In this document: in pieces, positions 1 to 64,000 of the stretch
Numbering within the stretch: the first letter of the stretch is position 1
Layout: each line of letters begins with the position of its first letter
Source: Oopsacas minuta
Lineage: Eukaryota > Animalia > Porifera
Assembly (NCBI GenBank): GCA_024704765.1
Contig: JAKMXF010000318.1
Span: 62,001-126,000, forward strand
Reading direction: 5' to 3'
DNA length: 64,000 nt
Program-made: the position numbers and the translations under genes
The notes under the pieces: generated by a model
The model's database searches: none
The model's input: the letters and a program-made list of their open reading frames with translations, nothing else
Told to the model about the DNA's origin: nothing

Positions 1-9
1 TTTTTCTAG

Positions 10-1903
10 ATTACTCCCTACCTTGCTTATCGGCTTATTTACTTTGAACTGTGCATTTAGCTCGGAAATAAATAGTAATATTTCAAATACAAGTAACATT
101 TCAGATACAAACAACACGCTCCATGGCAACAAACCATTCTGGGAGGAATGTGAACTAGAATCTGGAATGCTAGGACCACTTTTCGCTATTATATACTTCA
201 TTCTTGTCGTGATAGTATTCGTGGGATTGGCATTAGTTTGTGATGATTATTTTGTACCATCACTAGAAGCACTGTCTAACATGCTAAATCTATCGGAGGA
301 CGTAGCAGGAGCTACTCTTATGGCCGCGGGCTCGTCCGCACCGGAATTATTCACTTCATTAGCCGCGACTGGTGTTACAAGCGATGTTGGGATAGGTACG
401 ATTGTTGGAAGTGCAGTTTTCAACATTTTGATTATTATCTCACTAAGTGCATTGTTTTCTGGACAAAAGTTTGCGATGCAACTTGATTGGAGGCCGTTTG
501 CCAGAGATTGTATTTTCTATGGATTCTCAATCATAATATTCATAAGTTTCAGTTGGGATGGCCTGTTCACAATATACGAGGCAATCCTCATGCTCTCACT
601 GTACATGAGTTACATTGCATTGATGTTTGTGAATAAATGGCTAATGCTTGGCTTGGCATGGTTAGCAAATTTTGTGAGAGAAATACCAACATTTTGCAAA
701 CGAATGAAAAAACCTAAAAATACTGTAGCCCCGGAGGGGCCCTTTGCTAATGAGGAGAATGATACTCAAATGCAGGCAGTACTAAACAATGTGTCAAAAG
801 TCGCGGAACATGTAGCTATACAAGTGAAAATGAGCAGTAGTTCTATAAGCGAGTCACTGAAAGACTATCAATCAAAACGAAATACTAAACGGAAATTCAC
901 TCACCATTCAACCAACTTTTTCCATGCACCAAGTGAAACTAGAGGTTCTCTTATAAGAAGACATGGTTCTCATATAAGCATTATACAAGTAAGCAAAGAT
1001 CACCATAAGTCGGAGAGCAGGACAAATCTAAAGCATTTAGCAGTACATGAATCTCATACAGCTGGTTATAAAGAAGATCAGGCGATTCAAATGGATGTGA
1101 TTGGTGTGAAGACAGCAATAGAACATAGTATATGTGAAACAATGAATGATGACGTCAATAGTATTACAACAAATAACATGCCTAACGACACAGAGGACGA
1201 ATTGGAATCTCTCCCACCCATTATAGAGGGACCGCCAAGTTTTAGTGATGCACGCAAAAATGGTATAAAAGGCTGGATCATGTACGTGATAAGATGGATA
1301 ATCTATGTACCGTCTCTACCGTTCTCAGTAGTGTTCGCATACACAATACCCAATTCACATTATCATCGTGAATGGTATATGGTGATTGGAGGATTCATAA
1401 TGTCAATTATCTGGATTGGAATTCTAAGTTTCATAACAGTTATTCTTGTAGGTAGATCTGGTTGTATTCTAGGTATAAACCATTTCACTATGGGACTGGT
1501 GATAGTCGCGAGTGGAACAAGCATTCCTGATGCACTCAGCTCGCTTTTGGTTGCTAGGGACGGATATGGAGATATGGCAATTTCGAATGCAATAGGATCT
1601 AACATATTCGATTTGGACCTAGGCCTAGGATTACCGTTTTTAGTTGGTATCATCCTAAACGGCTTTCAACCTATACAATTATACACATGGCCTGAGGGCA
1701 TAGCAAGATCGAGCATACCATTATTACCACACCCAAAATTCGGTTTTATTCTTCTACTTATTCTATTCGTCATTATAATCGGTTTTGCTGCGACAAAATT
1801 CAAACTTCGCAAAATCTTAGGTATTGTATTTGTGGGTATGTATCTGTTGTTCGTGACATATGCGATGATACAGGAGTTTGTCTGCAATGGATATATGTGT
1901 TGA
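10..1903 (+). CDS. SLC24A: K+-dependent Na+/Ca2+ exchanger (NCKX/SLC24 family), 5' start outside window
   Basis: Alpha-1 repeat AGATLMAAGSSAPELFTS...GTIVGSAVFNIL and alpha-2 repeat GTSIPDALSS...GDMAISNAIGSNIFD, with two TM clusters split by a long loop. The ORF track starts at a TTG. The frame is open from an acceptor-like tttttctag at 1-9 through the end of a signal peptide, so the ATG is probably in an upstream exon. Confidence 0.93.
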
Positions 1904-2308
1904 AAGGACAAAAATTCAGCGAGGGAAATAGAGATCTTTATTGTTGATTACAACTCGATGTTATTATTATTACTTATTGTATCTTGTACTTGTATTGCTT
2001 AGCCTTATCGTGCATTATTACGAATATCAAATAGTGATATTAAATGCAAACAAATTATAATGATATGAAACAAATAAGGTTCACCAGAAATTTTCACTTG
2101 GGAGATGAACCTTTGAGTGTAAAATGTTGGAAAAAAAGCGCGAATGAAATATAAAATTGGCAATATACGTATGTACATACATTGAATCTATTTCTATACC
2201 AATACGAGCAAATAGATAAAAGCTTTGGCTATGTAAAATACCCAAATCATAGGGAAGCTAAAATATATAAAAATCCAGAGGTAAAATCTCGCGCATATTT
2301 AACTATTA

Positions 2309-5300
2309 TTAATTCAGCCAATCCAATTCGTCATCAGAATCTTCAAATAGAGACTTTCCAGTTGCTTTTATAGGTTTTTCATCCATCAAAGGAGGGCTCT
2401 CTTTCTTTTTGGAAGTCCCGAAAATATCACTTTCAGAATCACTAGACCCATCAAGTAATGGATTAGATAAAACCTGTGTATCTGGTGGTGCATCCATGGT
2501 ACTTTTTGTTGTGGCTTCTATCTGAGGTTTCTGTCGAGCTTCTTGGCCTGGAAATGAACTACCAAGGATAGCATCTAGACTAGATGTAAGTTCTTCCCTT
2601 AGAGGAGAAGAGAAATGCTTTTCAATCAGTTCTGGAGAAAAGTTTCCAGTCGTTAGGGGATCATCAGATCGTGAAGAAGTGTGATCGTCTATAGGAGGAG
2701 GGGATGATGATGAATGGGAAGGAAGGTGTGTAAATGTTTCGTCAGCTGGCGGGGGTGATTCTCGATCACGTCCACTAGAAGGAATAGGTTCAGCTACAGA
2801 GGAGTATTCTTGTATACTATCAGAGATATCAGGCTGAGATGACGTCATTAAGCTAGGAGACGATCTGCTGGGATATTGATTGGGTATCGGAGAGGTACTA
2901 GGTGATTGATTGTGTATGAGAGATGTACTTGGTGATTGATCCAGAGGGGGAGATTTACTAGGATATTGATTGGGGATAGGAGAGGAACTAGGTGATTGTT
3001 CCATAGGGGAAGATTTTGTAGTATATTGATTAGGTATAGGAGATGTACTGGGTGATTGATCCAGAGGGGGCGAGAAACTGGGATATTGATTGGGGATAGG
3101 AGAGCTACTGGGATATTGATTGGGAATTGGAGAGGTACTAGGTGATTGATCCAGAGGGGGTGAGAAACTGGGATATTGATTGGGGATAGGAGAGGTACTG
3201 GGATACTGATTGGGAATGGGAGAGGTACTAGGTGATTGATCGAGAGGGGAACTAAATATCTCATCAGATGACGTCACTTCTTTGTGGTAACGAGGTTTAT
3301 CAGTAACTACAGGCTGTGGGTTACTAGTAAGAGGAGCAGATTCAAAAGCTGAAGAAATTGGTATTACAGTATCGTGAATTTGAGTTGAACCAGAGAGATT
3401 AGTATCTTCTACTCTATTTTCATCTTCTACATAGCCAAAGGTCTCGGATATAGGTCTGGTATATGTTTTAGATGTATCAACTTTAGAATTATCAGATTCC
3501 AAAGATTGATGGATTGGGGATTGAAGAGGATTAGAAGATGACCTGGGATTCGTATCAGCTGATTTTTGAGGGGTAGAAGATGAACTGAGGCTTGGATCAG
3601 CTGATTGTTGCGGTGTAGGAGATGAACTGGGATTTATATCAGCTGATTGTTGCGGTGTAGGAGATGAACTGAGATTTATATCAGCAGATTGTTGTGGAGT
3701 AGGAGAAGAACTTAGATGTGTATCAGCTGATTGTTGTGGAGTAGGAGAAGAACTGAGATTTATATCAGCTGATTGTTGTGGAGTAGGAGAAGAACTGAGA
3801 TTTATATCAGCTGATTGTTGTGGAGTAGGAGAAGAACTGAGATTTATATCAGCTGATTGTTGTGGAGTAGGAGAAGAACTGAGATTTATATCAGCTGATT
3901 GTTGTGGAGTAGGAGAAGAACTGAGATTTATATCAGCAGATTGTTGTGGAGTAGGAGAAGAACTGAGATTTATATCAGCTGATTGTTGTGGAGTAGGAGA
4001 AGAACTGAGATTTATATCAGCAGATTGTTGTGGAGTAGGAGAAGAACTTAGATTTATATCAGCTGATTGTTGTGGAGTAGGAGAAGGACTGAGATTTATA
4101 TCAGCAGATTGTTGTGGAGTTGGAGAAGAACCTAGGATTGTATCAGCTGAGTGTTGTAGGGTAGGAGAAGAACTGAGATTTGAATCAGCTGATTGAAGAA
4201 ATGACGCTTCCCCAGTACCTGAAAAGATAACCAAATTGAGTAAAATATAATCTATAAGTATTCATACTCAAATACAAACCTAGAGTCAAGCTATCCTGTG
4301 GAGTACTAGCCTCATCAGCAGAGTCTCCTGTATCTGTAGAAGCTGTAGAATCTGTATCAGGATTAAGTACTCTAACTGTTTCTATCTTTATAGCCTCTCT
4401 CAATAACTCCTGTACTCGATTACCTGTTAAAATAAAACGAACAGTTAATAAATTAAAATATTAAGGATGAGAGCTATTGATTGATTTAAATCAAATTCGG
4501 GATCAATAGTTCGTTATTCATGTAATTTCTCTACACAACGACTCAAATATTCAAAAGTAACGAATCCATGGTTGTTCCATATGCTATCTCACTGGTTAAT
4601 GGCTCCATCGACTTGCCTATTACCAATATTCGCCTAATAGTAAGTTTTAGAGACTTAAGAGTCTATTATGTAATGGAAATAATTCCTCTAATAGGAAGTT
4701 GGCGTATTAGCAAGGGAATTCGTACAAAATACGAATTGCTAATAGGTGAACTCCATTGTATTATGTATTGTGACAAAACCTGTGTATGTGTCTTGTGGTG
4801 AAAAAGTTGTTTGTATCGAAGCGTAGAATTTATTCATAACGTGTTTAACTCTATTCCTCCATTCTTCACCATCAATTGATACCTCATGACTCTCCAATTC
4901 ACGGATTTTGTCACCTAGCTGCTCAGCTTCCTCCAAAAAGCATTTCTCTTTCTCTTTAAACTGATTTATATCGAATTTTAATTCATTTTCGCGTACATAA
5001 GAGTGTTCAATTATTATATTTTGTTTATCAATCAAAGCTTGAGAGGTAACATTGCGATTTTGTACACTTTCAAATTCATCTAATTCTTCTAATACTCTAC
5101 TATTCTCTCCTTGGAGGTGTGAATTTTCGAGTGTGAGTGCTGTAACCTTCTTCTCTAATCGCTGTACCTGTGATTTCAACATCTGTTCACTTCCGGTCAA
5201 TTCTTCACACTTATCTTCTAGCTCTGAAATACTCTTTGCTATTCCCTCCTGCATTTTACGTTTCCAATTAGCCTCTACTTTAGCCAAATCTCCCTGTGTA

Positions 5301-6676
5301 GGGCCAGTAGGTTGCTGCATCTGAGTTTTCAGATCAGATATCTCATCTTCATATCCGTGTTTGATATCTTCAATTTCACGAAGAAGTTTATTCTTATCGT
5401 TTTGTTGCTTTTTACGCCTATCTTCTATAGTCGTAGTAAGACGATCTCTCTCTGCTTTAACTTCAATCAATTCCTCGTCTAATCGAGTTAATTTGTTTTG
5501 TATCTTCTTTTTAGATTGTTTTTCACTTCTTATATTCTCTCTCAATTCATCAATTGTATCATTTAAGTCTGTAGCTTCCTTTTGAGCTGTTTGACGTGTA
5601 GCTTTCTGCTTTCCAGCATCACGTTGTAGTTTATCAATTTCACTCTTAAGTTCGTCTAGTTCTGAATCTTTTTCGCGGAATTTCGCACGGGCAAGGTTCA
5701 TTTTTTGACTCAGAAGTTCATTTCTCTTTCTCATCTCACTAACGTCACTCTCTTGCTCTCCTATCTCGAATCTACGAGATTCTAATTTCCTTCTGGCTTC
5801 ATCTAGTTTCCCTTTCAAAATAGAATTTTCTTCTTGCAATCTATGAATACATTCACTCCATAAACTATTTTCCAAAAGATATATACTGTGTAACCTCTGA
5901 AAAATACTACCTTGCTTCTGCGAAATTTCCGTTTGTGGAGGTTTATTTATACGAAACTAGCAATTCTAGATATTTCTCACACCGTTCCCGAAGGCCCCCG
6001 TTGTGGAGGATTTCTACTTTTGTATATACAAATTTAGACTATGATATTATATAACGAGAAAAGACTTATTTATTATCAATATTTATCATAGTTACCAACT
6101 TTATTATATGTGAATTATTAGCAGAAGATAGAGAGTGAATTGAATCAGATCTCTGCTCGATCATATGCTGAGATTGTTCCACATAACGTTGATTACTCTC
6201 TAGCAGTTGTCTAGCCTTTTGATTGAGAGATTCGATACGAGCATCTCTATCCATTAATTCTTGTTTTAAAGTTCTGCTTTCTTCTACAACCTGAATAAAA
6301 TGTGAGTACCATATTTCTTGTTAGTTAGTTTGTTTGTTTGTTTGTTTTAACATACCTTAGTTATACTATGTAACACTACATTAGGATCAATAATCGCAGG
6401 AATATCAGGTTTTGAAGTTGGAACTACGGCAGTTGATGGTTCTGATTTGATAGAATCTACTTTCTTCAGAACTTCATCAATCTTCATGTCTATCTTACTC
6501 ATACCAACTTTAGTATCAGCTAGCATTTGAGAGAATTCCAACAGCCCAGATGTGTTACTAGGGGTGTTTTGAGTGGGAGCAGGGAGTGTCTGTTGTGCTA
6601 CCATAGGGACGCTTGTTTGCATTGGCATTCCATGTACCGGATAGCTCGGTACACCAATAGTGTAGTTTGCTAACAT
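2309..6676 (-). CDS. FKBP15: FKBP15-like protein (C-terminal coiled-coil half; no FKBP domain seen)
   Basis: Exons approx. 6676-6356, 6290-6100, 5840-4780, 4423-4280, 4218-2309. Matches to FKBP15: ESRTLKQE..RIESLNQK..LLESNQRYVEQSQHMIEQR, EKQSKKKIQNKLTRLDEEL, VKHVMNKFYASI..F....TYTG and the acidic terminus LFEDSDDELDWLN. Confidence 0.8.
2855..3245 (-). repeat. Coding tandem repeat, 30-bp unit ([D/N]Q[S/Y]PS[T/S/F]SP[I/P][P/L]), about 13 copies
   Basis: Translation gives DQSPSTSPIP/NQYPSTSPIP/NQYPSFSPPL units with a higher-order pattern. Confidence 0.93.
3530..4195 (-). repeat. Coding minisatellite, 42-bp unit (QSADINLSSSPTPQ), about 16 copies
   Basis: Unit tatcagctgattgttgtggagtaggagaagaactgagattta repeated in frame. 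Central copies are near-identical and the edges diverge. Confidence 0.97.
5886..6022 (+). mobile_element. MITE family B copy (degenerate), in FKBP15-like intron
   Basis: Begins ta|ctgtgtaacctc and shares the core aaaaat(g)ctac...tttccgtttgtggaggt...actag.aattc...tcacaccgttcc...cccgtt with copies at 18600, 42079 and 49592. Confidence 0.6.
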
Positions 6677-6956
6677 CTATCTAATTTGTCTATTTAAAAT
6701 GCAAAATCTGGCAACTGTTGAAATAATAAATAAATAAGTCGAAATCGAGAAATAGCTATGGTCCTACAATAGAGCGGTTCCAAATCTGACTCCATGGATC
6801 TCTTAGTGGTCCACAGGCGGACCCGCTGCAATAAAAGCTCCCATTCTTAAAACAACATAAAAACGATTAATATCAAACAGATGTTCCATTAATTAATCCC
6901 GAATATATTAAAACACAAAGAATATTGATGGAATATAAGTCAATTTTTTTAAAGTG

Positions 6957-9005
6957 CTAGCAAATCGTATGCAAATTTCCAAACTTTTCTAACTTAATAC
7001 AGTCAATTCTTGGCTTATGTAGATTAACAAATTTTTGTAACAATATAGGCACATTGCATATAGATATATCATGTTTTACAATCACAAGAGCGGATAAAGT
7101 TTTCAAAGACTTACCAATTTTCTCAATTTTTGTAAATTTCTCATGGACAGCTCGTATATGATGTTTGCTTGTGACAGCTATCATATCTTGATAAGCAGTA
7201 TTTCCAGTGAAATTAACTAAATGTGGATAAATTCCTAATTTCAATAATGTGTCAACAGTCGCGATTGTGCAGTTATTAGCTATTGCTGTGTGGAGAAGAG
7301 ATGATCCAGTTTTTGGGTCTATAATATTGATTTCAGCACTGTTTTCTACAAAAAGTTCCAAGTTATCAGTTGGAATGTAAACGCTGAGATTATGATTTGT
7401 AATTCTAGAAGATATCTTCTCAATATCTTGTAGAGAAGCATGCATTAATGATAATGGAACGTTACGCTTTACAGCCAAAATAGCTTTAACTAATTCACCC
7501 ATTCTCTTTCTATCTTTCTTCACTCTTACTATGTGTGTTTTCTCGAATTGATTACATGCAGCTATCCATACAGAGAAGAAATAGGACAGCACACTCAACA
7601 GATTATTGAGATATGTAATACGAGTGTATGGGTTCTCTAATTCAGTGACACACCATTGTACAAACGGGTATATATCTGGATAGAAATTACTGTCGAACAT
7701 GTCAATGAATGTGTCAAGTGAAATTAACAAATCCAATGCGGCGTTAATTTCAAATCCGAAACGTATTTTCTCATATTGAAAAGATCTGAGCCAAAAGTCC
7801 ATACATTTCTGGTGATCAACACCAATAGGGCCTTGTAGAAAGAAATCACCACACACCCTGAGGTAATGAGCTGTATGTGGATGATTCGAACCGAATATTC
7901 GCTCAAATATACACAGGGCTATCACCATAAGATGAAAGCTCTCACTTCCGCGGAAATATTTCATACTAGGCCTATCTAATTGAATAATTTCTAAAGCAGA
8001 AATTGGCTCATGTGTATTATCATAGAGTGGGATTTTAGGGATTTCCGGTAGAGGCGTGCCTGTTTTGACACGGACGCATTCAACTTGTCGCCAATAGTCC
8101 TTTGTCGCGTTTACATTCTCCTCAATAGCGAATACTGCACCAAGGATTTTCAATGAATCAACTAACTCACCTATACACAAATTACAATTCTCTAATAATA
8201 ATTTATAATTATTTACTTTACGATACGCAGCACTTAATATTAATGGAGTAAAACCAAAATGGTTTGGTGCATTTCTAGCACCTGATTTGAGTATGAGTTC
8301 TACCATGCTTTCGCTAGCAACCTCAACGGTAATATGCAATGTTGTATCACCTAGTGAAGTAGCTTGCTCTATATCTGCTCCTTCTTGAATAAGATACTTG
8401 ACTACATTCTCTTTATCCATAGCTGCCCCGATCATTAAAGGTGATTGATCACAGTCATTAATAGCGTGAAGTTTCGCACCATTTGTGACTAGGAATTTGC
8501 AAATATCGAGGTGTCCATCGTAAGAGGCACAGCGTAAAGGAGTGGAGCCACTGAGAGACCCATGTTCTATGTCCGCACCACGAGATATCAAAGTCTTAAC
8601 CATTTCAAGGTGGTTTAGTGCAGATGCGATCCAAAGGGCTGGCGCACCTTCAACTCGTGAGTTAGGATCATTCTTATCGATTATAACAGAGCCTATCTTC
8701 TCTAAATCAATTACACCAGCTGGGAATATACTCAAATCCATAAGACAATTGAATATCTTATCTGAATTATCACAAACAGATAAGATAAGAGGTGTCATTT
8801 CATTGTAATAGGAATTTAATAGAAAATTCTGGAATTTTCTGGATAATGGTAGAACTGTTTCTTTCAACGTATCAGGGTCATTAAGGTAACAAGCTTGAAA
8901 TACAGATGCTTTCAATCCCTTGTAACATCTCTGCTCCTCGTATAATAAATTTTCTGAAATAGAGGTAATGTCGTCGAGATATATGATGCCAGATTTGACT
9001 TCCAT
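6957..9005 (-). CDS. fem-1: Fem-1 family ankyrin-repeat E3 ligase substrate adaptor
   Basis: N-terminal ankyrin repeats (VEGAPALWIASALNHLEMVKTL, GSTPLRCASYDGHLDI), central LCIFERIFGSNHPHTAHYLR..G motif and a C-terminal ankyrin. Intronless, 682 aa. Confidence 0.88.
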   Translation of the reverse strand: MEVKSGIIYLDDITSISENLLYEEQRCYKGLKASVFQACYLNDPDTLKETVLPLSRKFQNFLLNSYYNEMTPLILSVCDNSDKIFNCLMDLSIFPAGVIDLEKIGSVIIDKNDPNSRVEGAPALWIASALNHLEMVKTLISRGADIEHGSLSGSTPLRCASYDGHLDICKFLVTNGAKLHAINDCDQSPLMIGAAMDKENVVKYLIQEGADIEQATSLGDTTLHITVEVASESMVELILKSGARNAPNHFGFTPLILSAAYRKVNNYKLLLENCNLCIGELVDSLKILGAVFAIEENVNATKDYWRQVECVRVKTGTPLPEIPKIPLYDNTHEPISALEIIQLDRPSMKYFRGSESFHLMVIALCIFERIFGSNHPHTAHYLRVCGDFFLQGPIGVDHQKCMDFWLRSFQYEKIRFGFEINAALDLLISLDTFIDMFDSNFYPDIYPFVQWCVTELENPYTRITYLNNLLSVLSYFFSVWIAACNQFEKTHIVRVKKDRKRMGELVKAILAVKRNVPLSLMHASLQDIEKISSRITNHNLSVYIPTDNLELFVENSAEINIIDPKTGSSLLHTAIANNCTIATVDTLLKLGIYPHLVNFTGNTAYQDMIAVTSKHHIRAVHEKFTKIEKIGKSLKTLSALVIVKHDISICNVPILLQKFVNLHKPRIDCIKLEKFGNLHTIC

Positions 9006-9250
9006 AATTACAAGCTAGAAGGCTAACTAAAGGTTATTGAAGTGATGTAAAATTATATGAATATTTCATCGTGAGGTCAATGATATAATATTAGTAATAG
9101 TATTCTATGAAAAGACCAAGGTACAGATGCGAAATTATGAGAATTGAGAGTCCTGCAATATAATACTAAACTTCAAAAATTGTGGTTATAATAAAATACT
9201 AGTAACTTGTATAACCTAGAATTCACCGTGTATTTACTACAACTACTATA

Positions 9251-11347
9251 ATGAAACATTTACCTAGTGAGACAGTACAACTATTGACAAGTGGACAGAT
9301 CATTACTAGTGTTAGCTACCTCGTAAAGGAGCTGGTAGAGAATGCATTGGATGCTGGGGCTGAGCATGTTGAAGTAGTTATTGAGAAATTCGGTCAAAGT
9401 AAAGTTCAGATCGTTGATAATGGAAATGGAATACCGAAATGCGAAATTTCACAAGTTTGTAAGAGGCACCACACTTCGAAATTGACACATTTTGAGGATT
9501 TAGCTCAAGTGAATAGCTATGGCTTCCGTGGCGAAGCATTACATTCTATCTGCTCAATAGCTAACGTTGAAATATCCTCTCGTACATCAAACGAAGAACT
9601 AGGGGAAAGACACATATTCGATCATGATGGAAATTTGTCTTCTTCCCACCCTATATCTATAGTAGTAGGAACTAGAATAATTGTAACTGATTTGTTTACA
9701 AACATGCCCGTTAGAAAACAAATATTTTCATCTCCAAACAAATGCAAAGAAGAGATAAAACAAATAACACTTATCTTACAGGCCTATAAAATAGCACATC
9801 CTATCACAAGATTCACATTCAAACACAATGGACAATCCTTATTACAATTACCAAAGGCGGATGATATAGGTTCTGCCATAACTCTATTACATGGAAAAAG
9901 TGTATTGGACTGTCTAAACCATACGTATGTGAACAGAGATAACTTTTCACTAACTGGATACATCCCTTGTCTCGGCAAACAAACAGTATCACGTTCTAAC
10001 AGTGATTTATCTATACTAATTATCAATAAACGACCAGGGATTGTTCCGAGCCTGAACACTTTCATTAGAAAGTTCCTTATCGAGCATTTAGATTTACCAT
10101 CACGTATGCATCCGATATTCTTCCTACATCTTGATGTATTACCTGATAAAATAGACATCAACGTATCTGCAAATAAGGGAACATTCCTATTACACGATCA
10201 GGTATCCATCATAGAATCATTGAAAGAGGAATGGGAGATACTGTACAAACATAAAGACGTGGGTAATAAAACCGAAATCGTGCTGCCTGCTACTACAACA
10301 AAACAATTGGAAATGTCGAGCAATTGTCAGGTGAGTGATGACGTCACAGTTATGGAAGCAACAGATGCAATACCGAATCCGAATGGTAGTGGAATTGTTG
10401 AGGAATTAAATTATGATTTAAATTTCGAGTTAACTATTGATGATTGGAGTCAGGAATCTTTGGATAAAAACAAAACTAAGAAATTGAATTCTACACCGAA
10501 TATTCTCAATTTGCAAGACACACCGGTTACTAGCGGAAAGAAACAACTCAATTCTACACTCAAAGATAGGAAAACTTCAAATAAGCGCAAGTCTAAACAA
10601 TCGCCTAAACAAAGTACGATCTCATTTACACAAGAAATAACTCGACCATCTCCAGACCATGTGATTTCCACACCTTCATTAAAATCAATAAAACAACAAA
10701 TCGCGAAATCTAGCGACCTAAAATCTCCAACACCAGGTTCTCCTCCCTGTCCTATTCTAATCGGTCCAATCGAAGGAGATAAATTTATATTTCATGTAGC
10801 TCCATCACTTTACATAGGAGATAAACATATTCTTCTAGAACAATATTTTTACTGCAAATTACTACAGTCTTACCAGTTGAAAACTTCACCTCTTTCTAAG
10901 CCTTTGGTCATACCTAGTGATCTTATAACCACGGATTTACAATACAAAATAGCTAAGTTAAAAGGCGAACAGAGTGTGAATCAAATATTTCAGCTAGTTG
11001 ATAAATCCATAGTCAATAATGGATTTGAAGTTTCTATTAGTTTGACTGTTTCTAATGTTATTGAGAAAGTGGAAATTACTGGTTTAGCTAGTTTATATGG
11101 GGGGGATGCAGTAAAACAATTCATTTTACTACTTGATGAAATAGATCCCAGAGAATTTACAAAAGATAGAATTGTTAGGACTGAATTAGTGCAACAATAT
11201 TTGAGAGATGAAGCTATACGCGAGTTGGAATGTTCCAAAGAAATTCAATCTGAATCATTACAAGAAGTTTTACAATTGGAATGGGAGAGAGAGAAGATTA
11301 ATGAGGGTGTATACAAACATTGGTATCACTATTTTAGCACCCTATAA
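9251..11347 (+). CDS. PMS1: MutL-family mismatch repair protein, PMS1-like
   Basis: MKHLPSETVQLLTSGQIITSVSYLVKELVENALDAG, DNGNG and YGFRGEALHSI GHKL motifs. No DQHA(X)2E(X)4E endonuclease motif, as expected for vertebrate-type PMS1. Intronless. Confidence 0.9.
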   Translation: MKHLPSETVQLLTSGQIITSVSYLVKELVENALDAGAEHVEVVIEKFGQSKVQIVDNGNGIPKCEISQVCKRHHTSKLTHFEDLAQVNSYGFRGEALHSICSIANVEISSRTSNEELGERHIFDHDGNLSSSHPISIVVGTRIIVTDLFTNMPVRKQIFSSPNKCKEEIKQITLILQAYKIAHPITRFTFKHNGQSLLQLPKADDIGSAITLLHGKSVLDCLNHTYVNRDNFSLTGYIPCLGKQTVSRSNSDLSILIINKRPGIVPSLNTFIRKFLIEHLDLPSRMHPIFFLHLDVLPDKIDINVSANKGTFLLHDQVSIIESLKEEWEILYKHKDVGNKTEIVLPATTTKQLEMSSNCQVSDDVTVMEATDAIPNPNGSGIVEELNYDLNFELTIDDWSQESLDKNKTKKLNSTPNILNLQDTPVTSGKKQLNSTLKDRKTSNKRKSKQSPKQSTISFTQEITRPSPDHVISTPSLKSIKQQIAKSSDLKSPTPGSPPCPILIGPIEGDKFIFHVAPSLYIGDKHILLEQYFYCKLLQSYQLKTSPLSKPLVIPSDLITTDLQYKIAKLKGEQSVNQIFQLVDKSIVNNGFEVSISLTVSNVIEKVEITGLASLYGGDAVKQFILLLDEIDPREFTKDRIVRTELVQQYLRDEAIRELECSKEIQSESLQEVLQLEWEREKINEGVYKHWYHYFSTL

Positions 11348-11870
11348 TAATAATAATCTTTTATTGTGTTTTGAATCTTTCTATCTAGAACAATTTTGGA
11401 CTAGTTTGCACGATGATCTAATAAAAGTTTATTCCACATGTAATTATGAATTTTCCATGCAGAATATCTGCATAGGTGTAATATACATTTAGAAATGGTA
11501 ATTATCAATTTCCAGCAAATTCGTAAAGTGACTAAATTCTAGGAATTTTTGGTTGGAAATTGAGTTCACTAAAAAGTTGTATTAGCGCCAGATTGACTAA
11601 ATACTGGTTTCATTCTAGTAGTGAATTAACACGATAATATTTCTCCCAACAATTAATTATAATCAGATTGTGTTAATACAATACACTTAGCTGGAATAGA
11701 AATATCCTATTCAAACACAACGTAATTAATCAGATAATTAATTAGATTTCAACTTACAATACACCTATTAATTTGGCCAATTTATTCAAGCAAACTCTAT
11801 TTTTGCTTTGTCTGAGATAATTTAAATAGGAAAAGTATTGAGCAGGCTCATACTAAGCATTTTACTCATT

Positions 11871-14800
11871 ATGTTTGCAATTTTCAATTTAGTTCTTTTC
11901 GTAAGTTTGATACTGCCTTCATTACAGACAGGTAACTTATACGCATATTTCCGAGTGAACAATATTTTCACAACTTTTTATTTACATATAGAGTACATCA
12001 AAGTGAAATGGAGCGATAATGAAGTTTTCCTAACTGAAGGAAGATCAATTGAGTTGAGTGTAGCTACTGTTGATTTATCGCTAACATGCTCTTACCCACC
12101 AGAACAAGTAATTTGGGAAACTCCAAAGGGAGATCGTATTAGCAAAGATGCTAATAATGTTGTTATTATAAGTATATTGAGGCTTGCAGAGAGTGGTAAT
12201 TTTACATGTACGAATAGTGACACTGGAGAATATATTAAGATACGAGTGATTCCTACAGGTTAGTTACTACTAAAACTTTTACAAATTAAGATAATTTCTC
12301 TTAATTAATATTCATGAACTTTGAATATTCAACACGAGTATTTCTTGCAAAAATACCAATTTGCAAATCTCCGGTGTTATATGTCTTCATGAATGTGCAC
12401 TTTTTAGCAAAATATAGATATATACTTTAAGTTCGAAAAGTGTTGCCAAAATCTTGGCATATAGTACGTATGTATGTATCATCAAGTAATTATCGAATGA
12501 GTACTAATTTTTAGGAAGTGGACTATTTGAAATATGCTCTAATAATACCGATGATATTATGCTAACGAATGGTGTATCAGTGATAGAACCAATTGGGAGT
12601 AAAAGAGTGTTTATTTGTCTCAGTTCTGTAAGTACGCCGGATGCTGCTAACTGGTATTTTCCTAACAGATCATTGATAACTAATGTCCTCAAATACTCTG
12701 ATGGTATGGAGCCTGGAATCGCGGTTTTTCACGCTCTCCTTGGGATCGGCGTTCATCAATTGAGATTAAACGGTTACTTCGACGAGACTAATACAGGTCT
12801 TTACCAATGCAGACCTAATGTCACTAATGAAAATATCAAAATACAAAGTGTATACATTTACACTAATGAAACAGGTTTGTAATCGCGATCAATTTTTCGC
12901 GATAATTTTAATTAAATTATATATTTAGGTTACATTAGAGTTACGTACAATCAAAACTCTGTTATTCTAACTACAAACAATTCGCTAGATATACCATTAG
13001 GCACTACTATGATACAATTGTACTGTCCCTTCTACAATGCTACTTGGCTATATCCTGAATCATCTTATATTTATAATAACTACAATTCTTTGGAAGTATC
13101 TGTATTTACGATAGAATCTGCTGGGAATTATCAGTGTATTGGCAATGATACAGTGCAAATTAATATAAACGGTTTTGGTAAGTTTCGTGTAATTTTCTAA
13201 ATATTTTACACATTCAATGAATTATTAAACTTTTAGGTCAAGCTCTTGTTGGAATATCAGATAATTATACAAGGCCTCTGTCTGGTCATGAGAGTTTAAC
13301 TTATTCTGGAGTTGAGCTAGAAATTCTATGTTTGTCATCTGACGACTTGAATTCGCAATATAATGGTTGGCATCATCCTACTATCGGAAGAATAGATACT
13401 CCTATTACTCGGGAAAATGGTAATGTTACTGTGTTAAATAACGGAAGATCTGGTGTATATAAGTTAGTACTTGAGGGAGAACTTTCACTTGAAGACGAGG
13501 GAGTATACACTTGTGGAATAGGAGATGAAAATACTGCAACAAATGATCTCACAGTCGGAATATTCACCGATAACAGTAAGTACCTTTTACCAAATCATAT
13601 GTAAATTTAATATTGAATATTCCACTGTGTATAAAAATCTCAAATTCTGCATTTTATTGAAAAATACACTGAATTCTATGTATAATTGATCCATTGTTCA
13701 AATGCCATACTGTATTTATACTGCACTACAACTACTAGAAATATTGTGTAATACAATCTCTATTGTATTTCTTTGATTTGTAACTTTGCTTTTGAAACTT
13801 CTAAAACTTTTCAATGTCTCTTCTAACTAAATTATTTGCACCTCAAAACGGATATAAAGTTGGGTATGTCTGTTTCTCGATAATCATGGGCTACGCGATT
13901 TATGGATCCTACCAAACTGGTCAAGGGATAAGTAATGCTGTAGAACGTATGAGAACTAAGGAAGGAACTGCTCTCAAGCAAGAATAGTGTAGTTTGTGTG
14001 TATGTGTGGAAATCGCGAATTATCACAGTATTCATTCGTTACATTTGTTATTTGTGTCTAATGTGTATTGTACTAAATAAATCATATGAATAATTCATTA
14101 GTTGACTTATCTTTTACTCAAATAGTTCACATTTTCAGTTTGCAACAATTGCATGATATTTGGGACTTAAATTCAAATTTTACAAATAGCATTCTTGTAG
14201 ATTTCATAACTGTGACTAGCTTTCCTTACGAGTTCCAAGTTTACAACCGACAAACAATTGCATTAGAAACCAACAGACAATCAATAATATTATCATGTAC
14301 ATACAATAATACTGAATGGTTACAACCTCCTGTCTCCTCCAATACTCTCCTCCCTGATGGTAGAATTCTTATAAACGAATTGACGAATAATTCTGAAGGA
14401 GAATACACGTGCAGTAATGCTACAGGAATAGAATATACTACTATCACTATACTACAAGGTTTGTGTAACAAAAACTACTTTTATCTATCAGCTTTTAGTT
14501 AATTTGAAATTTAGGTTCACAACAAATACAAATCTCAGTTGATGGAGTGATTTTCGATGATTCTCTACTAACTATATATCCATGTGCTCACCCGAAGCTT
14601 ATCACATGTTCTATAACGGATAATATACATGATACACACTTGCTATTGTACAGTGCATATTCTCGTGGAGTAATCTCTCATAATGTTAGCTCCGCGGTTC
14701 TTGACACATCAGTGCTACGAGCTACAGACTCTGGAGTATATATCTGTGGTACAGATGTACTAGGATATGCTGTCAGTGTAGAAATACAATTAGACATATT

Positions 14801-17800
14801 ACAAGGTATGTTTATATATGTAAAGGAATTTTTGTGATTTTTTACTTATTTTTAGCAAACTATATATTGTTGGAATATGGCACGAAGAGTCTCCCACTTG
14901 TAAATGGACAGACAGTAAACCTAGACCCCTTAACATCTGCGATTGTTCTCAGCTGTCAAGGTACACTCCCTCACTGGCAAAGCTATCCTACATCAAACAC
15001 AACACAATTGGTCAATGACTCTACCAGCTTATATCTTGATTTATCCAATTCACAAGCAGATGGGGAGTATTTGTGTATAGATAATTCTACTGGAGAAATA
15101 ACTTTAATTTCTATTACAACAGGTAATATTGAGTTGTGTGTATATTATTTGATGGCAATTAATATTAAATTTATTCAGATTACACGGTCGGAATGGAAGT
15201 TACCGAATCTGAACTCCAAATTACGGAATATATACAAATAGAGAATCTTGACACCTCTGTATACGTACAATCAGGAGATTACCCTATCATCCCATATGGT
15301 ACATTAGGTATCAAACTCTCCTGCTCCTTACAAGGTCTCATATCATGGAGATATCAACAGGGTAGTGATGGAGTCTGTTTGATACCAGGGGGTATCTTAA
15401 TCCGCACTATAGATTCATATACTAGAGGAGAATATTCTTGTAGCAACGGTGATAATACAATTTCTATAAGTCTCAATAGTGAGTTTCTACATATGTAATT
15501 TGAATTATTGTCTTTATGATAATATAATATTATGACTGTGTATTTAGATATTATTCAATTAACACAGTTATACACATCACAGATCAGTGCTGGTTATAAT
15601 AGTATTTCTATACCCGTTTTTTCGCGAAATATTACACTATCCTGTGATTCTTCCGATCCAGCTTGGTTGCTTAATTTTACCCTAAACAACTCGACTATAC
15701 GAATTGATAGTAGCGATTATCAATGCAATATTAATGGGATGTTAATTCGAGTTTATGACGGAGTTATATATTTTGACTCGTTTGGTCTTTTTGAGTCTGG
15801 TTACTACACCTGTGACCCTGAGACCTCAAGACAAACTACAGTATATCTGCAGAGCAGCGGTTAGTTGCGTTCAATTGATTTAAATTGTCTTGTATATTCC
15901 TATCTTGTATATTTAAGTTTTCTTATCTTTAGTTCGGATTGATGTTACGCAAGATGGAGTTATACAGACGTTTATTGGGAACGATAATATAACGATACAT
16001 GTTAGCGCAACTGGTATTTTAATCTCTTGTATTACTGGTAGTGATAATGCCGAATTGAGAAGTTTTGGTGTTCCTTCAAATGGCTTGAATATACTCAATG
16101 ACTCTAGTACTGTTATAAATTACTTTTGGAATCGTTCTCCTTACCAATTCTCTTGTTCAGATAGTGTCTATCCCTTGTCTAGTAATGCTACAGTTAATAT
16201 TATTACAGAAGGTTTGTTAAAAGTTTTTGTAGATTTAACATTTTATCGCGTTTAATGGTTCTTTGAATGGCAGCATTGTTTGAATAATTTTCTAGTTATT
16301 CTCACTGGTTATAACGAAGTGCTCGTGACGCCGGTTTCATTTCATTATAAGCGGAATATAAACTAATCTCTTTCTAGCTAACGGGGTAAAGAATCACTTC
16401 ATTATTACTTTAACTTTACAGGTTTAGAACTTTTTGCAAATTTCTCTACTTCTCCTATTAAAATATCTACCAACTCGATTTTACTACAATCGCCTGCAAC
16501 TACACTTTCTCTCACATGTCTATATGGATCTATAAACACTCCACCTATCCTCACATACAGAAATCTATCTAACTACGTAACACCGTTTTCTGCCAACGTA
16601 CAGACTCAAATAAATCTGAACGGTTTGGAAATAAACATAACTGCAAGCTACATCAACTTCACTACTGCAATTGCAAAGAATAGCATTGCTATAAATGGAA
16701 ATTATGCTTGCGTTGGCAGTCAGAATGAACTGATAAATTTCACAGTATACCACGTACAATCAGGTAATTATTTTCAATTCTAACTCATTTACTTGTTATC
16801 ATATTTTATATGTTACTTGTACTTTTAGTTACTCCAAGGATTGTATTTTACCGAAATTTCTCACTCACATCATTGCGTGTTATCAGTTCCCCTCTAAGCG
16901 GAATTAATGATATTTTAGAGTGTAGAGCCGAAATACTTGAGACTACAATTCTGGTTGAAAAAGTTGAATGGTTGTTGAATGGGGTTCCGTTTCTTGATGA
17001 CGTAGGTTCTCTCCTGAACTTGTCATCTTTGCAACCTCAGACTGCTGAATATGAGTGTAGAGCTTATTCCAGATTTTTCAATGTATCCAGAATTATAAGA
17101 GTTACTATACAAGGAGGTATATTCGAGTTATTTTGTATTTATATTATATAATGTTATCTCGTTAACACCAACACCAACGAAAAATACTTTTTAGACTTAT
17201 CCGAAATTTCTTATTAACGCGGTTCCATTATATATTCGAAATTACTTTGCCAACAATTTCCATTGATTTTCGTAGTGACTGATGAACGAAATTTTGTGTT
17301 TTTGGCTCGATTAATTTGAGTTGATTTATTTTAATAATATTTAGTTCCAACTGCCCCAATCAACTTATCTGTCTCAGAGATCACAACTTCTAGTGCAGTT
17401 CTATCCTGGAAGGTGAGGTTATATAAATTCCACATTCAACGAATTAAATATTTGTATACTCATCTAGTTCGCCTCCATTTCTCAAAATACTGGCATTACA
17501 GCTTATCAGATTGAATACACGACAATTCAAAACCCATCTAACACAATATATGCTACAAGCACTTCTATGTCAGTTTTGCTACAAACTTTAAAACCATTCA
17601 CTCAATACAGCGTGAGGGTGAGAGCTAGAAATTTTTACGGATATGGAGACTACTCAGACAATGTTATTTTCCATACTCAACATGCTGGTAATAATCTTAT
17701 AAATATTTATATTTTGATTACAAAACACATTTCCCCCTCTTGGTATCACTCGTAAACATAAAATATTACCTGAAAATTTCAAATTTACATCCGAATGAAA

Positions 17801-20800
17801 TTCCTCAATCAATATTTGTGCAAAATATCATTTGTAATCAATCTGCTATATTCCAGTTAATATTCTTAACTACAATTCTGTAAGTAACTCGCTATTTATA
17901 CTGAATTATTATTGCCTACATTCAATTTCATTATTAGTAGAACTCAGTTAGTACGTACTAGGGTTGAATTACGTACACTCGGTTAGTAGTTGATCGTACG
18001 TGTAGTTTGCTCCAAATCTGGTTATACTAATTGTACAAGAAGAATATTCGGATAAGACGTACTACAGTTAGTACGTGCTATTTTCGTTCCGAGAGGGTAA
18101 TTCTTATCCGAGTTAGACTGTATACATCCTGAAGTTTGTAAATATTCAAATATTCGTATTATGTAATTGCTATTTAGGTCAGATAATCTCAAATTTAACG
18201 AATACTTCCGTCATAATCAGTTTAATCACTCCGATACCATCCGATGCTATAATACAGAGCTATAGGGTAAGCATCTAATAATTTTAATATGCAATAATTC
18301 TATCATTTTTGTATTCACAATATATATTTCTAGATTACAATTTCTGGAGCAAAACTGTATGACCTTGACTACACAGAAACTCGTAATGCTATCTTAGTCA
18401 ATTCATCTGTAACTCAGCTTAAACTTGACGAACTAACTCCTGATACTCTATATACACTTATTATAGTATCTCTCGATAGTATGGGAGTATTTCTTACGAC
18501 CACTTCTGTATCAGTACATACAGAGCCTGGAGGTAAGCCTTATCAGTTGTTGCAAAATCAGTAATGACATATTCATTACATTTTAATTGAGATTGTCTAC
18601 AGGGCAACTTTCACAAACGGGACCTGTGGAAACAGGGAACGGTGTGACAATAAATATAGTGAATTCCTAGTCCATATAAATCGACCTCCATAAACTGGGA
18701 AATAGCCAAACTCGTGAAAACTTAGTAGCATTTTTTCGGCTTCCCTCACCTCTTTTGGATGGAGGTTTCACTGTATTTATAAAAAATGCGATTTAACATC
18801 TCTTGTAGTATTGATCGAGTATATTATATAATTTAGTGCTGAATGTTACCAACCCTGTCATCTGGAGCACTCCTCTTAGAGGTCTCCAATCTATTCTCCT
18901 TAATCTTGAAGGAACTTCTAATAGAAACGCAGAAATCTTGTAAGTTTATTGCTGAGCAAAAATACAAAGAATGTTGTATTTATTATTTTTATCTCTATAG
19001 ATATCATTTACTATTTATGGTTGAAGTACCAGTCAGTTTTGATACAGATTTGTTCGATATAATCGCTTTTCTTACAAACGGAAAATCGCGAAATTCGCGT
19101 GATACCTCAGCACTTAAGAGTGTGATACAACTGTCTATTGTCGCGAATATTTCTACCCAAACCTGCGATTCATTTCCTAACTTCTTACTTATTGGAGATA
19201 ATCGCGGAATTACACCCTGCGACTTTTCACAACTACAAAATCTCACAAATTACACTGACAAAATCCAAACAGATTTCAGTCCCGAATTAGAGTTTAACTA
19301 CAAATATGCTTTCGTGTTAACTGCATCAACAAGAAATGAGGTCAGTTCACGAGTTCAGTAACTCACAGATGTTTCTTTCAAATAAGTCCTTGCAATTTAT
19401 ATATACCTTTTTAGATCATATACTATTCACCTGTATCCGAATTTATAAGTAAGTTCGAATTATATTGCGATATAAATATTACCTATGTGTGGTTACGGTG
19501 AAATATTTTGCCTACTTAATAATCCATTATACCTGTATTGTAAGCTTTTTACATTTATGTTTTTATGATAAAGACCTTGCTTGATTCTATCTAGGCTTAT
19601 TACCTGAGGAAACTGATGGATTTGATTTTGGTATCATATACACTATTGTGGCGGTAGGGATTGTCTTCATACTGTTTCTACTGAGTGTTCTACTTATTTA
19701 TTGTCTAATACGTTTTGGGTAAGTCACTTTTGGAATTTTCAAATATTTGGCCATTTCACTCTACATATATGTCGGTGGCCGATGTTGTCGTGGAGATTTT
19801 TCTATACACTTTTCAGTGTTGGAAAAGGTCATTTTCCTTGATTAGTGAAAGGTCTCGCCGACGATTCATAAGTAAAGCTTTGGCAATTTATGCCCCATTT
19901 ACCTGAAATTTTTGTAGTAGGAAATTGTTTAAGAAACGTCGTTCTCCACCAAAACAAGAAGAATCACAGATGTTAGCTGCAATAGACCTTTCTTTAACTA
20001 CATCAAAAGGGTCTATTGCATTTGTCAATCCTCTTTTCAAAACCCTTGAAGAGCCTAATCGTATTCCTATTTCTTTAGCACCATTTGAGGGTAATGATCC
20101 ATTCTGAAATTCATTCCCCCAATTCATCCTTAAAATGTTGATTTTATCTACAGAGCTTGCGAAGAATACTTTTTGTATTAAGTCAGAATTTGTTATTCAC
20201 ATAGATGAGTTCGGCGAGCATGTTAGAGAACTACATGATAATTTTAATCAAGGGTTTACACAAGAATATAATGTAAGCTGTGTTTGTTTGAATAATGTTC
20301 TCTTAATTGTTATAACCTAAATATTCAGTTTGTATCCAAATTTACCAAATACTATGTACATTCAACTCCTGTTATATTAATCACGGATATATCGAGGTCT
20401 GGAATTGTACAAATATGGTCCCAAACGTAAAGTATCATAATTTCATCAAGTATCTCGACTCCGCTGATATTGAAGTAATTATCCTTTTAGCTTCGATGTA
20501 ACGGGAGTTGACTGTGTTTGAAATAGGAGTTTTGGAGATATTATTCATGATATTTACTTCCTTATACATCCTTATAATTACATTAATATATCTAGCGGCT
20601 ATATGAAAGACGTCAATCAGATGCTATTGTAGCTCAAAAACCCTGTAACAGACATCTGAATAGATTTGTAGATATCTTTCCTTGTGAGTTTATTACTATG
20701 GCTAGTTAGAAATTAGTATTCCCTCAACAAAACATTACATTTTATCATGTTTTGCATACAATAACCCATTTTTGTCTGTAAGTAATTTTTTTAGTTCCAA

Positions 20801-23800
20801 ATTTGTCCAATTAACTTTTCTAATACTTCCTTATACATGTCTAATATTTACATGATTCTGTTGATACTTTTAGACGATGATTCACGAGTTGTGCTTACGC
20901 CAATCTCTGAATCTGACCACGATTATATCAATGCTTCCTTTCTAAATGTAAGTTAGTTATTTTCTGTTAAAGGTATGCTTGATTTGAATAACTGACTAAT
21001 GCGCATAAACTGATGTGGCAATTTTGAGGAATGTATTTTGGGAATTATTGATACGGTTAACTATGATTCTAGGGATATGATAGAGAAAGAAATTACATCG
21101 CAACACAAGGTAAGCATATGCTTCTAGCATAATTACTCCAGGTGGTGAATGACTATGTTTATATCATCTTATTAATTGATCATCTGCAAAGCCTAAACTG
21201 GCCAAGACATCACCTAAATGACCGCTTGGCTCGCCATTGAAATTTACGTGGTTTTCTGTATTTTGAAACGAGACAGTTTTATTTGTTCCTGTGGTTTAAG
21301 AATTCCAATATAGAATTTTGTTTGCGAATCTCTCTGGATTTGTGCAACGAATCAGCACTTTATTACTGCCACATGTAAACAATGTTTTGTTTGATAATTT
21401 TGCTCTCATTTTAATTTGCTGATGATACACAATTGTAAAAGCTAGGAGACGCAAGATTAAAACGTAAAGGCTTGCATTTTCAAATTAGGAATGTTTCTAT
21501 TAAAAGATTAAACACATATAAATTACTATTTTCCCAATTCAAGGCCGTAGCAAGCAGATTTCTGTTGGTTTGGTTGACTTAAACAGAATTTATTGAGCTC
21601 AATGTTGGTCCGGTTGAAACTTGACCAACCGGGCCGTCTTCTATGGCCATGCTAAACATATACCGGTCGTACTCGATTGCAAACAGACCGCTCAAAGCCA
21701 GACAACAAATTTCAATTGTCGCAATAGGAATTTTGAATATAATTATATATGAAAACAGTCACTGAATAATTACTTTTATTTTAGAGCCACATTTAAATTT
21801 TAATTACTTAATACTCACGGTTAACAATGGTATAGCGTTATAGAACTATATTAACTTTGAATACAGTATTCGCCACTAGCTGGTTACAAATTAACAAGCA
21901 TTATTTTGACTTATTTTGCATAATCTCTTTTATGTATATTTGGGCTATGCAGTTGCTTCACGTGTCTTAATCTGTTTTAACTAAGTTCTGATTATTGAAC
22001 AAACCTTTAATCAATCTTAACCATTAATTCAATTTAATATATGTAACCACTCTATGGAGAGACTAAATGCAATGATTTATTCATTATAATTATTTATACT
22101 TTTCAAGCAAATTTGTCTAATTGTTTTTGTAATTAAATGCATAAGCCTTGAGGCAGAACTAATCAACCATCGAACTTCACATGCTTTACACTAAAAATAT
22201 TCAAATCAGTAACTCATTTGTAATTTGTTATGAGTTTCAAACGCCCTCTTGTTAAATATTCATTGTTAATATTTTGTAAAGTAATATTTACTCTCCAGCT
22301 GATCTACTATTACATATTGGTACTTATACACTATAGCGAATTCCAAGTATCGTATGTGGTATATTTATAAATATTATCAACTATGTGTAAAAAACTCATA
22401 CAATATTGTAGTAGTAATTCTTATGATACACGTGCTCTACTTTATATGTTTGATAGTAATTGAACTCGGTTTCAATTTGTAGACTCTTTATGTTCAATAT
22501 CATATAATATTGATTATACTTTCAATTTAGTTTGTCTAAATATACTTTTGTTATGTAACTGTTACTTTCTTATTATTGTTTATTGGTGTGTTTAGCTCCA
22601 TTTATGGACATGATTGTTGATTTCTGGCGTCAATGTTGGGAGTATAATATTGCTGTAATTGCACTGCTAACTGATTCTATTGAAGGAAGAAAGGTAGGTT
22701 GTATTTTCGAATTTACAGTACTTGTACGCGCTGAATTCGGTAATAATTTACTGTACAGACAATTCCCGTTGTATTGAACACGGATACAGCTAAATACCCG
22801 TATATAACTAAACCCCAAATTATACTAATATGGTCCCAAACTGTCTAGGTTAAATACATCCCATCGGTTATATCGAGGTAATTATCGCGGTTCCTTGAGC
22901 TTTGATATAACGAGAGTTGACTGTATTCTTATTCCCAATTTAAACACAAGAAATTACTAAAAGGAAGTTTATTTTAATAGATATATTTGTGCCTTTTAAA
23001 ATACTCCCACGCAACGTTTCTGCACTAAAATGCTATTCTAAACTAGTAATACACACATTATTTATTAATATAGCGTTTCACGCGTGTTAGGAGGTTAATT
23101 ATTAATTTTACAGTTTCCAATTAAATTTCAATAAAACACATATTTTTAAGCAAGCAAAAGCATTATTTCGCAATTATTATTAACATTCCTTTTACCCAGA
23201 ATTATTTTATACTTTCAACAAAAGTTTTTTGAATTTAATAATTAAAGTGTATCAGTCGTTTAGTGAAAGAAGTTCATTTTTATACTTTCCGATTGAATTG
23301 AATATTTATTCTTATTCCCTTATGAAACTAACTATCTTAATTACATACCACAGTAAATTCTTTAAGTCATTTGATTTTCTAAATGTTTCCGCAATCTCGA
23401 GAATATTTTTGGGAATTAATATTATTCTCAGATATAAATTTTTTGATATAGTAATCTCTAGTTAAAACATTTATGAATAGAATTTCAATACAATAATACA
23501 ATTAATATACCGCGATATTTCATACAAATATATGATGGAATCTTTTTGTAATTTTTTAACAATTTTCCTTTCTATTAGACTCGAAACTACTATTATTGGC
23601 CAGAAGACCTTACAACAGAGATATCATTCGGCCCATTTGTAATTAAACTCACAGATATTCTAATAAAGCCTAGCTTCATACGAAGAGCATTATTATTAAA
23701 GGTAAAATTCAGTTTACTATTACTTCGCTTTCCTTGATCGATATTCAGTAAATATTTTATGAAAACTCAGCCACATATACAGTCTGTGTCACACTTTTTT

Positions 23801-26800
23801 AATTATTATCACTACGAATATAATCATTTCTTATCTCTCGAATTATTGCGGTCCCATTAAAGGAAATGATCTTTATATTTTACAAGCATTATCTATAATG
23901 AATATTTATCAATTATATGTCTAGCTTATTAATTACAAAACTAATCTATATTGTTATTCCAAAGAAGTTTGTATACTTGTTACTAATTACTTCTCTTCTA
24001 TCAGACTTGATTATTAGATTAATTTTCAAACTTTTGCGCTACCTTTTAGTTTCTCTTGGAATATCCAAAGTAGTATACGATACAGTATATCTCATATTGA
24101 AAGATATTGTCTTGTGTTTTTAATTAGTTGCTTACATATAGAAATGAAACTAATAGCGGTAATGAAACTTGAAATGGCCTAATCTCAACTGGTAATGGCC
24201 TAATATTGTACACTAGAGACTCGAATCTAGTTCCATTTCTGATTTCTTTGCTGTATATATAAACCAAGTTTTAAAATTAACTATATAGTTAGATCGTTAT
24301 TATTTCAAATTCCTGTTAATTTACTTTCAGTTGTAATAAAATCAAAAGTATTTATAAACAAAATGTCTACCAGTATTGAGAAAAGTCAAATATTCCCTGA
24401 ACAGAAGTTCAATACTGTTGTCACCTGTTCGAATAGTGTTGATACCTCTTCACTCCTTCCAATTGTAATGTCTCAACCAAATGCACAACCAGAGCCTGTT
24501 TGCATCGTAATTACAGACCCGAATCAACCGAAACAATACTCTAATTCGATCCTCTCCGTTCCAAACGTGATTTCCTACTCCAACCCTATCATCCCGAATT
24601 TGTACTACCTTGGACAAGATATTCCAAATATTGTGCCTGCTACGCCTCCAGGTACAGAGTCCAATATTTCTGTTGTTACACCTACTAAGACGGAAATACC
24701 TCTTGTCAATAATCATGGCTTCTTCCCAATACCTTTATCGCAACCTCAACTTGCAAAGAAACCTCTATTATCGAGTTCGAATATTGAAAATCACCATTCC
24801 AGCACTTCGTCTTGTGAAACAATTAGCGAAAAAACTCTTTCTGGAAACGATCAAGGCTATAAAATACTAGATAAAAGGCTTAGAGTGATGGAAGGACTCA
24901 TGAAGCAATCTATTAAATTACAGAAGAGAACATTGAGACACCAAGAGCGAATGGAAAAAATTATACAGCATTGTATGAAGGCTAAGTATGAAGAACAAAC
25001 TGTTGCTTCCGGTACCAATCGAATGGTACATTTCCAGCGATACTTGAATGATGCGCAACCTCCTCCGTTATTTCGTTATTCTAGCCATCCTGAGAATATC
25101 GTAGTGCCTGTTATTGAGAGTTCATCTCCGAGTGATTCTCCTACTCTGTACTTTGAACCCCAGAAGGAAGACTCGATCTCTCCTAACCTCACGATTGATA
25201 TGAGCTTAATGGAAGCGGCGGAACATAAATCACCGCATAAATACCACTCACATAGCTGTTCAATGTACAACAAGTCAATTCGTGATTTCAATGATGTTGA
25301 AACGATTCAGTGGTTAGATCGTATTCTCACTATTCTTGGGCTTGGAGTAACAGTGGAAAAAATTCAAGAAGTTTTATCACAGACAAACACGATCACTCAC
25401 TTTACTGCTGAGTTTCAAAAAGTTGTTTTCTCAAACCATGAACGGAAAACTCTAACTACAAGTGGGAAATTCCGTAAACGGAAGTTGGAAAGGATTGTGC
25501 TCGGGCCGCTAGATGGGAGTAAGCTCCAGGGCATAATACAGCTGAGTTTGTATTTGTTCGGTGTTGCTGAGAGAGATGAAGATAGAGTGAAGTACCAACT
25601 CAAACAAGCGATTGATGAAAAAAATCGCAGGGAATTTTATCGTGAAGATCGTGGGACTAAAAGGGTACACTTGTCATCAATTCCTAACTAAAATTGAATG
25701 AATAGAATACTAATGTAATCACTAAAATAATATTTTCTCTTGTTTTTCCATTTCTACAGCCTTTGCGGTTGTGACTTCCAACGTTCTTATTTGTTTTACC
25801 TTCTCTAGTTTGCTTTATGTATTTTCAGTAATCTCTTTACAATTATGTAAATACAAATTGTTTGTCAAATTGTTGATTCGCAATGAATATTCTCTAATAA
25901 TTATTCCTAAAATTATAATTAATTATTTAAAATATATTATTCCGGAAAATGACAAGTTTATTAATCTCTAATGAATTCTAAATAAATTGTTTTATTGTGT
26001 TAATCGTGTTTTTCCCTTTTCTTTAGAACATACTTTTTCCCAATGAAACACGGCGAATTAATCAATTCCATTACATTTCTTGGCCAGACACTAGTATGCC
26101 AGAGATCAGTTCTTTTCTGAACTTCCATACAATTGTGAGCTCTTTCTATAAATCTCAAAAGCAGAGCGGTCCTTTACTGGTTCATTGCAGGTTTGTGGAA
26201 TTTCTATTTTCTCTTTGCGACCGCGATTGCTCTATCCGATCAGGACTTATTCACTATAGGCATTCCGCTTTTGCCATGCGGATATTATTAAATGTACAGT
26301 GGTGTTCGCCTATTAGCAATATTTGTCAAGTTTTTTCATGGATTTAGAGTCCATTTTGTGTTGGAAATAATTCCTCAAATAACAAGTTCGCGTATTAGCA
26401 AGGAATTCGTGATAATATGACTTGCTGATAGGTGGACTCTTGAGATAAGGACTGGAAATCTTGTATCCTCAATCGTAAATTGTAGCAGGCTTCTACTTTG
26501 ATCTCATAGATATAAAAATTCGGTCCCAATTCACCCAGCGAATAAATCCTTTCTAATAACTTCGTTTGATGTATAATTATCAAATTCCTGTTTACAAATA
26601 TTTTCTGTATTTTGTTGGAGCTCATCCTAGTCACAAATATGGCCTTCCACATGCTGGGAAAATATATTGTCTAATTGTACATTAATTCTTGCGAGAAGAT
26701 GTTTCTAAATATGGTGAATATATTAGGTTTGAAGGTTAAAGTATTACTGAATTCGATGATAGGTCATTATATACAATTGATAAAATGAGTTTTACTCAGG

Positions 26801-28016
26801 TTTAGAGCACTCGTGGGGGCTTGTGGCTCAACTTCATGAGGTTATTGTCCAATTCAAGATTTCTTCCCAACAATTTCCTGTCAAACTTACTAATTAATTT
26901 CATTCTATAGACAATGGAAGTGTCTTTGCGGAGATTCTGCAGTTAAAATTACTTATCTTTAATTATTCAGTATTTATCATATTTTGCATATGGCCATTTC
27001 TGGTTATTGATCCTTCTTCATTGCAAAATATGTTAACATAACCACACAGCAATAGCTCAACTGATTATAATGTTTATGGTTAAGTCACAAATAATATTTG
27101 ACTTAAAGTGTGTGTATATCCTCTTGATACTAACTGAATTCTTTGAGGAATAAGTTAAACTGAGCGAAGAGAATGTGCAAAGGAGCAAACGCAGCCTGTA
27201 CTATCCTGTCTCATGCAAGTACTACCCGAGGGAAAGTCACTTTCCTTTAGGCTCATATCGTATACAATATATATCTAGAGCACGTGATAGGGAACTACCC
27301 AATTGATTAACTATAGTTAATAGGTCTATATTCTCCTAATTAACTTAATTACCCTATTATAGGTTGAAAGTGTTCCATTACGTAATTTGTTAATTACTAA
27401 TGATTTTAAGACATTGGGGCTGTTATTGCAGGTTCCACTGTAGTTTGATACTGGTAATTATTCAATTAAGAGGAGTTGAGGTATTACGTATTCAGTTAAG
27501 TGCTCTGATTCTAATTTCTAAGGCTCCGAATTTGATGGAAAACGAGCTAGAAGAAACTAGTGTTGATTTATTGTACAGTCAACTCTCTTATATCGAAGCT
27601 CAAGGGACCGCGATAGTTACTTCGTTACAAGCGGAGTTCGATTTAACAGATATAATATATGTTACTTTGACGTTTTGGGACCATTTTTTCACACTTTCAG
27701 ACTTCCATATAAGCGTATATTTCGAAATTTCAGTCTTTGATATAACGGAAGTTGACTGTATTCATTAATATGTTAACTATTTCCCTGAATAATTCGCTGG
27801 GGTTTGAATAAGCGTCTACCCAAACTAGTGAATAAAAATAGAATTTATCCCTGGAAATTTTACACATAATATAACCCAATTGGGATAGTCAAACTTCTAA
27901 AGTTGTCGTTATTCTTTTCAAGGAAATAGCGTAGTTTTAAATATATTGTGCGTATTTGGGGGAAACAGACTTCTGTTGACATTAATTTTTAATGATGGAG
28001 AAGGCCTAACCGATTC

Positions 28017-28083
<67 letters not shown>

Positions 28084-31000
28084 GTAGAGATCTTGAAGCA
28101 TACTTACTTTCTTTAAACTTTTGGCAAAGTATTTGAGTAGGAAACTATCAAGGAGAGCTTCCCATATCTACTCCAACATAATTTTGAAATATTTTGAGAA
28201 CTTGTACATAATTATGTGAAATAAAGATTTCTTACTTTGCATAACTATTTTGCTAAACTAATCATTTGTTTGGGAAAGGGTCAGTTATGCAAAGTTAAGC
28301 TTTAATTAGCAAAACCTATACAAGGTTATGTAAATCTTATTAACTTTGTGTGTTGGCAAGTAAACAATGAAGGAATGTTGCATAATAATATTTATTCACC
28401 AAGTATGTATACGTATTTCCCTGTATACTTTTCATTAATTAAGCAGGAACCCCGGCCACAATCACATTAAGTAATATCTGATTTTATTATTTGTGGCTTA
28501 AAAATAACCGTTTTCCTCTTGTCGTTCACATAATTTACATTCTGCAATCGTGTATAATGTATTTTGCTTTCAGGATCCATATATGGCATTCTAGTTTATA
28601 ATTGTTATTACTTATTCAGTGTGAAACGTCAATAAATTAAAATCTGTCCAATCGAATTTACAGAACTTAATCGTGTACTTGTTTTGTCTGATTTCCCGCT
28701 GTAAAGTTTGCGATTGTTATTGTGTACTTTCAGGTGTTGCGTATGTGTCTATCTGTTAACGACCCTTGTATCATATTTCTGGTATGCTTGAATAATTGGT
28801 TCAAGTTCTATGAAGTATTTAGGGACTGATATTTTAAGTTCCCCGAATATAATAATAACTATTGTATTATGGCTAACACAATTATGCTACTAATAATAAT
28901 AATAACCACATTATTCAATTTGCTAACCATTTGGCTTAGGTATAGTTTCAATCAGGCGATATGTGATTAATCCTTCACAATATGAAATTCGATCCCTTTA
29001 TAAATTATCACACCATAATTTGCAATCAAGAATTTCATATATTTCACTTTGCGGATTATTTAAAGATTATTTAGCAAGGATTTATTTTGTATATTATTTA
29101 GGTCTGGTGCTGGTGCAAGTGCGGTTTTCATATTCTTAGATATTTTACGCACGCAAGCTCATGCAGAAAATCAGATAGATATCCACAGGTGTATCACTAC
29201 TATGCGATCCATGCGCTCCAGGATGGTCTGCTCTATGGTATGTACGTCTCCATTCGTCATGATAAACCTACACTAATTAACTGGCTATCAAATTTTAGTC
29301 TTGGAATTTGATTTATCAAATTTCTTATCTCTATTCTTTGAATGTCAAGTATATTAGGATGACTAAACAAGTTGTGTATTTGATGATGACGATACATTCC
29401 GAATATGTTGCATTATCCAAATTACTGTACACCCTCGCTAATCCGAATAACACTGTTCCAATTGCGAAATAATTCGTTCAGATTGGTCAATACATTGAAA
29501 TAATACTATAAGAGCTAGGAGTACATTTTTTCCAAGGTTACAACCGAATAGTTCAATATTTGGTTAACAAGCGGATATCAATATTCGGTCAAGCAACTAT
29601 TCATGAATACTGATATCCGGTCAGATTGGTTTAAACCTTGATTTTTTAGAAAGTTGTACAAACGATGAAAAGGCTGTAGTAGAATTGGATACAAATGAAT
29701 CCTTTTGAAAATTTGCTTGAATTATGTATTTTGACAGGAGTACTACATTTACGCACATGATTTATTACTTGCTTCCCTAATCTGTGGAAACACATGTATT
29801 GATGCTCCTTCATATCCACATCGAATCAAGAAACTATCTGAGGTAGACTCGAGAACACATGCTACTGGTTACAACACTGAATATATCGTGAGTTAATCTG
29901 TTAATTTAACTAACAACAGGGTTAATTTGTAATGGTGAAGAGCAAAATAGTTATATTAATTAGAATTGTCTATTGAACTCCATTATAACGTAATGCTTAA
30001 ACACTCGTATTGTATAAGGGACATTTGGACTAGAGTGATACATTTTAAAGTCGATTTACAATTTTAATCTTAAATATGAAGGAATTGATGTTATCGTTAA
30101 TCTTGTTGACTTAGACATTAGATCAAATATCAAATTCGCCTCAAGACTACCCACATACACTGGCTCAAGAAAATCCTACAATGAATAGAAAGATAGAATT
30201 CCTTCCAAGTAAGATTAAATATTTCTAACAAAGATCACATTTTTATAGATTATCATCCATTTTTGTAGTAGACTCAAGATGCGTAAGCTTATCTCATGGC
30301 GAGTATATTAATGCTACATTTGTGAATGTAAGTTATTGAAACTGAATGTTTATTATAATTTTTACCAAATTTTGAAATTGATAATAATTAGGGTTATGAA
30401 CGTGAAAATGCATTCATCATTGCTGAGTCACCATTGATTAACACAGTTGGGCGTTTTTGGCAATTAATATTCGAGCATAGATGTCGTGCAGTGATCACGT
30501 TATGTGATCTTACACAAGACCAACAGGTAACTTTATAATGTAATATCAGAACTAATTGCTGATTAATACCTAATATTTAGTTAATACAAATTGTAATACA
30601 GTTTTTTTGTAATTCATTTAGGAAGTTGGTGCTAAATATTGGATGGAGTCGGGAGAACCAGTTACCTATAGAGATCTTACTGTGCAATTATCTAATATCA
30701 TCCACCCAGAGCATGGAGCATACACAATTCACACATTTATGTTAACATCTGCAAGAATAAAGGTGATTCATACTTTCAGTTTGTTTAATTACAGGTTAAT
30801 TAAGTTCTGGTAGTTTGCTTAACTGATTTTTGAACTTCTAATTTATTCCATGTTTGTGTGAGTGGAATATTATTTTACAAATAGTTAAGATAATTTGACC
30901 TAAAACTGTTAAACTTCGATATGATTAACGCATGTCTCCATTTGTAGCATGACATATGATTTGCGGTTAGTATTCAGCAAATTCTCATTACTTAATATTA

Positions 31001-34000
31001 AATAATTATTTAAGTGGATTTTGAGTGTATTTACCAACGAAATGTTGGCATAGGATGTATTGCTATATACTAATTTACTTGAGTATTTTTACAATTATTT
31101 CAAGCGTATATGCTATGTTTCAATCTATTCATTGTTAATATTAAGTCAAATTCTTATTTTGCTATGTAGGCTATTAATATTGTAAATTGTAACCAAGGAT
31201 ATAAGCAGTGTTTATTTCTGCAAGGTTGCAATAGCCATATCTGTTAAAATCTGCGATACGATACAATATATCTGAAAATACCCGATACGATAAATATCGG
31301 TAAGATATATTAAAATAGAAAAATATCGAAAATGTCTGAAAATATCAAAAATAGGGAAAATAGCTGGAAAATACGGGAAAAGATGGAAATCTCGATATCG
31401 ATATTTCCGATAAAATACCGGATTGTAAGATGTTTTGGATGTTTTTCATTTCCGATATGTCGGTATCAAACCTTGATTTTTGCATGCTTTTTGAGTGGAA
31501 CAAAGTACGTATTTTTCGTGTAAATTTACCGTGTTGTTGATTACAATGTTAGCATAAAATGGTAACTGCTTCGGATAAGGTTTCAAATTTCTTGCCTCTT
31601 GCACGCCCTGTTGCAATGGAAGTAGCACCTGTTGGTTATTGGTACATACAACATGTTCTGAACACAAACAACACAGTTTTATCTGAGAATCTTCCATCTA
31701 AAATCGATATCCCTGAAGATGGTGATCAAATTGAAAGTTCTGATATTTCAAAATTGTTGTTAGATTCGGCTGATCCAATTGACCTTGCTCTCCTTGACCC
31801 TACTGCATGGAAATCTCAGGACCATTATAAACTACTCGGCCTTGGCCAGAAAAGATATAAAGCAACCATGGATGAGATAAAAACGGCGTACAGGAATAAA
31901 GTTATCAAACATCACCCGGATAAAATGAACACCAAATCAGTGGTTCCTTCAAACGAAAATGAAGATGAACAAGCAAGCAAAGAACTGACTTTAGAAGAAA
32001 AATATTTTCAATGTATCGTTAAAGCACATGAAATTCTATCCAATCTATCAAAACGTAGAGCTTACGATAGTACTGATCCTTTCTTTGATGATTATATACC
32101 AGAACCTGATGACATCATTGATGAAGATTTCTTCTCTGTACTTAAACCTGTTTTTGAAAGGAATTCACACTTTTCTACTCTTCAGCCTGTGCCAGATATT
32201 GGAGACATAAATACACCTTACACAGAAGTGCAGGACTTTTATAGATTTTGGTTTGGATTCAATTCATGGCGTGAATTCTCCTATCTTGACGATGAAGAGT
32301 TCGATCCTGAAAAAGCAGAAAAACGAGAGGAGAAACGTTGGCTCGCGAAACAAAACAAACATGGAAGAGCTCAATTAAAGAAAAATGAAATACAGCGTAT
32401 TATTAAGCTAGTTGAGGTAGCCTTTGCTAATGATCCTCGTGTGCTAAAAGCTGAAGAAGAAGAGAAAAAGAGAAAAGATGACGAGAAGAGAATGAAACAA
32501 GAGAGACTCGCAAAAGAACATGAAGAGAGGGAAAGGAAGAAGAAAGAGAAAGAAGATATAGAATTGAGAGAAAGAGAAGAACGTGCAGAAATTGAAAGAT
32601 TGCAAGAAATTGAAGATAAGAAGCAACGCGAAGAGAGGAAACAAGCTTTTAAAAGACAGCGTAATGAATTTAAAACAGCTTGTAGTAAACAAAACAATTT
32701 CTCTACAACTCATATAAATAGTGCTTCTGCAGAAATAACGCAGAATATTATTGAAATCGAGAATTTATGTCAAGCTTTGACATTGGAAGAACTGACAGTT
32801 TGTACAAAGAGGATCAGTAGTGAACCTCAGTTTGAAGCTTCTAAAGCTATCTTTGAAGAATATGTTTGTAGTATGAGAGATAAGCAGGAAGAAGAGATGA
32901 AGAAATCTTTGACACAGACTGGTGGCGCACAAGGTATGTGCATTTTTGTAATTTTACAACTGAGTGTCGTTACTACAGTAAAACCTTCGTACATTTTCCA
33001 TCTTTTATTTTGTAATTTTGTTGTGGCGAGCAAACAAGAACAATTTGTTCGAAAATGATGTGAAATATGGTCAACGGATATATTGAAAAACCCGCTTATA
33101 TTGAAATCTGAAATTGTACAAATATGGCCCCAAACCGTCGAAGTAACAAATTTTCATCGGTTATATCAAACAGTAATTCTCGCAGTCCCTTGAGCTTCGA
33201 TATAACGGGAGTTGAATGTAATTGTAATTAATAGCTACTGCATATTATCTTTTAGGGAAGAAAAAGGATCAACTCAAACATGACGATTGGACCGCTGAAG
33301 AAACACAGCTGCTTGTGAAAGCTGTTACTCTCTACCCAGCTGGTACTCAAGCACGTTGGGATGTTATAGCAAACTACATCAATAAACACAGTACTAGCGA
33401 TATTAAGAAAACTGGTAAACAAGTAATAACTAGAGTCAAGTGTTTACAGAAAACTGATGGTAAAGAAGCAATTAAATCCGATGCACAGGCATTTTCGTTA
33501 TTCGAAAAATCACAGGGACATAAAGCACAGATTTCTTCCGAAAAAACTATTAACTATGAGGCAGCTGTGGTTAATATATCATGGACAAGTGCTGAACAGA
33601 AATTATTGGAAGAAGGTTTGCGTACTTTTCTAGCTACAGATGCAGAAAGGTGGGAGAAAATCGCGAAAAAAGTTGGCACCCGGGATGAGAAAGATTGCAA
33701 AAGAAGATTCAAAGAGATCGTAGCAAGTTTACAGGCTAAAAAGGCAGCAACTAAAAGCTAATTTCCTGTTTAGTAGTGAATCTCACAATATTAGTTTGTA
33801 GAAAGTTGTTGCTATTGATTGTTTGTAAAATCATACATTTATTTGTAAAACACACACACAGATACGTTTTTATCATTTGTAATCTTAGGGTGGCTTTGAA
33901 GTAAAACAGTTTATCTATCACGAGTTTGATGAAAACTTCCTTCCTGCGAATTCTAACAACTTTGTAAAGCTCATTACTCAAGTTATAGATCTCTATTCTG

Positions 34001-36086
34001 ATGAGAAGACTGATCCCATCCTAGTCCACTGCGGGTGAGTGTCTTAAAGTTGAATTTTTTATTTATAAATTCGATAAAGTAATGGGCGAATAACTGAGCT
34101 AGATATCGAATTTAATTTGGTATAAGATAGTAAATTTGATATTTTACCCTGTTGTATGCAAAAGGAGATCCAGACCAGTGTTGCTAGATGATGTGCGTAG
34201 AAAGTTCATACCATCTTCTTGCCAAAACTAAGATTTCATACCATATGCCAAAATCTATGAACTCCATCATCTGGCAAAACTACCCGGATTTTCACCGCCT
34301 ACCCAAATAATAAAGCGCTGAATAGGAATATATAATACGTGGAACAATAAATTTGCAATAAATATGTTGTTATACGTTTTGAGATAAACTGGAAGAAAGT
34401 TAGAGATAAATAGGATATCGTAGCTAGTCTAAACACAAAAATTCAGTTGTGGAAACCATGGATTAGCGCTGCCTATTTTGTTGCTCGAAAAACATAAAAT
34501 CAATCAGGAAGCAAGCGCCCATCACTACGGCTTTCACGCGTACATCCAAATCCATAGGGAATTTGATGCCAAAGTTATCAGCATCAGTGAAATATTCCCT
34601 AGCAAGGCCACTCCACTGCTTTGATACTTTTCCAACGCTGGTACCATCTACTGCCGTTACATCAAAATCAATATCAGAGCACCATCTACAACATAATGCG
34701 ATACAGTTACCAGTGATATTAAGTATTTCTCGCTCTTCAGCATCAAGTACAGTGAATTTAGGATTCCAGAAGGTACAGTCTTGTCTCACGTAGCCTACTA
34801 TTTGACCGGGAGGCGATTGAACTTCCATTTTCTGTAGACAGCAGAAACAACACCAGGCTGAGCATCTATACGGGCGTACAATATGAATGACTTCGTGCTG
34901 TGTATTGTCCATGATTGACATCTCAAATGGCCGGTTAGGTCCGCAATACTGTCTAGCACAGCAATTACTGTTCTCAGCTGCGAAATAGATCTGCTGACCG
35001 AGCGTGTTTTTTATGACGTAGCGATTTGCAGTCTCCCAACCTGTCATTAGTTCCCATAGTTCAACCTGTTGGTGTACTAGGATCTGATCTATCTGAGTCA
35101 GGTACTCCAGTCCAGGAGGGCAATTAGCCACTGCTTGCGGGGGAGGCATCCACTCTACTGTTTTAGTCTGTGGTGCACCTGGAGGAGCAGGGGGAACTTG
35201 ACCTTGTTGATACCCCTGGGGTGGCTGTGCGTACCCTTGAGGTGGTTGTGCGTACCCTTGAGGTGGCTGTGCGTACCCTTGGGGTGGTTGTGCGTAGCCC
35301 TGAGGAGGTGGGGCACCTTGTCCTGGAGGTATTGCTGACATTCTATTAGCTAGAAATTAAAGTATCCTATTTATATTTATAATATAATCAATAAATTTAT
35401 TAACATTTATACTTATTTAGTGATACCGTAGGATGTTCTGGAATGTTCTGTGCCTCGCTATACTCTATCGAGCGACTGCTTGCAGAAAATGAAGTAGATG
35501 TGTTCGGATGTGTGCGACAACTGAGGAAAGATAAGCCAGGCATTATACCTACTCTTGTAAGTATAAAAGAATATTATTTCACCAATCATGGTTGAATTCT
35601 AAGTAGCTGTATCAAGTTACAGATATTTTAAGTACCAAGAATTCTAGCAAGTGTTGTGTTGATGTGAAACACGTGTGTATGTTTATAAAATTGAGCTTCT
35701 CAGGTTAATTACAAGCCTAGAGCCCCCCTGATAATTATTTATGTATACGTATAATTAATTTATTCTCAAAAGGCTTCTTGCACGTGGTAATAATAAATGT
35801 AGTAGGAATTCAGTGTGACAAGGAAAGTTTAGAAAAAATAACGTCCTATACAGAAATACTTTATGGAATTGCAGAAATTTGGTAGCCTTTTTGATAAGTA
35901 GGGGTCACCCGCTCAGCACTGCTTGCAATTAATCGACATTGATACGCAGTTTATCTACACCCTAGTATTTTGAAAGGCGGTAAAAACAAAGCTTTTCCAA
36001 TCGATATTTTTTCATTCCTCTATTTTCTTTAGACACACTACAAGGGTATCTACAAGACGATTTTATCCTTCATCATTATTAATTGA
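11871..36086 (+). CDS. Receptor-type protein tyrosine (pseudo)phosphatase: signal peptide, 12 Ig-like, 2 FN3, membrane-proximal domain, TM, PTP D1, PTP D2
   Basis: Signal exon 11871-11931; Ig exons ~11992-17116; FN3 exons ~17345-18531; TM exon ~19595-19718 (IIYTIVAVGIVFILFLLSVLLIYCLIR). D1 exons include ~20593 (NRFVDIFP), ~20873 (DYINAS), ~21073 (YIATQ), ~22596 (DFWRQCWE), ~23579-23701, 26027-26190 (SWPD..LLVHC) and 29102-29237. D2 exons include ~30269 (YINATF), ~30392, ~30623-30762, 33889-34034 (ILVHCG), 35421-35556 and 36033-36086 (YKTILSF, stop). The junctions I checked keep frame. Confidence 0.88.
13814..13987 (+). CDS. 57-aa single-TM microprotein, COX14-like, nested in receptor PTP intron 13576-14200
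   Basis: ATG tct ctt...gaa TAG encodes MSLLTKLFAPQNGYKVGYVCFSIIMGYAIYGSYQTGQGISNAVERMRTKEGTALKQE. GYK, a hydrophobic helix, YG.Y and a charged tail resemble COX14 as I recall it. Below the ORF-track size cutoff. Confidence 0.55.
   Translation: MSLLTKLFAPQNGYKVGYVCFSIIMGYAIYGSYQTGQGISNAVERMRTKEGTALKQE
18600..18773 (-). mobile_element. MITE family B copy (TIR ~CAGTGTAACCTC..CAAACGG, TA TSD)
   Basis: ta|cagggcaactttcacaaacggg ... ggaggtttcactg|ta, inside a receptor PTP intron. Confidence 0.75.
20359..20514 (+). mobile_element. MITE family A copy (TIR CAGTCAACTCCCGTTATATCGAA)
   Basis: ta|cattcaactcctgttatat...ttgtacaaatatggtcccaaa...ttcgatgtaacgggagttgactg. Confidence 0.85.
22756..22923 (+). 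mobile_element. MITE family A copy
   Basis: ta|cagacaattcccgttgtattgaa...tttgatataacgagagttgactg|ta. Confidence 0.85.
24363..25691 (+). CDS. Coiled-coil plus BEN-domain-like protein, nested in receptor PTP intron 23702-26026
   Basis: Intact intronless 442-aa ORF with a low-complexity N-terminus and coiled coil (LDKRLRVMEGLMKQSIKLQKR). The C-terminal VVFSNHE..TLTTSG...PLDGSKLQGII....F....LKQAIDEKNRR fits the BEN-domain pattern (by eye). Confidence 0.7.
   Translation: MSTSIEKSQIFPEQKFNTVVTCSNSVDTSSLLPIVMSQPNAQPEPVCIVITDPNQPKQYSNSILSVPNVISYSNPIIPNLYYLGQDIPNIVPATPPGTESNISVVTPTKTEIPLVNNHGFFPIPLSQPQLAKKPLLSSSNIENHHSSTSSCETISEKTLSGNDQGYKILDKRLRVMEGLMKQSIKLQKRTLRHQERMEKIIQHCMKAKYEEQTVASGTNRMVHFQRYLNDAQPPPLFRYSSHPENIVVPVIESSSPSDSPTLYFEPQKEDSISPNLTIDMSLMEAAEHKSPHKYHSHSCSMYNKSIRDFNDVETIQWLDRILTILGLGVTVEKIQEVLSQTNTITHFTAEFQKVVFSNHERKTLTTSGKFRKRKLERIVLGPLDGSKLQGIIQLSLYLFGVAERDEDRVKYQLKQAIDEKNRREFYREDRGTKRVHLSSIPN
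26230..26710 (-). pseudogene. Decayed reading frame of unknown origin
   Basis: One frame reads protein-like with interspersed stops: KHLLARINVQLDNIFSQHVEGHICD*DELQQNTENICKQEFDNYTSNEVIRKDLFAG*IGTEFLYL*DQSRSLLQFTIEDTRFPVLISRV. Confidence 0.3.
27576..27758 (-). mobile_element. MITE family A copy (reverse orientation)
   Basis: ta|cagtcaactctcttatatcgaagctcaagggacc...tttgatataacggaagttgactg|ta. Confidence 0.88.
28017..28080. repeat. (AAT)n microsatellite, about 21 units
   Basis: Uninterrupted aat tract. Confidence 0.98.
28081..28855 (-). mobile_element. Possible 5'-truncated, decayed non-LTR retrotransposon ending in the (ATT)n tract
   Basis: Minus-strand stop-riddled frame (...IKFCKFDWTDFNLLTFH...IAECKLCERQEENGYF) resembles the Cys-rich ORF2 C-terminus of LINEs. 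It is followed by an (ATT)n tail. Confidence 0.3.
31221..31475. mobile_element. Putative TIR element with gatacga/gatatcga subterminal motifs
   Basis: caaggttgcaatagccatatctg ... ccgatatgtcggtatcaaaccttg form imperfect inverted ends with repeated gatacgata/gatatcgata motifs. No clean TSD. Confidence 0.45.
31559..33761 (+). CDS. DNAJC2: DnaJ subfamily C member 2 (MPP11/zuotin), nested in receptor PTP intron 30763-33888
   Basis: J domain (QDHYKLLGL...HHPDK), zuotin domain (FYRFWFGFNSWREFSYLD), charged coiled coil and two SANT domains. Exons 31559-32933 and 33256-33761 join in frame. Confidence 0.95.
33075..33218 (+). mobile_element. MITE family A copy (left TIR lost), in the DNAJC2 intron
   Basis: aaacccgcttatattgaaatctgaaattgtacaaatatggccccaaacc...ttcgatataacgggagttgaatg|ta. 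Confidence 0.8.
34176..34282. mobile_element. Small TIR element (CAGTGTTGCCAGATG-type ends)
   Basis: cagtgttgctagatgatg ... catcatctggcaaaacta inverted pair with an internal duplicated ttcataccat..gccaaaa. TSD not recognisable. Confidence 0.45.
34463..35341 (-). CDS. PLSCR: Phospholipid scramblase A, nested antisense in receptor PTP intron 34035-35420
   Basis: CPPGLEYLTQIDQILVHQQVEL, Cys-rich CSAWCCFCC, FTDADNFGIKFPMDLDVRVKAVVMGACFLIDFMFFE. N-terminal PPQGYAQ repeats (21 bp, ~5 copies). Intronless. Confidence 0.95.
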   Translation of the reverse strand: MSAIPPGQGAPPPQGYAQPPQGYAQPPQGYAQPPQGYAQPPQGYQQGQVPPAPPGAPQTKTVEWMPPPQAVANCPPGLEYLTQIDQILVHQQVELWELMTGWETANRYVIKNTLGQQIYFAAENSNCCARQYCGPNRPFEMSIMDNTQHEVIHIVRPYRCSAWCCFCCLQKMEVQSPPGQIVGYVRQDCTFWNPKFTVLDAEEREILNITGNCIALCCRWCSDIDFDVTAVDGTSVGKVSKQWSGLAREYFTDADNFGIKFPMDLDVRVKAVVMGACFLIDFMFFEQQNRQR

Positions 36087-36211
36087 ACTCACGCATTTCT
36101 TCTTACGCAATCTACTTACATAGAGAGAACCAATGCTTTATTATTGGACTCATGCATTATATAGAACTTAGTAGATACCCACAAGATGGTGTATCAACCA
36201 TTATTTATTAT

Positions 36212-36274
36212 GGGATTACTAATATGTCCGCTAGCCAACAAATAAGGAAATATGGCCGACATATAAGTAATCCC
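36212..36274. mobile_element. 63-bp inverted-repeat element (GGGATTACTTATATGTCGG ends)
   Basis: tat|gggattactaatatgtccg...ccgacatataagtaatccc|tat. Related copies at ~59452-59525 and (partial) ~57100-57130. Confidence 0.55.
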
Positions 36275-37189
36275 TATTTATTATTATCCGTTTTCTTGAG
36301 TATAGATGTATGATTAAACGTAATACACAAATATAATTATATCTTTATCAAATGGGACTGGTAGGGGTAATTATGAATACCTTTTTGACCATTTTGAATT
36401 TCTTATAAATATACAATTTGGTAATTAAGAAATGAAGCAACAAACCCCTGCAATGCATGTGCTTATTACAGATCTTATCTCTCAATGGAGTCGTTCAAAC
36501 GTTACTTATAAAATTCCCTAAAGTATACCACCTCAGCATTCATGCTCTTTTTAAATATAAAATTGTGATGCAAAAGGGATTGCGCGGTAAAACGGCGAGT
36601 GCTCTTTCTCCTTTGAAGCGTTACGTAACGTTTAAACAGACTCAATTATTTATAATTCAATTCTAATTACTATACGAAATCAGATAATTTTCAACTATCC
36701 TATCTTCTGCATTTATATGACGATGAATAATTTGCTCCTTAGACAATATTCAACTTATTCAATGCTTTTATGCACTAATTAACTTATAATATTATTAATT
36801 GGCTTAAAATTATGGAATTAGTAAATATCGATCTCATTTGCTGATTCAGTAAATTTTGTGCATTAAATACGTTTGGTTTGTAAATGTGCTAATACCAACA
36901 ACAAACACTTTATTTTATAGACTGAGGTTGACCCCAATTTCAAAGTTCTTACATCCATAATAGCAATTTCATGCCATAATTTGCCAAAATAGGCACACAA
37001 ATTTGGTAATATTTCCTGGAATTTCAATTTATTCCCTAGATAATCCAGAGGGTTAGAAAGTATGCCAAAAAACAATACAAATACAAAAAATGAATAATTA
37101 AATAATTCACACAATAAATATCCAGGTTTCTTAGAGATGTAAAAATAAACTCTTATATATGTAATGTATGGCATAATTACGTGTAATTA

Positions 37190-38257
37190 TCAGTGTCTTC
37201 TATGACCACCATGATGACCATGATGAGGTCTATGATGACCATGATGACCACCCTGATGAAGAGCAAGAGCAGCACCATGATGATGGCGACGACGATTATT
37301 CTGCTGCTGTCTGCGTTCAAAGAATATAAAATCAATCAAGAAGCATGCACCCAACACAACCGCTTTCATTCGTACATCTAAATCCATTGGGAAGGTAATA
37401 CCGAAGTTATCAGCTGTTGTGAATAATTCCTTGGCTAGCCCACTAAACTGTTTTGTCACATTTCCTACATTTAATCCATCCATAGTCGAAACTTCAAATA
37501 CAATATCACCATATGGCTTACAACACAGGGATGCCATACTACCAGTAATAGTGAGTATTTCCCGATCCTCTGCATCTAGTATGAAGAATTTGGGATCCCA
37601 ACATGTACAATTTTGAGTTATGTAGCCTACCACTGTACCAGGAGGGGATTGAACCTCCATTCTCTGTTTGAACCAACAACAGAAACAGGGCCCTGAACAA
37701 CTGAATTCACGTGTCATGTGGATAACTTCATTATGCGCATTGTCCAGGATTGATAGCGTGAAAGGACGATTTATTCCGCAGCATTGTCTGCAAAATGGAG
37801 TACTGTCTTCAGCTGCAAAGTATATCTGTTGTCCTAAAGTATTTTTCACGATGTAACGATTCGCAGTTTGATATGCTGTTACTACCTCCCACAGTTCTAC
37901 CTGTTGGTGTACCAGAATCTGATCTATCTGTGTTAAGTACTCTAGTCCGGGAGGACAGTTAGCTAACCCTGTGGGAGGAGGCATCCATTGGATTGGCTGC
38001 GGCTGTGGAGCATCAACAGTTTGTGGCTGGGAACCAGGTGGCACTGGGAATGGAGCGATTCCTTGTGATTGGACGTAAGGAGCCTGTAGCTGTGGCTGGG
38101 AACCAGGTGGCGCTGGGAATGGAGCGATTCCTTGTGGTTGGACGTAAGGATCTTGCGGATGTGGTTGTGGTTGTTGCTGCACAACAATTTGTGTTACAGG
38201 TCCTTGTTGTTGAACCTCTTGACTTACTGGTACTTCAGGATTCTGTTCATCCGACAT
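37190..38257 (-). CDS. PLSCR: Phospholipid scramblase B with His/Arg/Gly-rich C-terminal tail
   Basis: Same scramblase core, a duplicated YVQ.QGIAPFP.PPGSQPQ N-terminal motif, and tail NNRRRHHHGAALALHQGGHHGHHRPHHGHHGGHRRH. Confidence 0.95.
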   Translation of the reverse strand: MSDEQNPEVPVSQEVQQQGPVTQIVVQQQPQPHPQDPYVQPQGIAPFPAPPGSQPQLQAPYVQSQGIAPFPVPPGSQPQTVDAPQPQPIQWMPPPTGLANCPPGLEYLTQIDQILVHQQVELWEVVTAYQTANRYIVKNTLGQQIYFAAEDSTPFCRQCCGINRPFTLSILDNAHNEVIHMTREFSCSGPCFCCWFKQRMEVQSPPGTVVGYITQNCTCWDPKFFILDAEDREILTITGSMASLCCKPYGDIVFEVSTMDGLNVGNVTKQFSGLAKELFTTADNFGITFPMDLDVRMKAVVLGACFLIDFIFFERRQQQNNRRRHHHGAALALHQGGHHGHHRPHHGHHGGHRRH

Positions 38258-38801
38258 GATTTCCTAGAAATTACTAATGAAAGCATTGTTAATTTGTTTA
38301 TGGCTAATATTGTCATAAAAAGAAATGCCTTTCATGTGGTAAAACAAGTAATTAACGAAGTTTCTAGTTTGTTATGTTTAATTAGTTATTTTGTTGTTGT
38401 AGAGCTTCCTATTCCGATTGGTTTAGCTTAAATTCAACAATTTACCAGAAGAAGATATATCATTCATGCATACAAATTGTAATATGACACCTATGATAGA
38501 TCCCAAATTGCAAATTATTGGTAAGATGATCACAAAAATGTGATAAACATAGAAAGAAGATATACAAACCTGTTATGAATGGAAAATTTGCAGTATAATG
38601 CAAAAAGATTATGCTTTGTTCGTCATATTTACTGTACACTGGAATTCATTTGTTAGCACTCGTGTTTTCCGCGCGAATTTTGTTAAGGGAAAAAATTTTT
38701 TGTAGGGAATAATTTACTATATCGGCTATATTTCACACAACAAATATATTACAAACTCTCTAATAAATGTTGTTATGTATCTATGTTTGAGTAGAACTAT
38801 A

Positions 38802-39866
38802 TTATCTACGTCGTCTCGCTCTTGGTTGATTTTCGAAGAATATATAATCTATCAGGAAGCATGCACCAATCATGACGGCTTTCATTCGTACGTCCAAATC
38901 CATTGGGAAGGAAATACCAAAATTATCAGCTGATGTGAATAATTCCTTTGCGAGGCCACTCCATTGTTTTATCACACTTCCAACAACCGTGCCATCTAGA
39001 CTTGCCACTTCAAACTTTATTTCAGGAGCATATTGCAAACAACATAGAGCTAACATGCTCCCGCTTATAGTGAGTATTTCCTGTTCCTCCGCGTTCATAC
39101 AGGTGAATCGAGGGTTCCAGAAACTACAATCTTGGCGTACGTAGCCTATGACTTGCCCTGGAGGTGATTGAACCTCTAATCTCTGTTTTATCCAAAAACA
39201 GTAACAGTGAGTGGAACATGCGAATTCTCGGACCATATGTATAACTTCTTTCTGTGAATTGTCTAAGATTGACAACTCAAATGGACGATTTATTCCACAA
39301 TATTGTCTGCAGCATAGATTGCTTTCTTCAGCTGCAAAGTATATCTGTTGCCCTAATGTATTTTTCACGATGTAACGATTCGCAGTTTGATATGCTGTTA
39401 CTACCTCCCACAGTTCAACCTGTTGGTGTACCAGAATCTGATCTATCAGAGTTAAGTACTCGAGTCCAGGAGGACAGCTAGCTATCGCTTCGGGTGGAGG
39501 CATCCATTGGATTGGCTGCTGTTGTTGTGGAGCACCAACAGGTTGTTGTTGGGAACCAGGTGGCGCTGGGAATGGAGCGATGCCTTGTGATTGGACGTAC
39601 CCTTGAGGTGCCGGTCCTGGAACACCTTGTGGATTTTCAGGCCCGAGTGGAGGAGATTGTGCATATACTTCAGATTGTCCATATCCTTGTGGTATTACAT
39701 GCACTTGTGCTGGTAGTTGTTGTGCTTGAGGGATTCCTTCTTTTACGTCATCTACAAACGGTTGCTTCGGTTCATCATCTTGATGGACTTCAGGCTGTGC
39801 AGACGTCTGTTCAGGAACTTTATTTCCTTCTTCAGATTCTGTGATACTACTTAGCCCTTCTGACAT
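38802..39866 (-). CDS. PLSCR: Phospholipid scramblase C
   Basis: Scramblase core, acidic/Pro-Gln N-terminus, ends ENQPRARRRR. Confidence 0.95.
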   Translation of the reverse strand: MSEGLSSITESEEGNKVPEQTSAQPEVHQDDEPKQPFVDDVKEGIPQAQQLPAQVHVIPQGYGQSEVYAQSPPLGPENPQGVPGPAPQGYVQSQGIAPFPAPPGSQQQPVGAPQQQQPIQWMPPPEAIASCPPGLEYLTLIDQILVHQQVELWEVVTAYQTANRYIVKNTLGQQIYFAAEESNLCCRQYCGINRPFELSILDNSQKEVIHMVREFACSTHCYCFWIKQRLEVQSPPGQVIGYVRQDCSFWNPRFTCMNAEEQEILTISGSMLALCCLQYAPEIKFEVASLDGTVVGSVIKQWSGLAKELFTSADNFGISFPMDLDVRMKAVMIGACFLIDYIFFENQPRARRRR

Positions 39867-40194
39867 TATTATACGTTATATCAAAAGGTTATTAATCAAA
39901 AAATAATTCTCATATATTTGTAGTTACACTGTACCTATTGGTATGTCACACCGTCTATCAACTATTTTTGCTGTTATTTAATGTAACATATACCCTCTCA
40001 TATCTCTTCCAAATTTATAGCGCTAAATTGTACATTTTCACTAGCATAGTGTATTTCTTAATTACTGAATAATTATACGAGATTATTTGGTAACTTTTAT
40101 GTGCTAGAATAGAATTATGTATTCTCTTATTGGCTCCATTATGCCTTATATGGTATTATTATCCTTTAGGCATATATGTTAAGAATGAATAGAA

Positions 40195-40320
40195 GAATTC
40201 AGAAAGCCATATTTCCCCCTAAAACGTCATTAATCCACCATTGTATTGGAATAGTAGAGCTAACATGTGTTATAGTGAGTATTTCCTGTTCCTCAGCCTT
40301 AGCGTTCTACCTGTGTGGAA
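40195..40320 (-). pseudogene. Scramblase-derived remnant (decayed fourth copy)
   Basis: Minus-strand ggaacaggaaatactcactataa..catgttagctct matches scramblase C. It is flanked by an imperfect direct duplication (~40025-40177 and ~40396-40531). Confidence 0.6.
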
Positions 40321-40573
40321 ATTGTTTTTTGGCATTTGAGGCGTGTGGAGATAGAACATGCTCTGTGGATTTTTAATTTTTACTAAAAATAACTAAATTG
40401 TACACTTTCACTAACCGGAGTGTATTCCTCCAATACAGTTAGTGTTATTCAATTTACTGAATAATACTTAGTAAATTTGATGTGTCATATCGGCTCCATA
40501 TGGTGTTAGTATTATCCTTTAGGTATATATGTATGTAGGAGGATATTTTCTTTAGACAATTCTATTTGAAGAG

Positions 40574-40972
40574 ATGGCTAATCGAGATGAAGAGAAATCT
40601 AAACAGAAAAACGCGCCATTATCCTCATTACCGCCTCTCTTCTCTCAACAGCTGTTGAATAAGAAAAAGCTTGCTGAACTCATGAACGAGATTGATCCAG
40701 ATAAAGTACTGGATGATGACGTAGAGAATTTTCTGTTACAAATAGCTGATGATTTCTTAGAGAATGTTATAACTCAATCTTGCATGCTTGCTAAGCACCG
40801 TAAATCTGGAAATTTAGAGTTGAGAGATGTCCAATTGTGTTTGGATAAGAATTGGAATATCTGGATACCTGGATTTGGTAATGAAGAACGAAATCCTCCA
40901 AAAAAACATGTACCTTCTGAGTCACATAAACAACGGCTTAGTCAGATAAAAAAGGAAGCGAGGAAATTATGA
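40574..40972 (+). CDS. TAF12: TFIID subunit 12
   Basis: Histone fold LNKKKLAELMNEIDPDKVLDDDVENFLLQIADDF...LAKHRKS..LELRDVQLCLDKNWNIWIPGFG. Confidence 0.95.
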   Translation: MANRDEEKSKQKNAPLSSLPPLFSQQLLNKKKLAELMNEIDPDKVLDDDVENFLLQIADDFLENVITQSCMLAKHRKSGNLELRDVQLCLDKNWNIWIPGFGNEERNPPKKHVPSESHKQRLSQIKKEARKL

Positions 40973-41222
40973 TTATTATTTGTGATAATATATATGAGAT
41001 ATTTTGTAGCTTATTGTGTCGAGGGTAATTACACTGATATTAATACAGCTGGGAAAATGTATATTTTTATGACGTCAAGAAGGTGCTAAAATCTCCTTTT
41101 TGGTCCGGGAATTGGTTATAACGATGTTGTAGATTTTAGTGTTCCTTTTCATTACGAACGTAAAACTTCAGCTGTATGATCTGTTAAATACTTTTGTTTT
41201 ATTAATTAGCTATTTAGTCGGG

Positions 41223-44200
41223 ATGTCAGGTTCTCCAGCTGCTAGACAAGCTACACCTCCTCCAGGAAATACAGATGCTCCTAATAATGAGCTCTATGTT
41301 CCTTCTGAGTTATATAAACAGGTTTGTGTTGTATCTTACTTCTTACAATATTTATATATCGGTAATCTGTATGGGATATCTGTGAAATACGATTTGGTCT
41401 ACAGATACTACAAAATCTCTGGTCTCTTAACTCTAAATCGTAAATCCCGCGATTGAATAGTGAGATTATTCACGATCTCACGATTTGAGAGTTCCCAGTT
41501 TTGAGATGTAATTTTGATACTTTGCTTGCACAGGAAATTCCCCGGAAATTTCCATTAATTGTTCTCAATCAAATTTAAGTGGGGACGAATACTCCCTTGT
41601 CCCAGTTCCTCATCCTTCACCGTCCTAATGATAATAGACTGATTCAGCTTATTCATCGCATTATTATTTGTTTTTAGGTAAATCGATTTCTGGAACGTTT
41701 CTTCGATCCTTCCCCTGTTCCTATAGAGAGTAAGGTGGATCTCTCTCGCTTGATGAGTGCTATTCCCTTCGAGACAATCCTAAACATTTTATACATATAT
41801 TTCTGTCCCGAAGGAGAAACACACCCTGATACTCCTAACCCCTCACTAAGGGCAGGAGGCACACAATTAGGGGCTGTAGTTAGTACTCTTGTACCTTATG
41901 TGAGTGTAGCTTATGATATAGAACAGTTAGATCATGTTGTGGGTCGTGTTTCTAAGGAATGTTCTGAGTGGATAAGAGAGATGATATGTCTACCTGATTT
42001 CACTGGGACACTATTTCATTCTGATACGTGAGTAGTTTTATGTCCAGCTATTTATTGATGATTATTTTGGTTCAAACCCAGTGTAACCTTCACAAACGGA
42101 GAGACCGTTCCTCCGTTGTTGGAGGTTCATCTGTATTTTACTAGGAATTCGCTCTCTATATTTTTCTCTCCGATTCCAGGAGTTCCCCGTTTCTACAGGT
42201 CACATTTGTAGAAGTTTTACTGTATTGAGTATTCACGTCCATGGTCCATCTTTCATTCTCACATATTTCATAAATTATACTATCTATCTCAATAATTTAG
42301 CTATTATCTATTACAAATACAATGTTGGTAACATTCAGTGAAGAAGTGAAAGAGAAACTTCCTCAACTACTATCAACACTAGACCCAGAGCTCCTACTAC
42401 CTGTGTTTAGACTAATTGTGAATAACTTTATGGGAAGACAAAGTTTCCATGAATATACCGCGTTTATGAAACAAAATACAGCATTTTCTGGTGAGAATAG
42501 TAAATTCTTAATGAAGGCTATGCAAGAGGTTTTCTATCAATCTTCAAAGGTTAATTTATCTGAGCAAGATTTCCTTGATTCCTTACAGTTAATTGATATT
42601 ACTGACGCTGGTAAAGATCTATACACTGTGTATCGTGAGAATTGCATGCAGTTACGTGACTCGCTTAAACAAGGCATAGCAATGACGTCATATTATGATT
42701 TAAAATGGCGAGTTGAAGTACAAGTAGCCAGGAAGGTTCTACTACAAGAGGCTGTACCTAAAATTACTCTATGTCTCACGCTAGGTAAGAAAGGGAGGGT
42801 CAAAAATCCAGAAGATTACGGTATAGCTAGACGCGGAGATTTCACTGACCTACAAGACCATATCTTACAAATGGACCCTAAAACTCTTATCAGGGTAACA
42901 CGTATACTGGAGGAAGCTCTCAGTGAGGCTACATCTCCATATTGTAGAAGAATTAAGAAGCTTCTCAAATAAAATATAGTATATCTATGACTGAATAATC
43001 TTGTAATGTATACTGTGTTGAATACATCTATGTTGTGTAATATTCAATGCTATATTCGTGTATATTATAAGAGAATTGTTATGTGATATATTTAGAAGTT
43101 ACCGAAATAGTTGCTATATACGCACAATTTGATTAAACCTCTCAATATATTTATTTATTATGATGTGATCCTATAGGAGATGTATAGGAGGGTTGGGTAA
43201 AATAGCACAACTAGCATTACACCAAAGGTACCCAGCTTTATATGAAGAAGGTCCAGCAACACTTGTTTCTAACCCTCCCGTCATATATATCAGTCCAGCT
43301 GCTCCTGAACATCTGGAATTGCAACTAGCTATATCTCTATCAATAGGACGTAATTCTATTGTGAGATTACCACCTGTTACTATTGGATGTCCTATTATTG
43401 ATGTAGATAAGTTTGAAGAGATTATAGCCAAACATAATAGAGAAGGTATTCTCATTATTTATTGAATTATTCTTTGTGTAAACGAATATTTTATCTCCAA
43501 TTTGGTTACCTTTCAAACTACAATAAACTCGCAGATATTTCGACATAACGGGAGCTTACTGTATTTAAGATATTTTTGGGATATATTTACTTATTATTAC
43601 TTCTACTTAATTCTAACAAACAAACACAAACAAACTAACAGAAATAGAAAAATTATTTTTTCCTATAAAAAATAATATCTAATTATGTTCATTTAATTTG
43701 TTTGACATTTCTGTTATCGCTTTGGTTGCTAAGTAAATTACTTTATTATCATAAGATATATTTTGACCTTCCTCATCACATAATCTATCTTGTAGCTGCT
43801 TCATGCCTTGGTCTAATTGGCTACATTTGTGTCTCTTGAGTCTCTTCACCCATGGTCCATTTTTCTCCTCTTGCTTTTCAATCTTTCTTTTTATTTGTCC
43901 AGTTTCAATACATTCCTCTTTAATTTCCATTTATTTCTTAACAAAGAATAAAAATTGATATAATTCACACGCCTATTATTATATTACGTATTATGATATA
44001 ATTTATGCGGGATGATTGGACTTGATTTAGTTTCTAAATCTAAGGAATTTTATTTGAAGCATTTCTGTTTATATGTACATACTGTTCCTCAAATCAGATG
44101 TATTCTTGTAAGGTCGCTATTCATGAGTACTGATATTCGTTTCGAGTGGATTTACTTTATCATAAAATGTATACAGGTAGACGCCCCTTACTCCTGCTGG

Positions 44201-47200
44201 CATACCTGGGTACACCAGATACAGGACATACAGATAATTTCAGTCGCTTAAGCTGTGTATGTTCCCTAGAGAATATTTGGCTCCATCTAGCCGGTATATC
44301 TCTATCTAATCTCGTACTTTCACACAGACAGAATTTATCATCTCTTACAAGTATTGTAACACAGGGTAACTCGCTTACTCTTGATATTGGGCTATGGTTT
44401 GGCTTGCCTACTCTACCTAATGTAACTTTGTACAAAGAGAATGATGCTGTAATCAGTAACAGAGACATAATGCATAAGCTGATTGGACTTAAGAATAAGC
44501 AGGAGTATCTACTTCCCATCGTTGTATGGACTACTATCCTCTCTATAGGTAAACACATCGCTATACCAACTTAAATATTTCCTAGATTTAAAAGGCAGGG
44601 GTAATGAAACGCATAAACTAACGAACAATTTTATTCCCACGCGAAATGCAGATATATTGTATAAGTTTACAGATAGGCGGATACGTCATTATGAATTGAT
44701 ATTACGAAGGTTGTATATATTATCAAATATATTGAATTATATTAATTGTATGTATCTGGATGTTAGGTAGAAAAGGCCTGATCAGTACAGTAGACTATGC
44801 TATGGGTATAGCTACCGCTATAATACAAGGACTATGTGATATACATTCTATCAAACTGATATCTCCGGAACATGCTAGCTTTATGATAAGGTTCGGTTAT
44901 AAAGGCCCTCCCTTCTTATTGAAGAGAGGTAATGATACTACTCAGGGAGCTACAGAAGAGCCTACACAGTATCTACCTGTAGAGGTAAGGCTTTTAAGGG
45001 ATATAATCACTACGTGTAGGAGTTGAAATGTTTTTTGAAAATTTTTCAAAAATTGTGTTTTACAACCATCGTCTAAAGTTTCACAGAGAGCCGAAAACTG
45101 CCATTTACACTGTGCAACCGAATTATAATACACATGCATAAACTTAATAGTTATACGATTCTCAATACAAGTACACTATCATAAGTAATTCGCAATAATC
45201 TTCACTACACATAGAACACACATCAATTCTGCTGTATATTCTGCCTATAGTATGTCCTCACTGCATTCATTTGTTCAGCACACATTCTTATATGACTCCT
45301 CCTCTCCCTAATCCTCATTACAGCTTCATCTGGTGTTATCCCATGCTTATCCATTAAGTAGCAGGCTACTACTGTTGTACTACGCCCTCTACCTGCTTTA
45401 CAATGTACATACACACTTTTACCACTTAAACCTATCTCATTTATGAAATCTATTCCTAATTGGATGTTTTCTTGAGTCGGTGCACGGAAGAAATCTACTG
45501 TAGGGAGATGGCGTTGGATTATGTTTCTAGCTCTCCACTCATCAGCTGTTGGCATTGTGTGTTTTATCTCAAAACTTTCATTCATTGTAAGCACTCCACC
45601 TATATTTTCATTATAAATGTCTGGTAAGAATGTTCGTAGAGGAAGAGCACCAAGAACTACCTGATTGTCTACCCTGTCGAACCAGCGACGTGTTTCACAT
45701 CTGTTCAAGTAGTTGAATAGGAGAGATGGATAGAAGAATACACGCGAGTATATCCTAGCGAAAAGTTCTAGGAAGAATCCTGGCATTGTAATAATAATAA
45801 TAATAATATAATTCTAATTGGATTAAATAATATGAATAAATTTGTGAGTTACAATGGCCTCTGTATATTTGGGATATTTTCACTAAAGATATAAGCTCAT
45901 ACAATTTTGAATTTATTTTTAGATAACAAATGACTTTTTCGATGTAATAAGTGAATCTTTGCTACCAGACTTTCCTACTTTAAATCTGATAGAGGGTCCT
46001 GAAACGAATGAGCTTCGATACTTCACGATAGATGTGTATCACTGTTTCACTCAGTTAGGAGCTGGCTTGGAAGAAGTGGATAAGTTTATTAAGAAACTGA
46101 AGTTAATTACTGAGGAACTTGATGCTACTCTCTATACACGAGTGAAGATTAGTAAGCATTTTCATAAAGACATTAATTTGTCTGTAAAAGAAGTTAAAGG
46201 TAAGATATTCACAAATACATCAGTCAATTCTGGTGATATCGAAGCTCAAGAGATCGTGATAATTACTTAGATGACCGATGGAATATACAGTCAACTACCC
46301 GTTTTTATATCCAATTATGAACTTGTACAAATATGTTCTCAATATAAATTTCATCATATTGAACTCTGCTTATATTGAAGATTCGAAATAATTATCGCGG
46401 TCTCTAGAACTTGGATGTAACGGGAGTTGACTGTATTGTACTTCTCCATATTTCAAAAATAATTCTGACAAGCACCTGTGATAAATATGCCGTACTATGA
46501 ATAGAATGTCACTATCGTTACAAATTGTAATATATATCAATTTATCTAAAACAGGTCGTACATCAACAGCTTGTATCCACTATATGCCTACTAAACTAGT
46601 GAACTCTCCTGCCCTGAGACCTGAGCAGATAACAGAGCTCAATAAGGCTAATCGTAAACTAGCAACACATATGAGTGGAAAGCATCATGCGTATGGATAC
46701 TGTGTAATACAGGATTATGTGTATGTTGAGCTTGGTAGGATAAAACCAGGAGAACAACAGGATGTGCTGGAAACTTTCAATGAAATAAAAGAACAAGCAA
46801 ATCAGTGAGTATACATAGTTATGTCTACAAGAAATTGTATTAAATGGAGTTCAATTAATTTGAAGCATCTATATAGTATGTATTCTGATTTATGAACAAT
46901 GGAGAAAAATCTTCTAAAATTAATACTTTGTTCTACAAAAACTTCTCAAAATCTTACTATTATAATTCCCTACAGATTGGATGTAGATTCAGATCAGCTT
47001 GAGGTTCTCTCAGAGCAGGTAGCTGCAGTACTCTCTAACGCACAAGCAGAATTAGTAGAAGAACAAGATAGAGCCTTCTGGGATGAAGGATTAATACGTA
47101 AAGTCCCTTTAATCGGCTCTGTAGTTAACTGGTGGTCTCCTTACAATCCACAACCTACAGGACGTAGTTTTAACTTTATTTCCGGTAAGATGGAACCTAC

Positions 47201-47351
47201 TGCAGAAGTGTACAAGAACAAAGCACAACTTACTACTGATGAAACAGGATTATCTCTTGCAGACTCATCACTCATATCTGCTTCTAGTCTTAGCATTGCA
47301 TCAAAAACTGGGTCTGTTGAATCGCCGTTGAAAGAGAAACCTGAACCTTGA
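41223..47351 (+). CDS. PDXDC1: Pyridoxal-dependent decarboxylase domain-containing protein 1
   Basis: Eight exons join in frame: 41223-41321, 41678-42027, 43177-43445, 44177-44548, 44767-44984, 45923-46199, 46555-46804, 46976-47351. Motifs LALHQRYP...PVIYIS, GTPDTGHTD...IWLHLAG, SLTLDIGLWFGLP and EGLIRKVPLIGSVVNWWSP...GRSFNF. Confidence 0.88.
42079..42222 (+). mobile_element. MITE family B copy
   Basis: cagtgtaaccttcacaaacgg...ccccgttt...gaagttttactg|ta, ~100 bp upstream of COMMD2. Confidence 0.7.
42322..42972 (+). CDS. COMMD2: COMM domain-containing protein 2, nested same-strand in PDXDC1 intron 42028-43176
   Basis: MLVTFSEEVKEKL..., COMM signature YYDLKWRVEVQVARKVLLQEAVP and LQMDPKTL.....LEEAL.E...PYCRRI. 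Intronless. Confidence 0.9.
   Translation: MLVTFSEEVKEKLPQLLSTLDPELLLPVFRLIVNNFMGRQSFHEYTAFMKQNTAFSGENSKFLMKAMQEVFYQSSKVNLSEQDFLDSLQLIDITDAGKDLYTVYRENCMQLRDSLKQGIAMTSYYDLKWRVEVQVARKVLLQEAVPKITLCLTLGKKGRVKNPEDYGIARRGDFTDLQDHILQMDPKTLIRVTRILEEALSEATSPYCRRIKKLLK
43679..43930 (-). CDS. 83-aa bHLH-like microprotein, nested antisense in PDXDC1 intron 43446-44176
   Basis: KRLKRHKCSQLDQGMKQLQDRL...NISYDNKVIYLATKAITEM follows bHLH spacing (basic region, helix 1, loop, K.IL..A...I..L-like helix 2). ATG start, with an acceptor-like ttaag 6 nt upstream. Confidence 0.45.
   Translation of the reverse strand: MEIKEECIETGQIKRKIEKQEEKNGPWVKRLKRHKCSQLDQGMKQLQDRLCDEEGQNISYDNKVIYLATKAITEMSNKLNEHN
45223..45786 (-). 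CDS. PTPMT1: Mitochondrial phosphatidylglycerophosphatase, nested antisense in PDXDC1 intron 44985-45922
   Basis: FARIYSRVFFYPSLLFN, LGALP, MNESFE, PTVDF and intact VYVHCKAGRGRS. Intronless. Confidence 0.95.
   Translation of the reverse strand: MPGFFLELFARIYSRVFFYPSLLFNYLNRCETRRWFDRVDNQVVLGALPLRTFLPDIYNENIGGVLTMNESFEIKHTMPTADEWRARNIIQRHLPTVDFFRAPTQENIQLGIDFINEIGLSGKSVYVHCKAGRGRSTTVVACYLMDKHGITPDEAVMRIRERRSHIRMCAEQMNAVRTYYRQNIQQN
46288..46433 (+). mobile_element. MITE family A copy
   Basis: ta|cagtcaactacccgtt...ttggatgtaacgggagttgactg|ta, in PDXDC1 intron 6. Confidence 0.85.
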
Positions 47352-47751
47352 TGAATGGGTGTGTCACACTTTTACTAATTCCTTGTAGAGCTATCACTAA
47401 GCTAACTCATTCAAAATTATTTTTGTAAATAAGGGCAGATTAGACAATCTTATTTACTTTATTGTGATCTTTAAACCAAATTTACGGTATCATATACAGT
47501 AGAATTAAATGCTGATAAGTCACATTTAATTACCATTAACTGTCTAATAATTATATTTCTCATATTATAAGTTTTCTTTCATTTTCTTCCGCTTGAGATT
47601 TTACAAGAAATCCATATAATATTGGCAAATAATTGCTTGAAATTGTTATTTATGGGTGTAGAACTTGGAAATCTAGGCGATGATTCGAAAATCCCGGGAA
47701 ATTATTGTAAGTGGTTAGTAAGTATGAAAACCTGTATAATTTTTAAGCTAA

Positions 47752-48633
47752 ATGGCGAGTTCAACATCTAAGAGCGGAGTAGATAGTCCTGTGGTTAAAA
47801 AGAAGAATGCTCCTCGTACCATATTAGATGGTATCGATTATTACCTCAAGTACCTTGGTAAGGCACAAACAGATAAGATCCATGGTCCAGGCAGCACTGA
47901 AGAGGCGGTAGAGATCATAAGACAACAAGCAAAAGGTTCAAAGGTCATGCATAAGGTCAAACTTACCGTCTCTACAAAATATATTCGTGTATATGACTTC
48001 CAAACTGAGATACTACTATTTGAGACTCCCTTATACAGAGTATCTTACTGTACAGTAGATAATAGCAATAATAAAATTTGTTGTTATATCGTGCGAGAAA
48101 GTGGAAGCAAAGAATTATACGTTCATGCTTTCTACTGTTCCAAGAAATCAAAGGCAGAGGCTTTAACCTTGACAGTAGCGGAAGCTTTCAATATTGCGTA
48201 TGCCGAATGGCAGGCCAAGAAGATTTTAGCTGCTGCAGATGATAAGACAAAAGCAGTGTTCAAATCAACTGAACCTCAACCAACTGAGTTAGAAACCAAT
48301 AATTCTACGATTTTACCGATAAATGAGGTCGATAGTGGGATGACTGGCATCGCGGAAATACCCGAAATTACCGAAACTCCCGAAATCGAGAATAATACCG
48401 TGCCTGAAAAGGATGCTGAACCAGCTAATGCATCCGAAACAAGAATCGAAAGCTTTGACGGTGAAATTCCTATGCACCATCCCGTATCCATGGCACCACT
48501 AGGACATGATGACGTATTCGGTGAAATGAATATAGAAGATTTCTCCGATGAAGTACAGGCATTTTTACGTGGAGAAGTATCTGCGGAAGATCTGGTACGA
48601 GCTCGTAGTGTAGATGACCTGCTAGATCTGTAG
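47752..48633 (+). CDS. LDLRAP1: PTB-domain endocytic adaptor (ARH/LDLRAP1-like)
   Basis: YYLKYLG...KVKLTVS...LYRVSYCTVD...HAFYCSKKSKAEALTLTVAEAFNIAYAEWQ. Intronless. Confidence 0.8.
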   Translation: MASSTSKSGVDSPVVKKKNAPRTILDGIDYYLKYLGKAQTDKIHGPGSTEEAVEIIRQQAKGSKVMHKVKLTVSTKYIRVYDFQTEILLFETPLYRVSYCTVDNSNNKICCYIVRESGSKELYVHAFYCSKKSKAEALTLTVAEAFNIAYAEWQAKKILAAADDKTKAVFKSTEPQPTELETNNSTILPINEVDSGMTGIAEIPEITETPEIENNTVPEKDAEPANASETRIESFDGEIPMHHPVSMAPLGHDDVFGEMNIEDFSDEVQAFLRGEVSAEDLVRARSVDDLLDL

Positions 48634-48749
48634 TATTATGTGATTTTAGTTTTGTTGTTATATTTTAAATGAATTGAATATTTACATAATTTGATGTATA
48701 TTTTACGTAGATTCTATAATCAATAATTGGTGAATCAATTTGTTAGTTA

Positions 48750-49499
48750 TTAAAGATCTTGTTTGTTTTCTTCAGGCAGTTGACTTAAGTATGATATTTC
48801 GCGAGCTATATTAGCGCGTGCAGTCTTCTCATGACTTATTTTGAACCAGTCAGTGTTATAAATCCATTGATATTCTAGAAACCCTTTTAAAACTTCACTT
48901 CTACGCTGTGTGTATATTACAAGTGGTATATGTTGATATTCAGTTCTTATCTGTTCAGAATATTTCACGTAGTCTCTCTCCTTTGTGCCAAGTATTGCCA
49001 TGTCGAAGTCAAGGAATAATAACAGATCAGAATCTGTAGCGAGAGAGGGTGATACGCTGTGTGTCTTTGTTTCTAGAATGTATTGAGATACAAGCGTGTT
49101 ATTAACCGCAAGTTTTCCTCTATTATAATTGCCCCGTGTTATATCTTGGTAGAATCGTTCAAATTCTACTGCGCTTAATTCCTCGTTATCAACCGCACGT
49201 GGGTTATAAATTATATCATGAAATATAATAGCTAGAAATACAGTATCAGGATCATCCAATTTATCTCTGAATAGTAGAAATAAATTGAGCATTTCTTCTA
49301 TGTGTTTGAGTGTATGATAATGTCTTTGAGGTTCTCTGTAGTGAGTTTTAATGAGTTCTAACCACTGATTAGAAAGGTTATCATCTATGCTGTATTTGTG
49401 AATGAATTCTTTCCATATGATATCCAGCTGATTAGATTCGTTCCAGCCAAATACTTTGTACCCAATTAATATGATGAGAAAACTGATAGCTAGTAACAT
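48750..49499 (-). CDS. Predicted HD-superfamily metal-dependent phosphohydrolase (COG4339-like) with N-terminal membrane anchor
   Basis: HYREPQRHYHTLKHI, AIIFHDIIY, DNEELSA, ILETKTH, FLDFDMAILG, IRTEY and ARANI. Hydrophobic N-terminus MLLAISFLIILIGY. Confidence 0.85.
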   Translation of the reverse strand: MLLAISFLIILIGYKVFGWNESNQLDIIWKEFIHKYSIDDNLSNQWLELIKTHYREPQRHYHTLKHIEEMLNLFLLFRDKLDDPDTVFLAIIFHDIIYNPRAVDNEELSAVEFERFYQDITRGNYNRGKLAVNNTLVSQYILETKTHSVSPSLATDSDLLLFLDFDMAILGTKERDYVKYSEQIRTEYQHIPLVIYTQRRSEVLKGFLEYQWIYNTDWFKISHEKTARANIAREISYLSQLPEENKQDL

Positions 49500-49591
49500 G
49501 CTACAACATTTGCGAATATTAAGTTTTGTTCAAATTTATATAACTTAAGGGTAAGGTGAGTAAACTCTCGTAAATAAAATTCTTCCTTCTA

Positions 49592-49758
49592 TAGTGTAAC
49601 CTCTACTAACGGGTTGCCAGCGACGCCGAAAAATGCTACCCTGTTTCCTCGCTTCTGCCAATTTCCTGATAGTGTAGGTTCATTTGTATGGGACTAGAAA
49701 TTCACCCAATTTATTTTTCACTCTTTTCCAGAAATCCCCGTTTACGAAAGTTACACTA
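49592..49758 (+). mobile_element. MITE family B copy, in the divergent HD/CMC1 spacer
   Basis: ta|tagtgtaacctctactaacggg...ccccgtttacgaaagttacacta|ta. Confidence 0.75.
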
Positions 49759-49848
49759 TACCGTGTTTTCTTTGTATTTGATATAACTTACTAGAGTTTA
49801 ATTATCAAACTTGACTGTCCATCTGTAGTTTGTTCATATTTATTCGCC

Positions 49849-50172
49849 ATGAGTAACGTATACATGCCAGATAACGAGGATATGCGGAGGATTGAGAGAG
49901 ATGTTTTAGTCCCGAAAAAAATGCGAGCATATGCTAGATCTCGTTGTGCTGACGAATTGAAAGAATTTGAGAAATGCTGTAAAGGCAGGACTGTATCTAT
50001 GGTATTTGTGTGTAGAGCACAAAATAGTGCAATGCAGAACTGTTTATTACGTTATTTCAATGAAGATGGCCTCAGAGAAAGATGTACACGTGAATATCTT
50101 GATGAACGGAAACAGTATAGAAACTCGGAAGGATATAAGAAAAATTATCAGAATCAAAACTCAGAAATTTAA
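49849..50172 (+). CDS. CMC1: COX assembly mitochondrial protein (twin CX9C)
   Basis: LVPKKMRAYARSRCADELKEFEKCC...MVFVCRAQNSAMQNCL...CTREYLDER. Confidence 0.9.
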   Translation: MSNVYMPDNEDMRRIERDVLVPKKMRAYARSRCADELKEFEKCCKGRTVSMVFVCRAQNSAMQNCLLRYFNEDGLRERCTREYLDERKQYRNSEGYKKNYQNQNSEI

Positions 50173-50355
50173 ACATTATTTCACTATACGTTTATTGGGA
50201 AAATGTATTAATAAATATTATATAAAATTAATTTCTATCAATAAAATCTTAATATATGCCTTTGTAGAATATTGTAATTGATATTTTAAGTCGGACTGCA
50301 TATAAACGATAAAAGTTTTTGGAATAAGAATTGCTCATAATTTACATGCTAGCTA

Positions 50356-50473
50356 CAGTCGACTCCCGTTATACCGAAATACCCGCTTATACCGAAGACT
50401 GAATTTGTACAAATATGTTACATTTCATCGATTATATCCAAGAAATTATCACGGTCCCTTGAAATTCGATATA
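50356..50473 (+). mobile_element. MITE family A copy (right TIR truncated)
   Basis: ta|cagtcgactcccgttataccgaa...tttgtacaaatatg...ttcgatataa. Confidence 0.8.
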
Positions 50474-50498
50474 AAGGTTGTTTATTATATAATCTAGT

Positions 50499-53110
50499 AT
50501 GGCGAGTAATTTTGAAGTAACAGCAAACGGAGACATTATACCTATTACTGATACCTCCTACAACACGAATCAGCTTACAACACCCAAAACAACATTAGGA
50601 TCACAAAATTCACAATATTATTCAGTTGATCCTCCTGATGATAATGGCAATAGCATAAACCCTGTTGATAATAAACTTGATGACGTAGATGTTACAGATT
50701 CATCATCTGAATCAGAGTATGAAGATGCGTATGAACATCCTATCCCATTAGATGTACCATCTCCAGAACGTACTATTATGCCTCTAGATGATTATTTAGA
50801 GAGGAGAGAGACTGGTTTTAGCTCTCCCGGGAGCGAGGTACAAGAACGTCACTCAACACTACCAAATGAAGTCACTAGAAGACCCATACAACTGCTTAGA
50901 AAAGATTACGAGTTAAGAGCTAGTAGATCTGATCCGAATTTACGAGATCATGTAAGTTGGTAGACAACATGTGTATTTATAATGTTACTTTGCTCGTATT
51001 TATAGATGATGATTAAGAACTTGGACTCAGGAGAAAGCTACTCTCTACAGGAAGCAGCTGCTCGGATACCTCAAGGGATCACTCTAGATCCTCTCTCTAA
51101 CACCCTGAAGCAGAGAACACCTGCTGTATTCCAAGATGCTGGAGTTGGGACGATGGATGATAGTAATATTAGATCAGAGAGACGGTCTTCTGATTTCGAA
51201 CCAAAAGAGAAAAAAGTGAAGAAGAAAAGTTTGAAACGTGAGAGCATACGTCGACCCCCTATACCAATTTTAACACATTCTGTGGGCCAATCGCTAATCT
51301 ACTGTACATTTATTTGGATTACATTTTAGGCGTAGTAAAAACTGCTAAACATATGTTCAAGAAGAAGCCGAAAGGCACAGGAAATGACAGGGGTATTCAA
51401 ACAGGAATAAAATTTAAAGCCAGTTCAAGACTCAAAACTCCTCCCCGTTACCAACGCATTGAGCTAATACAAGAATTGCCTTCTCCACATGTAGGACCTA
51501 TATGGACAATGAAATTCTCAAATTGTGGTAAGTTGTTAGCTACAGGAGGTCAAGATCGGGTACTGAGGATCTGGTGTATTAATTCAGCTCGTGATGACTT
51601 CTTAGCTCTCAAGGAGAGGTATAAGAAGAAAAACGGAGAGGCAGATGCAGATATTACTCCTATTGATGAGGCCACAGATAATAATGGTTAGTAGTTAAGG
51701 TCAAAAACTAATGAATAAGGTCTGTTGAAAGAGAAAATAAGTCTCAATATTTTAAACATGGATAGTTACTTTTCAATGAAACCACGCTAGATTATTGTAG
51801 GATTGAATTCACAGATTTTCCCAATGGTTGACTTTTCACTATCCATGGTTCAAATTTGGATTCCCATTCACTTTCTCATGCAACTGTAGTTAAAATGTTC
51901 TATACTTTATATTTAGTATTGGAAGATGATACAAATGCATCGAATCAAGACACAGGACCTTTCTCTTTAACTCCATTCGCGGAATATCGCGGTCATCTAT
52001 CTGACATATTAGACATATCCTGGTCAAGCAACTACTTCATGCTGACGTCATCAATGGACAAGACAGTACGTCTATGGCATGTAGCATTAGGAAATTGTCT
52101 ATCAGTATTTGCACACAAAGATTTTGTAACATCAATTGCATTTTACCCAAACAATGAGAGATATTTTATTAGCGGTTCATTAGATGGAATGTTAAGGTTA
52201 TGGCATGTGATAGAGAAGAAAGTTTCTCTCTATAATGAAGTGCCCAATTCTACTGGGAATAGATCTAAGCTGATTACTGCAGCTAACTTTTGTTATAATG
52301 GAAAGATGGTTGTGATTGGTAAGTTTAAGAAATCGTACATTTAATCCATGGTTTATATTGAGTGAAGTAATACTACAGTCAACTCCTGTTATATCTAAAA
52401 CTGATATATCAAATACCCGCTTATATTGAAATCTGAAATTGTACAAATATGGCCCCAAACCGTTAAAGTAACAAAACTTTCATCGGTTTTATCGAACTTC
52501 GCTTATATCTCGGTCCATTGAGCTTCGTTATAATTGGAGTTGACAGTAATTGACAAGCGTTGATTTCCTAGGTACATATGATGGGAAATGTGTTTTCTAT
52601 GACAGTGACCATCTCAAATACCACACACAAATACACGTACGCTCTAAACACAACAAGAATTCATCAGGCCATAAAATCACAGGCATAATACCACATCCAT
52701 ACCTCACAGATCGTTTGTTAGTGACAAGCAATGACTCACGTATTCGTTTATACAATTTAAAAGATTACAAACTAGAATGCAAGTATAAAGGCTATGTGAA
52801 TACTGAAACACAAACCAAGGCTACATTCTCACCTAAAGGTGATCATATAATCTGTGGTTCACAAGACCATATGACGTATGTCTGGCGGACAGAATGTGAC
52901 CTCAGTTTTAAACATGCACGTCGCGATAGAAACCCTTGCTATGAAAGCTTTTCAGCACATAACTCGGTGATAACAGTCGCTATTTTCGCACCAAATATTG
53001 AGCTATTCGCGAATTTCTCTCCAAGCTTATTACGCAATGAAACAGATTCTCCTCATGACGTAATTCTAACTGCAGATTATTTTGGACGAATTAAAATATT
53101 CAGTTTGTAA
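50499..53110 (+). CDS. WDR44: WD repeat protein 44 (rabphilin-11)
   Basis: Exons 50499-50951, 51006-51237, 51330-51686, 51917-52318, 52572-53110. Motifs MIKNLDSGE...[40 protein letters not shown] and [15 protein letters not shown]. Confidence 0.93.
52376..52546 (+). mobile_element. MITE family A copy
   Basis: ta|cagtcaactcctgttatatc...ttcgttataattggagttgacag|ta, in a WDR44 intron. Confidence 0.88.
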
Positions 53111-53634
53111 TTATCCAGGAATCAGCTGTTTTCCCACTCACTTAGATATTACACATATTCTTGAGTTTAAATCTACCATTTTCTAAACCTCTAATTTGTA
53201 TTATAATAATTTAAACTATATATTTCCATTCTCCAATATAATGGACTGTAGATATTTGGTGTTATGTATACGATGGTATCTAGCTTATGGTAAAATTGTT
53301 TTATTGATTAATTAAGGCTGTATTCATTCGATTTATTTCATGTAATTTATATCCCACTCTTTAGAATAATAACAATTACATTTAATATATTGGACAAAAG
53401 CGTGCCCACAAGGTTCTTACCACAAACTTGAAAGCTACCAAAGTTCATGGTTCATGTGGATCATGTCATATGTTAAACGTTCATGAACACATCCCAATAT
53501 TGTAATTTTGGATAAATAGTAAAACCAATAATATAAGACTAAAGCAAGCAAAGTGATAATATTCGGAGAATTTGAATCCTATTTCTGATACGTAAGTGAA
53601 TATATTTGAGTTCTGTTTTGTGAGTAATTACCAA

Positions 53635-54267
53635 TCAAACTTCAAAGTAGCAAGCACGACAAACTGCCATGTACTTATCTGCTCCTCCAATCAACTCCAC
53701 TTTCTGTGACTCCACGGTTCTTTTCGTGAAGCTAGCATCAGCATAACATTTCATACAAACTGCTTTGAGTTTTATAACTGACTCTGCTAGTGGAATCAAA
53801 TGGGGAATAGGAGCAAATGATTTTCTTTGGAAAGTACCATCTAAACACGCTACGATAACAATTTTACCTTCATTCGCTAATTTTTCACAAAACTCAACTA
53901 AATCCTCCATAAACTGCCCTTCATCAATTCCTATTACTTGATTCTCTTTTAGTTGATCGTATATATCAGCTAGTTTGGTGCATGATATTGCATTAGCAAG
54001 TTCCTTATCATGGGTGGCTATATTGTCTTGATCGTAACGAGTATCATTCTTATATTTTACGAGACAGGATTTGTATGTAGCGATTGAGTAACGCTTCACT
54101 CTACGGAGTAGTTCTGTAGTTTTGCCGGAGAACATGGGTCCCATAATCACCTGTATGTAACCGTATTTCTTCCACGATATTCTAGGCGGAGTTCGGAACA
54201 ATTCTTCATCTTCTCCAAATACATCCATACTATGTTTCCTGTGAGGACTGTCGTAGCTAGGTCTCAT
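53635..54267 (-). CDS. TK1: Cytosolic thymidine kinase
   Basis: GYIQVIMGPMFSGKTTELLRR, IGIDEGQF, LKAVCMKC and ELIGGADKYMAVCRACY. First ATG is at 54267 (the ORF track starts at a TTG). Confidence 0.97.
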   Translation of the reverse strand: MRPSYDSPHRKHSMDVFGEDEELFRTPPRISWKKYGYIQVIMGPMFSGKTTELLRRVKRYSIATYKSCLVKYKNDTRYDQDNIATHDKELANAISCTKLADIYDQLKENQVIGIDEGQFMEDLVEFCEKLANEGKIVIVACLDGTFQRKSFAPIPHLIPLAESVIKLKAVCMKCYADASFTKRTVESQKVELIGGADKYMAVCRACYFEV

Positions 54268-54426
54268 TTTCAAGAGTCAAATTTAATAATAATGCATTTA
54301 TTTTTGTATTACAGTCATAAATAAAAATATCACAGATTTTATATGTGGTTAGATATTAAATTTGTGTTGAATAATCATGAATTTTCACGATTTAGCTACG
54401 AATGACTTGGCCCATCTTGCAGTAAT

Positions 54427-54744
54427 ATGGCTACACATCAGATTATATTGAAGTCAGTTGAATTTGAAGTGTTTGGGCGAGTTCAAGGCGTGTTTTTTCG
54501 TAAAAACACTATAGAGAAAGCGAAAGCGTTAGGGTTAGTTGGTTGGGTGAGGAACCACTGCGTGCGAAAAAGCGTACAAGGCTGTGCACAAGGTCAAATT
54601 GAACCCCTTGAAGAGCTAAAGGAATGGCTTACGAAAGTTGGTAGTCCTAATTCAAGAATCTCCTCATGTGACTTCAATAATGAGAAGGAAATTAGCGTTT
54701 TGGAATTCAAAGATTTTACGCGATATAAAACTTGTAGTACCTAG
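54427..54744 (+). CDS. ACYP: Acylphosphatase
   Basis: VEFEVFGRVQGVFFRKNT...LVGWVRN...GSPNSRI. Confidence 0.95.
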   Translation: MATHQIILKSVEFEVFGRVQGVFFRKNTIEKAKALGLVGWVRNHCVRKSVQGCAQGQIEPLEELKEWLTKVGSPNSRISSCDFNNEKEISVLEFKDFTRYKTCST

Positions 54745-54999
54745 TTGATATGATATTCTCATTATTCAAATTCTGATATTTTTAGATACTTTTAATCTCA
54801 GAGTTATACATTGGTGCTAACCTTCTGTATAATCCTAAGTTGTATTACAAATTTATAACTCGAATTAGAATATATTAGTGAAAGTATAGGGATTGTGTAA
54901 TACGTCTTTAAAGTTCATCTTACCTAAAGATACCGCCTAGAACTAAATTTCACGTGACCATTAAACTATAATATGATTTGGCTAAACTTTTGTGAATGG

Positions 55000-56200
55000 G
55001 TTGACATCACAGTATTCCCTTTACAAAAATACCAAAATTATCATTGCAGTATGGAATATCGTGATTATATATAAATCCTAATAATGCTTGCACAATGTTC
55101 TCTACTATTGATTACTATCAAACACAGCATCCATACTATCTCCCAGTTCAGCGTATAGGATCAATAATGCACTCTACATCTCTGAATTGGATGTAGGCAC
55201 TAGTATTGACTAAGTATTCTATCGCTGTAGTGTAATAAGAACCTTCATATATAAAAGAGATGACTTTTCTTGAGTTTATCTAAACACAGGTTGTGTTCGA
55301 TCTTGCAGCCCAATTTTCATAAATCCTTCAAATGTCTGATGCAAATTCACAAGCATATCTTAGGTATGTTGATTGATGAATTTATGTTTACATAAACAGA
55401 ATAAATTATTGTTTTTGCAAGACTGGAGCAATTTCGCTGTGATTTGAGTTTGAGTTTGAGTTTGTTCGAATTTCCGATAATAATCTCATCTCAGCTCAAT
55501 CGCGATAGTTTCCCTTTGAGACTATAATACTCAGATATTTATTCATAGACTGACTTAATTCTATTTCTGAAAACTCCAAGCGAATCATTTATCTCCACGA
55601 CTTTCCCCGAGATAGTGAATTTATAATATCTCCCTCGTTATTACTATTGTTTGTATAAACTATTCTATTCGATGCTCAACTTGTGAATTATTTATTGAAT
55701 TTATATAATTTCTGCACCAACCTAATCTTCATCGTCACTAAAGGTCCAATGAATTCCCCTTTGCGAATGGCTTCAATCAACAAATATTTCTATGAAAGGG
55801 TATTTACAGATTACACTCTTTTCAGCATAGCATTATGCCATTTCTTCTTAGAATCTCGTAACTCTCGAATATCTTAGTTACGTTAGTTATCTACCTACCT
55901 ACCGCAGAGATTTATCCTTTTGGGTGGCCTAGAAATTATTTTTGTAATAAACAAGTATCTACTAGATTAATAGTTGTTATAAATATTTTCTACCCGTTAA
56001 AATGTTACCCAAGATTTGTTACGTCATTTCCTGTTTTCTGGGTGCAATAAATGCTCAGATATATACCTATATGTTCCTCTACATCGCATGTAATTCAAGC
56101 TACCCCCTGAAATATCTCTTCATCACATTTATGCTTGTATTAAGGTAGTCACGTCGCAGACCATAATTATCCTCGTCAACACAATTCTTACAAATATTTG
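55000..56200 (-). pseudogene. Decayed coding remnant, possibly ankyrin-repeat
   Basis: Protein-like segments broken by stops, e.g. DIRELRDSKKKWHNAMLKRV*..KYLLIEAIRKGEF and YYTTAIEYLVNTSAYIQFRD (ankyrin-like). Confidence 0.3.
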
Positions 56201-56289
56201 TTTCATATTTCAATGCATAATATTGATTAGACTTATAGGATGGAATTTTCTTGCGTATGCAATACCTCCTCCTGTGTTTAATTCCTTGT

Positions 56290-56560
56290 GTTCAAATTTC
56301 TGGAACCACCCTTCACAACCATTAACAGATTTATACACGGGGCTTGTACGTATTCGAAGTAACTACATTATTGCTAAGTGTAAAATGATATGAATACTGC
56401 CATGACAGGAATTAGCACTTAAAGTACGTGTAAACTGACTCGTATTGAAAAGATTGTTACATGCTTACTGCTTAGCCTTGTGTTGACACATTTCCCTCTT
56501 CTTATTGCCTGCAGTTCCACAATACAAATTCTCTTTAACTATTTATCAATTCTTCTTCTC
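56290..56560 (-). mobile_element. Possible pogo/Tigger (CENP-B HTH) transposase fragment
   Basis: Fragments EFVLWNCRQ*EEGNVS and NGCEGWFQKFEHK resemble the CENP-B-type HTH and GW(L/F).KF motif. Heavily decayed. Confidence 0.25.
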
Positions 56561-56601
56561 TTATTAGGCAACTAGTAGACTACATCAAAGCCCATTCTAC
56601 T

Positions 56602-59600
56602 ATGTACAACGAAATGCTACAACGAAGTGGCGCGAATTGTTTCAAATGTATGCATAAATGGAAGCTTAACTTCACTTCAGGGTTAACCTTTATCAGTGTG
56701 GTATCGTTGGTTAACAAATTCACAAATACATACGGTTATAAACAAGGGGAAGAGTTCTCTAGTAAGCAGGGAGGTAAAAATACAGTCAGTACTACTACCT
56801 TAGATGCTCAACTACAGAGTGATCCAGTGATATTCCATTTCATCGCTTCTAAACTAAAAGTATGTTCTTTGAGAATTTAGATATAGTCAGCTACCGTTAT
56901 ATCGAAGCTGAAGGGACCGCAATAATTACTTAGATATAACCGATGAAAATTTGTGATACTTCGGCTGTTTGAAACCATATTTGTACAATTTCAGACTTCG
57001 ACATAAGCGGTTTTTCGGTAAATCCGTTTTAGATATAAAGGGAATTGACTGAACGCACGTTTATGATTATTTTAATTCATATATAAATATATGGAATTAT
57101 GCGACAAATAAGGATTAGCCGACATATAAGGAATTTTTCTAACTTTGTATAAATTGCCTCGAATTTCTCCATATATGCATAATAATTCGTGTTAATCAAA
57201 ATCGTGGTAATCCTGAAGGGGAAAACGTATATTTCTAACATACAAAGGTATGAAAATAATGTTGCACTTATTTTAATTTTTATGATAGATTTTGTTCCGA
57301 CAACTTTGAATGATTCACATTTTATCATAGTTTAGCGATTTGTACGTCTAATATGCCCCAAAATGACAAGTTTTACGTATTATACTTAATTAATTAAAAC
57401 TGTACACGGCTTAAGCCTTTTTGGAGATTTTTGAGTCCGAAAAGGGCTGAAGTTTGGTTGAATTTCGGGTTTAGAAAGGTCATTTTCTGATTGGGACACA
57501 GTAACTCAGTCCTACCATCTACGGATAATATGTATTATATTTGTGCGAATTAAACAACGTAGCTATTTATCATAGCTGAACCAAGCGATCAATCCCGATG
57601 AATATTTTGCAGCTATAGCTTCACCAAATAATCCTCGATTTGAATTCATGTCCTCTAACTGGATACAATGAAATCGAACATCCAACTGAAATGATTCCAT
57701 TCTGCTCAACTTTTTTTACGTGTATTATATGACAAGAGAATTCAATGGGCATCACGATGGACCTGGCAACACCTCACGTTGGGTGCTCATTCCACACAAA
57801 GTTCAGAATCCATTCACTCAACGATCAAACAGTTTTTTAATGTACATACTCTTCTTACACATCTCGCGAATAAAATTGATGAAAATAGGAAGACCCTTTC
57901 CCTTTCAGGACAAAATGAAGGACGTGCAACCCGGTTAGCGCTTAAAATGGCTACATACTCATCTAAACATCCGATAGAACGAAACCTTAAGTTAACACCA
58001 TTTGCACTGGCGATTGTAAAGGCACAAATTGATCAGTGCATCCAATATAGTGTTGATGCCATATTTAACTTTGGCGAAGAAAAGATTTATGAAATTGACT
58101 CTCTATTGTCAGAGACTCAGGTAAGGAAGAAGTTGTAATAATCTAGTACACTGGAACCTCTCTTATCCGGTTAGTGCCGGACCGTAGGGTGCCCGGAAGT
58201 CAGAATTTGCCCGAATCTGAGAAATAACATTAACTCTATGGGAGAGCCAATCAGTTGGAATCGGGTCCACTTTTCAGAACCGGATCCGAGAAACCCGGCC
58301 CCGATTCCAACTCTGGATCTAATTATAATCAATAGGATAAATATCGATATGGACGGATATAGCTGTTATGACGTATTTTAGTTACAAAGAAACGTGTTAG
58401 ATATGACGTACGAGTAAAACAGCTCTACTATAAGGAAAATTTACTGAAAATGGAAATGGTCGAATCAATTTCAATCCTTTTTGAAAAATGGTGCTCGGTT
58501 GAGGGAGGTGCCCGGATATCGGAGTCCAGATAAGAGGTTCGAGTGTACGTATAATAATTTATGCTAATTCTAATACGTATTTTATCTTTATTCTAGTTGA
58601 AGGAGAAGGATTTTCGGGAGGTACCAACAAGGAGAAATTAACATCTATGGACCTTGGGTTATCGAAGGTTTTTGCTAAGTCTAGCCGTAAGACAACGTTG
58701 ACATCTTGCACATTCTTATTCCCATCATCATGGGGTTCACTATGTCGTCACATGCTTATTGTTTATCATCACGAGAAAATAACGAATATGCACGACAAAG
58801 CTATAGTGGATTTCTGGAAGGTAAGCAGCCATTCGATACAGCACAGATATTTTTGCAACCGCACTCGGTTATATCAGAATTACGTAATGACTCGCCAAAT
58901 TATTAACGTTTTGTCCTTGTGTTCTCTCAACTATTAATATATCGTCTCATAATAGATAGAGAATCAAGCAGATCACAATTCTAATATCTACAGCTGTATT
59001 GCTAGTCACAATGTAATAGAATTACAAGAAAATGATTATCAAAATAATCCTATCCTAACGAAAGATGAAAGGTATAACATGCTAACAACAGAATTTAAAA
59101 ACATTGCTCATCTTGCATCACTTGACCATTCAACTTTTTCGCTTATGAGCAATTGCTAAGACCTATACCATAGGAAAGTGGAGCAATTATTCCTAGTGTC
59201 GCAACAATCCTCAATCCTAGACGTGTTCGATCCAAAGGGCGCCCTTCTAATAAAAGGAAACGGAGCTTTAACGCTGTTAGGACGAAGAAAAGGATTACAG
59301 ATAAAAACAAATGAAAATTTGGTACTTTGTCACAGTGTAATAGTTGTCATTAGAGATATGCACATATATGTAGATAATTTCTCTAGTGTAGCAATATAAC
59401 ATTCCTTATAATAATCATTAATGTTCCTTATAAACCCTTATATCGTCCTTATCCTTATATGTCGGCCATAATTCTTTATTTGCCGGCTAGCCGACAATGT
59501 AGACCGCCGACATATAAGTAATCCCATATATGTTTACATCCTTTAGAAAGATGAATATTCGTATAAACTTGCTTCGAGTGCAATTGGCTCTTTAGGAGAA

Positions 59601-62216
59601 AAACAACAAGGATCTGGGCTACGGATAAGTGGATATGATTCTAATACTTTAGGTAGTAACGTACCAAATGAAGATAGGAATGTGGAAGGAATGTTAATGA
59701 ATGGTGCTGCATTACTTTTCGCGGTTTTTGATGGTCATAAAGGCCAGCTTTGTTCAGAAGCGTTGAAACAACAACTTTTAAATACAGCTGCTGAACAAAT
59801 TGGTGAGTGATGTCATATTAATTCGATTTTTAATTATAACAACTTGGTAGAGTAGACAAAATATAATTTGATATTTTTGAACATTTTTTTGCTTCAATAG
59901 TAACATTCCAAAAAGTTCAAGAGTTCATCTGCCTGTATCATTAAAACGGGCAACTTTGATATATAATATTACTTAGAATTTATTTGCTATTTTATTTTAG
60001 AAATACTTTATGTCATCAAAATATCAATAAATTCCAGATTGATTCTAGCATTTATCATCTTACGCGGCCTATAATGATGGTTAAATGCTAAATATGGCAA
60101 TACTGTACAATCTTAGATATGTATGCTGTATCTTAGAATTCTCATATATAGTTTCTGAATCATTACTTTACAGATAATTAGTTATGACTCTGTTACGATT
60201 ATTGAATGGAATTTACCTTGAAAACTAACAAATATGACTTTGTGTTACTTTGTGTAATTGCATTTTTATGATTGCATTTTTATGATTGCATTTTTATGAT
60301 GTCATATTTAATCAATTGTTAAGTAGTTGTATACACATTTCAGACTGAATATCCTCTCTACAAGCTTGTATATGGATTTATCGCATTTTTGAATCCATAT
60401 TTTTTTCAATACAATTTTCTTGCTTCTATTACCTTATATGGGTGTGTAGCTGATAAATAAAGCCTGTTGTAATACATATTTGTTTGTTGCTAGGTCCGAT
60501 CTTATCAACTCGTTGTCCTCTCCTCGCTAACACTTCCATAAGCCCTGTTACACTAGATCAACATCCCGGTACACATTCATGTCCGGTAACCTGTCCTATT
60601 GGATTCCCCACTACATGTGATATTGAGGCTGGGTTGTCACCTTCTGCTGGAGATGAGATAGCTATGGGTCTGCAAGAAACATTTGTGAGTATGGATCAAC
60701 GATTGGAACAAAGAGCTAGACAGTCTGCACAGAAATATCAAAGAACTAAGGTATTCTATATGTCTTGATACAATATTATTTACTCAATTCTATATCTGTG
60801 TAATGATTCCCAATTTTCATACTTTCCGCGAAATTCTAGTTACTTACAATCCAAAACTAAATTATTGATTGATTAAGATCTCACATCTGTTGCAAAACTT
60901 AGAATTAATTAATATTTATATAGACTCTTACTAAAGAAGACTTGGAACATTTAAAAAGATTCTATCAAGGTTCATGTGCACTCACTACCTGTGTAGTATC
61001 AAATCAACTTTATCTAGCTAATACCGGAGACTGTAGAGCTGTACTTGGATCAAAGATTAACGGAAAATGGGTAACGACAGGGCTAACAGCTGATCAAACA
61101 GCTGGCAACGCTGATGAAATGATACGTTTGTTCAAAGCTCATCCAGGAGAGCGTGTTATACGGCATGGCAGACTATTGGGTGGTCTTATGCCTCTGAGAA
61201 GCTTCGGTGACGCAGGTAAGTATATAGATAAATATTTGCATTCTATTCAAGAAATGGAAATATATTGCCTCCACCTAATTGAAACCTACCACTAGTTAAT
61301 TACATTATTGTTACGTAAAATAGGTAGTAATTCTGTTTCGAATTAAGTTCATACTGAAACTATGCTTGTACATCTAATGCAAATATTTTTGTAGAATACA
61401 AATGGCCTTCTGAATTCTTGAAGGATATCGTATCACTTTCTCCCAATTACCATACACCACCATACTTGACTGCAGAACCTGTATTGACTCACCATACACT
61501 GGAAAATCATGATAAATTCTTGATCCTAGCTACAGATGGGTTATGGGAGAAGCTAACTAGTGAACAGGCTGTGCAGTTAATTGGGAAAGCTATTGATGGA
61601 CAGAAACAAGAGTTGAGAAGGGAATCATGGTTTTCAGGTAATCATATTTATACGTATTATACTGTCTTGCTATAGGTTTTCTGTGTGGAAATAATACTCG
61701 ATCTATACTTGGTAACACACAAGTTTTCCAAGGAATTCAACCATTATGGATCCCTTTGTATTATGTTCAGATTATATTGATATTTTCAAATACAGTCAAC
61801 TCCCGTAGTATCGAACATGGATATCGAAATTCCTGCTTACATCTAAGTATGAATTTGTATAAATATGGTCCCAAACCGTCAAGCTCAAGGTAACATCAAA
61901 AACGATCCTTCAGCTTCGATATAACTGGAGTTGGCTGTATTTCTGTAATTGGTAGTAAATATCTTTGAAACTGTTTAATATATATTTTGTATACTTAGGC
62001 CTCTTCTTCAAAACACGAAAACCAGATGACGCAATAGAATCATGTCCTAACTCATATACAACATTAGACACCAATCTAGCTACATACCTTATAAGGCAAG
62101 CATTAGGGGGTGATGCTAAAAGCCTATATAATATCCTCAATTTAAGCCCTGGAGTATCTCGAGGCTACAGAGACGATATTTCTGTTACAGTACTGTATTT
62201 TAATGAAGAAAAATAA
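56602..62216 (+). CDS. PDP: Mitochondrial pyruvate dehydrogenase phosphatase catalytic subunit (PP2C/PPM)
   Basis: Exons 56602-56859, 59547-59802, 60494-60750, 60924-61215, 61395-61637, 61999-62216. The exon 1-2 junction gives IASKLK|KDEYSYK (cf. SILKANEYSFK). Motifs YDSNTL..N.PNEDR, FAVFDGH, ANTGDCRAVLG, GRLLGGLMPLRSFGD, PPYLTAEP, LATDGLW and RDDISV. Exon 1 is less certain. Confidence 0.88.
56884..57051 (-). mobile_element. MITE family A copy (reverse orientation)
   Basis: ta|tagtcagctaccgttatatcgaagctgaagggacc...agatataaagggaattgactg. Confidence 0.82.
57560..59310 (+). pseudogene. Decayed MULE/FAR1-type transposase with SWIM finger, in PDP intron 1
   Basis: LYDKRIQWASRWTWQHLTLGAHSTQSSESIHSTIK (FAR1/MULE-like), SWIM-like TSCTFLFPSSWGSLCRHMLIVY and C-terminal ILNPRRVRSKGRPSNKRKRS. 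Frameshifts and stops are present. Confidence 0.75.
58149..58545. mobile_element. MITE family C (TIR ~CA(G)TGGAACCTCTCTTATCCGG, TA TSD) inside the MULE remnant
   Basis: ta|cactggaacctctcttatccgg ... ccagataagaggttcgagtg|ta, with an internal inverted repeat gttggaatcggg...cccgattccaac. Confidence 0.8.
60257..60300. repeat. 14-bp tandem repeat (attgcatttttatg) x3
   Basis: Three exact copies in a PDP intron. Confidence 0.9.
61793..61937 (+). mobile_element. MITE family A copy
   Basis: ta|cagtcaactcccgtagtatcgaa...ttcgatataactggagttggctg|ta, in a PDP intron. Confidence 0.88.
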
Positions 62217-63005
62217 ATGATAACTGAGACTATTTTAAAGCAGGATGGGGTCCAGCTATTTGTCTACCTCTCTCGTGTATTTGACTAGTTTTAGGTGTAT
62301 ATTTGTATTAATAATGACAACAGTTAGGTGTCAAATGCATAATTATATTACTAACTAAATTCAAACAATTGATGTTTGTTTTGTTTTTAGACACTTGTGG
62401 AATAATCTTTCTTAAATAACTCGTCTATATTTCTTGATTTCAATCTCCAATTACAGGTGGTAAAGATAGATGATAATAATAAGACCTGGGATACCCTAAG
62501 TCTTCTGTAGTACGTGCAGGTCCTAGCCTAAAATTGTAGATTAATTGAATTTTCAGTTCTGTCCAGTTGTAACGCAAACGTATATTCACCACGTAACTAC
62601 TATTTGTCCCTCTGTGTTTATTCATCAAGATTAGTTGGTTTGTTATGGAAAAGCTATTCCTACTATGTGTCCGTTATTTGAGTGTCTTTACCAGTGATAT
62701 TATCGCGAGTGTTGAATATATTTATCGTTTTACAGAAATAAACAATCTTTTTCTAATTATGTTGCGTAATTACAAAACGGAAACATCTACAGAATTATAC
62801 GCCAAAAACACTGAAACAGTCATTGTTGTTTACTAAATAATGATGTAATACTCGTATTGATCTCATGCTTTTCTCATGAAAAATTACTATCACTTCCAAA
62901 TATATATTTATGATTACAATTTAGATATCAAAACTGATACAATGTTAGTATAAATATATTCTGAAGGGAAAAATGTGCGTTATTCTCTTATCGCAATACA
63001 AATCA

Positions 63006-64000
63006 ATGTATTTCTTATTTATCATTTTCCTGACCCTTCTCATTTCTGGGTTACATGGTGACGTGTACCCTAGTGAAGGTAGTCTAGGAGGTGGGACGAG
63101 GATCACTATTACTGGAGCAGAGTTTAGTACAGATATGTTCAACAGTCCTGGTACTAACACTTCTAATGGTAATATTGTTATAATGGAAAGTAACGATGAA
63201 CTGCCTTTATCCTGTGATTCAATTAATTATCTTTCTAATCCAATTCAGATAGTTTGTGTAACACACAATTCTGGACACAGTAAGTGCTTAGTGTATAGTT
63301 GCAATTTTCCTAATACTCATACAGCTGTAGCCAGATATTCAATGCTACAGTTTGGATATTAGAAAATTGCAAAATTTGCAATCATATATAAAGAAGTATC
63401 TCTTATATGTTTTGTTCTATTTTCTAACACAATTATCTAGGATAATACTAAAGTTACAATACAGAGATTAGGAAGTATGTATGTATACGTAGCTATCAAA
63501 TCGGATGGGTTTCGCTGAAAAACTTTGTAACTTTTATATCCTGTGACGTATGTATTTCTATCTGTTTATGTAGTAAGTGGTGATCACCAGTACAGCATCA
63601 GTGTAACCTCTGACGGAGCTACAGTCCCTGTATCAGGAACATTCACTTACAGAGATGGCCAGACTCCTATTATTACTGACGTCACCCCTCGCTACACGGC
63701 ACCAGGCTATCTTGTGAGTTTGTTTGGAATAATATATACTGACAAGTATATGAATACTAATGAAGAGACAGTTGATGAACATCAGCTGGAACGTGTTCAC
63801 CTTGGTCCTTCTACATGTGATCTATACCCTGATGATAGTCCTGATGAGTTGTACGGATTATCACTGGATGGAGATGATTTAACAACAGGACACTGTACAT
63901 GCAAGCCTCAAACTACTGATATAGGATCTTTCAATGCTAGTATGCTATTCTCTGGACCTAAAGGCAGGACTTTGATCAGTAAAGATGCACTACTTGTTGA
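63006..64000 (+). CDS. PKHD1L1: Fibrocystin-L-like protein, 5' part (runs off window)
   Basis: Signal peptide MYFLFIIFLTLLISGLHG, then VYPSEGSLGGGTRITITG (IPT/TIG). Exon 2 from 63574 reads FTYRDGQTPIITDVTP...LYGLSLDG...CKPQ...IGSFNASM. Confidence 0.85.

Follow-up and report, generated by a model that had tools for sequence, protein, structure and literature searches.

A 24.2-kb segment of contig JAKMXF010000318.1 of the glass sponge Oopsacas minuta very probably holds one receptor-type tyrosine phosphatase (PTP) gene of 39 exons and, wholly inside four of its introns, four independent functional genes. Throughout the text, coordinates are positions within the 64-kb stretch of this contig that was analysed (the window). 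An initial annotation of the window had proposed a single receptor gene extending from a signal peptide at 11871 to a stop codon at 36086, with four genes nested in it, three of them on the host strand. Our model of the host, which contains 39 exons in a single open frame with GT-AG borders at 38/38 introns, confirms both the extent of the receptor and the positions of its guests. The coding sequence of each of the four guests, including both exons of DNAJC2, resides within a single host intron. The features of the locus are:

11871–36086, +, host gene, receptor-type tyrosine (pseudo)phosphatase, 39 exons, 2238 aa, 24.2 kb
13814–13987, +, nested gene 1, 57-aa single-pass membrane microprotein, in host intron 5 (13576–14125)
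19595–19718, +, host exon 22, transmembrane segment in the host model
Host exons 24–32, +, PTP domain D1 in the host model
Host exons 32–39, +, PTP domain D2 in the host model
23579–23701, +, host exon 29, 'YWP' segment of D1, last exon before the 442-aa ORF
24363–25691, +, nested gene 2, predicted 442-aa nuclear-type protein (ORF442), in host intron 29 (23702–26026)
26027–26190, +, host exon 30, D1 from the WPD loop to the HC of the P-loop (PF00102 130–177), first exon after ORF442
26191–29101, +, host intron 30, 2911 bp, within D1, absent from the initial annotation
29102–29237, +, host exon 31, remainder of the D1 P-loop (RSGAGAS following the HC of exon 30, Arg replaced) and next helices
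30622–30762, +, host exon 36, D2, last exon before DNAJC2, RNA joint 30762/33889 (contig depth 641)
31559–33761, +, nested gene 3, DNAJC2/MPP11/zuotin, 626 aa, exons 31559–32933 and 33256–33761, in host intron 36 (30763–33888)
33088–33228, no strand assigned, dispersed repeat of ~150 nt inside the intron of DNAJC2, repeat families D2 and D3
33889–34034, +, host exon 37, D2 to the P-loop VHCG (PF00102 133–176), between DNAJC2 and scramblase A, RNA joints on both sides
34463–35341, –, nested gene 4, phospholipid scramblase A, 292 aa, single coding exon, in host intron 37 (34035–35420)
35421–35556, +, host exon 38, remainder of the D2 P-loop (DTVGCSG, Arg replaced by Cys; PF00102 180–222), RNA joints 34034/35421 and 35556/36033
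36033–36086, +, host exon 39, terminal exon with stop codon TGA, RNA joint 35556/36033

Structure of the host gene

The encoded polypeptide starts with the ATG at 11871 and ends at the TGA at 36084–36086. It comprises a signal peptide, 12 Ig-like exons (all of phase 1), two FN3 domains, a transmembrane segment and the phosphatase domains D1 and D2, and thus combines in one chain the signal peptide, ectodomain, single membrane span and two PF00102 domains of a receptor-type PTP. Matches to the PF00102 profile proceed in colinear order across the guests, with pieces covering profile positions 46–84 and 130–177 on either side of ORF442 in D1, and 38–81, 133–176 and 180–222 across DNAJC2 and scramblase A in D2. 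A naive splice-aware dynamic programme took the nested genes as host exons, and a high exon penalty dropped real ones; the final model was curated by hand from both runs. In the range that is also covered by a GenBank model, it contains 1846 codons compared to 1845, which leaves the possibility of a 3-nt difference at one exon border.

The remainder of the D1 P-loop was assigned to exon 31, whose orthologues are present in all relatives. An alternative exon at 26300 (HCSGVR...) was rejected, since 29102–29237 can be aligned with the canonical PTP sequence and shows conservation throughout the relatives. Similarly, continuous HSPs had suggested a gain of the last host intron in O. minuta, which we dismissed because exon 39 is located behind an intron also in the assemblies L005, L008 and L006. 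We have also searched for a fifth guest in the introns 21110–22595, 22694–23578 and 26191–29101. These show no conservation in blastn and tblastx comparisons with three relatives, their ORFs have no match in Pfam, and neither an Rfam family nor a tRNA was found in them.

With respect to its architecture, the host resembles Type IIa receptor PTPs such as LAR, PTP-sigma and PTP-delta, which likewise contain a signal peptide, an ectodomain of Ig-like and FN3 domains, one transmembrane segment and tandem D1 and D2 domains. It differs from these proteins by its twelve Ig-like and only two FN3 domains, and by the absence of the catalytic arginine from both P-loops. The catalytic HC(X5)R signature was not found in D1 of any of seven species: the loop reads HCRSGAGAS in O. 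minuta, and the position of the arginine is occupied by Ala, Pro or Ser in 7/7 species. For the exon with the D2 loop, seven genomic loci were compared: six of them read HCGDTVGCS, and L006 alone carries DTVGRSG. Because neither P-loop of the O. minuta protein retains the catalytic residue, the host is probably a receptor pseudophosphatase.

Transcription of the host and its nested genes

Direct evidence for splicing comes from the sequencing run X4, the type of which is unrecorded and whose RNA nature we infer from its depth profile and its spliced contigs. The run contains contigs with the joints 30762/33889, 34034/35421, 35556/36033 and 32933/33256, all of them bordered by GT..AG. Each joint is represented by a single Logan contig with 24–30 letters on its shorter side, which is the limit set by the k-mer length, and the support is thus short but exact. 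The first of these joints spans DNAJC2 and the second skips scramblase A, as the initial annotation had anticipated for a host read across both genes. At these two guests, the host RNA polymerase passes through, and splicing connects the host exon on one side with that on the other. The joint 32933/33256 confirms the intron of DNAJC2 itself (32934–33255), which had also been proposed. For the remaining two guests, host splicing is suggested by comparison. Host RNA would be joined from 23701 to 26027 over ORF442, as indicated by the colinear PTP profile and by the conservation of the flanking exons in six assemblies, where exon 29 shows 47–85% amino acid identity and is in each case found upstream of an ORF442 orthologue. 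Splicing over the 57-aa ORF is likewise predicted, in this case from comparative and reading-frame evidence.

The read depth in X4 amounts to 577–1086 in host exons, 2000–5470 in DNAJC2, 150,000–316,000 in scramblase A and 31–145 in introns. The RNA of both guests is therefore 3–300 times as abundant as that of the host, and the RNA of the surrounding introns is found 5–20-fold below host exons, from which we infer that the nested genes would be transcribed separately, from promoters of their own within the introns. The depth of host exons is equal before and after the nested genes. The 3' regions of the same-strand guests are short, and their poly(A) signals are located 40–45 nt before the next host acceptor in case of the 57-aa ORF and ORF442, and directly after the stop codon in case of DNAJC2.

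An alternative explanation, which we consider unlikely, holds that the same-strand guests are not fully autonomous. Their mRNAs would be matured by spliced-leader trans-splicing just upstream of the ATG and part of their RNA would perhaps be cut from the host intron, as in an operon. A trans-spliced leader of ~37 nt has been reported for the glass sponge Aphrocallistes vastus (PMC10282587), and several features of the O. minuta locus and its orthologues are compatible with such a process. The mRNA contig of scramblase A continues 5' of an acceptor (TATAAATAG followed by G at 35367) with ...AAAAAACTTAC(AG), a sequence that is absent from the 64-kb window. The mRNA contig of an ORF442 orthologue (L010, from another run) starts with ...GAATACTTACAG and has ACTTACAG in common with the scramblase leader. 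Strong acceptors are found 32 nt before the ATG of ORF442 (ending in tttactttcag) and 7 nt before that of DNAJC2, where the X4 depth rises from 32 to 2198 within ~50 nt. However, the sole leader fragment in O. minuta sits on the antisense scramblase, for which host RNA is excluded as a source, the common stretch comprises only 8–13 nt, and the leader in L010 may simply be a 5' UTR exon of the usual kind. A transcript contig of DNAJC2 (L011) belongs to an unrelated organism and showed nothing on a shared leader. Moreover, the RNA of DNAJC2 is 3–5 times as abundant as that of host exons and 50–100 times as abundant as that of the upstream intron, while the host depth does not drop across the gene, and most DNAJC2 RNA can thus not originate from host transcripts.

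By extension, spliced-leader trans-splicing a few nucleotides before the ATG might be the general reason why same-strand nests are tolerated in glass sponges, as it would uncouple the guests from transcription and splicing of the host, a proposal to which we assign a low likelihood. If it were correct, the four-guest nest would amount to an operon-like unit within introns. The spliced-leader operons of nematodes and tunicates show a comparably tight same-strand packing, with an acceptor soon after the upstream RNA, and a leader also exists in glass sponges, but the guests in O. minuta reside inside introns and are more abundant than their host.

Identity of the nested genes

DNAJC2 contains all elements characteristic of this protein. 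Its first exon encodes a J domain (PF00226), the zuotin homology region (ZUO1-like ZHD, PF21884) and the RAC head (PF16717), and the second exon the C-terminal SANT/Myb region (PF00249, PF13921). The protein is 35–43% identical to named DNAJC2 of other animals and is listed in GenBank as DnaJ-like subfamily C member 2 [Oopsacas minuta]. Scramblase A matches the Pfam family Scramblase (PF03803) over profile positions 4–221 of 221 with an E-value of 1.1e-88. Its N-terminus consists of PQGYAQP repeats, corresponding to a 21-nt tandem repeat at 35204–35308. Since 11 letters at the 5' end of its mRNA contig are not encoded in the window, a first exon or leader of the gene is located elsewhere, and strictly it is the coding sequence that is nested. 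Judged by their full Pfam architectures and by the high RNA depth described above, DNAJC2 and scramblase A both look functional.

The two other guests lack a Pfam match, which could be taken as a sign that they are not genes but chance ORFs, decaying retrocopies or alternative host exons. We regard this as highly unlikely in light of their conservation. The 57-aa ORF has retained its length, ATG and stop codon in six relatives with 70–79% amino acid identity, and the seven sequences have 30 invariant residues in common. The ratio dN/dS of ~0.10–0.12 (dN 0.14 vs dS 1.3–1.5) points to purifying selection and argues against a chance ORF. In the assembly L004, an in-frame stop codon precedes the ATG, and in O. 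minuta an AATAAA is found 89 nt past the stop codon. GenBank contains no gene call for this ORF, and its exact sequence was not found in the protein collection. The initial annotation had described it as COX14-like, an identity for which we find no support, since the agreement is limited to the size of 57 aa and the single transmembrane segment. None of the seven orthologues matches the COX14 family PF14880 at E-values up to 10, the search of the Atlas returned assorted small mitochondrial or transmembrane proteins with scores of at most 0.85, which is in the range expected by chance, and a homology search with the ORF identified a single orthologue and lent no support to COX14.

ORF442 is intact in eight orthologues with 56–73% identity, whose last 150 residues are nearly invariant, a sign of purifying selection, while the N-terminus diverges. 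It is called as a gene by GenBank, and the mRNA contig of the orthologue in L010 contains no host exons. The protein is predicted to contain a coiled coil (~163–211) and a BEN-like C-terminal domain (~300–434). The latter assignment, which had been made in the initial annotation, gains some support from remote comparisons, but does not extend to membership in a Pfam family, as no match was obtained even at an E-value of 10, including the BEN family PF10523. In a search of the PDB with the alignment profile, the BEN domain of BANP was the best match (E 0.16), and in a Foldseek search BEN domains (BEND3, Insv, BANP, NACC1) occupy the ranks 1, 2, 3, 5 and 7 (E 0.65–2). TM-scores normalized by the target are 0.43–0.63, and the pLDDT of the model reaches 65–85 in that region only. 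Compared with 1.8 billion representatives, the profile matched only its own two clusters. ORF442 would be a lineage-restricted nuclear protein, whose BEN-like character we consider weakly supported.

Public annotation of the locus

The initial annotation had also predicted that the locus would be fragmented by automatic gene calling, which is the case. GenBank contains a gene of 1845 aa, with fn3, Ig and Y_phosphatase matches in its product, that ends by read-through at 23737, and a separate PTP gene of 286 aa at 26096–30813. There is no gene call for host exons 37–39. Taken at face value, these calls would describe two or three distinct PTP-related genes, one for an Ig-FN3-TM protein with half of D1 and one for the 286-aa protein with half of D1 and half of D2, spaced by ordinary genes and without any nesting, an organization that we find extremely improbable. 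The RNA joins 30762–33889 and 34034–35421 show that the read-through end of the 286-aa model is wrong and that three 3' exons are missing. Both models also cut the PTP domain in the middle of its fold (PF00102 ~85–130). The 1845-aa model reads through the donor of exon 29 and ends with 11 codons after the GT that are not conserved, whereas the 23 codons upstream of the ATG at 26096 are kept as protein in six other assemblies.

In the public gene set, the host receptor is converted into two truncated proteins, three exons are dropped and a conserved 57-aa gene is missed. The arguments of the O. minuta genome paper are built on counts and absences of genes, and it makes no mention of nesting. 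Errors of this kind, if systematic, could therefore bias claims on missing metazoan genes and on the number of introns per gene.

Conservation in other assemblies

The nest recurs in related genomes, namely in Vazella pourtalesii and in four or five other assemblies that we take to be glass sponges. Order and strands are conserved for exon 5, the 57-aa ORF and exon 6, for exon 29, ORF442 and exon 30, and in the 3' part for exon 36, DNAJC2, exon 37, the antisense scramblase and exon 38. The whole order is found in L004, L005, L007, L008 and L009, and the 5.1-kb scaffold of V. pourtalesii (L012) reaches from exon 34/35 to exon 38 only. By these sequence comparisons, the nested arrangement is old and stable and common to V. 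pourtalesii and several other assemblies. In most assemblies the host contains the scramblase, and in one (L006) the scramblase lies outside of it; the locus holds, in this respect, a dated rearrangement.

Short-read DNA contigs are interrupted by a high-copy repeat at ~33100–33220, but an assembly artefact, in which unrelated pieces were joined and the genes only appear to be intronic, is practically excluded by six or seven independent assemblies with long contigs, which come from other species and show the same order, by the RNA joint 32933/33256, which bridges the repeat, and by contigs of run X1 that are unbroken over 30400–32968 and 33186–36100. Save for this one repeat, the region is covered without a break by DNA contigs in three runs. 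The depth of DNA words within the ~150-nt element is 9,000–14,000 compared to ~100 in its flanks (runs X1–X3), and further copies are found in host introns at 20379–20524, 22794–22933 and ~27726–27768.

Relation to nested genes in other organisms

Nested genes of Drosophila and human, such as those in the introns of dunce, NF1 and F8, are complete units in long introns. As in O. minuta, the host splices over its guests, which often consist of a single exon and are expressed independently. Conversely, the introns of the O. minuta host, which are 0.55–3.1 kb long, are nearly filled by the guest, four guests are accommodated in a host of 24 kb and the 3' ends of the guests are located 40–130 nt from the next host acceptor.

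The initial annotation had regarded same-strand nesting as unusual, which is not borne out by the numbers. In human, ~63% of nested genes are antisense and ~37% are found on the same strand (PMC3192792), and given this ratio, three same-strand genes out of four correspond to a binomial P of ~0.15. Its statement that nested genes are abundant in glass sponges proved to be accurate: A. vastus contains 2432 of them, equivalent to 12.4% of its genes, and in hexactinellids nesting is documented to be frequent and in many cases conserved (PMC10282587, Francis et al. 2023). In O. minuta, a count based on the public annotation gave only 83 nested genes. The receptor nest is one case of the dense placement of genes in introns that characterizes the compact genomes of hexactinellids, a type that is already known, although this host with its four guests is described neither in PMC10282587 nor in the O. 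minuta genome paper. The nests of A. vastus likewise concern protein-coding, mostly single-exon genes inside the introns of a compact genome, with microsynteny kept between species and a failure of automatic annotators, the glassin locus being the published example (PMC10282587). What distinguishes the present locus is a single host that has been split wrongly and of which two junctions are supported by RNA. It provides a checked example of multi-gene nesting in O. minuta and a compact natural test case for a host that reads past the poly(A) and splice sites of same-strand guests located 40–130 nt from its own acceptors.

A single receptor gene carries four genes in its introns

The proposal of the initial annotation, that one receptor-type PTP gene harbours four other genes in its introns, is upheld, both as an observation and as a structural interpretation, by the gene model, by RNA joints spanning two of these guests and by the gene order found in relatives. 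Along the forward strand, at a G+C content of 33-36% throughout the window, stop-free segments encode Ig-like and FN3 domains, a transmembrane (TM) segment and two sets of tyrosine-phosphatase motifs. A splice-aware dynamic programme in combination with hand curation yielded a host model of 39 exons, with its ATG at 11871, its TGA at 36084-36086, GT-AG borders in all introns and a coding sequence of 6717 nt (2238 aa) devoid of internal stops. The encoded protein contains a signal peptide, 12 Ig-like exons (all of phase 1), two FN3 domains, a TM segment and the tandem phosphatase domains D1 and D2, whose pieces, placed with the Pfam profile PF00102, follow each other in profile order. Host introns mostly span 50-330 bp, with longer ones of 550 (intron 5), 1486, 885, 2325 (intron 29), 2911 (intron 30), 3126 (intron 36) and 1386 bp (intron 37). 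Upstream, a mismatch-repair gene of MutL/PMS type with one exon (698 aa, 9251-11347, +) ends ~520 nt before the host start codon.

Features of the host and its guests
13814-13987, +, 57-aa ORF; length, start and stop unchanged in six relatives
19595-19718, +, host TM exon (model)
20864-20947, +, D1 piece, PF00102 positions 10-36
22586-22702, +, D1 piece, PF00102 positions 46-84
24363-25691, +, ORF442 (442 aa); eight orthologues of 56-73% identity
26045-26191, +, D1 piece, PF00102 positions 130-177
30395-30526, +, D2 piece, PF00102 positions 38-81
31559-32933 and 33256-33761, +, DNAJC2; J domain, zuotin homology domain, RAC head and Myb/SANT domains
33898-34032, +, D2 piece, PF00102 positions 133-176
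34463-35341, -, scramblase A; end-to-end match to PF03803, E 1e-88
35428-35556, +, D2 piece, PF00102 positions 180-222

Neither P-loop of the host carries the catalytic Arg (D1, 26180-26190 and 29102-29125; D2, 34026-34034 and 35421-35441) and the receptor is thus probably a conserved pseudophosphatase. In D1 the loop is HCRSGAGAS, and all seven species have Ala, Pro or Ser in place of the Arg; in D2 it reads HCGDTVGCS in six species, while locus L006 from a related assembly retains DTVGRSG (L006:18724-18745). The D2 P-loop is split by the scramblase-bearing intron.

The host transcript is spliced over DNAJC2 and scramblase A

Four sequencing runs from one sample cover the region. Three display a flat depth of ~100-250, as DNA would, whereas the fourth (X4), analysed over 30400-36100, was taken as RNA since its depth follows exons and its contigs are spliced.

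Joints and depth in X4
30762/33889, +, GT..AG, skips DNAJC2
34034/35421, +, GT..AG, skips scramblase
35556/36033, +, GT..AG, final host intron
32933/33256, +, GT..AG, DNAJC2's own intron
Host exons, depth 577-1086, similar before and after the guests
DNAJC2, depth 2000-5470
Scramblase, depth 150,000-316,000
Intron stretches, depth 31-145

The first two joints match exactly two of the three host junctions that had been predicted from the sequence, the third being the putative 23701/26027 across ORF442. Each joint is represented by one Logan contig, whose shorter side of 24-30 letters reflects the word-length limit of the assembler; joint support is thin in number, and a chance 24-letter match at a predicted acceptor is negligible. 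The host pre-mRNA runs through DNAJC2 and scramblase A and is spliced over both, with no drop in host exon depth across the guests. RNA of both guests far exceeds that of the host, and the nested genes would be driven by their own promoters inside host introns. The 127 nt between DNAJC2 and host exon 37 contain no canonical poly(A) signal and depth falls from ~1800 to 145 directly past the DNAJC2 stop, pointing to a very short 3' end. Behind ORF442 and the 57-aa ORF, an AATAAA precedes the following host acceptor by 40-45 nt.

A scramblase A mRNA contig continues 5' past a genomic AG acceptor by 11 letters, in mRNA sense ...AAAAAACTTAC(AG) (35342-35368, minus strand). This string does not occur in the whole 64-kb window; a spliced leader and a distant 5' exon are the two candidate sources of the extension. 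The first 22 nt of an ORF442-orthologue mRNA contig from another run (L010:1-22) end in the similar ...GAATACTTACAG. Leader trans-splicing has been reported from A. vastus (PMC10282587).

The nesting is conserved in relatives

We have used tblastn to locate the host exons and the guests on six long ENA contigs containing ORF442 orthologues. In five of these assemblies (L004, L005, L007, L008 and L009), all four guests reside between matching host exons in identical order and strands, and this agreement between independent assemblies rules out a misassembly. A seventh locus, the metagenome scaffold L012, contains exon 36, DNAJC2, exon 37, scramblase (-) and exon 38; its scramblase has an identical counterpart among the proteins of the Vazella pourtalesii transcriptome. 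In the sixth assembly, L006, ORF442 and DNAJC2 are nested, intron 37 spans only ~200 bp, the intron leading to exon 39 measures 70 nt and the orthologue of scramblase A, with 84% identity, is found 1.4 kb past the host stop. L006 forms a long branch in the ORF442 tree, sister to the rest on midpoint rooting; on this tree without outgroup, the scramblase may either have been captured after the L006 split or expelled in L006.

Identity of the guests

Substitutions in the 57-aa ORF (dN 0.14-0.16 against dS 1.3-1.5) show purifying selection on a genuine gene, and 30 of its residues are invariant. Its initial designation as COX14-like is not supported, as COX14 models match none of seven orthologues and look-alikes in the Atlas fall within the chance range. 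The exact sequence was not found in a collection of 15 billion proteins and the ORF is thus unannotated.

For ORF442, the label BEN-like appears plausible, although not proven. No Pfam family matches the protein, whereas its alignment profile ranks the BANP BEN domain best among solved structures (E 0.16), and Foldseek places BEN domains of BEND3, Insensitive, BANP and NACC1 on top, with weak E-values of 0.65-2 and a TM-score by target of ~0.5. The AlphaFold model used is confident in a coiled coil and C-terminal helices only; among orthologues, the final 150 residues are almost invariant and the N-terminal half is divergent. Among 1.8 billion representatives, a profile search retrieved two clusters only, defining a family that is lineage-restricted at HMMER sensitivity. 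The sole conserved non-coding stretch found in host introns (24084-24301, a segment of ~220 nt upstream of ORF442, 69% identical to the equivalent position in L004) may constitute its promoter or 5' UTR.

Homology searches name the window's DNAJC2 'DnaJ-like protein subfamily C member 2 [Oopsacas minuta]'. In scramblase A, N-terminal PQGYAQP repeats are encoded by 4-5 copies of a 21-nt tandem repeat (35204-35308, minus-strand CDS). On the 3' side of the host, two further scramblase genes (37190-38257 and 38802-39866, both -; 355 and 354 aa in GenBank) line up in tandem with the nested copy, and relatives too possess a second copy, ~60-70% identical to scramblase A. Its 90%-identity cluster includes WP_411022914.1 ('Salmonella sp. 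s51228', 732-bp contig), most likely sponge DNA with a wrong bacterial label.

Public annotation and comparison with other genomes

As anticipated in the initial annotation, automated calling has fragmented the locus, with five GenBank genes.

GenBank calls
11871-23737, 1845-aa gene, ends by read-through of the donor at 23701
ORF442, 442-aa gene
26096-30813, 286-aa 'Y_phosphatase' gene, starts at an internal ATG, ends by read-through of donor 30762
DNAJC2 and scramblase, called as separate genes

None of these calls includes host exons 37-39 or the 57-aa ORF. The 3' end of the 286-aa model is contradicted by the RNA joints, and the 23 codons 5' of its ATG are conserved at protein level in six other assemblies. 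Over the range of the first fragment our model counts 1846 codons compared to 1845 in GenBank, so one exon border may be off by one codon.

The abundance of nested genes in glass sponges, raised in the initial annotation, is borne out by A. vastus, where they number 2432 (12.4% of genes), many of them conserved; the O. minuta annotation contains only 83, low counts being blamed on annotation settings (Francis et al., PMC10282587). Nesting is not mentioned in the O. minuta genome paper (PMC10280926). The locus is thus a well-supported fresh instance of a known habit of glass-sponge genomes, to which it contributes a revised model of the host and a microprotein absent from the annotation, along with evidence that the arrangement has long been conserved. 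The claim that same-strand nesting is unusual did not withstand comparison: since antisense orientation accounts for ~63% of nested genes in human (PMC3192792), three of four guests on the host strand are not remarkable (binomial P ~0.15).

Remaining long introns and a dispersed repeat

The host contains four guests. No fifth was found in the introns of 1486, 885 and 2911 bp: these share nothing with three relatives except simple repeats, their ORFs belong to no family and they contain no Rfam family or tRNA. The intron after exon 30 measures 2.0-2.9 kb in the four species compared (window 26191-29101; L004:11998-13963; L005:11851-14577; L006:11730-14065), without detectable common sequence, ORF or known RNA family. 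A dispersed repeat of ~150 nt occurs in three host introns (20379-20524, 22794-22933, 27726-27768) and in that of DNAJC2 (33088-33228). Its DNA word depth of 9,000-14,000, compared to ~100 in the flanks, suggests genome copies on the order of a hundred, and it interrupts short-read contigs.

Follow-up and report, generated by a model that had tools for sequence, protein, structure and literature searches.

We found that a receptor-type PTP gene of the glass sponge Oopsacas minuta has lost the catalytic Arg of the C-X5-R motif in both of its phosphatase domains, with Ala in its place in the first domain (D1) and Cys in the second (D2). The gene lies in a 64-kb stretch of DNA, referred to here as the window and analysed over its whole length, from an assembly of 61.46 Mb in 365 scaffolds. 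Both domains look catalytically dead, as the original prediction proposed, and we consider it probable (about 0.75) that the gene is intact and old, has diverged strongly and encodes a non-catalytic Ig/FN3 receptor pseudophosphatase. Judged by their residues, D1 and D2 would be pseudophosphatases, in which the PTP fold is kept and the essential catalytic residues are replaced.

All classical PTPs have the C-X5-R motif at their core (PMC7320164). The class of receptor pseudophosphatases is accepted, though thinly sampled, and such receptors are already known. If our reading is true, phosphatase-dead adhesion receptors would have arisen early and repeatedly in animals, and the sponge D1 would be a natural variant for asking what role the PTP pocket has after catalysis is lost. 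The value of the case is limited, as the conclusion is drawn from sequence alone and O. minuta has many other pseudo-PTP receptors, among which this one is not exceptional.

Architecture of the receptor gene

The gene shows the layout of a tandem receptor-type PTP, with a signal peptide, an Ig/FN3 ectodomain, a single transmembrane (TM) segment and D1 plus D2, the part from TM to stop lying in an open spliced frame.

11871..36086, + strand: whole receptor gene (signal-peptide exon, about 12 Ig-like phase-1 exons, FN3 exons, TM exon, D1, D2, stop)
19595..19718, + strand: transmembrane exon (…GIIYTIVAVGIVFILFLLSVLLIYCLI…), placed by splice sites, phase and frame

The ectodomain exons were obtained by automatic chaining, which recovered the signal-peptide and Ig-like exons; the FN3/juxtamembrane model (about 17.3-19.5 kb) is approximate. 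The first exon (11871-11931) is hydrophobic and signal-peptide-like, and the upstream Ig-like exons are of phase 1-1 with a C…W…Y.C pattern. In Pfam scans the Ig matches fell below the cut-offs, the FN3 match reached 35.7 bits, and no MAM domain was matched in the ectodomain pieces scanned. The exons were concatenated for the frame and stop check, while all database searches were carried out exon by exon. From the TM exon to the stop at 36086, 18/18 exons have GT-AG splice sites, compatible phases and an open frame, and the sole stop is the terminal one; the claim of an intact frame is borne out over this part. The receptor had been given as ending at 35556. The gene is indeed there, but it runs on into an extra exon (36033-36086), which carries the remnant of the D2 Q-loop (THY) and the stop. 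Its intron positions are shared with other intron-rich PTP genes of O. minuta.

Three nested genes, which are not part of the receptor, lie within its introns:

24363..25691, + strand: ORF of 442 aa inside D1 intron 23702-26026
31559..33761, + strand: zuotin/DNAJC2-like gene in D2 intron 30763-33888 (ZUO1-like ZHD 127 bits, DnaJ 52, RAC_head 43)
34463..35341, - strand: phospholipid scramblase gene in D2 intron 34035-35420 (PF03803, 297 bits)

No Pfam family was matched by the 442-aa ORF. The stop codon of the zuotin/DNAJC2-like gene, which is on the same strand as the receptor, lies 127 nt upstream of exon 33889. An alternative exon restoring C(X)5R was looked for with regex and HMM scans of all stop-free segments on both strands of the 64-kb window, and no alternative P-loop exon was found. 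The only other P-loop-like segment in any frame of the window is on the minus strand, in a PTPMT1-like gene unrelated to the receptor.

The first phosphatase domain

D1 is assembled from nine exons, which were placed by splice sites, phases, colinear pieces of Pfam PF00102 and local HMM positions.

20154..29887, + strand: D1 pseudophosphatase domain
20154-20272, 20596-20683, 20874-20947, 21073-21109, 22596-22693, 23579-23701, 26027-26190, 29102-29237, 29738-29887, + strand: D1 exons
20656..20667, + strand: pTyr-recognition motif LNRF (canonical KNRY)
26081..26089, + strand: WPD, kept, within WPDTSMP (Gly of WPDxGxP replaced by Ser)
26180..26190, + strand: VHC (26180-26188) and the two leading bases of a split Arg codon (AG/G), with the donor GT at 26191
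29102..29123, + strand: rest of the P-loop, (R)SGAGASA, with GCA (Ala) at 29115-29117 in place of the invariant Arg
29223..29237, + strand: first half of the Q-loop, MVCSM (canonical MVQT), ending exon 29102-29237
29738-29746, + strand: second half of the Q-loop, EYY (canonical xQY), opening exon 29738

The 26190/29102 junction, across which the P-loop is joined, is a canonical GT-AG junction with a phase-2 intron, and it is the sole one available, the HMM scan of the window having yielded no other P-loop exon. Exon 26027-26190 ends with ...CAT TGC AG/gt, and exon 29102, following ...ttatttag/, reads G TCT GGT GCT GGT GCA AGT GCG. The split codon AG/G encodes Arg, and the spliced P-loop is VHC-R-S-G-A-G-A-S-A, with Ala at Cys+6, the position of the C-X5-R Arg. 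When D1 exons were compared with the PDB by phmmer, 'GAGAS' aligned without gaps to the 'GVGRT' of VHCSAGVGRTG in the solved D1 domains of PTPRE and LAR. At least two base changes separate GCA from every Arg codon, which means that one base-call error could not have produced this Ala. Aligned to Pfam Y_phosphatase, the exon pieces are colinear, and the two exons that share the P-loop cover profile positions 130-176 and 179-221, which abut.

The losses in D1 comprise the C-X5-R Arg, both Gln of the Q-loop and both the Lys and the Tyr of KNRY (the latter replaced by Phe), and what it retains is the nucleophile Cys, the general-acid Asp of WPD and two P-loop Gly. Position Cys+1, a Ser in nearly all active domains, is a new Arg. 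The motifs named in the original prediction, namely the P-loop VHCRSGAGASA with its Arg replaced by Ala, MVCSMEYY, LNRF and the kept WPD and Cys, are thus all present at defined coordinates, and the P-loop was read directly across the junction.

The second phosphatase domain

D2 consists of seven exons, placed by splice sites, phases and Pfam pieces.

30115..36086, + strand: D2 pseudophosphatase domain
30115-30208, 30269-30327, 30392-30526, 30622-30762, 33889-34034, 35421-35556, 36033-36086 (stop), + strand: D2 exons
33925..33933, + strand: FDE at the WPD position
34024..34034, + strand: VHC (34024-34032) and the two leading bases of a split Gly codon, with the donor GT at 34035
35421..35442, + strand: rest of the P-loop, (G)DTVGCSG, with TGT (Cys) at 35434-35436 in place of Arg

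Exon 33889-34034 ends with VHC GG/gt and exon 35421 opens with T GAT ACC GTA GGA TGT TCT GGA, giving a spliced P-loop of VHC-G-D-T-V-G-C-S-G in which Arg is replaced by Cys. A D2 with the P-loop VHCGDTVGCSG and no WPD had been predicted, and direct reading of both exons agrees. In the PDB comparison, 'VGCSG' aligned without gaps to 'VGRTG' of solved D2 domains, and the best matches of the P-loop exon were the D2 domains of CD45, RPTP-alpha and RPTP-epsilon. The D2 Q-loop reads IIPTLTHY and the pTyr motif MNRK. In total, D2 has lost the Arg, the WPD, one P-loop Gly and both Q-loop Gln, and it keeps PTP fold motifs and the Cys of VHC. The same-strand nested gene separates the 3' half of D2 from the rest, so that use of the last three D2 exons in the mature mRNA is inferred from intact frames and splice sites only.

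Family match and conserved columns

Matches to PF00102 covered profile positions 10-36, 46-84, 130-176 and 179-221 in D1 and 38-81 and 133-176 in D2, with a 180-222 piece in a scan of the O. minuta genome itself. Four of these pieces each exceed the 20.9-bit cut-off alone, and the piece scores are low overall; a local HMM placed every PTP exon in order. From these matches both domains can be assigned, by predicted sequence, to the classical PTP fold.

To describe conservation, 51 near-invariant columns (conserved in at least 85% of 77 active-like PTP domains) were used. D1 keeps 38/51 of them and D2 25/51, the library medians being 36 for non-canonical and 49 for canonical domains. The level of conservation in D1 matches that of long-lived D2 pseudo-domains. 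Of the 13 columns lost in D1, seven fall in the P-loop, Q-loop and pTyr loop; 9/16 active-site columns are kept versus 29/35 other conserved columns, a trend rather than a strong statistic. The fold motifs DYINA, YIATQ.P, DFW, YWP, WPD and VHC are kept and active-site residues are lost. Among the library matches, six domains have Cys and WPD without Arg, and all six are second (D2) domains.

Relatives of the receptor

A phmmer search of 1.84 billion representatives, with the exon of the D1 WPD as query, gave 196 matches, among which there was no orthologue; no self match was present and identity was at most 57%. In the top 40 matched proteins, those with an HC motif have either a canonical HCx5R P-loop or an exon fragment that stops at VHC. 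Exon-wise BLAST of all exons against 150 matches revealed no protein with consistently high identity, and scanning JGI metagenomes with the D1 WPD exon gave no confirmed match. With no orthologue found, there was no basis for dN/dS. Among paralogues in O. minuta, the nearest exons (contig C77 and others) are 38-46% identical and all canonical, which is too distant for a meaningful dN/dS. Neighbouring PTP genes that are also intron-rich lie on the contig of the receptor, at 168 kb and at 186-189 kb, and share its intron positions; they were rejected as recent duplicates, being canonical and about 30-37% identical.

Most D2 domains of O. minuta lack the P-loop Arg and have Lys, Met, Asn, Ala or Trp instead. 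Two tandem ORFs, C321:52955-54478(-) and C321:49916-51472(-), lack WPD and have a non-canonical P-loop in each of their two domains. In these ORFs and in the single-domain 'IIHCEDGISKTG' receptor family, as in the receptor in the window, the PTP domains are receptor-linked and lack the catalytic Arg. In the C321 ORFs and the 'IIHCEDGISKTG' family each PTP domain is uninterrupted in one long frame and the genes are clustered on contigs, whereas the receptor gene is intron-rich and lacks a close paralogue, its exons reaching 46% identity at most. The D1 domains of the C321 ORFs also lack Cys and His (VYSVTGSGQTG, CFVSkNSNSIIG), while D1 of the receptor keeps Cys and WPD. The receptor had been regarded as an exceptional double-dead case. 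The lack of Arg in both domains stands, but with at least two further tandem genes of O. minuta non-canonical in both domains, it is less of an exception.

Predicted function and alternative explanations

Phosphate binding and stabilisation of the transition state depend on the P-loop Arg. With this residue lost, neither D1 nor D2 should hydrolyse phosphotyrosine, and neither should bind it well. Given that no phosphotyrosine hydrolysis is expected, the receptor probably works by binding and not as an enzyme. It would most likely be a non-catalytic adhesion, scaffold or decoy receptor, whose ectodomain may bind a partner and whose intracellular pseudo-domains may serve as protein-protein docking modules, a role played in ordinary RPTPs by D2 and in PTPRU by both domains. 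The long open and correctly spliced frame speaks for retention of the gene, as does the keeping of so many conserved columns in D1 with more than half of its losses in active-site loops, and retention by selection is suggested.

Though D1 has lost the Arg, it might still be an enzyme with a non-canonical site, in which the Cys+1 Arg (HC-R-SGAGA) or another basic residue takes over, possibly on a substrate other than phosphotyrosine. The retained Cys, WPD and two P-loop Gly would fit such an enzyme, as would the Arg at Cys+1, and some PTPs with altered motifs are reported to be active on specific substrates (PMC7320164). However, the library domains with Cys and WPD but no Arg are all D2, and D1 has also lost the KNRY Lys, the Tyr being Phe. 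Both Q-loop Gln, a pair that positions the hydrolytic water, are gone too, and in the classical PTP fold the Cys+1 side chain is not known to reach the phosphate. We consider an active D1 quite unlikely. Very unlikely, in our view, is a pseudogene in early decay, with catalytic losses from relaxed selection and a frame that is still open by chance of time. The failure of both the protein search and the metagenome scan to find an orthologue, the low Pfam piece scores and the few conserved columns kept in D2 speak for it. Against it, although the genome is AT-rich and identity to every paralogue is below 50%, all exons from TM to stop keep their splice sites, compatible phases and open frames; the upstream signal-peptide exon is followed by many intact phase-1 Ig-like exons, and the loss of active-site residues beside kept fold motifs is a pattern typical of a pseudoenzyme and not of random decay.

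The gene model could also be at fault, if the protein used other exons or splice sites or ended before the same-strand nested gene, so that the quoted P-loops were not part of it. The model comes from genomic sequence only, and its introns contain three genes, one of which shares the receptor's strand. But the intron after VHC is found at the same position in other intron-rich O. minuta PTP genes, where the next exon reads (S)AGVGRTG, and also in read-through fragments from other animals. With no alternative P-loop exon in the exhaustive HMM scan, abutting profile coordinates, and downstream D2 exons that are open and compatible in phase, such an artefact is highly improbable.

Comparison with known pseudophosphatases

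Among human RPTPs, PTPRU is described as the only one with two dead domains. Human PTPRU, an R2B receptor PTP, is a redox sensitive pseudophosphatase that still has its C-X5-R Arg (R1091); what inactivates it is WPE together with a pTyr loop that is disordered and a PTP loop that has changed orientation (PMC7320164). The sponge receptor read as a retained pseudophosphatase resembles it as a tandem receptor PTP with an Ig/FN3-type adhesion ectodomain, inactive D1 and D2 (predicted from residues in the sponge) and a kept D1 Cys, and PTPRU has been proposed to bind substrates as a decoy or scaffold. The route to a dead D1 differs: the sponge D1 lost the C-X5-R Arg directly, together with both Q-loop Gln, and keeps WPD. 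The parallel with PTPRU, raised in the original prediction, therefore holds as a likeness of function but not of mechanism, since PTPRU is inactivated by structural rearrangement, nor of ectodomain, as the sponge pieces gave no MAM match. PTPRU D1 matched weakly in the PDB comparison (21 bits) and ranked after PTPRE, LAR and PTPRS, and on both grounds the sponge receptor does not appear to be an R2B RPTP (PTPRU/K/M/T). To library PTPs in general, its exons show about 30-45% identity, which points to an independent origin and not to PTPRU orthology.

A broader reading, which we hold to be unlikely, is that double-inactive receptor PTPs evolved in sponges independently of PTPRU and more than once in one genome (the intron-rich Ig/FN3 gene and the C321 single-frame genes), and that the D1 Cys, WPD Asp and Cys+1 Arg mark a retained chemical role, either redox sensing through the Cys as in PTPRU or residual non-canonical activity or ligand binding, so that D1 would not be a purely inert scaffold. 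A literature search for sponge pseudophosphatase RPTPs found nothing specific.

Loss of Arg and WPD with VHC kept, as in the D2 of the receptor, is common in the D2 domains of O. minuta and of library proteins. In ordinary tandem RPTPs such as CD45, RPTP-alpha and RPTP-epsilon D1 is active, whereas the sponge D1 carries a D2-like defect. The D2 of CD45 has Arg at Cys+1 and no Arg at Cys+6. IA-2/PTPRN and PTPRN2 resemble the sponge receptor as receptor-type proteins of the PTP fold and differ from it in having one PTP domain, another ectodomain and a kept P-loop Arg. Both are listed among the PTPs whose altered catalytic and substrate-binding motifs mark them as putative pseudoenzymes (PMC7320164).

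Gene model and active-site motifs

The receptor gene begins with a hydrophobic exon, downstream of which lies a series of Ig-like exons of phase 1-1 with a C…W…Y.C pattern. When ectodomain pieces were searched against Pfam, one FN3 match stood above the cut-off and the Ig matches were weak; automatic exon chaining across the FN3/juxtamembrane part is approximate only. Eighteen exons were defined, of which the first is the transmembrane exon (19595-19718) and the last ends with the stop at 36086; all have AG/GT borders and compatible phases, and on concatenation they form a single open frame whose sole stop is terminal. The intact frame originally noted was borne out for these exons. The original span 26027-35556 proved one exon short, the exon 36033-36086 having been missed.

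Exons and motifs of the receptor
11871-11931 (+), hydrophobic first exon
20656-20667 (+), D1 pTyr motif LNRF, replacing KNRY
26027-26190 (+), D1 exon encoding NILFPNETRRINQFHYISWPDTSMPEISSFLNFHTIVSSFYKSQKQSGPLLVHC, 3' border AG/gtttgt
26081-26089 (+), D1 WPD, present
from 29102 (+), D1 exon, acceptor ttatttag, start G TCT GGT GCT GGT GCA AGT GCG
33889-34034 (+), D2 exon, 3' end VHC GG/gtgagt
from 35421 (+), D2 exon, start T GAT ACC GTA GGA TGT TCT GGA
36033-36086 (+), last exon, with the end of the D2 Q-loop and the stop codon

Catalysis by protein tyrosine phosphatases (PTPs) centres on the conserved C-X5-R loop (PMC7320164). In D1 the codon split across the 26190/29102 junction is AGG (Arg), and the spliced P-loop reads VHC-R-S-G-A-G-A-S-A-V-F. 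The exons 26027-26190 and 29102 occupy positions 130-176 and 179-221 of Pfam Y_phosphatase, i.e. they abut. In a phmmer search against solved structures, GAGASAVFI aligned gaplessly with GVGRTGTFI of PTPRE D1 and GVGRTGCFI of LAR D1, so the invariant Arg of C-X5-R is read as Ala in D1. Direct reading, abutting Pfam pieces and gapless alignments therefore agree with the original prediction that the P-loop assembled across intron 26191-29101 lacks this Arg. Since GCA, the Ala codon, differs from any Arg codon at two or more positions, a single base-call error does not explain the substitution. The D1 Q-loop, which crosses the splice 29237/29738, is MVCSM/EYYIY (canonical MVQTxxQYxF), and the predicted LNRF, MVCSMEYY and retained WPD and Cys were all read in place.

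The spliced D2 P-loop is VHC-G-D-T-V-G-C-S-G. The best matches of its exon are the second domains of CD45, RPTP-alpha and RPTP-epsilon, the WPD position is FDE, and the Q-loop is IIPTL/THY, its final part lying in the additional exon 36033-36086. Exon reading, the alignment of VGCSG to VGRTG in the search against solved structures, and FDE at the WPD position all uphold the claim that D2 carries VHCGDTVGCSG and no WPD.

Search for an alternative P-loop exon

An alternative exon restoring C-X5-R, the case named as speaking against dead domains, was looked for by regular expression and HMM, and none was found in the window. With all six frames scanned, G-x-G-R-[ST]-G was not found on the plus strand. 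An HMM built from 15 canonical D1 domains of O. minuta was run with all filters off on both strands, over all stop-free segments 12 residues or longer. Its P-loop region was matched only by the two receptor exons above and an unrelated minus-strand PTPMT1-like gene near 45.4 kb, with no further P-loop exon in the window. The P-loop of the latter gene was the positive control within the window for these scans:

about 45382-45408 (-), canonical Cys-phosphatase P-loop VHCKAGRGRSTT of the PTPMT1-like gene

The intron directly after VHC recurs at this position in further intron-rich PTP genes of the genome, where the next exon starts (S)AGVGRTG, and is also visible in many protein-library read-through fragments ending VHCR…; the 26190/29102 junction is therefore shared for this type of gene and no reading artefact. 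Because such fragments come from other organisms (P0027, P0029, P0034, P0035, P0037 and P0040), they suggest that the position is widely shared. The intron is of phase 2 (codon AG/N) in the intron-rich genes (loci L032, L036 and L039), and the many receptor PTP genes of the genome with their PTP domains in one open frame are without it.

Relatives and conservation

Relatives of the receptor were searched for exon by exon. A full HMMER scan of the D1 WPD exon against 1.84 billion representative proteins returned 196 hits, all at most 57% identical and none a self hit. Every HC-bearing protein in the top 40 has a canonical P-loop or is an exon fragment that breaks off at VHC, none of the 150 hits compared matches other receptor exons at high identity, and nothing was confirmed when JGI metagenome contigs were scanned with the same exon. 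The assembly (61,460,524 bases in 365 contigs; window contig about 34% G+C, AT-rich and very compact) holds at least 130 PF00102 matches; within it, two D1 exons find their best matches on contig C77, at 46% and 38% identity, and these are canonical in both cases (WPDFGVP and SAGVGRSG). No orthologue of the window gene was detectable in the databases searched, and no close paralogue in the genome. The receptor is less than 50% identical to every relative, yet its splice sites, phases and frames are intact wherever checked, and such indirect evidence points to a living gene.

Minus-strand PTP exons on C77 lie at about 467.5 kb, 444.4-444.6 kb, 420.5-420.7 kb and 355.4-355.6 kb (L037, L036, L035 and L038), in the profile order 44-87, 120-189, 177-228 and then a D2-like exon. 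This closest paralogue seems to be a putative single gene whose PTP exons are distributed across more than 110 kb, which, if one gene, would be a giant for a 61-Mb genome.

Conservation was scored on 51 columns of the profile, each at least 85% conserved across a non-redundant set of 77 active-like PTP domains, of which 61 came from the library and 16 from the O. minuta genome. D1 retains 38 of them, a number within the spread of long-lived domains that are non-canonical and mostly D2 (library median 36), and below canonical domains (median 49); D2, with 25/51, ranks low among domains of the D2 type. The 13 D1 losses are K21L, M79Q, V89A, M90L, K101R, C102N, S192R, A193S, R197A, G199A, Q235C, Q239Y and F242Y. 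Seven fall in the P-loop, Q-loop or pTyr loop; the other losses include the Cys of the KCxxYWP motif, known as the "backdoor" cysteine, and the rest are mostly conservative changes. DDSRVVL, DYINAS, YIATQ.P, DFW, YWP, WPD and P..VHC are intact. D1 keeps 9/16 active-site columns versus 29/35 other conserved columns, a trend only. Such a pattern would fit a pseudoenzyme rather than random decay, as an indication and not as proof.

Other pseudo-PTP receptors of the sponge

In the tandem receptors extracted from the genome, D1 nearly always has VHCSAGVGR[ST]G and WPD, and the Arg of D2 is commonly replaced by Lys, Met, Asn, Ala or Trp. In two adjacent tandem-PTP ORFs on contig C321, both domains of each have non-canonical P-loops and no WPD:

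C321:52955-54478 (-), D1 VYSVTGSGQTG, D2 VHCWDGVGKTG
C321:49916-51472 (-), D1 CFVSkNSNSIIG, D2 LQSINGSTKIG

Given these ORFs, the D2 Arg losses and a single-domain receptor family carrying IIHCEDGISKTG, pseudo-PTP receptors are common in O. minuta, and the case is less exceptional than originally thought, since the genome holds several such receptors. Unlike the others, the window gene is intron-rich, has an Ig/FN3 ectodomain and no close paralogue, and its D1 keeps Cys and WPD. The two C321 receptors (C321:49916-54478 (-), loci L028/L029 and L051) are thus "double-dead" as well; they are open over 1083 and 682 aa, with D1 domains even without Cys; they sit in a PTP gene cluster at C321:36-54 kb, each PTP domain in one open frame.

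Predicted function

The Arg of C-X5-R binds phosphate and stabilises the transition state. With this Arg and both Q-loop Gln lost, hydrolysis by D1 should be abolished, and D2 has lost still more. The motif changes behind the original prediction that both domains are dead are confirmed, and its interpretation is supported as far as sequence goes; by its motifs, the window gene is classed with the already known receptor pseudophosphatases. A minority reading holds that the Cys and Asp retained in D1 may, together with the Arg at Cys+1, serve a redox or non-canonical function. A non-catalytic role as adhesion, scaffold or decoy receptor, as proposed for PTPRU, is most likely.

The parallel drawn with PTPRU holds for the predicted function, but not for mechanism or kinship. 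PTPRU keeps its Arg and is inactive through loop rearrangements (PMC7320164), whereas the sponge receptor is without it; no MAM domain was found in a Pfam scan of the ectodomain pieces, and PTPRU is a weak PDB match to the sponge D1 by phmmer. PTPRU is thus a functional analogue only.

Nested and neighbouring genes

Three unrelated genes are nested in the receptor introns, an arrangement typical of glass-sponge genomes (PMC10282587):

24363-25691 (+), intact 442-aa ORF, inside D1 intron 23702-26026
31559-33761 (+), zuotin/DNAJC2-like gene, inside a D2 intron, same strand as host
34463-35341 (-), scramblase gene, inside the next D2 intron, opposite strand to host

The 442-aa ORF matched no Pfam family at E <= 0.1. 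The stop codon of the zuotin/DNAJC2-like gene is only 127 nt upstream of host exon 33889, with no AATAAA or ATTAAA between them, and from this layout the host pre-mRNA must be predicted to read through the 3' end of the nested gene. With 79 nt between the scramblase ATG and host exon 35421, that exon must be overlapped by the putative promoter or 5' UTR of the scramblase gene.

Upstream of the receptor lie two long single-exon ORFs on the plus strand. By eye, that at 2-1900 (633 aa, truncated at the window edge) looks like a Na/Ca-exchanger-type membrane protein, and that at 9215-11344 (710 aa) like a protein of the MutL/PMS type. A long tandem array at 3570-4193 (plus frame), with units of about 14 residues in translation (…ADCCGVGEELRFIS…), lies where the sequence is G-skewed (GC skew 0.39 at 2-4 kb).

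Follow-up and report, generated by a model that had tools for sequence, protein, structure and literature searches.

We find that the plus-strand locus at 41223-47351 in the glass sponge Oopsacas minuta is in all probability an ordinary, old nested-gene locus, in which one spliced PDXDC1-family gene hosts three independent single-exon genes. All positions refer to the window, that is, the whole 64-kb stretch of contig JAKMXF010000318.1 that was analysed. In the arrangement that we propose, the host transcript would cover 6.1 kb and be spliced from eight exons. Each guest (COMMD2, an 83-codon gene named ORF83, and PTPMT1) would carry a promoter and a 3′ end of its own, both within a few hundred bases, and the host polymerase would pass the 3′ end of COMMD2, which lies on the same strand.

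Exon structure, splicing and family of the host gene

The eight host exons add up to 2211 nt, which makes 736 codons and a stop codon. All seven introns begin with GT and end with AG, and the reading phases are compatible at every junction, giving a single frame of 736 codons. The public annotation of the assembly (GCA_024704765.1) carries a 736-residue gene with ends identical to those of the eight-exon model, without a recorded Pfam hit. From the first to the seventh, the introns measure 356, 1149, 731, 218, 938, 355 and 171 nt. Three introns (2, 3 and 5) exceed 700 nt, and these are exactly the ones that bear ORFs. Thus, the claim of the sequence-only reading that every intron above this length holds a gene was right, the genes being COMMD2, ORF83 and PTPMT1.

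Table 1. Features of the PDXDC1-like locus in window coordinates. X4 is the RNA-like run described in the text; relatives are the assemblies compared below, and identities are at the amino-acid level.
Feature	Position	Strand	Evidence and remarks
Host exon 1	41223..41321	+	ATG at 41223; X4 joint across 356 nt, GT..AG, to 41678; 54-61% identity in 8/8 relatives' loci
Host exon 2	41678..42027	+	79-86% identity in relatives over the full exon; X4 loose ends at exon 3 acceptor
Host exon 3	43177..43445	+	tblastn match to PDXDC1/2 residues ~150-240, E down to 2e-9; 64-75% identity in relatives
Host exon 4	44177..44548	+	PLP-decarboxylase-like core of PDXDC1; 123 aa
Host exon 5	44767..44984	+	X4 joint 44548 to 44767, GT..AG; 68-75% identity in relatives
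Host exon 6	45923..46199	+	X4 loose ends give junction 44984/45923; donor 46199/46200 from X4 joint
Host exon 7	46555..46804	+	X4 joints on either side; 67-84% identity in relatives
Host exon 8, including stop codon	46976..47351	+	tblastn match to PDXDC1/2 C-terminal block (~600-770); X4 joint 46804 to 46976
COMMD2, single exon, 216 aa, host intron 2	42322..42972	+ (same strand as host)	Intact ORF; Pfam and structure match
ORF83, 83-codon gene, predicted small helical protein, host intron 3	43679..43930	- (antisense)	Intact ORF; orthologues
PTPMT1, single exon, 187 aa, host intron 5	45223..45786	- (antisense)	Intact ORF; annotated in GCA_024704765.1 inside the 736-residue gene
MITE-like element, ~220 bp, host intron 6	46216..46437 (ends approximate)		Terminal inverted repeats; multicopy

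Four public runs from one sample contain the locus. Three of them (X1-X3) cover it evenly and were read as DNA. The fourth run, X4, was taken as RNA-like by its behaviour, although the run record does not say RNA: it has spliced joints and carries no contigs on the intron stretches 41400-41599 and 45000-45199. Its evidence consists of contigs without strand from one sample, giving positions only and not expression levels. The X4 contigs show GT..AG joints at introns 1, 4, 6 and 7. Ten loose letters on three contigs at the exon 3 acceptor are those of 42014-42023; they are followed by three letters, ATA, shared by 42024-26 and 43173-75, which is compatible with the junction 42027/43177. Two further contigs, beginning at 45921 at the exon 6 acceptor, carry nineteen loose letters equal to 44964-44982, which fits the junction 44984/45923. 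Both junctions, predicted earlier from the letters of the DNA, are thus supported by loose ends. Counting joints and loose ends, X4 gives splicing support to six of the seven host introns. For the remaining junction that had been predicted, 43445/44177 at intron 3, the basis is the GT and AG at orthologous sites in four relatives, the reading frame and the public gene model; no X4 joint for it is among the contigs shown. X4 contigs are also present over each of the three guests. The region is transcribed.

The host searches were run one exon at a time. An exhaustive HMMER search with exon 4 among 1.84 billion representative sequences returned 113 hits, and the best of these were proteins of 750-860 residues named PDXDC1 or PDXDC2 from fish, molluscs, corals, a crinoid and the calcareous sponge Sycon. 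Of six such proteins that we scanned, five contain the PDXDC1-like central Pfam domains. Searching the 64-kb window with six PDXDC1/2 proteins by tblastn, we find that this locus alone matched, and that it matched colinearly. Exon 4 aligns with PDXDC1/2 residues ~240-360, and exon 8 matches residues ~600-770 in five of the six proteins (E 7e-11 to 1.5e-15). The alignment of exon 4 with PDXDC1/2 proteins has 20 invariant columns.

Exon 4 weakly matches Pyridoxal_deC (Pfam, E 0.013) and group II decarboxylase structures, and Pfam searches on single host exons gave nothing besides this weak hit. The PDXDC1-like central domains (PF22930 and PF22937), which exon boundaries may split, had no match at E<=0.1 when exons 5, 6 and 7 were searched singly. 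The PLP-binding lysine of true decarboxylases (HKW in 4obu) is replaced in the sponge protein, which reads GLW there. This replacement suggests that the O. minuta PDXDC1-like protein may be non-catalytic or altered, as may several other family members. In the same 64-kb window, Rfam searches found no RNA family.

Could the host be a false join, the exon groups around the guests being separate genes and no nesting existing at all? Intron 3, which has no displayed RNA joint, would suit this reading, as would exons 1, 2 and 5-7, for which no match to PDXDC1 proteins from outside the sponges was detected and which are recognisable within the sponge clade only. However, the X4 loose ends connect exons 2 and 3 as well as exons 5 and 6, in both cases over a guest-bearing intron, and the phases yield one 736-codon frame. 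Exons 3, 4 and 8 are colinear with PDXDC1, and the splice sites are kept in four relatives. We therefore hold a false join to be very improbable. The earlier proposal that the eight exons form one PDXDC1 gene is borne out by the exon sum, the X4 joints, the colinear PDXDC1 matches and the public model.

The three genes within the introns

All three guests are complete, intact ORFs lying wholly within introns, with orthologues (dN/dS 0.03-0.25) and X4 contigs. COMMD2 matches the Pfam COMM domain (PF07258, E 6e-5) above the cut-off, and the HN domain (PF21672) below its cut-off. The closest solved structure is human COMMD2, matched over its full length with E 1.6e-16; the next is COMMD5 with 0.011. 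Seven orthologues of 56-73% identity lie on long contigs of ENA or Logan assemblies. In the public GCA_024704765.1 annotation, no gene is called at the position of COMMD2, and the exact protein is absent from a public collection of 15 billion sequences. A trans-spliced leader has been described in glass sponges (PMC10282587), and such a leader could mark the COMMD2 5′ end. Upstream of the COMMD2 ATG, one X4 contig starts at an AG at 42299-42300.

The PTPMT1 guest matches Pfam DSPc with E 1e-20. Its closest solved structure is mouse PTPMT1 (E 7e-34, versus 5e-15 for the next family), with which its HCKAGRGRS active-site loop (CX5R) aligns. Named PTPMT1 orthologues occur throughout animals and are 36-48% identical to the guest. 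An X4 contig at 45232-45778 overlaps the gene. Among the annotated O. minuta proteins, we found no second PTPMT1 and no second COMMD2. The names and strands that had been given to these two guests from the sequence, COMMD2 on the host strand in intron 2 and PTPMT1 antisense in intron 5, were correct.

In all relatives, the intron 3 guest, ORF83, has an open counterpart at the same place and on the same strand (42-53% identity, tblastn E 1e-12 to 3e-21). The orthologues measure 78-87 codons when the start is set at a shared Met; the longest ORF in one relative, L003, has 100 codons. The dN/dS values of ORF83 are 0.17 and 0.25, from the two pairs with unsaturated dS. Given this conservation and these ratios, ORF83 is, as judged at the codon level, a real coding gene under purifying selection. 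An X4 contig spans 43419-44184 over ORF83; covering all of intron 3, it could be a retained intron instead of ORF83 mRNA. Like COMMD2, ORF83 is not called in the public GCA_024704765.1 annotation, and its exact protein is absent from the same 15-billion-sequence collection.

The sequence-only reading had described this ORF as bHLH-like. The antisense gene is real, but the bHLH label did not hold, as no HLH match appeared in Pfam, PDB or fold searches. The invariant basic stretch (KRK, WVKRxKR), after which a long helix, a loop and a further helix are predicted, would agree with a divergent bHLH transcription factor. Nevertheless, none of five orthologues matched PF00010 (E up to 10), a PDB profile search returned no bHLH chain at E up to 10, and Foldseek, VIA and Atlas gave no HLH signal with what is a low-confidence model. 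We consider a bHLH factor unlikely.

The AlphaFold model of ORF83 has three helices and is of low confidence (pLDDT 65, pTM 0.27). With this model, a Foldseek search of the PDB returned nothing, and VIA and Atlas returned only generic helical hairpins with Z <5. No family emerged from Pfam, from PDB sequence and profile searches, or from Atlas, including its feature search. Two other identities were considered. A CENP-W or histone fold was unsupported. The matches to the cytochrome bc1 hinge protein were weak (E 0.13-1), and the ORF83 cysteines vary among the orthologues.

A profile search with ORF83 found matches confined to the same set of sponge assemblies. We tentatively raise the possibility that ORF83 is a glass-sponge-restricted family, which either originated de novo within intron 3 of PDXDC1 or has diverged too far to be recognised, and which was kept antisense through the history of the clade. 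If this were true, the nest might be held together by interleaved regulatory sequence and not by chance.

Conservation, age and origin of the nest

We compared the locus with eight loci (L002-L009) from the assemblies of relatives. As L008 and L009 are near-identical, these represent seven distinct relatives. All eight host exons as well as COMMD2, ORF83 and PTPMT1 occur in the same order and on the same strand in every one of the eight loci. The flanking TAF12 gene keeps its order and orientation in all eight, with the flanking PID gene following in each. GT and AG are found at all seven projected intron positions in L002-L005. Elsewhere in the window, in the neighbouring host gene that had been read as the first, the phosphatase C-terminal exon at 35443-35595 lies beyond DNAJC2 and a scramblase.

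Most pairs have saturated synonymous sites. In the unsaturated pairs, dN/dS is 0.02-0.12 for a host exon, COMMD2 and PTPMT1. Together with the ORF83 ratios, these values show purifying selection on all three guests, as far as codon comparison can tell. Since the layout is kept in all loci despite mostly saturated synonymous sites, the nest, judged by this divergence, is old and predates the split of all eight genomes compared. These results also answer the question of whether COMMD2 and PTPMT1 are untranscribed duplicates of genes located elsewhere. They are not, in view of the X4 contigs, the selection, the synteny and the lack of second copies among the annotated O. minuta proteins.

The introns of the closest relative are 61, 993, 522, 53, 750, 75 and 50 nt in length, and the long ones are only those that bear guests. 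This pattern is consistent with a default intron of about 50-80 nt in the clade, which would be long only when it holds a gene or, in intron 6 of O. minuta, a recent MITE.

The element in intron 6, which had been called a MITE, has the expected properties: it is short, non-coding and multicopy, and it has terminal inverted repeats (TIRs) of ~26 nt. Its 5′ end reads TACAGTCAAYTCYCGTTATATCRAAG, and its 3′ end aligns as the reverse complement. Other copies or ends lie in the window at 27574-27762, ~56883-57060, ~22750-22927, 20495-20515 and 61789-61806. The element is multicopy in the genome as well, as extra contigs of the runs read as DNA (X1-X3) match only 46236-46268 and 46409-46436. The orthologous intron 6 of the closest relative is only the 75 nt given above, which points to a recent MITE insertion in O. 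minuta.

How did the guests come to lie in these introns? It had been proposed that intronless guests fit retrocopy relocation or intron loss. The guests are indeed single-exon, but this property is uninformative. O. minuta has 9,872 single-exon transcripts versus 16,340 genes, about 60% (PMC10282587), so intronlessness is the norm in this genome and no signal of retroposition. In the retrocopy reading, the COMMD2 and PTPMT1 mRNAs would have been reverse-transcribed into PDXDC1 introns in the glass-sponge ancestor, and the parental genes replaced. The intronless state of both guests is compatible with this, and no second COMMD2 or PTPMT1 protein was found for O. minuta. PTPMT1 of the homoscleromorph sponge Oscarella adds to the case. 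It lies outside any PDXDC1 gene, and its 181 aa do not follow from an uninterrupted translation of the 661-nt gene range; thus, it probably contains an intron. The nested, intronless state is therefore the derived one.

On the other hand, neither COMMD2 nor PTPMT1 has a poly(A) tract after the stop codon or a flanking direct repeat. This test is weak given the age of the nest, as the hallmarks of insertion would be gone from a nest that predates all eight divergences. Moreover, no parent gene is known for ORF83. With a nest that predates the saturation of synonymous sites, the sequence no longer reveals the mechanism. We regard retrocopying as conceivable but rather doubtful.

Significance and comparison with known systems

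What is new here is that COMMD2 and ORF83 have no entry in the public gene annotation of O. minuta. Nesting itself is known, and no new mechanism is involved. A core subunit of the Commander complex (COMMD2) and a conserved small protein were omitted from the gene set because they are intronic. Claims of 'missing' metazoan genes in O. minuta consequently need checking against intronic ORFs. The locus also illustrates clearly a rule of this clade, by which an intron measures ~50-80 nt except when it carries a gene or a transposon.

Glass-sponge genomes are compact, and many of their nested genes are conserved (PMC10282587). Aphrocallistes vastus has about 2,432 nested genes (12.4%) (Francis et al. 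2023, PMC10282587). In O. minuta, 83 nested genes are annotated, and the low count was ascribed to the annotation method (PMC10282587). The omission of COMMD2 and ORF83 agrees with this published view of the 83 as an artefact of method. The sequence-only reading had inferred from two nearby hosts that nesting is a general organising principle of this genome. Nesting is widespread in this genome, as that idea would have it, but the principle is not new, having already been published for glass sponges (PMC10282587).

The host resembles animal PDXDC1 and PDXDC2 in length (736 aa versus ~750-860). It is colinear with them in both the decarboxylase-like core and the C-terminal block, and it has the family-invariant residues in exon 4. 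It differs from them in exons 1, 2 and 5-7, which are too divergent for matches outside the sponge clade. The PLP lysine is absent from several other PDXDC1 proteins too, as in the sponge host.

Residues 1-214 of the COMMD2 guest align to residues 1-197 of human COMMD2, a Commander complex subunit (8F2R chain B), across the HN and COMM domains; the O. minuta protein is longer by 17 residues than the 199-residue solved chain. Mouse PTPMT1, a mitochondrial phosphatidylglycerophosphate phosphatase (3RGO), shares the HCKAGRxRS loop with its counterpart in intron 5. Unlike the mouse gene, the guest is intronless and antisense within another gene, and its N-terminal 34 residues lie beyond the solved construct.

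The nearest known system is the set of nested genes in A. vastus and O. minuta (PMC10282587). That paper does not describe this host-guest set, two of whose three guests are not called in the public gene set of O. minuta. The nested genes described there are likewise single-exon, lie on either strand within a multi-exon host in a compact genome, and are conserved from one glass sponge to another.

COMMD2 and the transcript-like contigs

The COMMD2 guest in host intron 2 (42322-42972) has an intact and conserved ORF, and it is covered by RNA-like contigs. The public O. minuta annotation lacks COMMD2, a core subunit of the Commander complex. Before gene-loss claims are made for O. minuta, intronic ORFs therefore need to be checked. 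Examining the strand-blind contigs of the public run X4, whose record does not state RNA, we found that one contig over COMMD2 starts at 42299, at an AG (42299-42300) placed 21 nt 5′ of the ATG (region 42299-42328). The genomic sequence upstream of 42299 is carried by another, separate X4 contig. This AG would fit a candidate trans-spliced leader acceptor for COMMD2.

Whereas parts of other host introns lack any X4 contig, intron 3 is wholly covered by a single one (43419-44184). It could be the mRNA of ORF83, the 83-codon antisense ORF of this intron, or a retained intron. The end of the contig at 44184 does not coincide with the place expected from a simple splice branch.

Neighbours and repeats of the PDXDC1 locus

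Features around the PDXDC1 host in the window
Feature	Position	Strand	Remark
DNAJC2/zuotin	31559-33058	+
DNAJC2/zuotin, Myb exon	33315-33761	+
Scramblase paralogue 1	34463-35341	-	in tandem
Scramblase paralogue 2	37190-38257	-	in tandem
Scramblase paralogue 3	38802-39866	-	in tandem
Tyrosine-phosphatase C-terminal exon	35443-35595	+
249-residue ORF	48750-49499	-	no Pfam hit on record
MITE copies/ends, family of the host intron 6 element	20495-20515, 22750-22927, 27574-27762, 56883-57060, 61789-61806

The sequence-only reading had proposed a neighbouring first host, about 5 kb from PDXDC1. The phosphatase C-terminal exon, coming after DNAJC2/zuotin and scramblase paralogue 1, agrees with this proposal; exons of this phosphatase further 5′ were not found.

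Between the relatives' loci, the count and layout of the scramblase paralogues differ. In those relatives whose sequence extends to it, the 249-residue ORF keeps its position, with the PID gene on one side and Cmc1 on the other. Some MITE copies of the window carry a second, internal TIR-like stretch. Separately, the same ATA/TAA-type trinucleotide microsatellite occurs directly 5′ of the PTPMT1 start (45789-45808) and again at 28 kb (28017-28081).

The PLP-lysine position of PDXDC1

Aligning host exon 4 (44179-44547; alignment A4), we found that the glass-sponge PDXDC1 has Leu at the PLP-binding lysine position of group II decarboxylases. It reads GLW at the site of their HKW. One coral and one snail PDXDC1 retain the Lys, as SKW.
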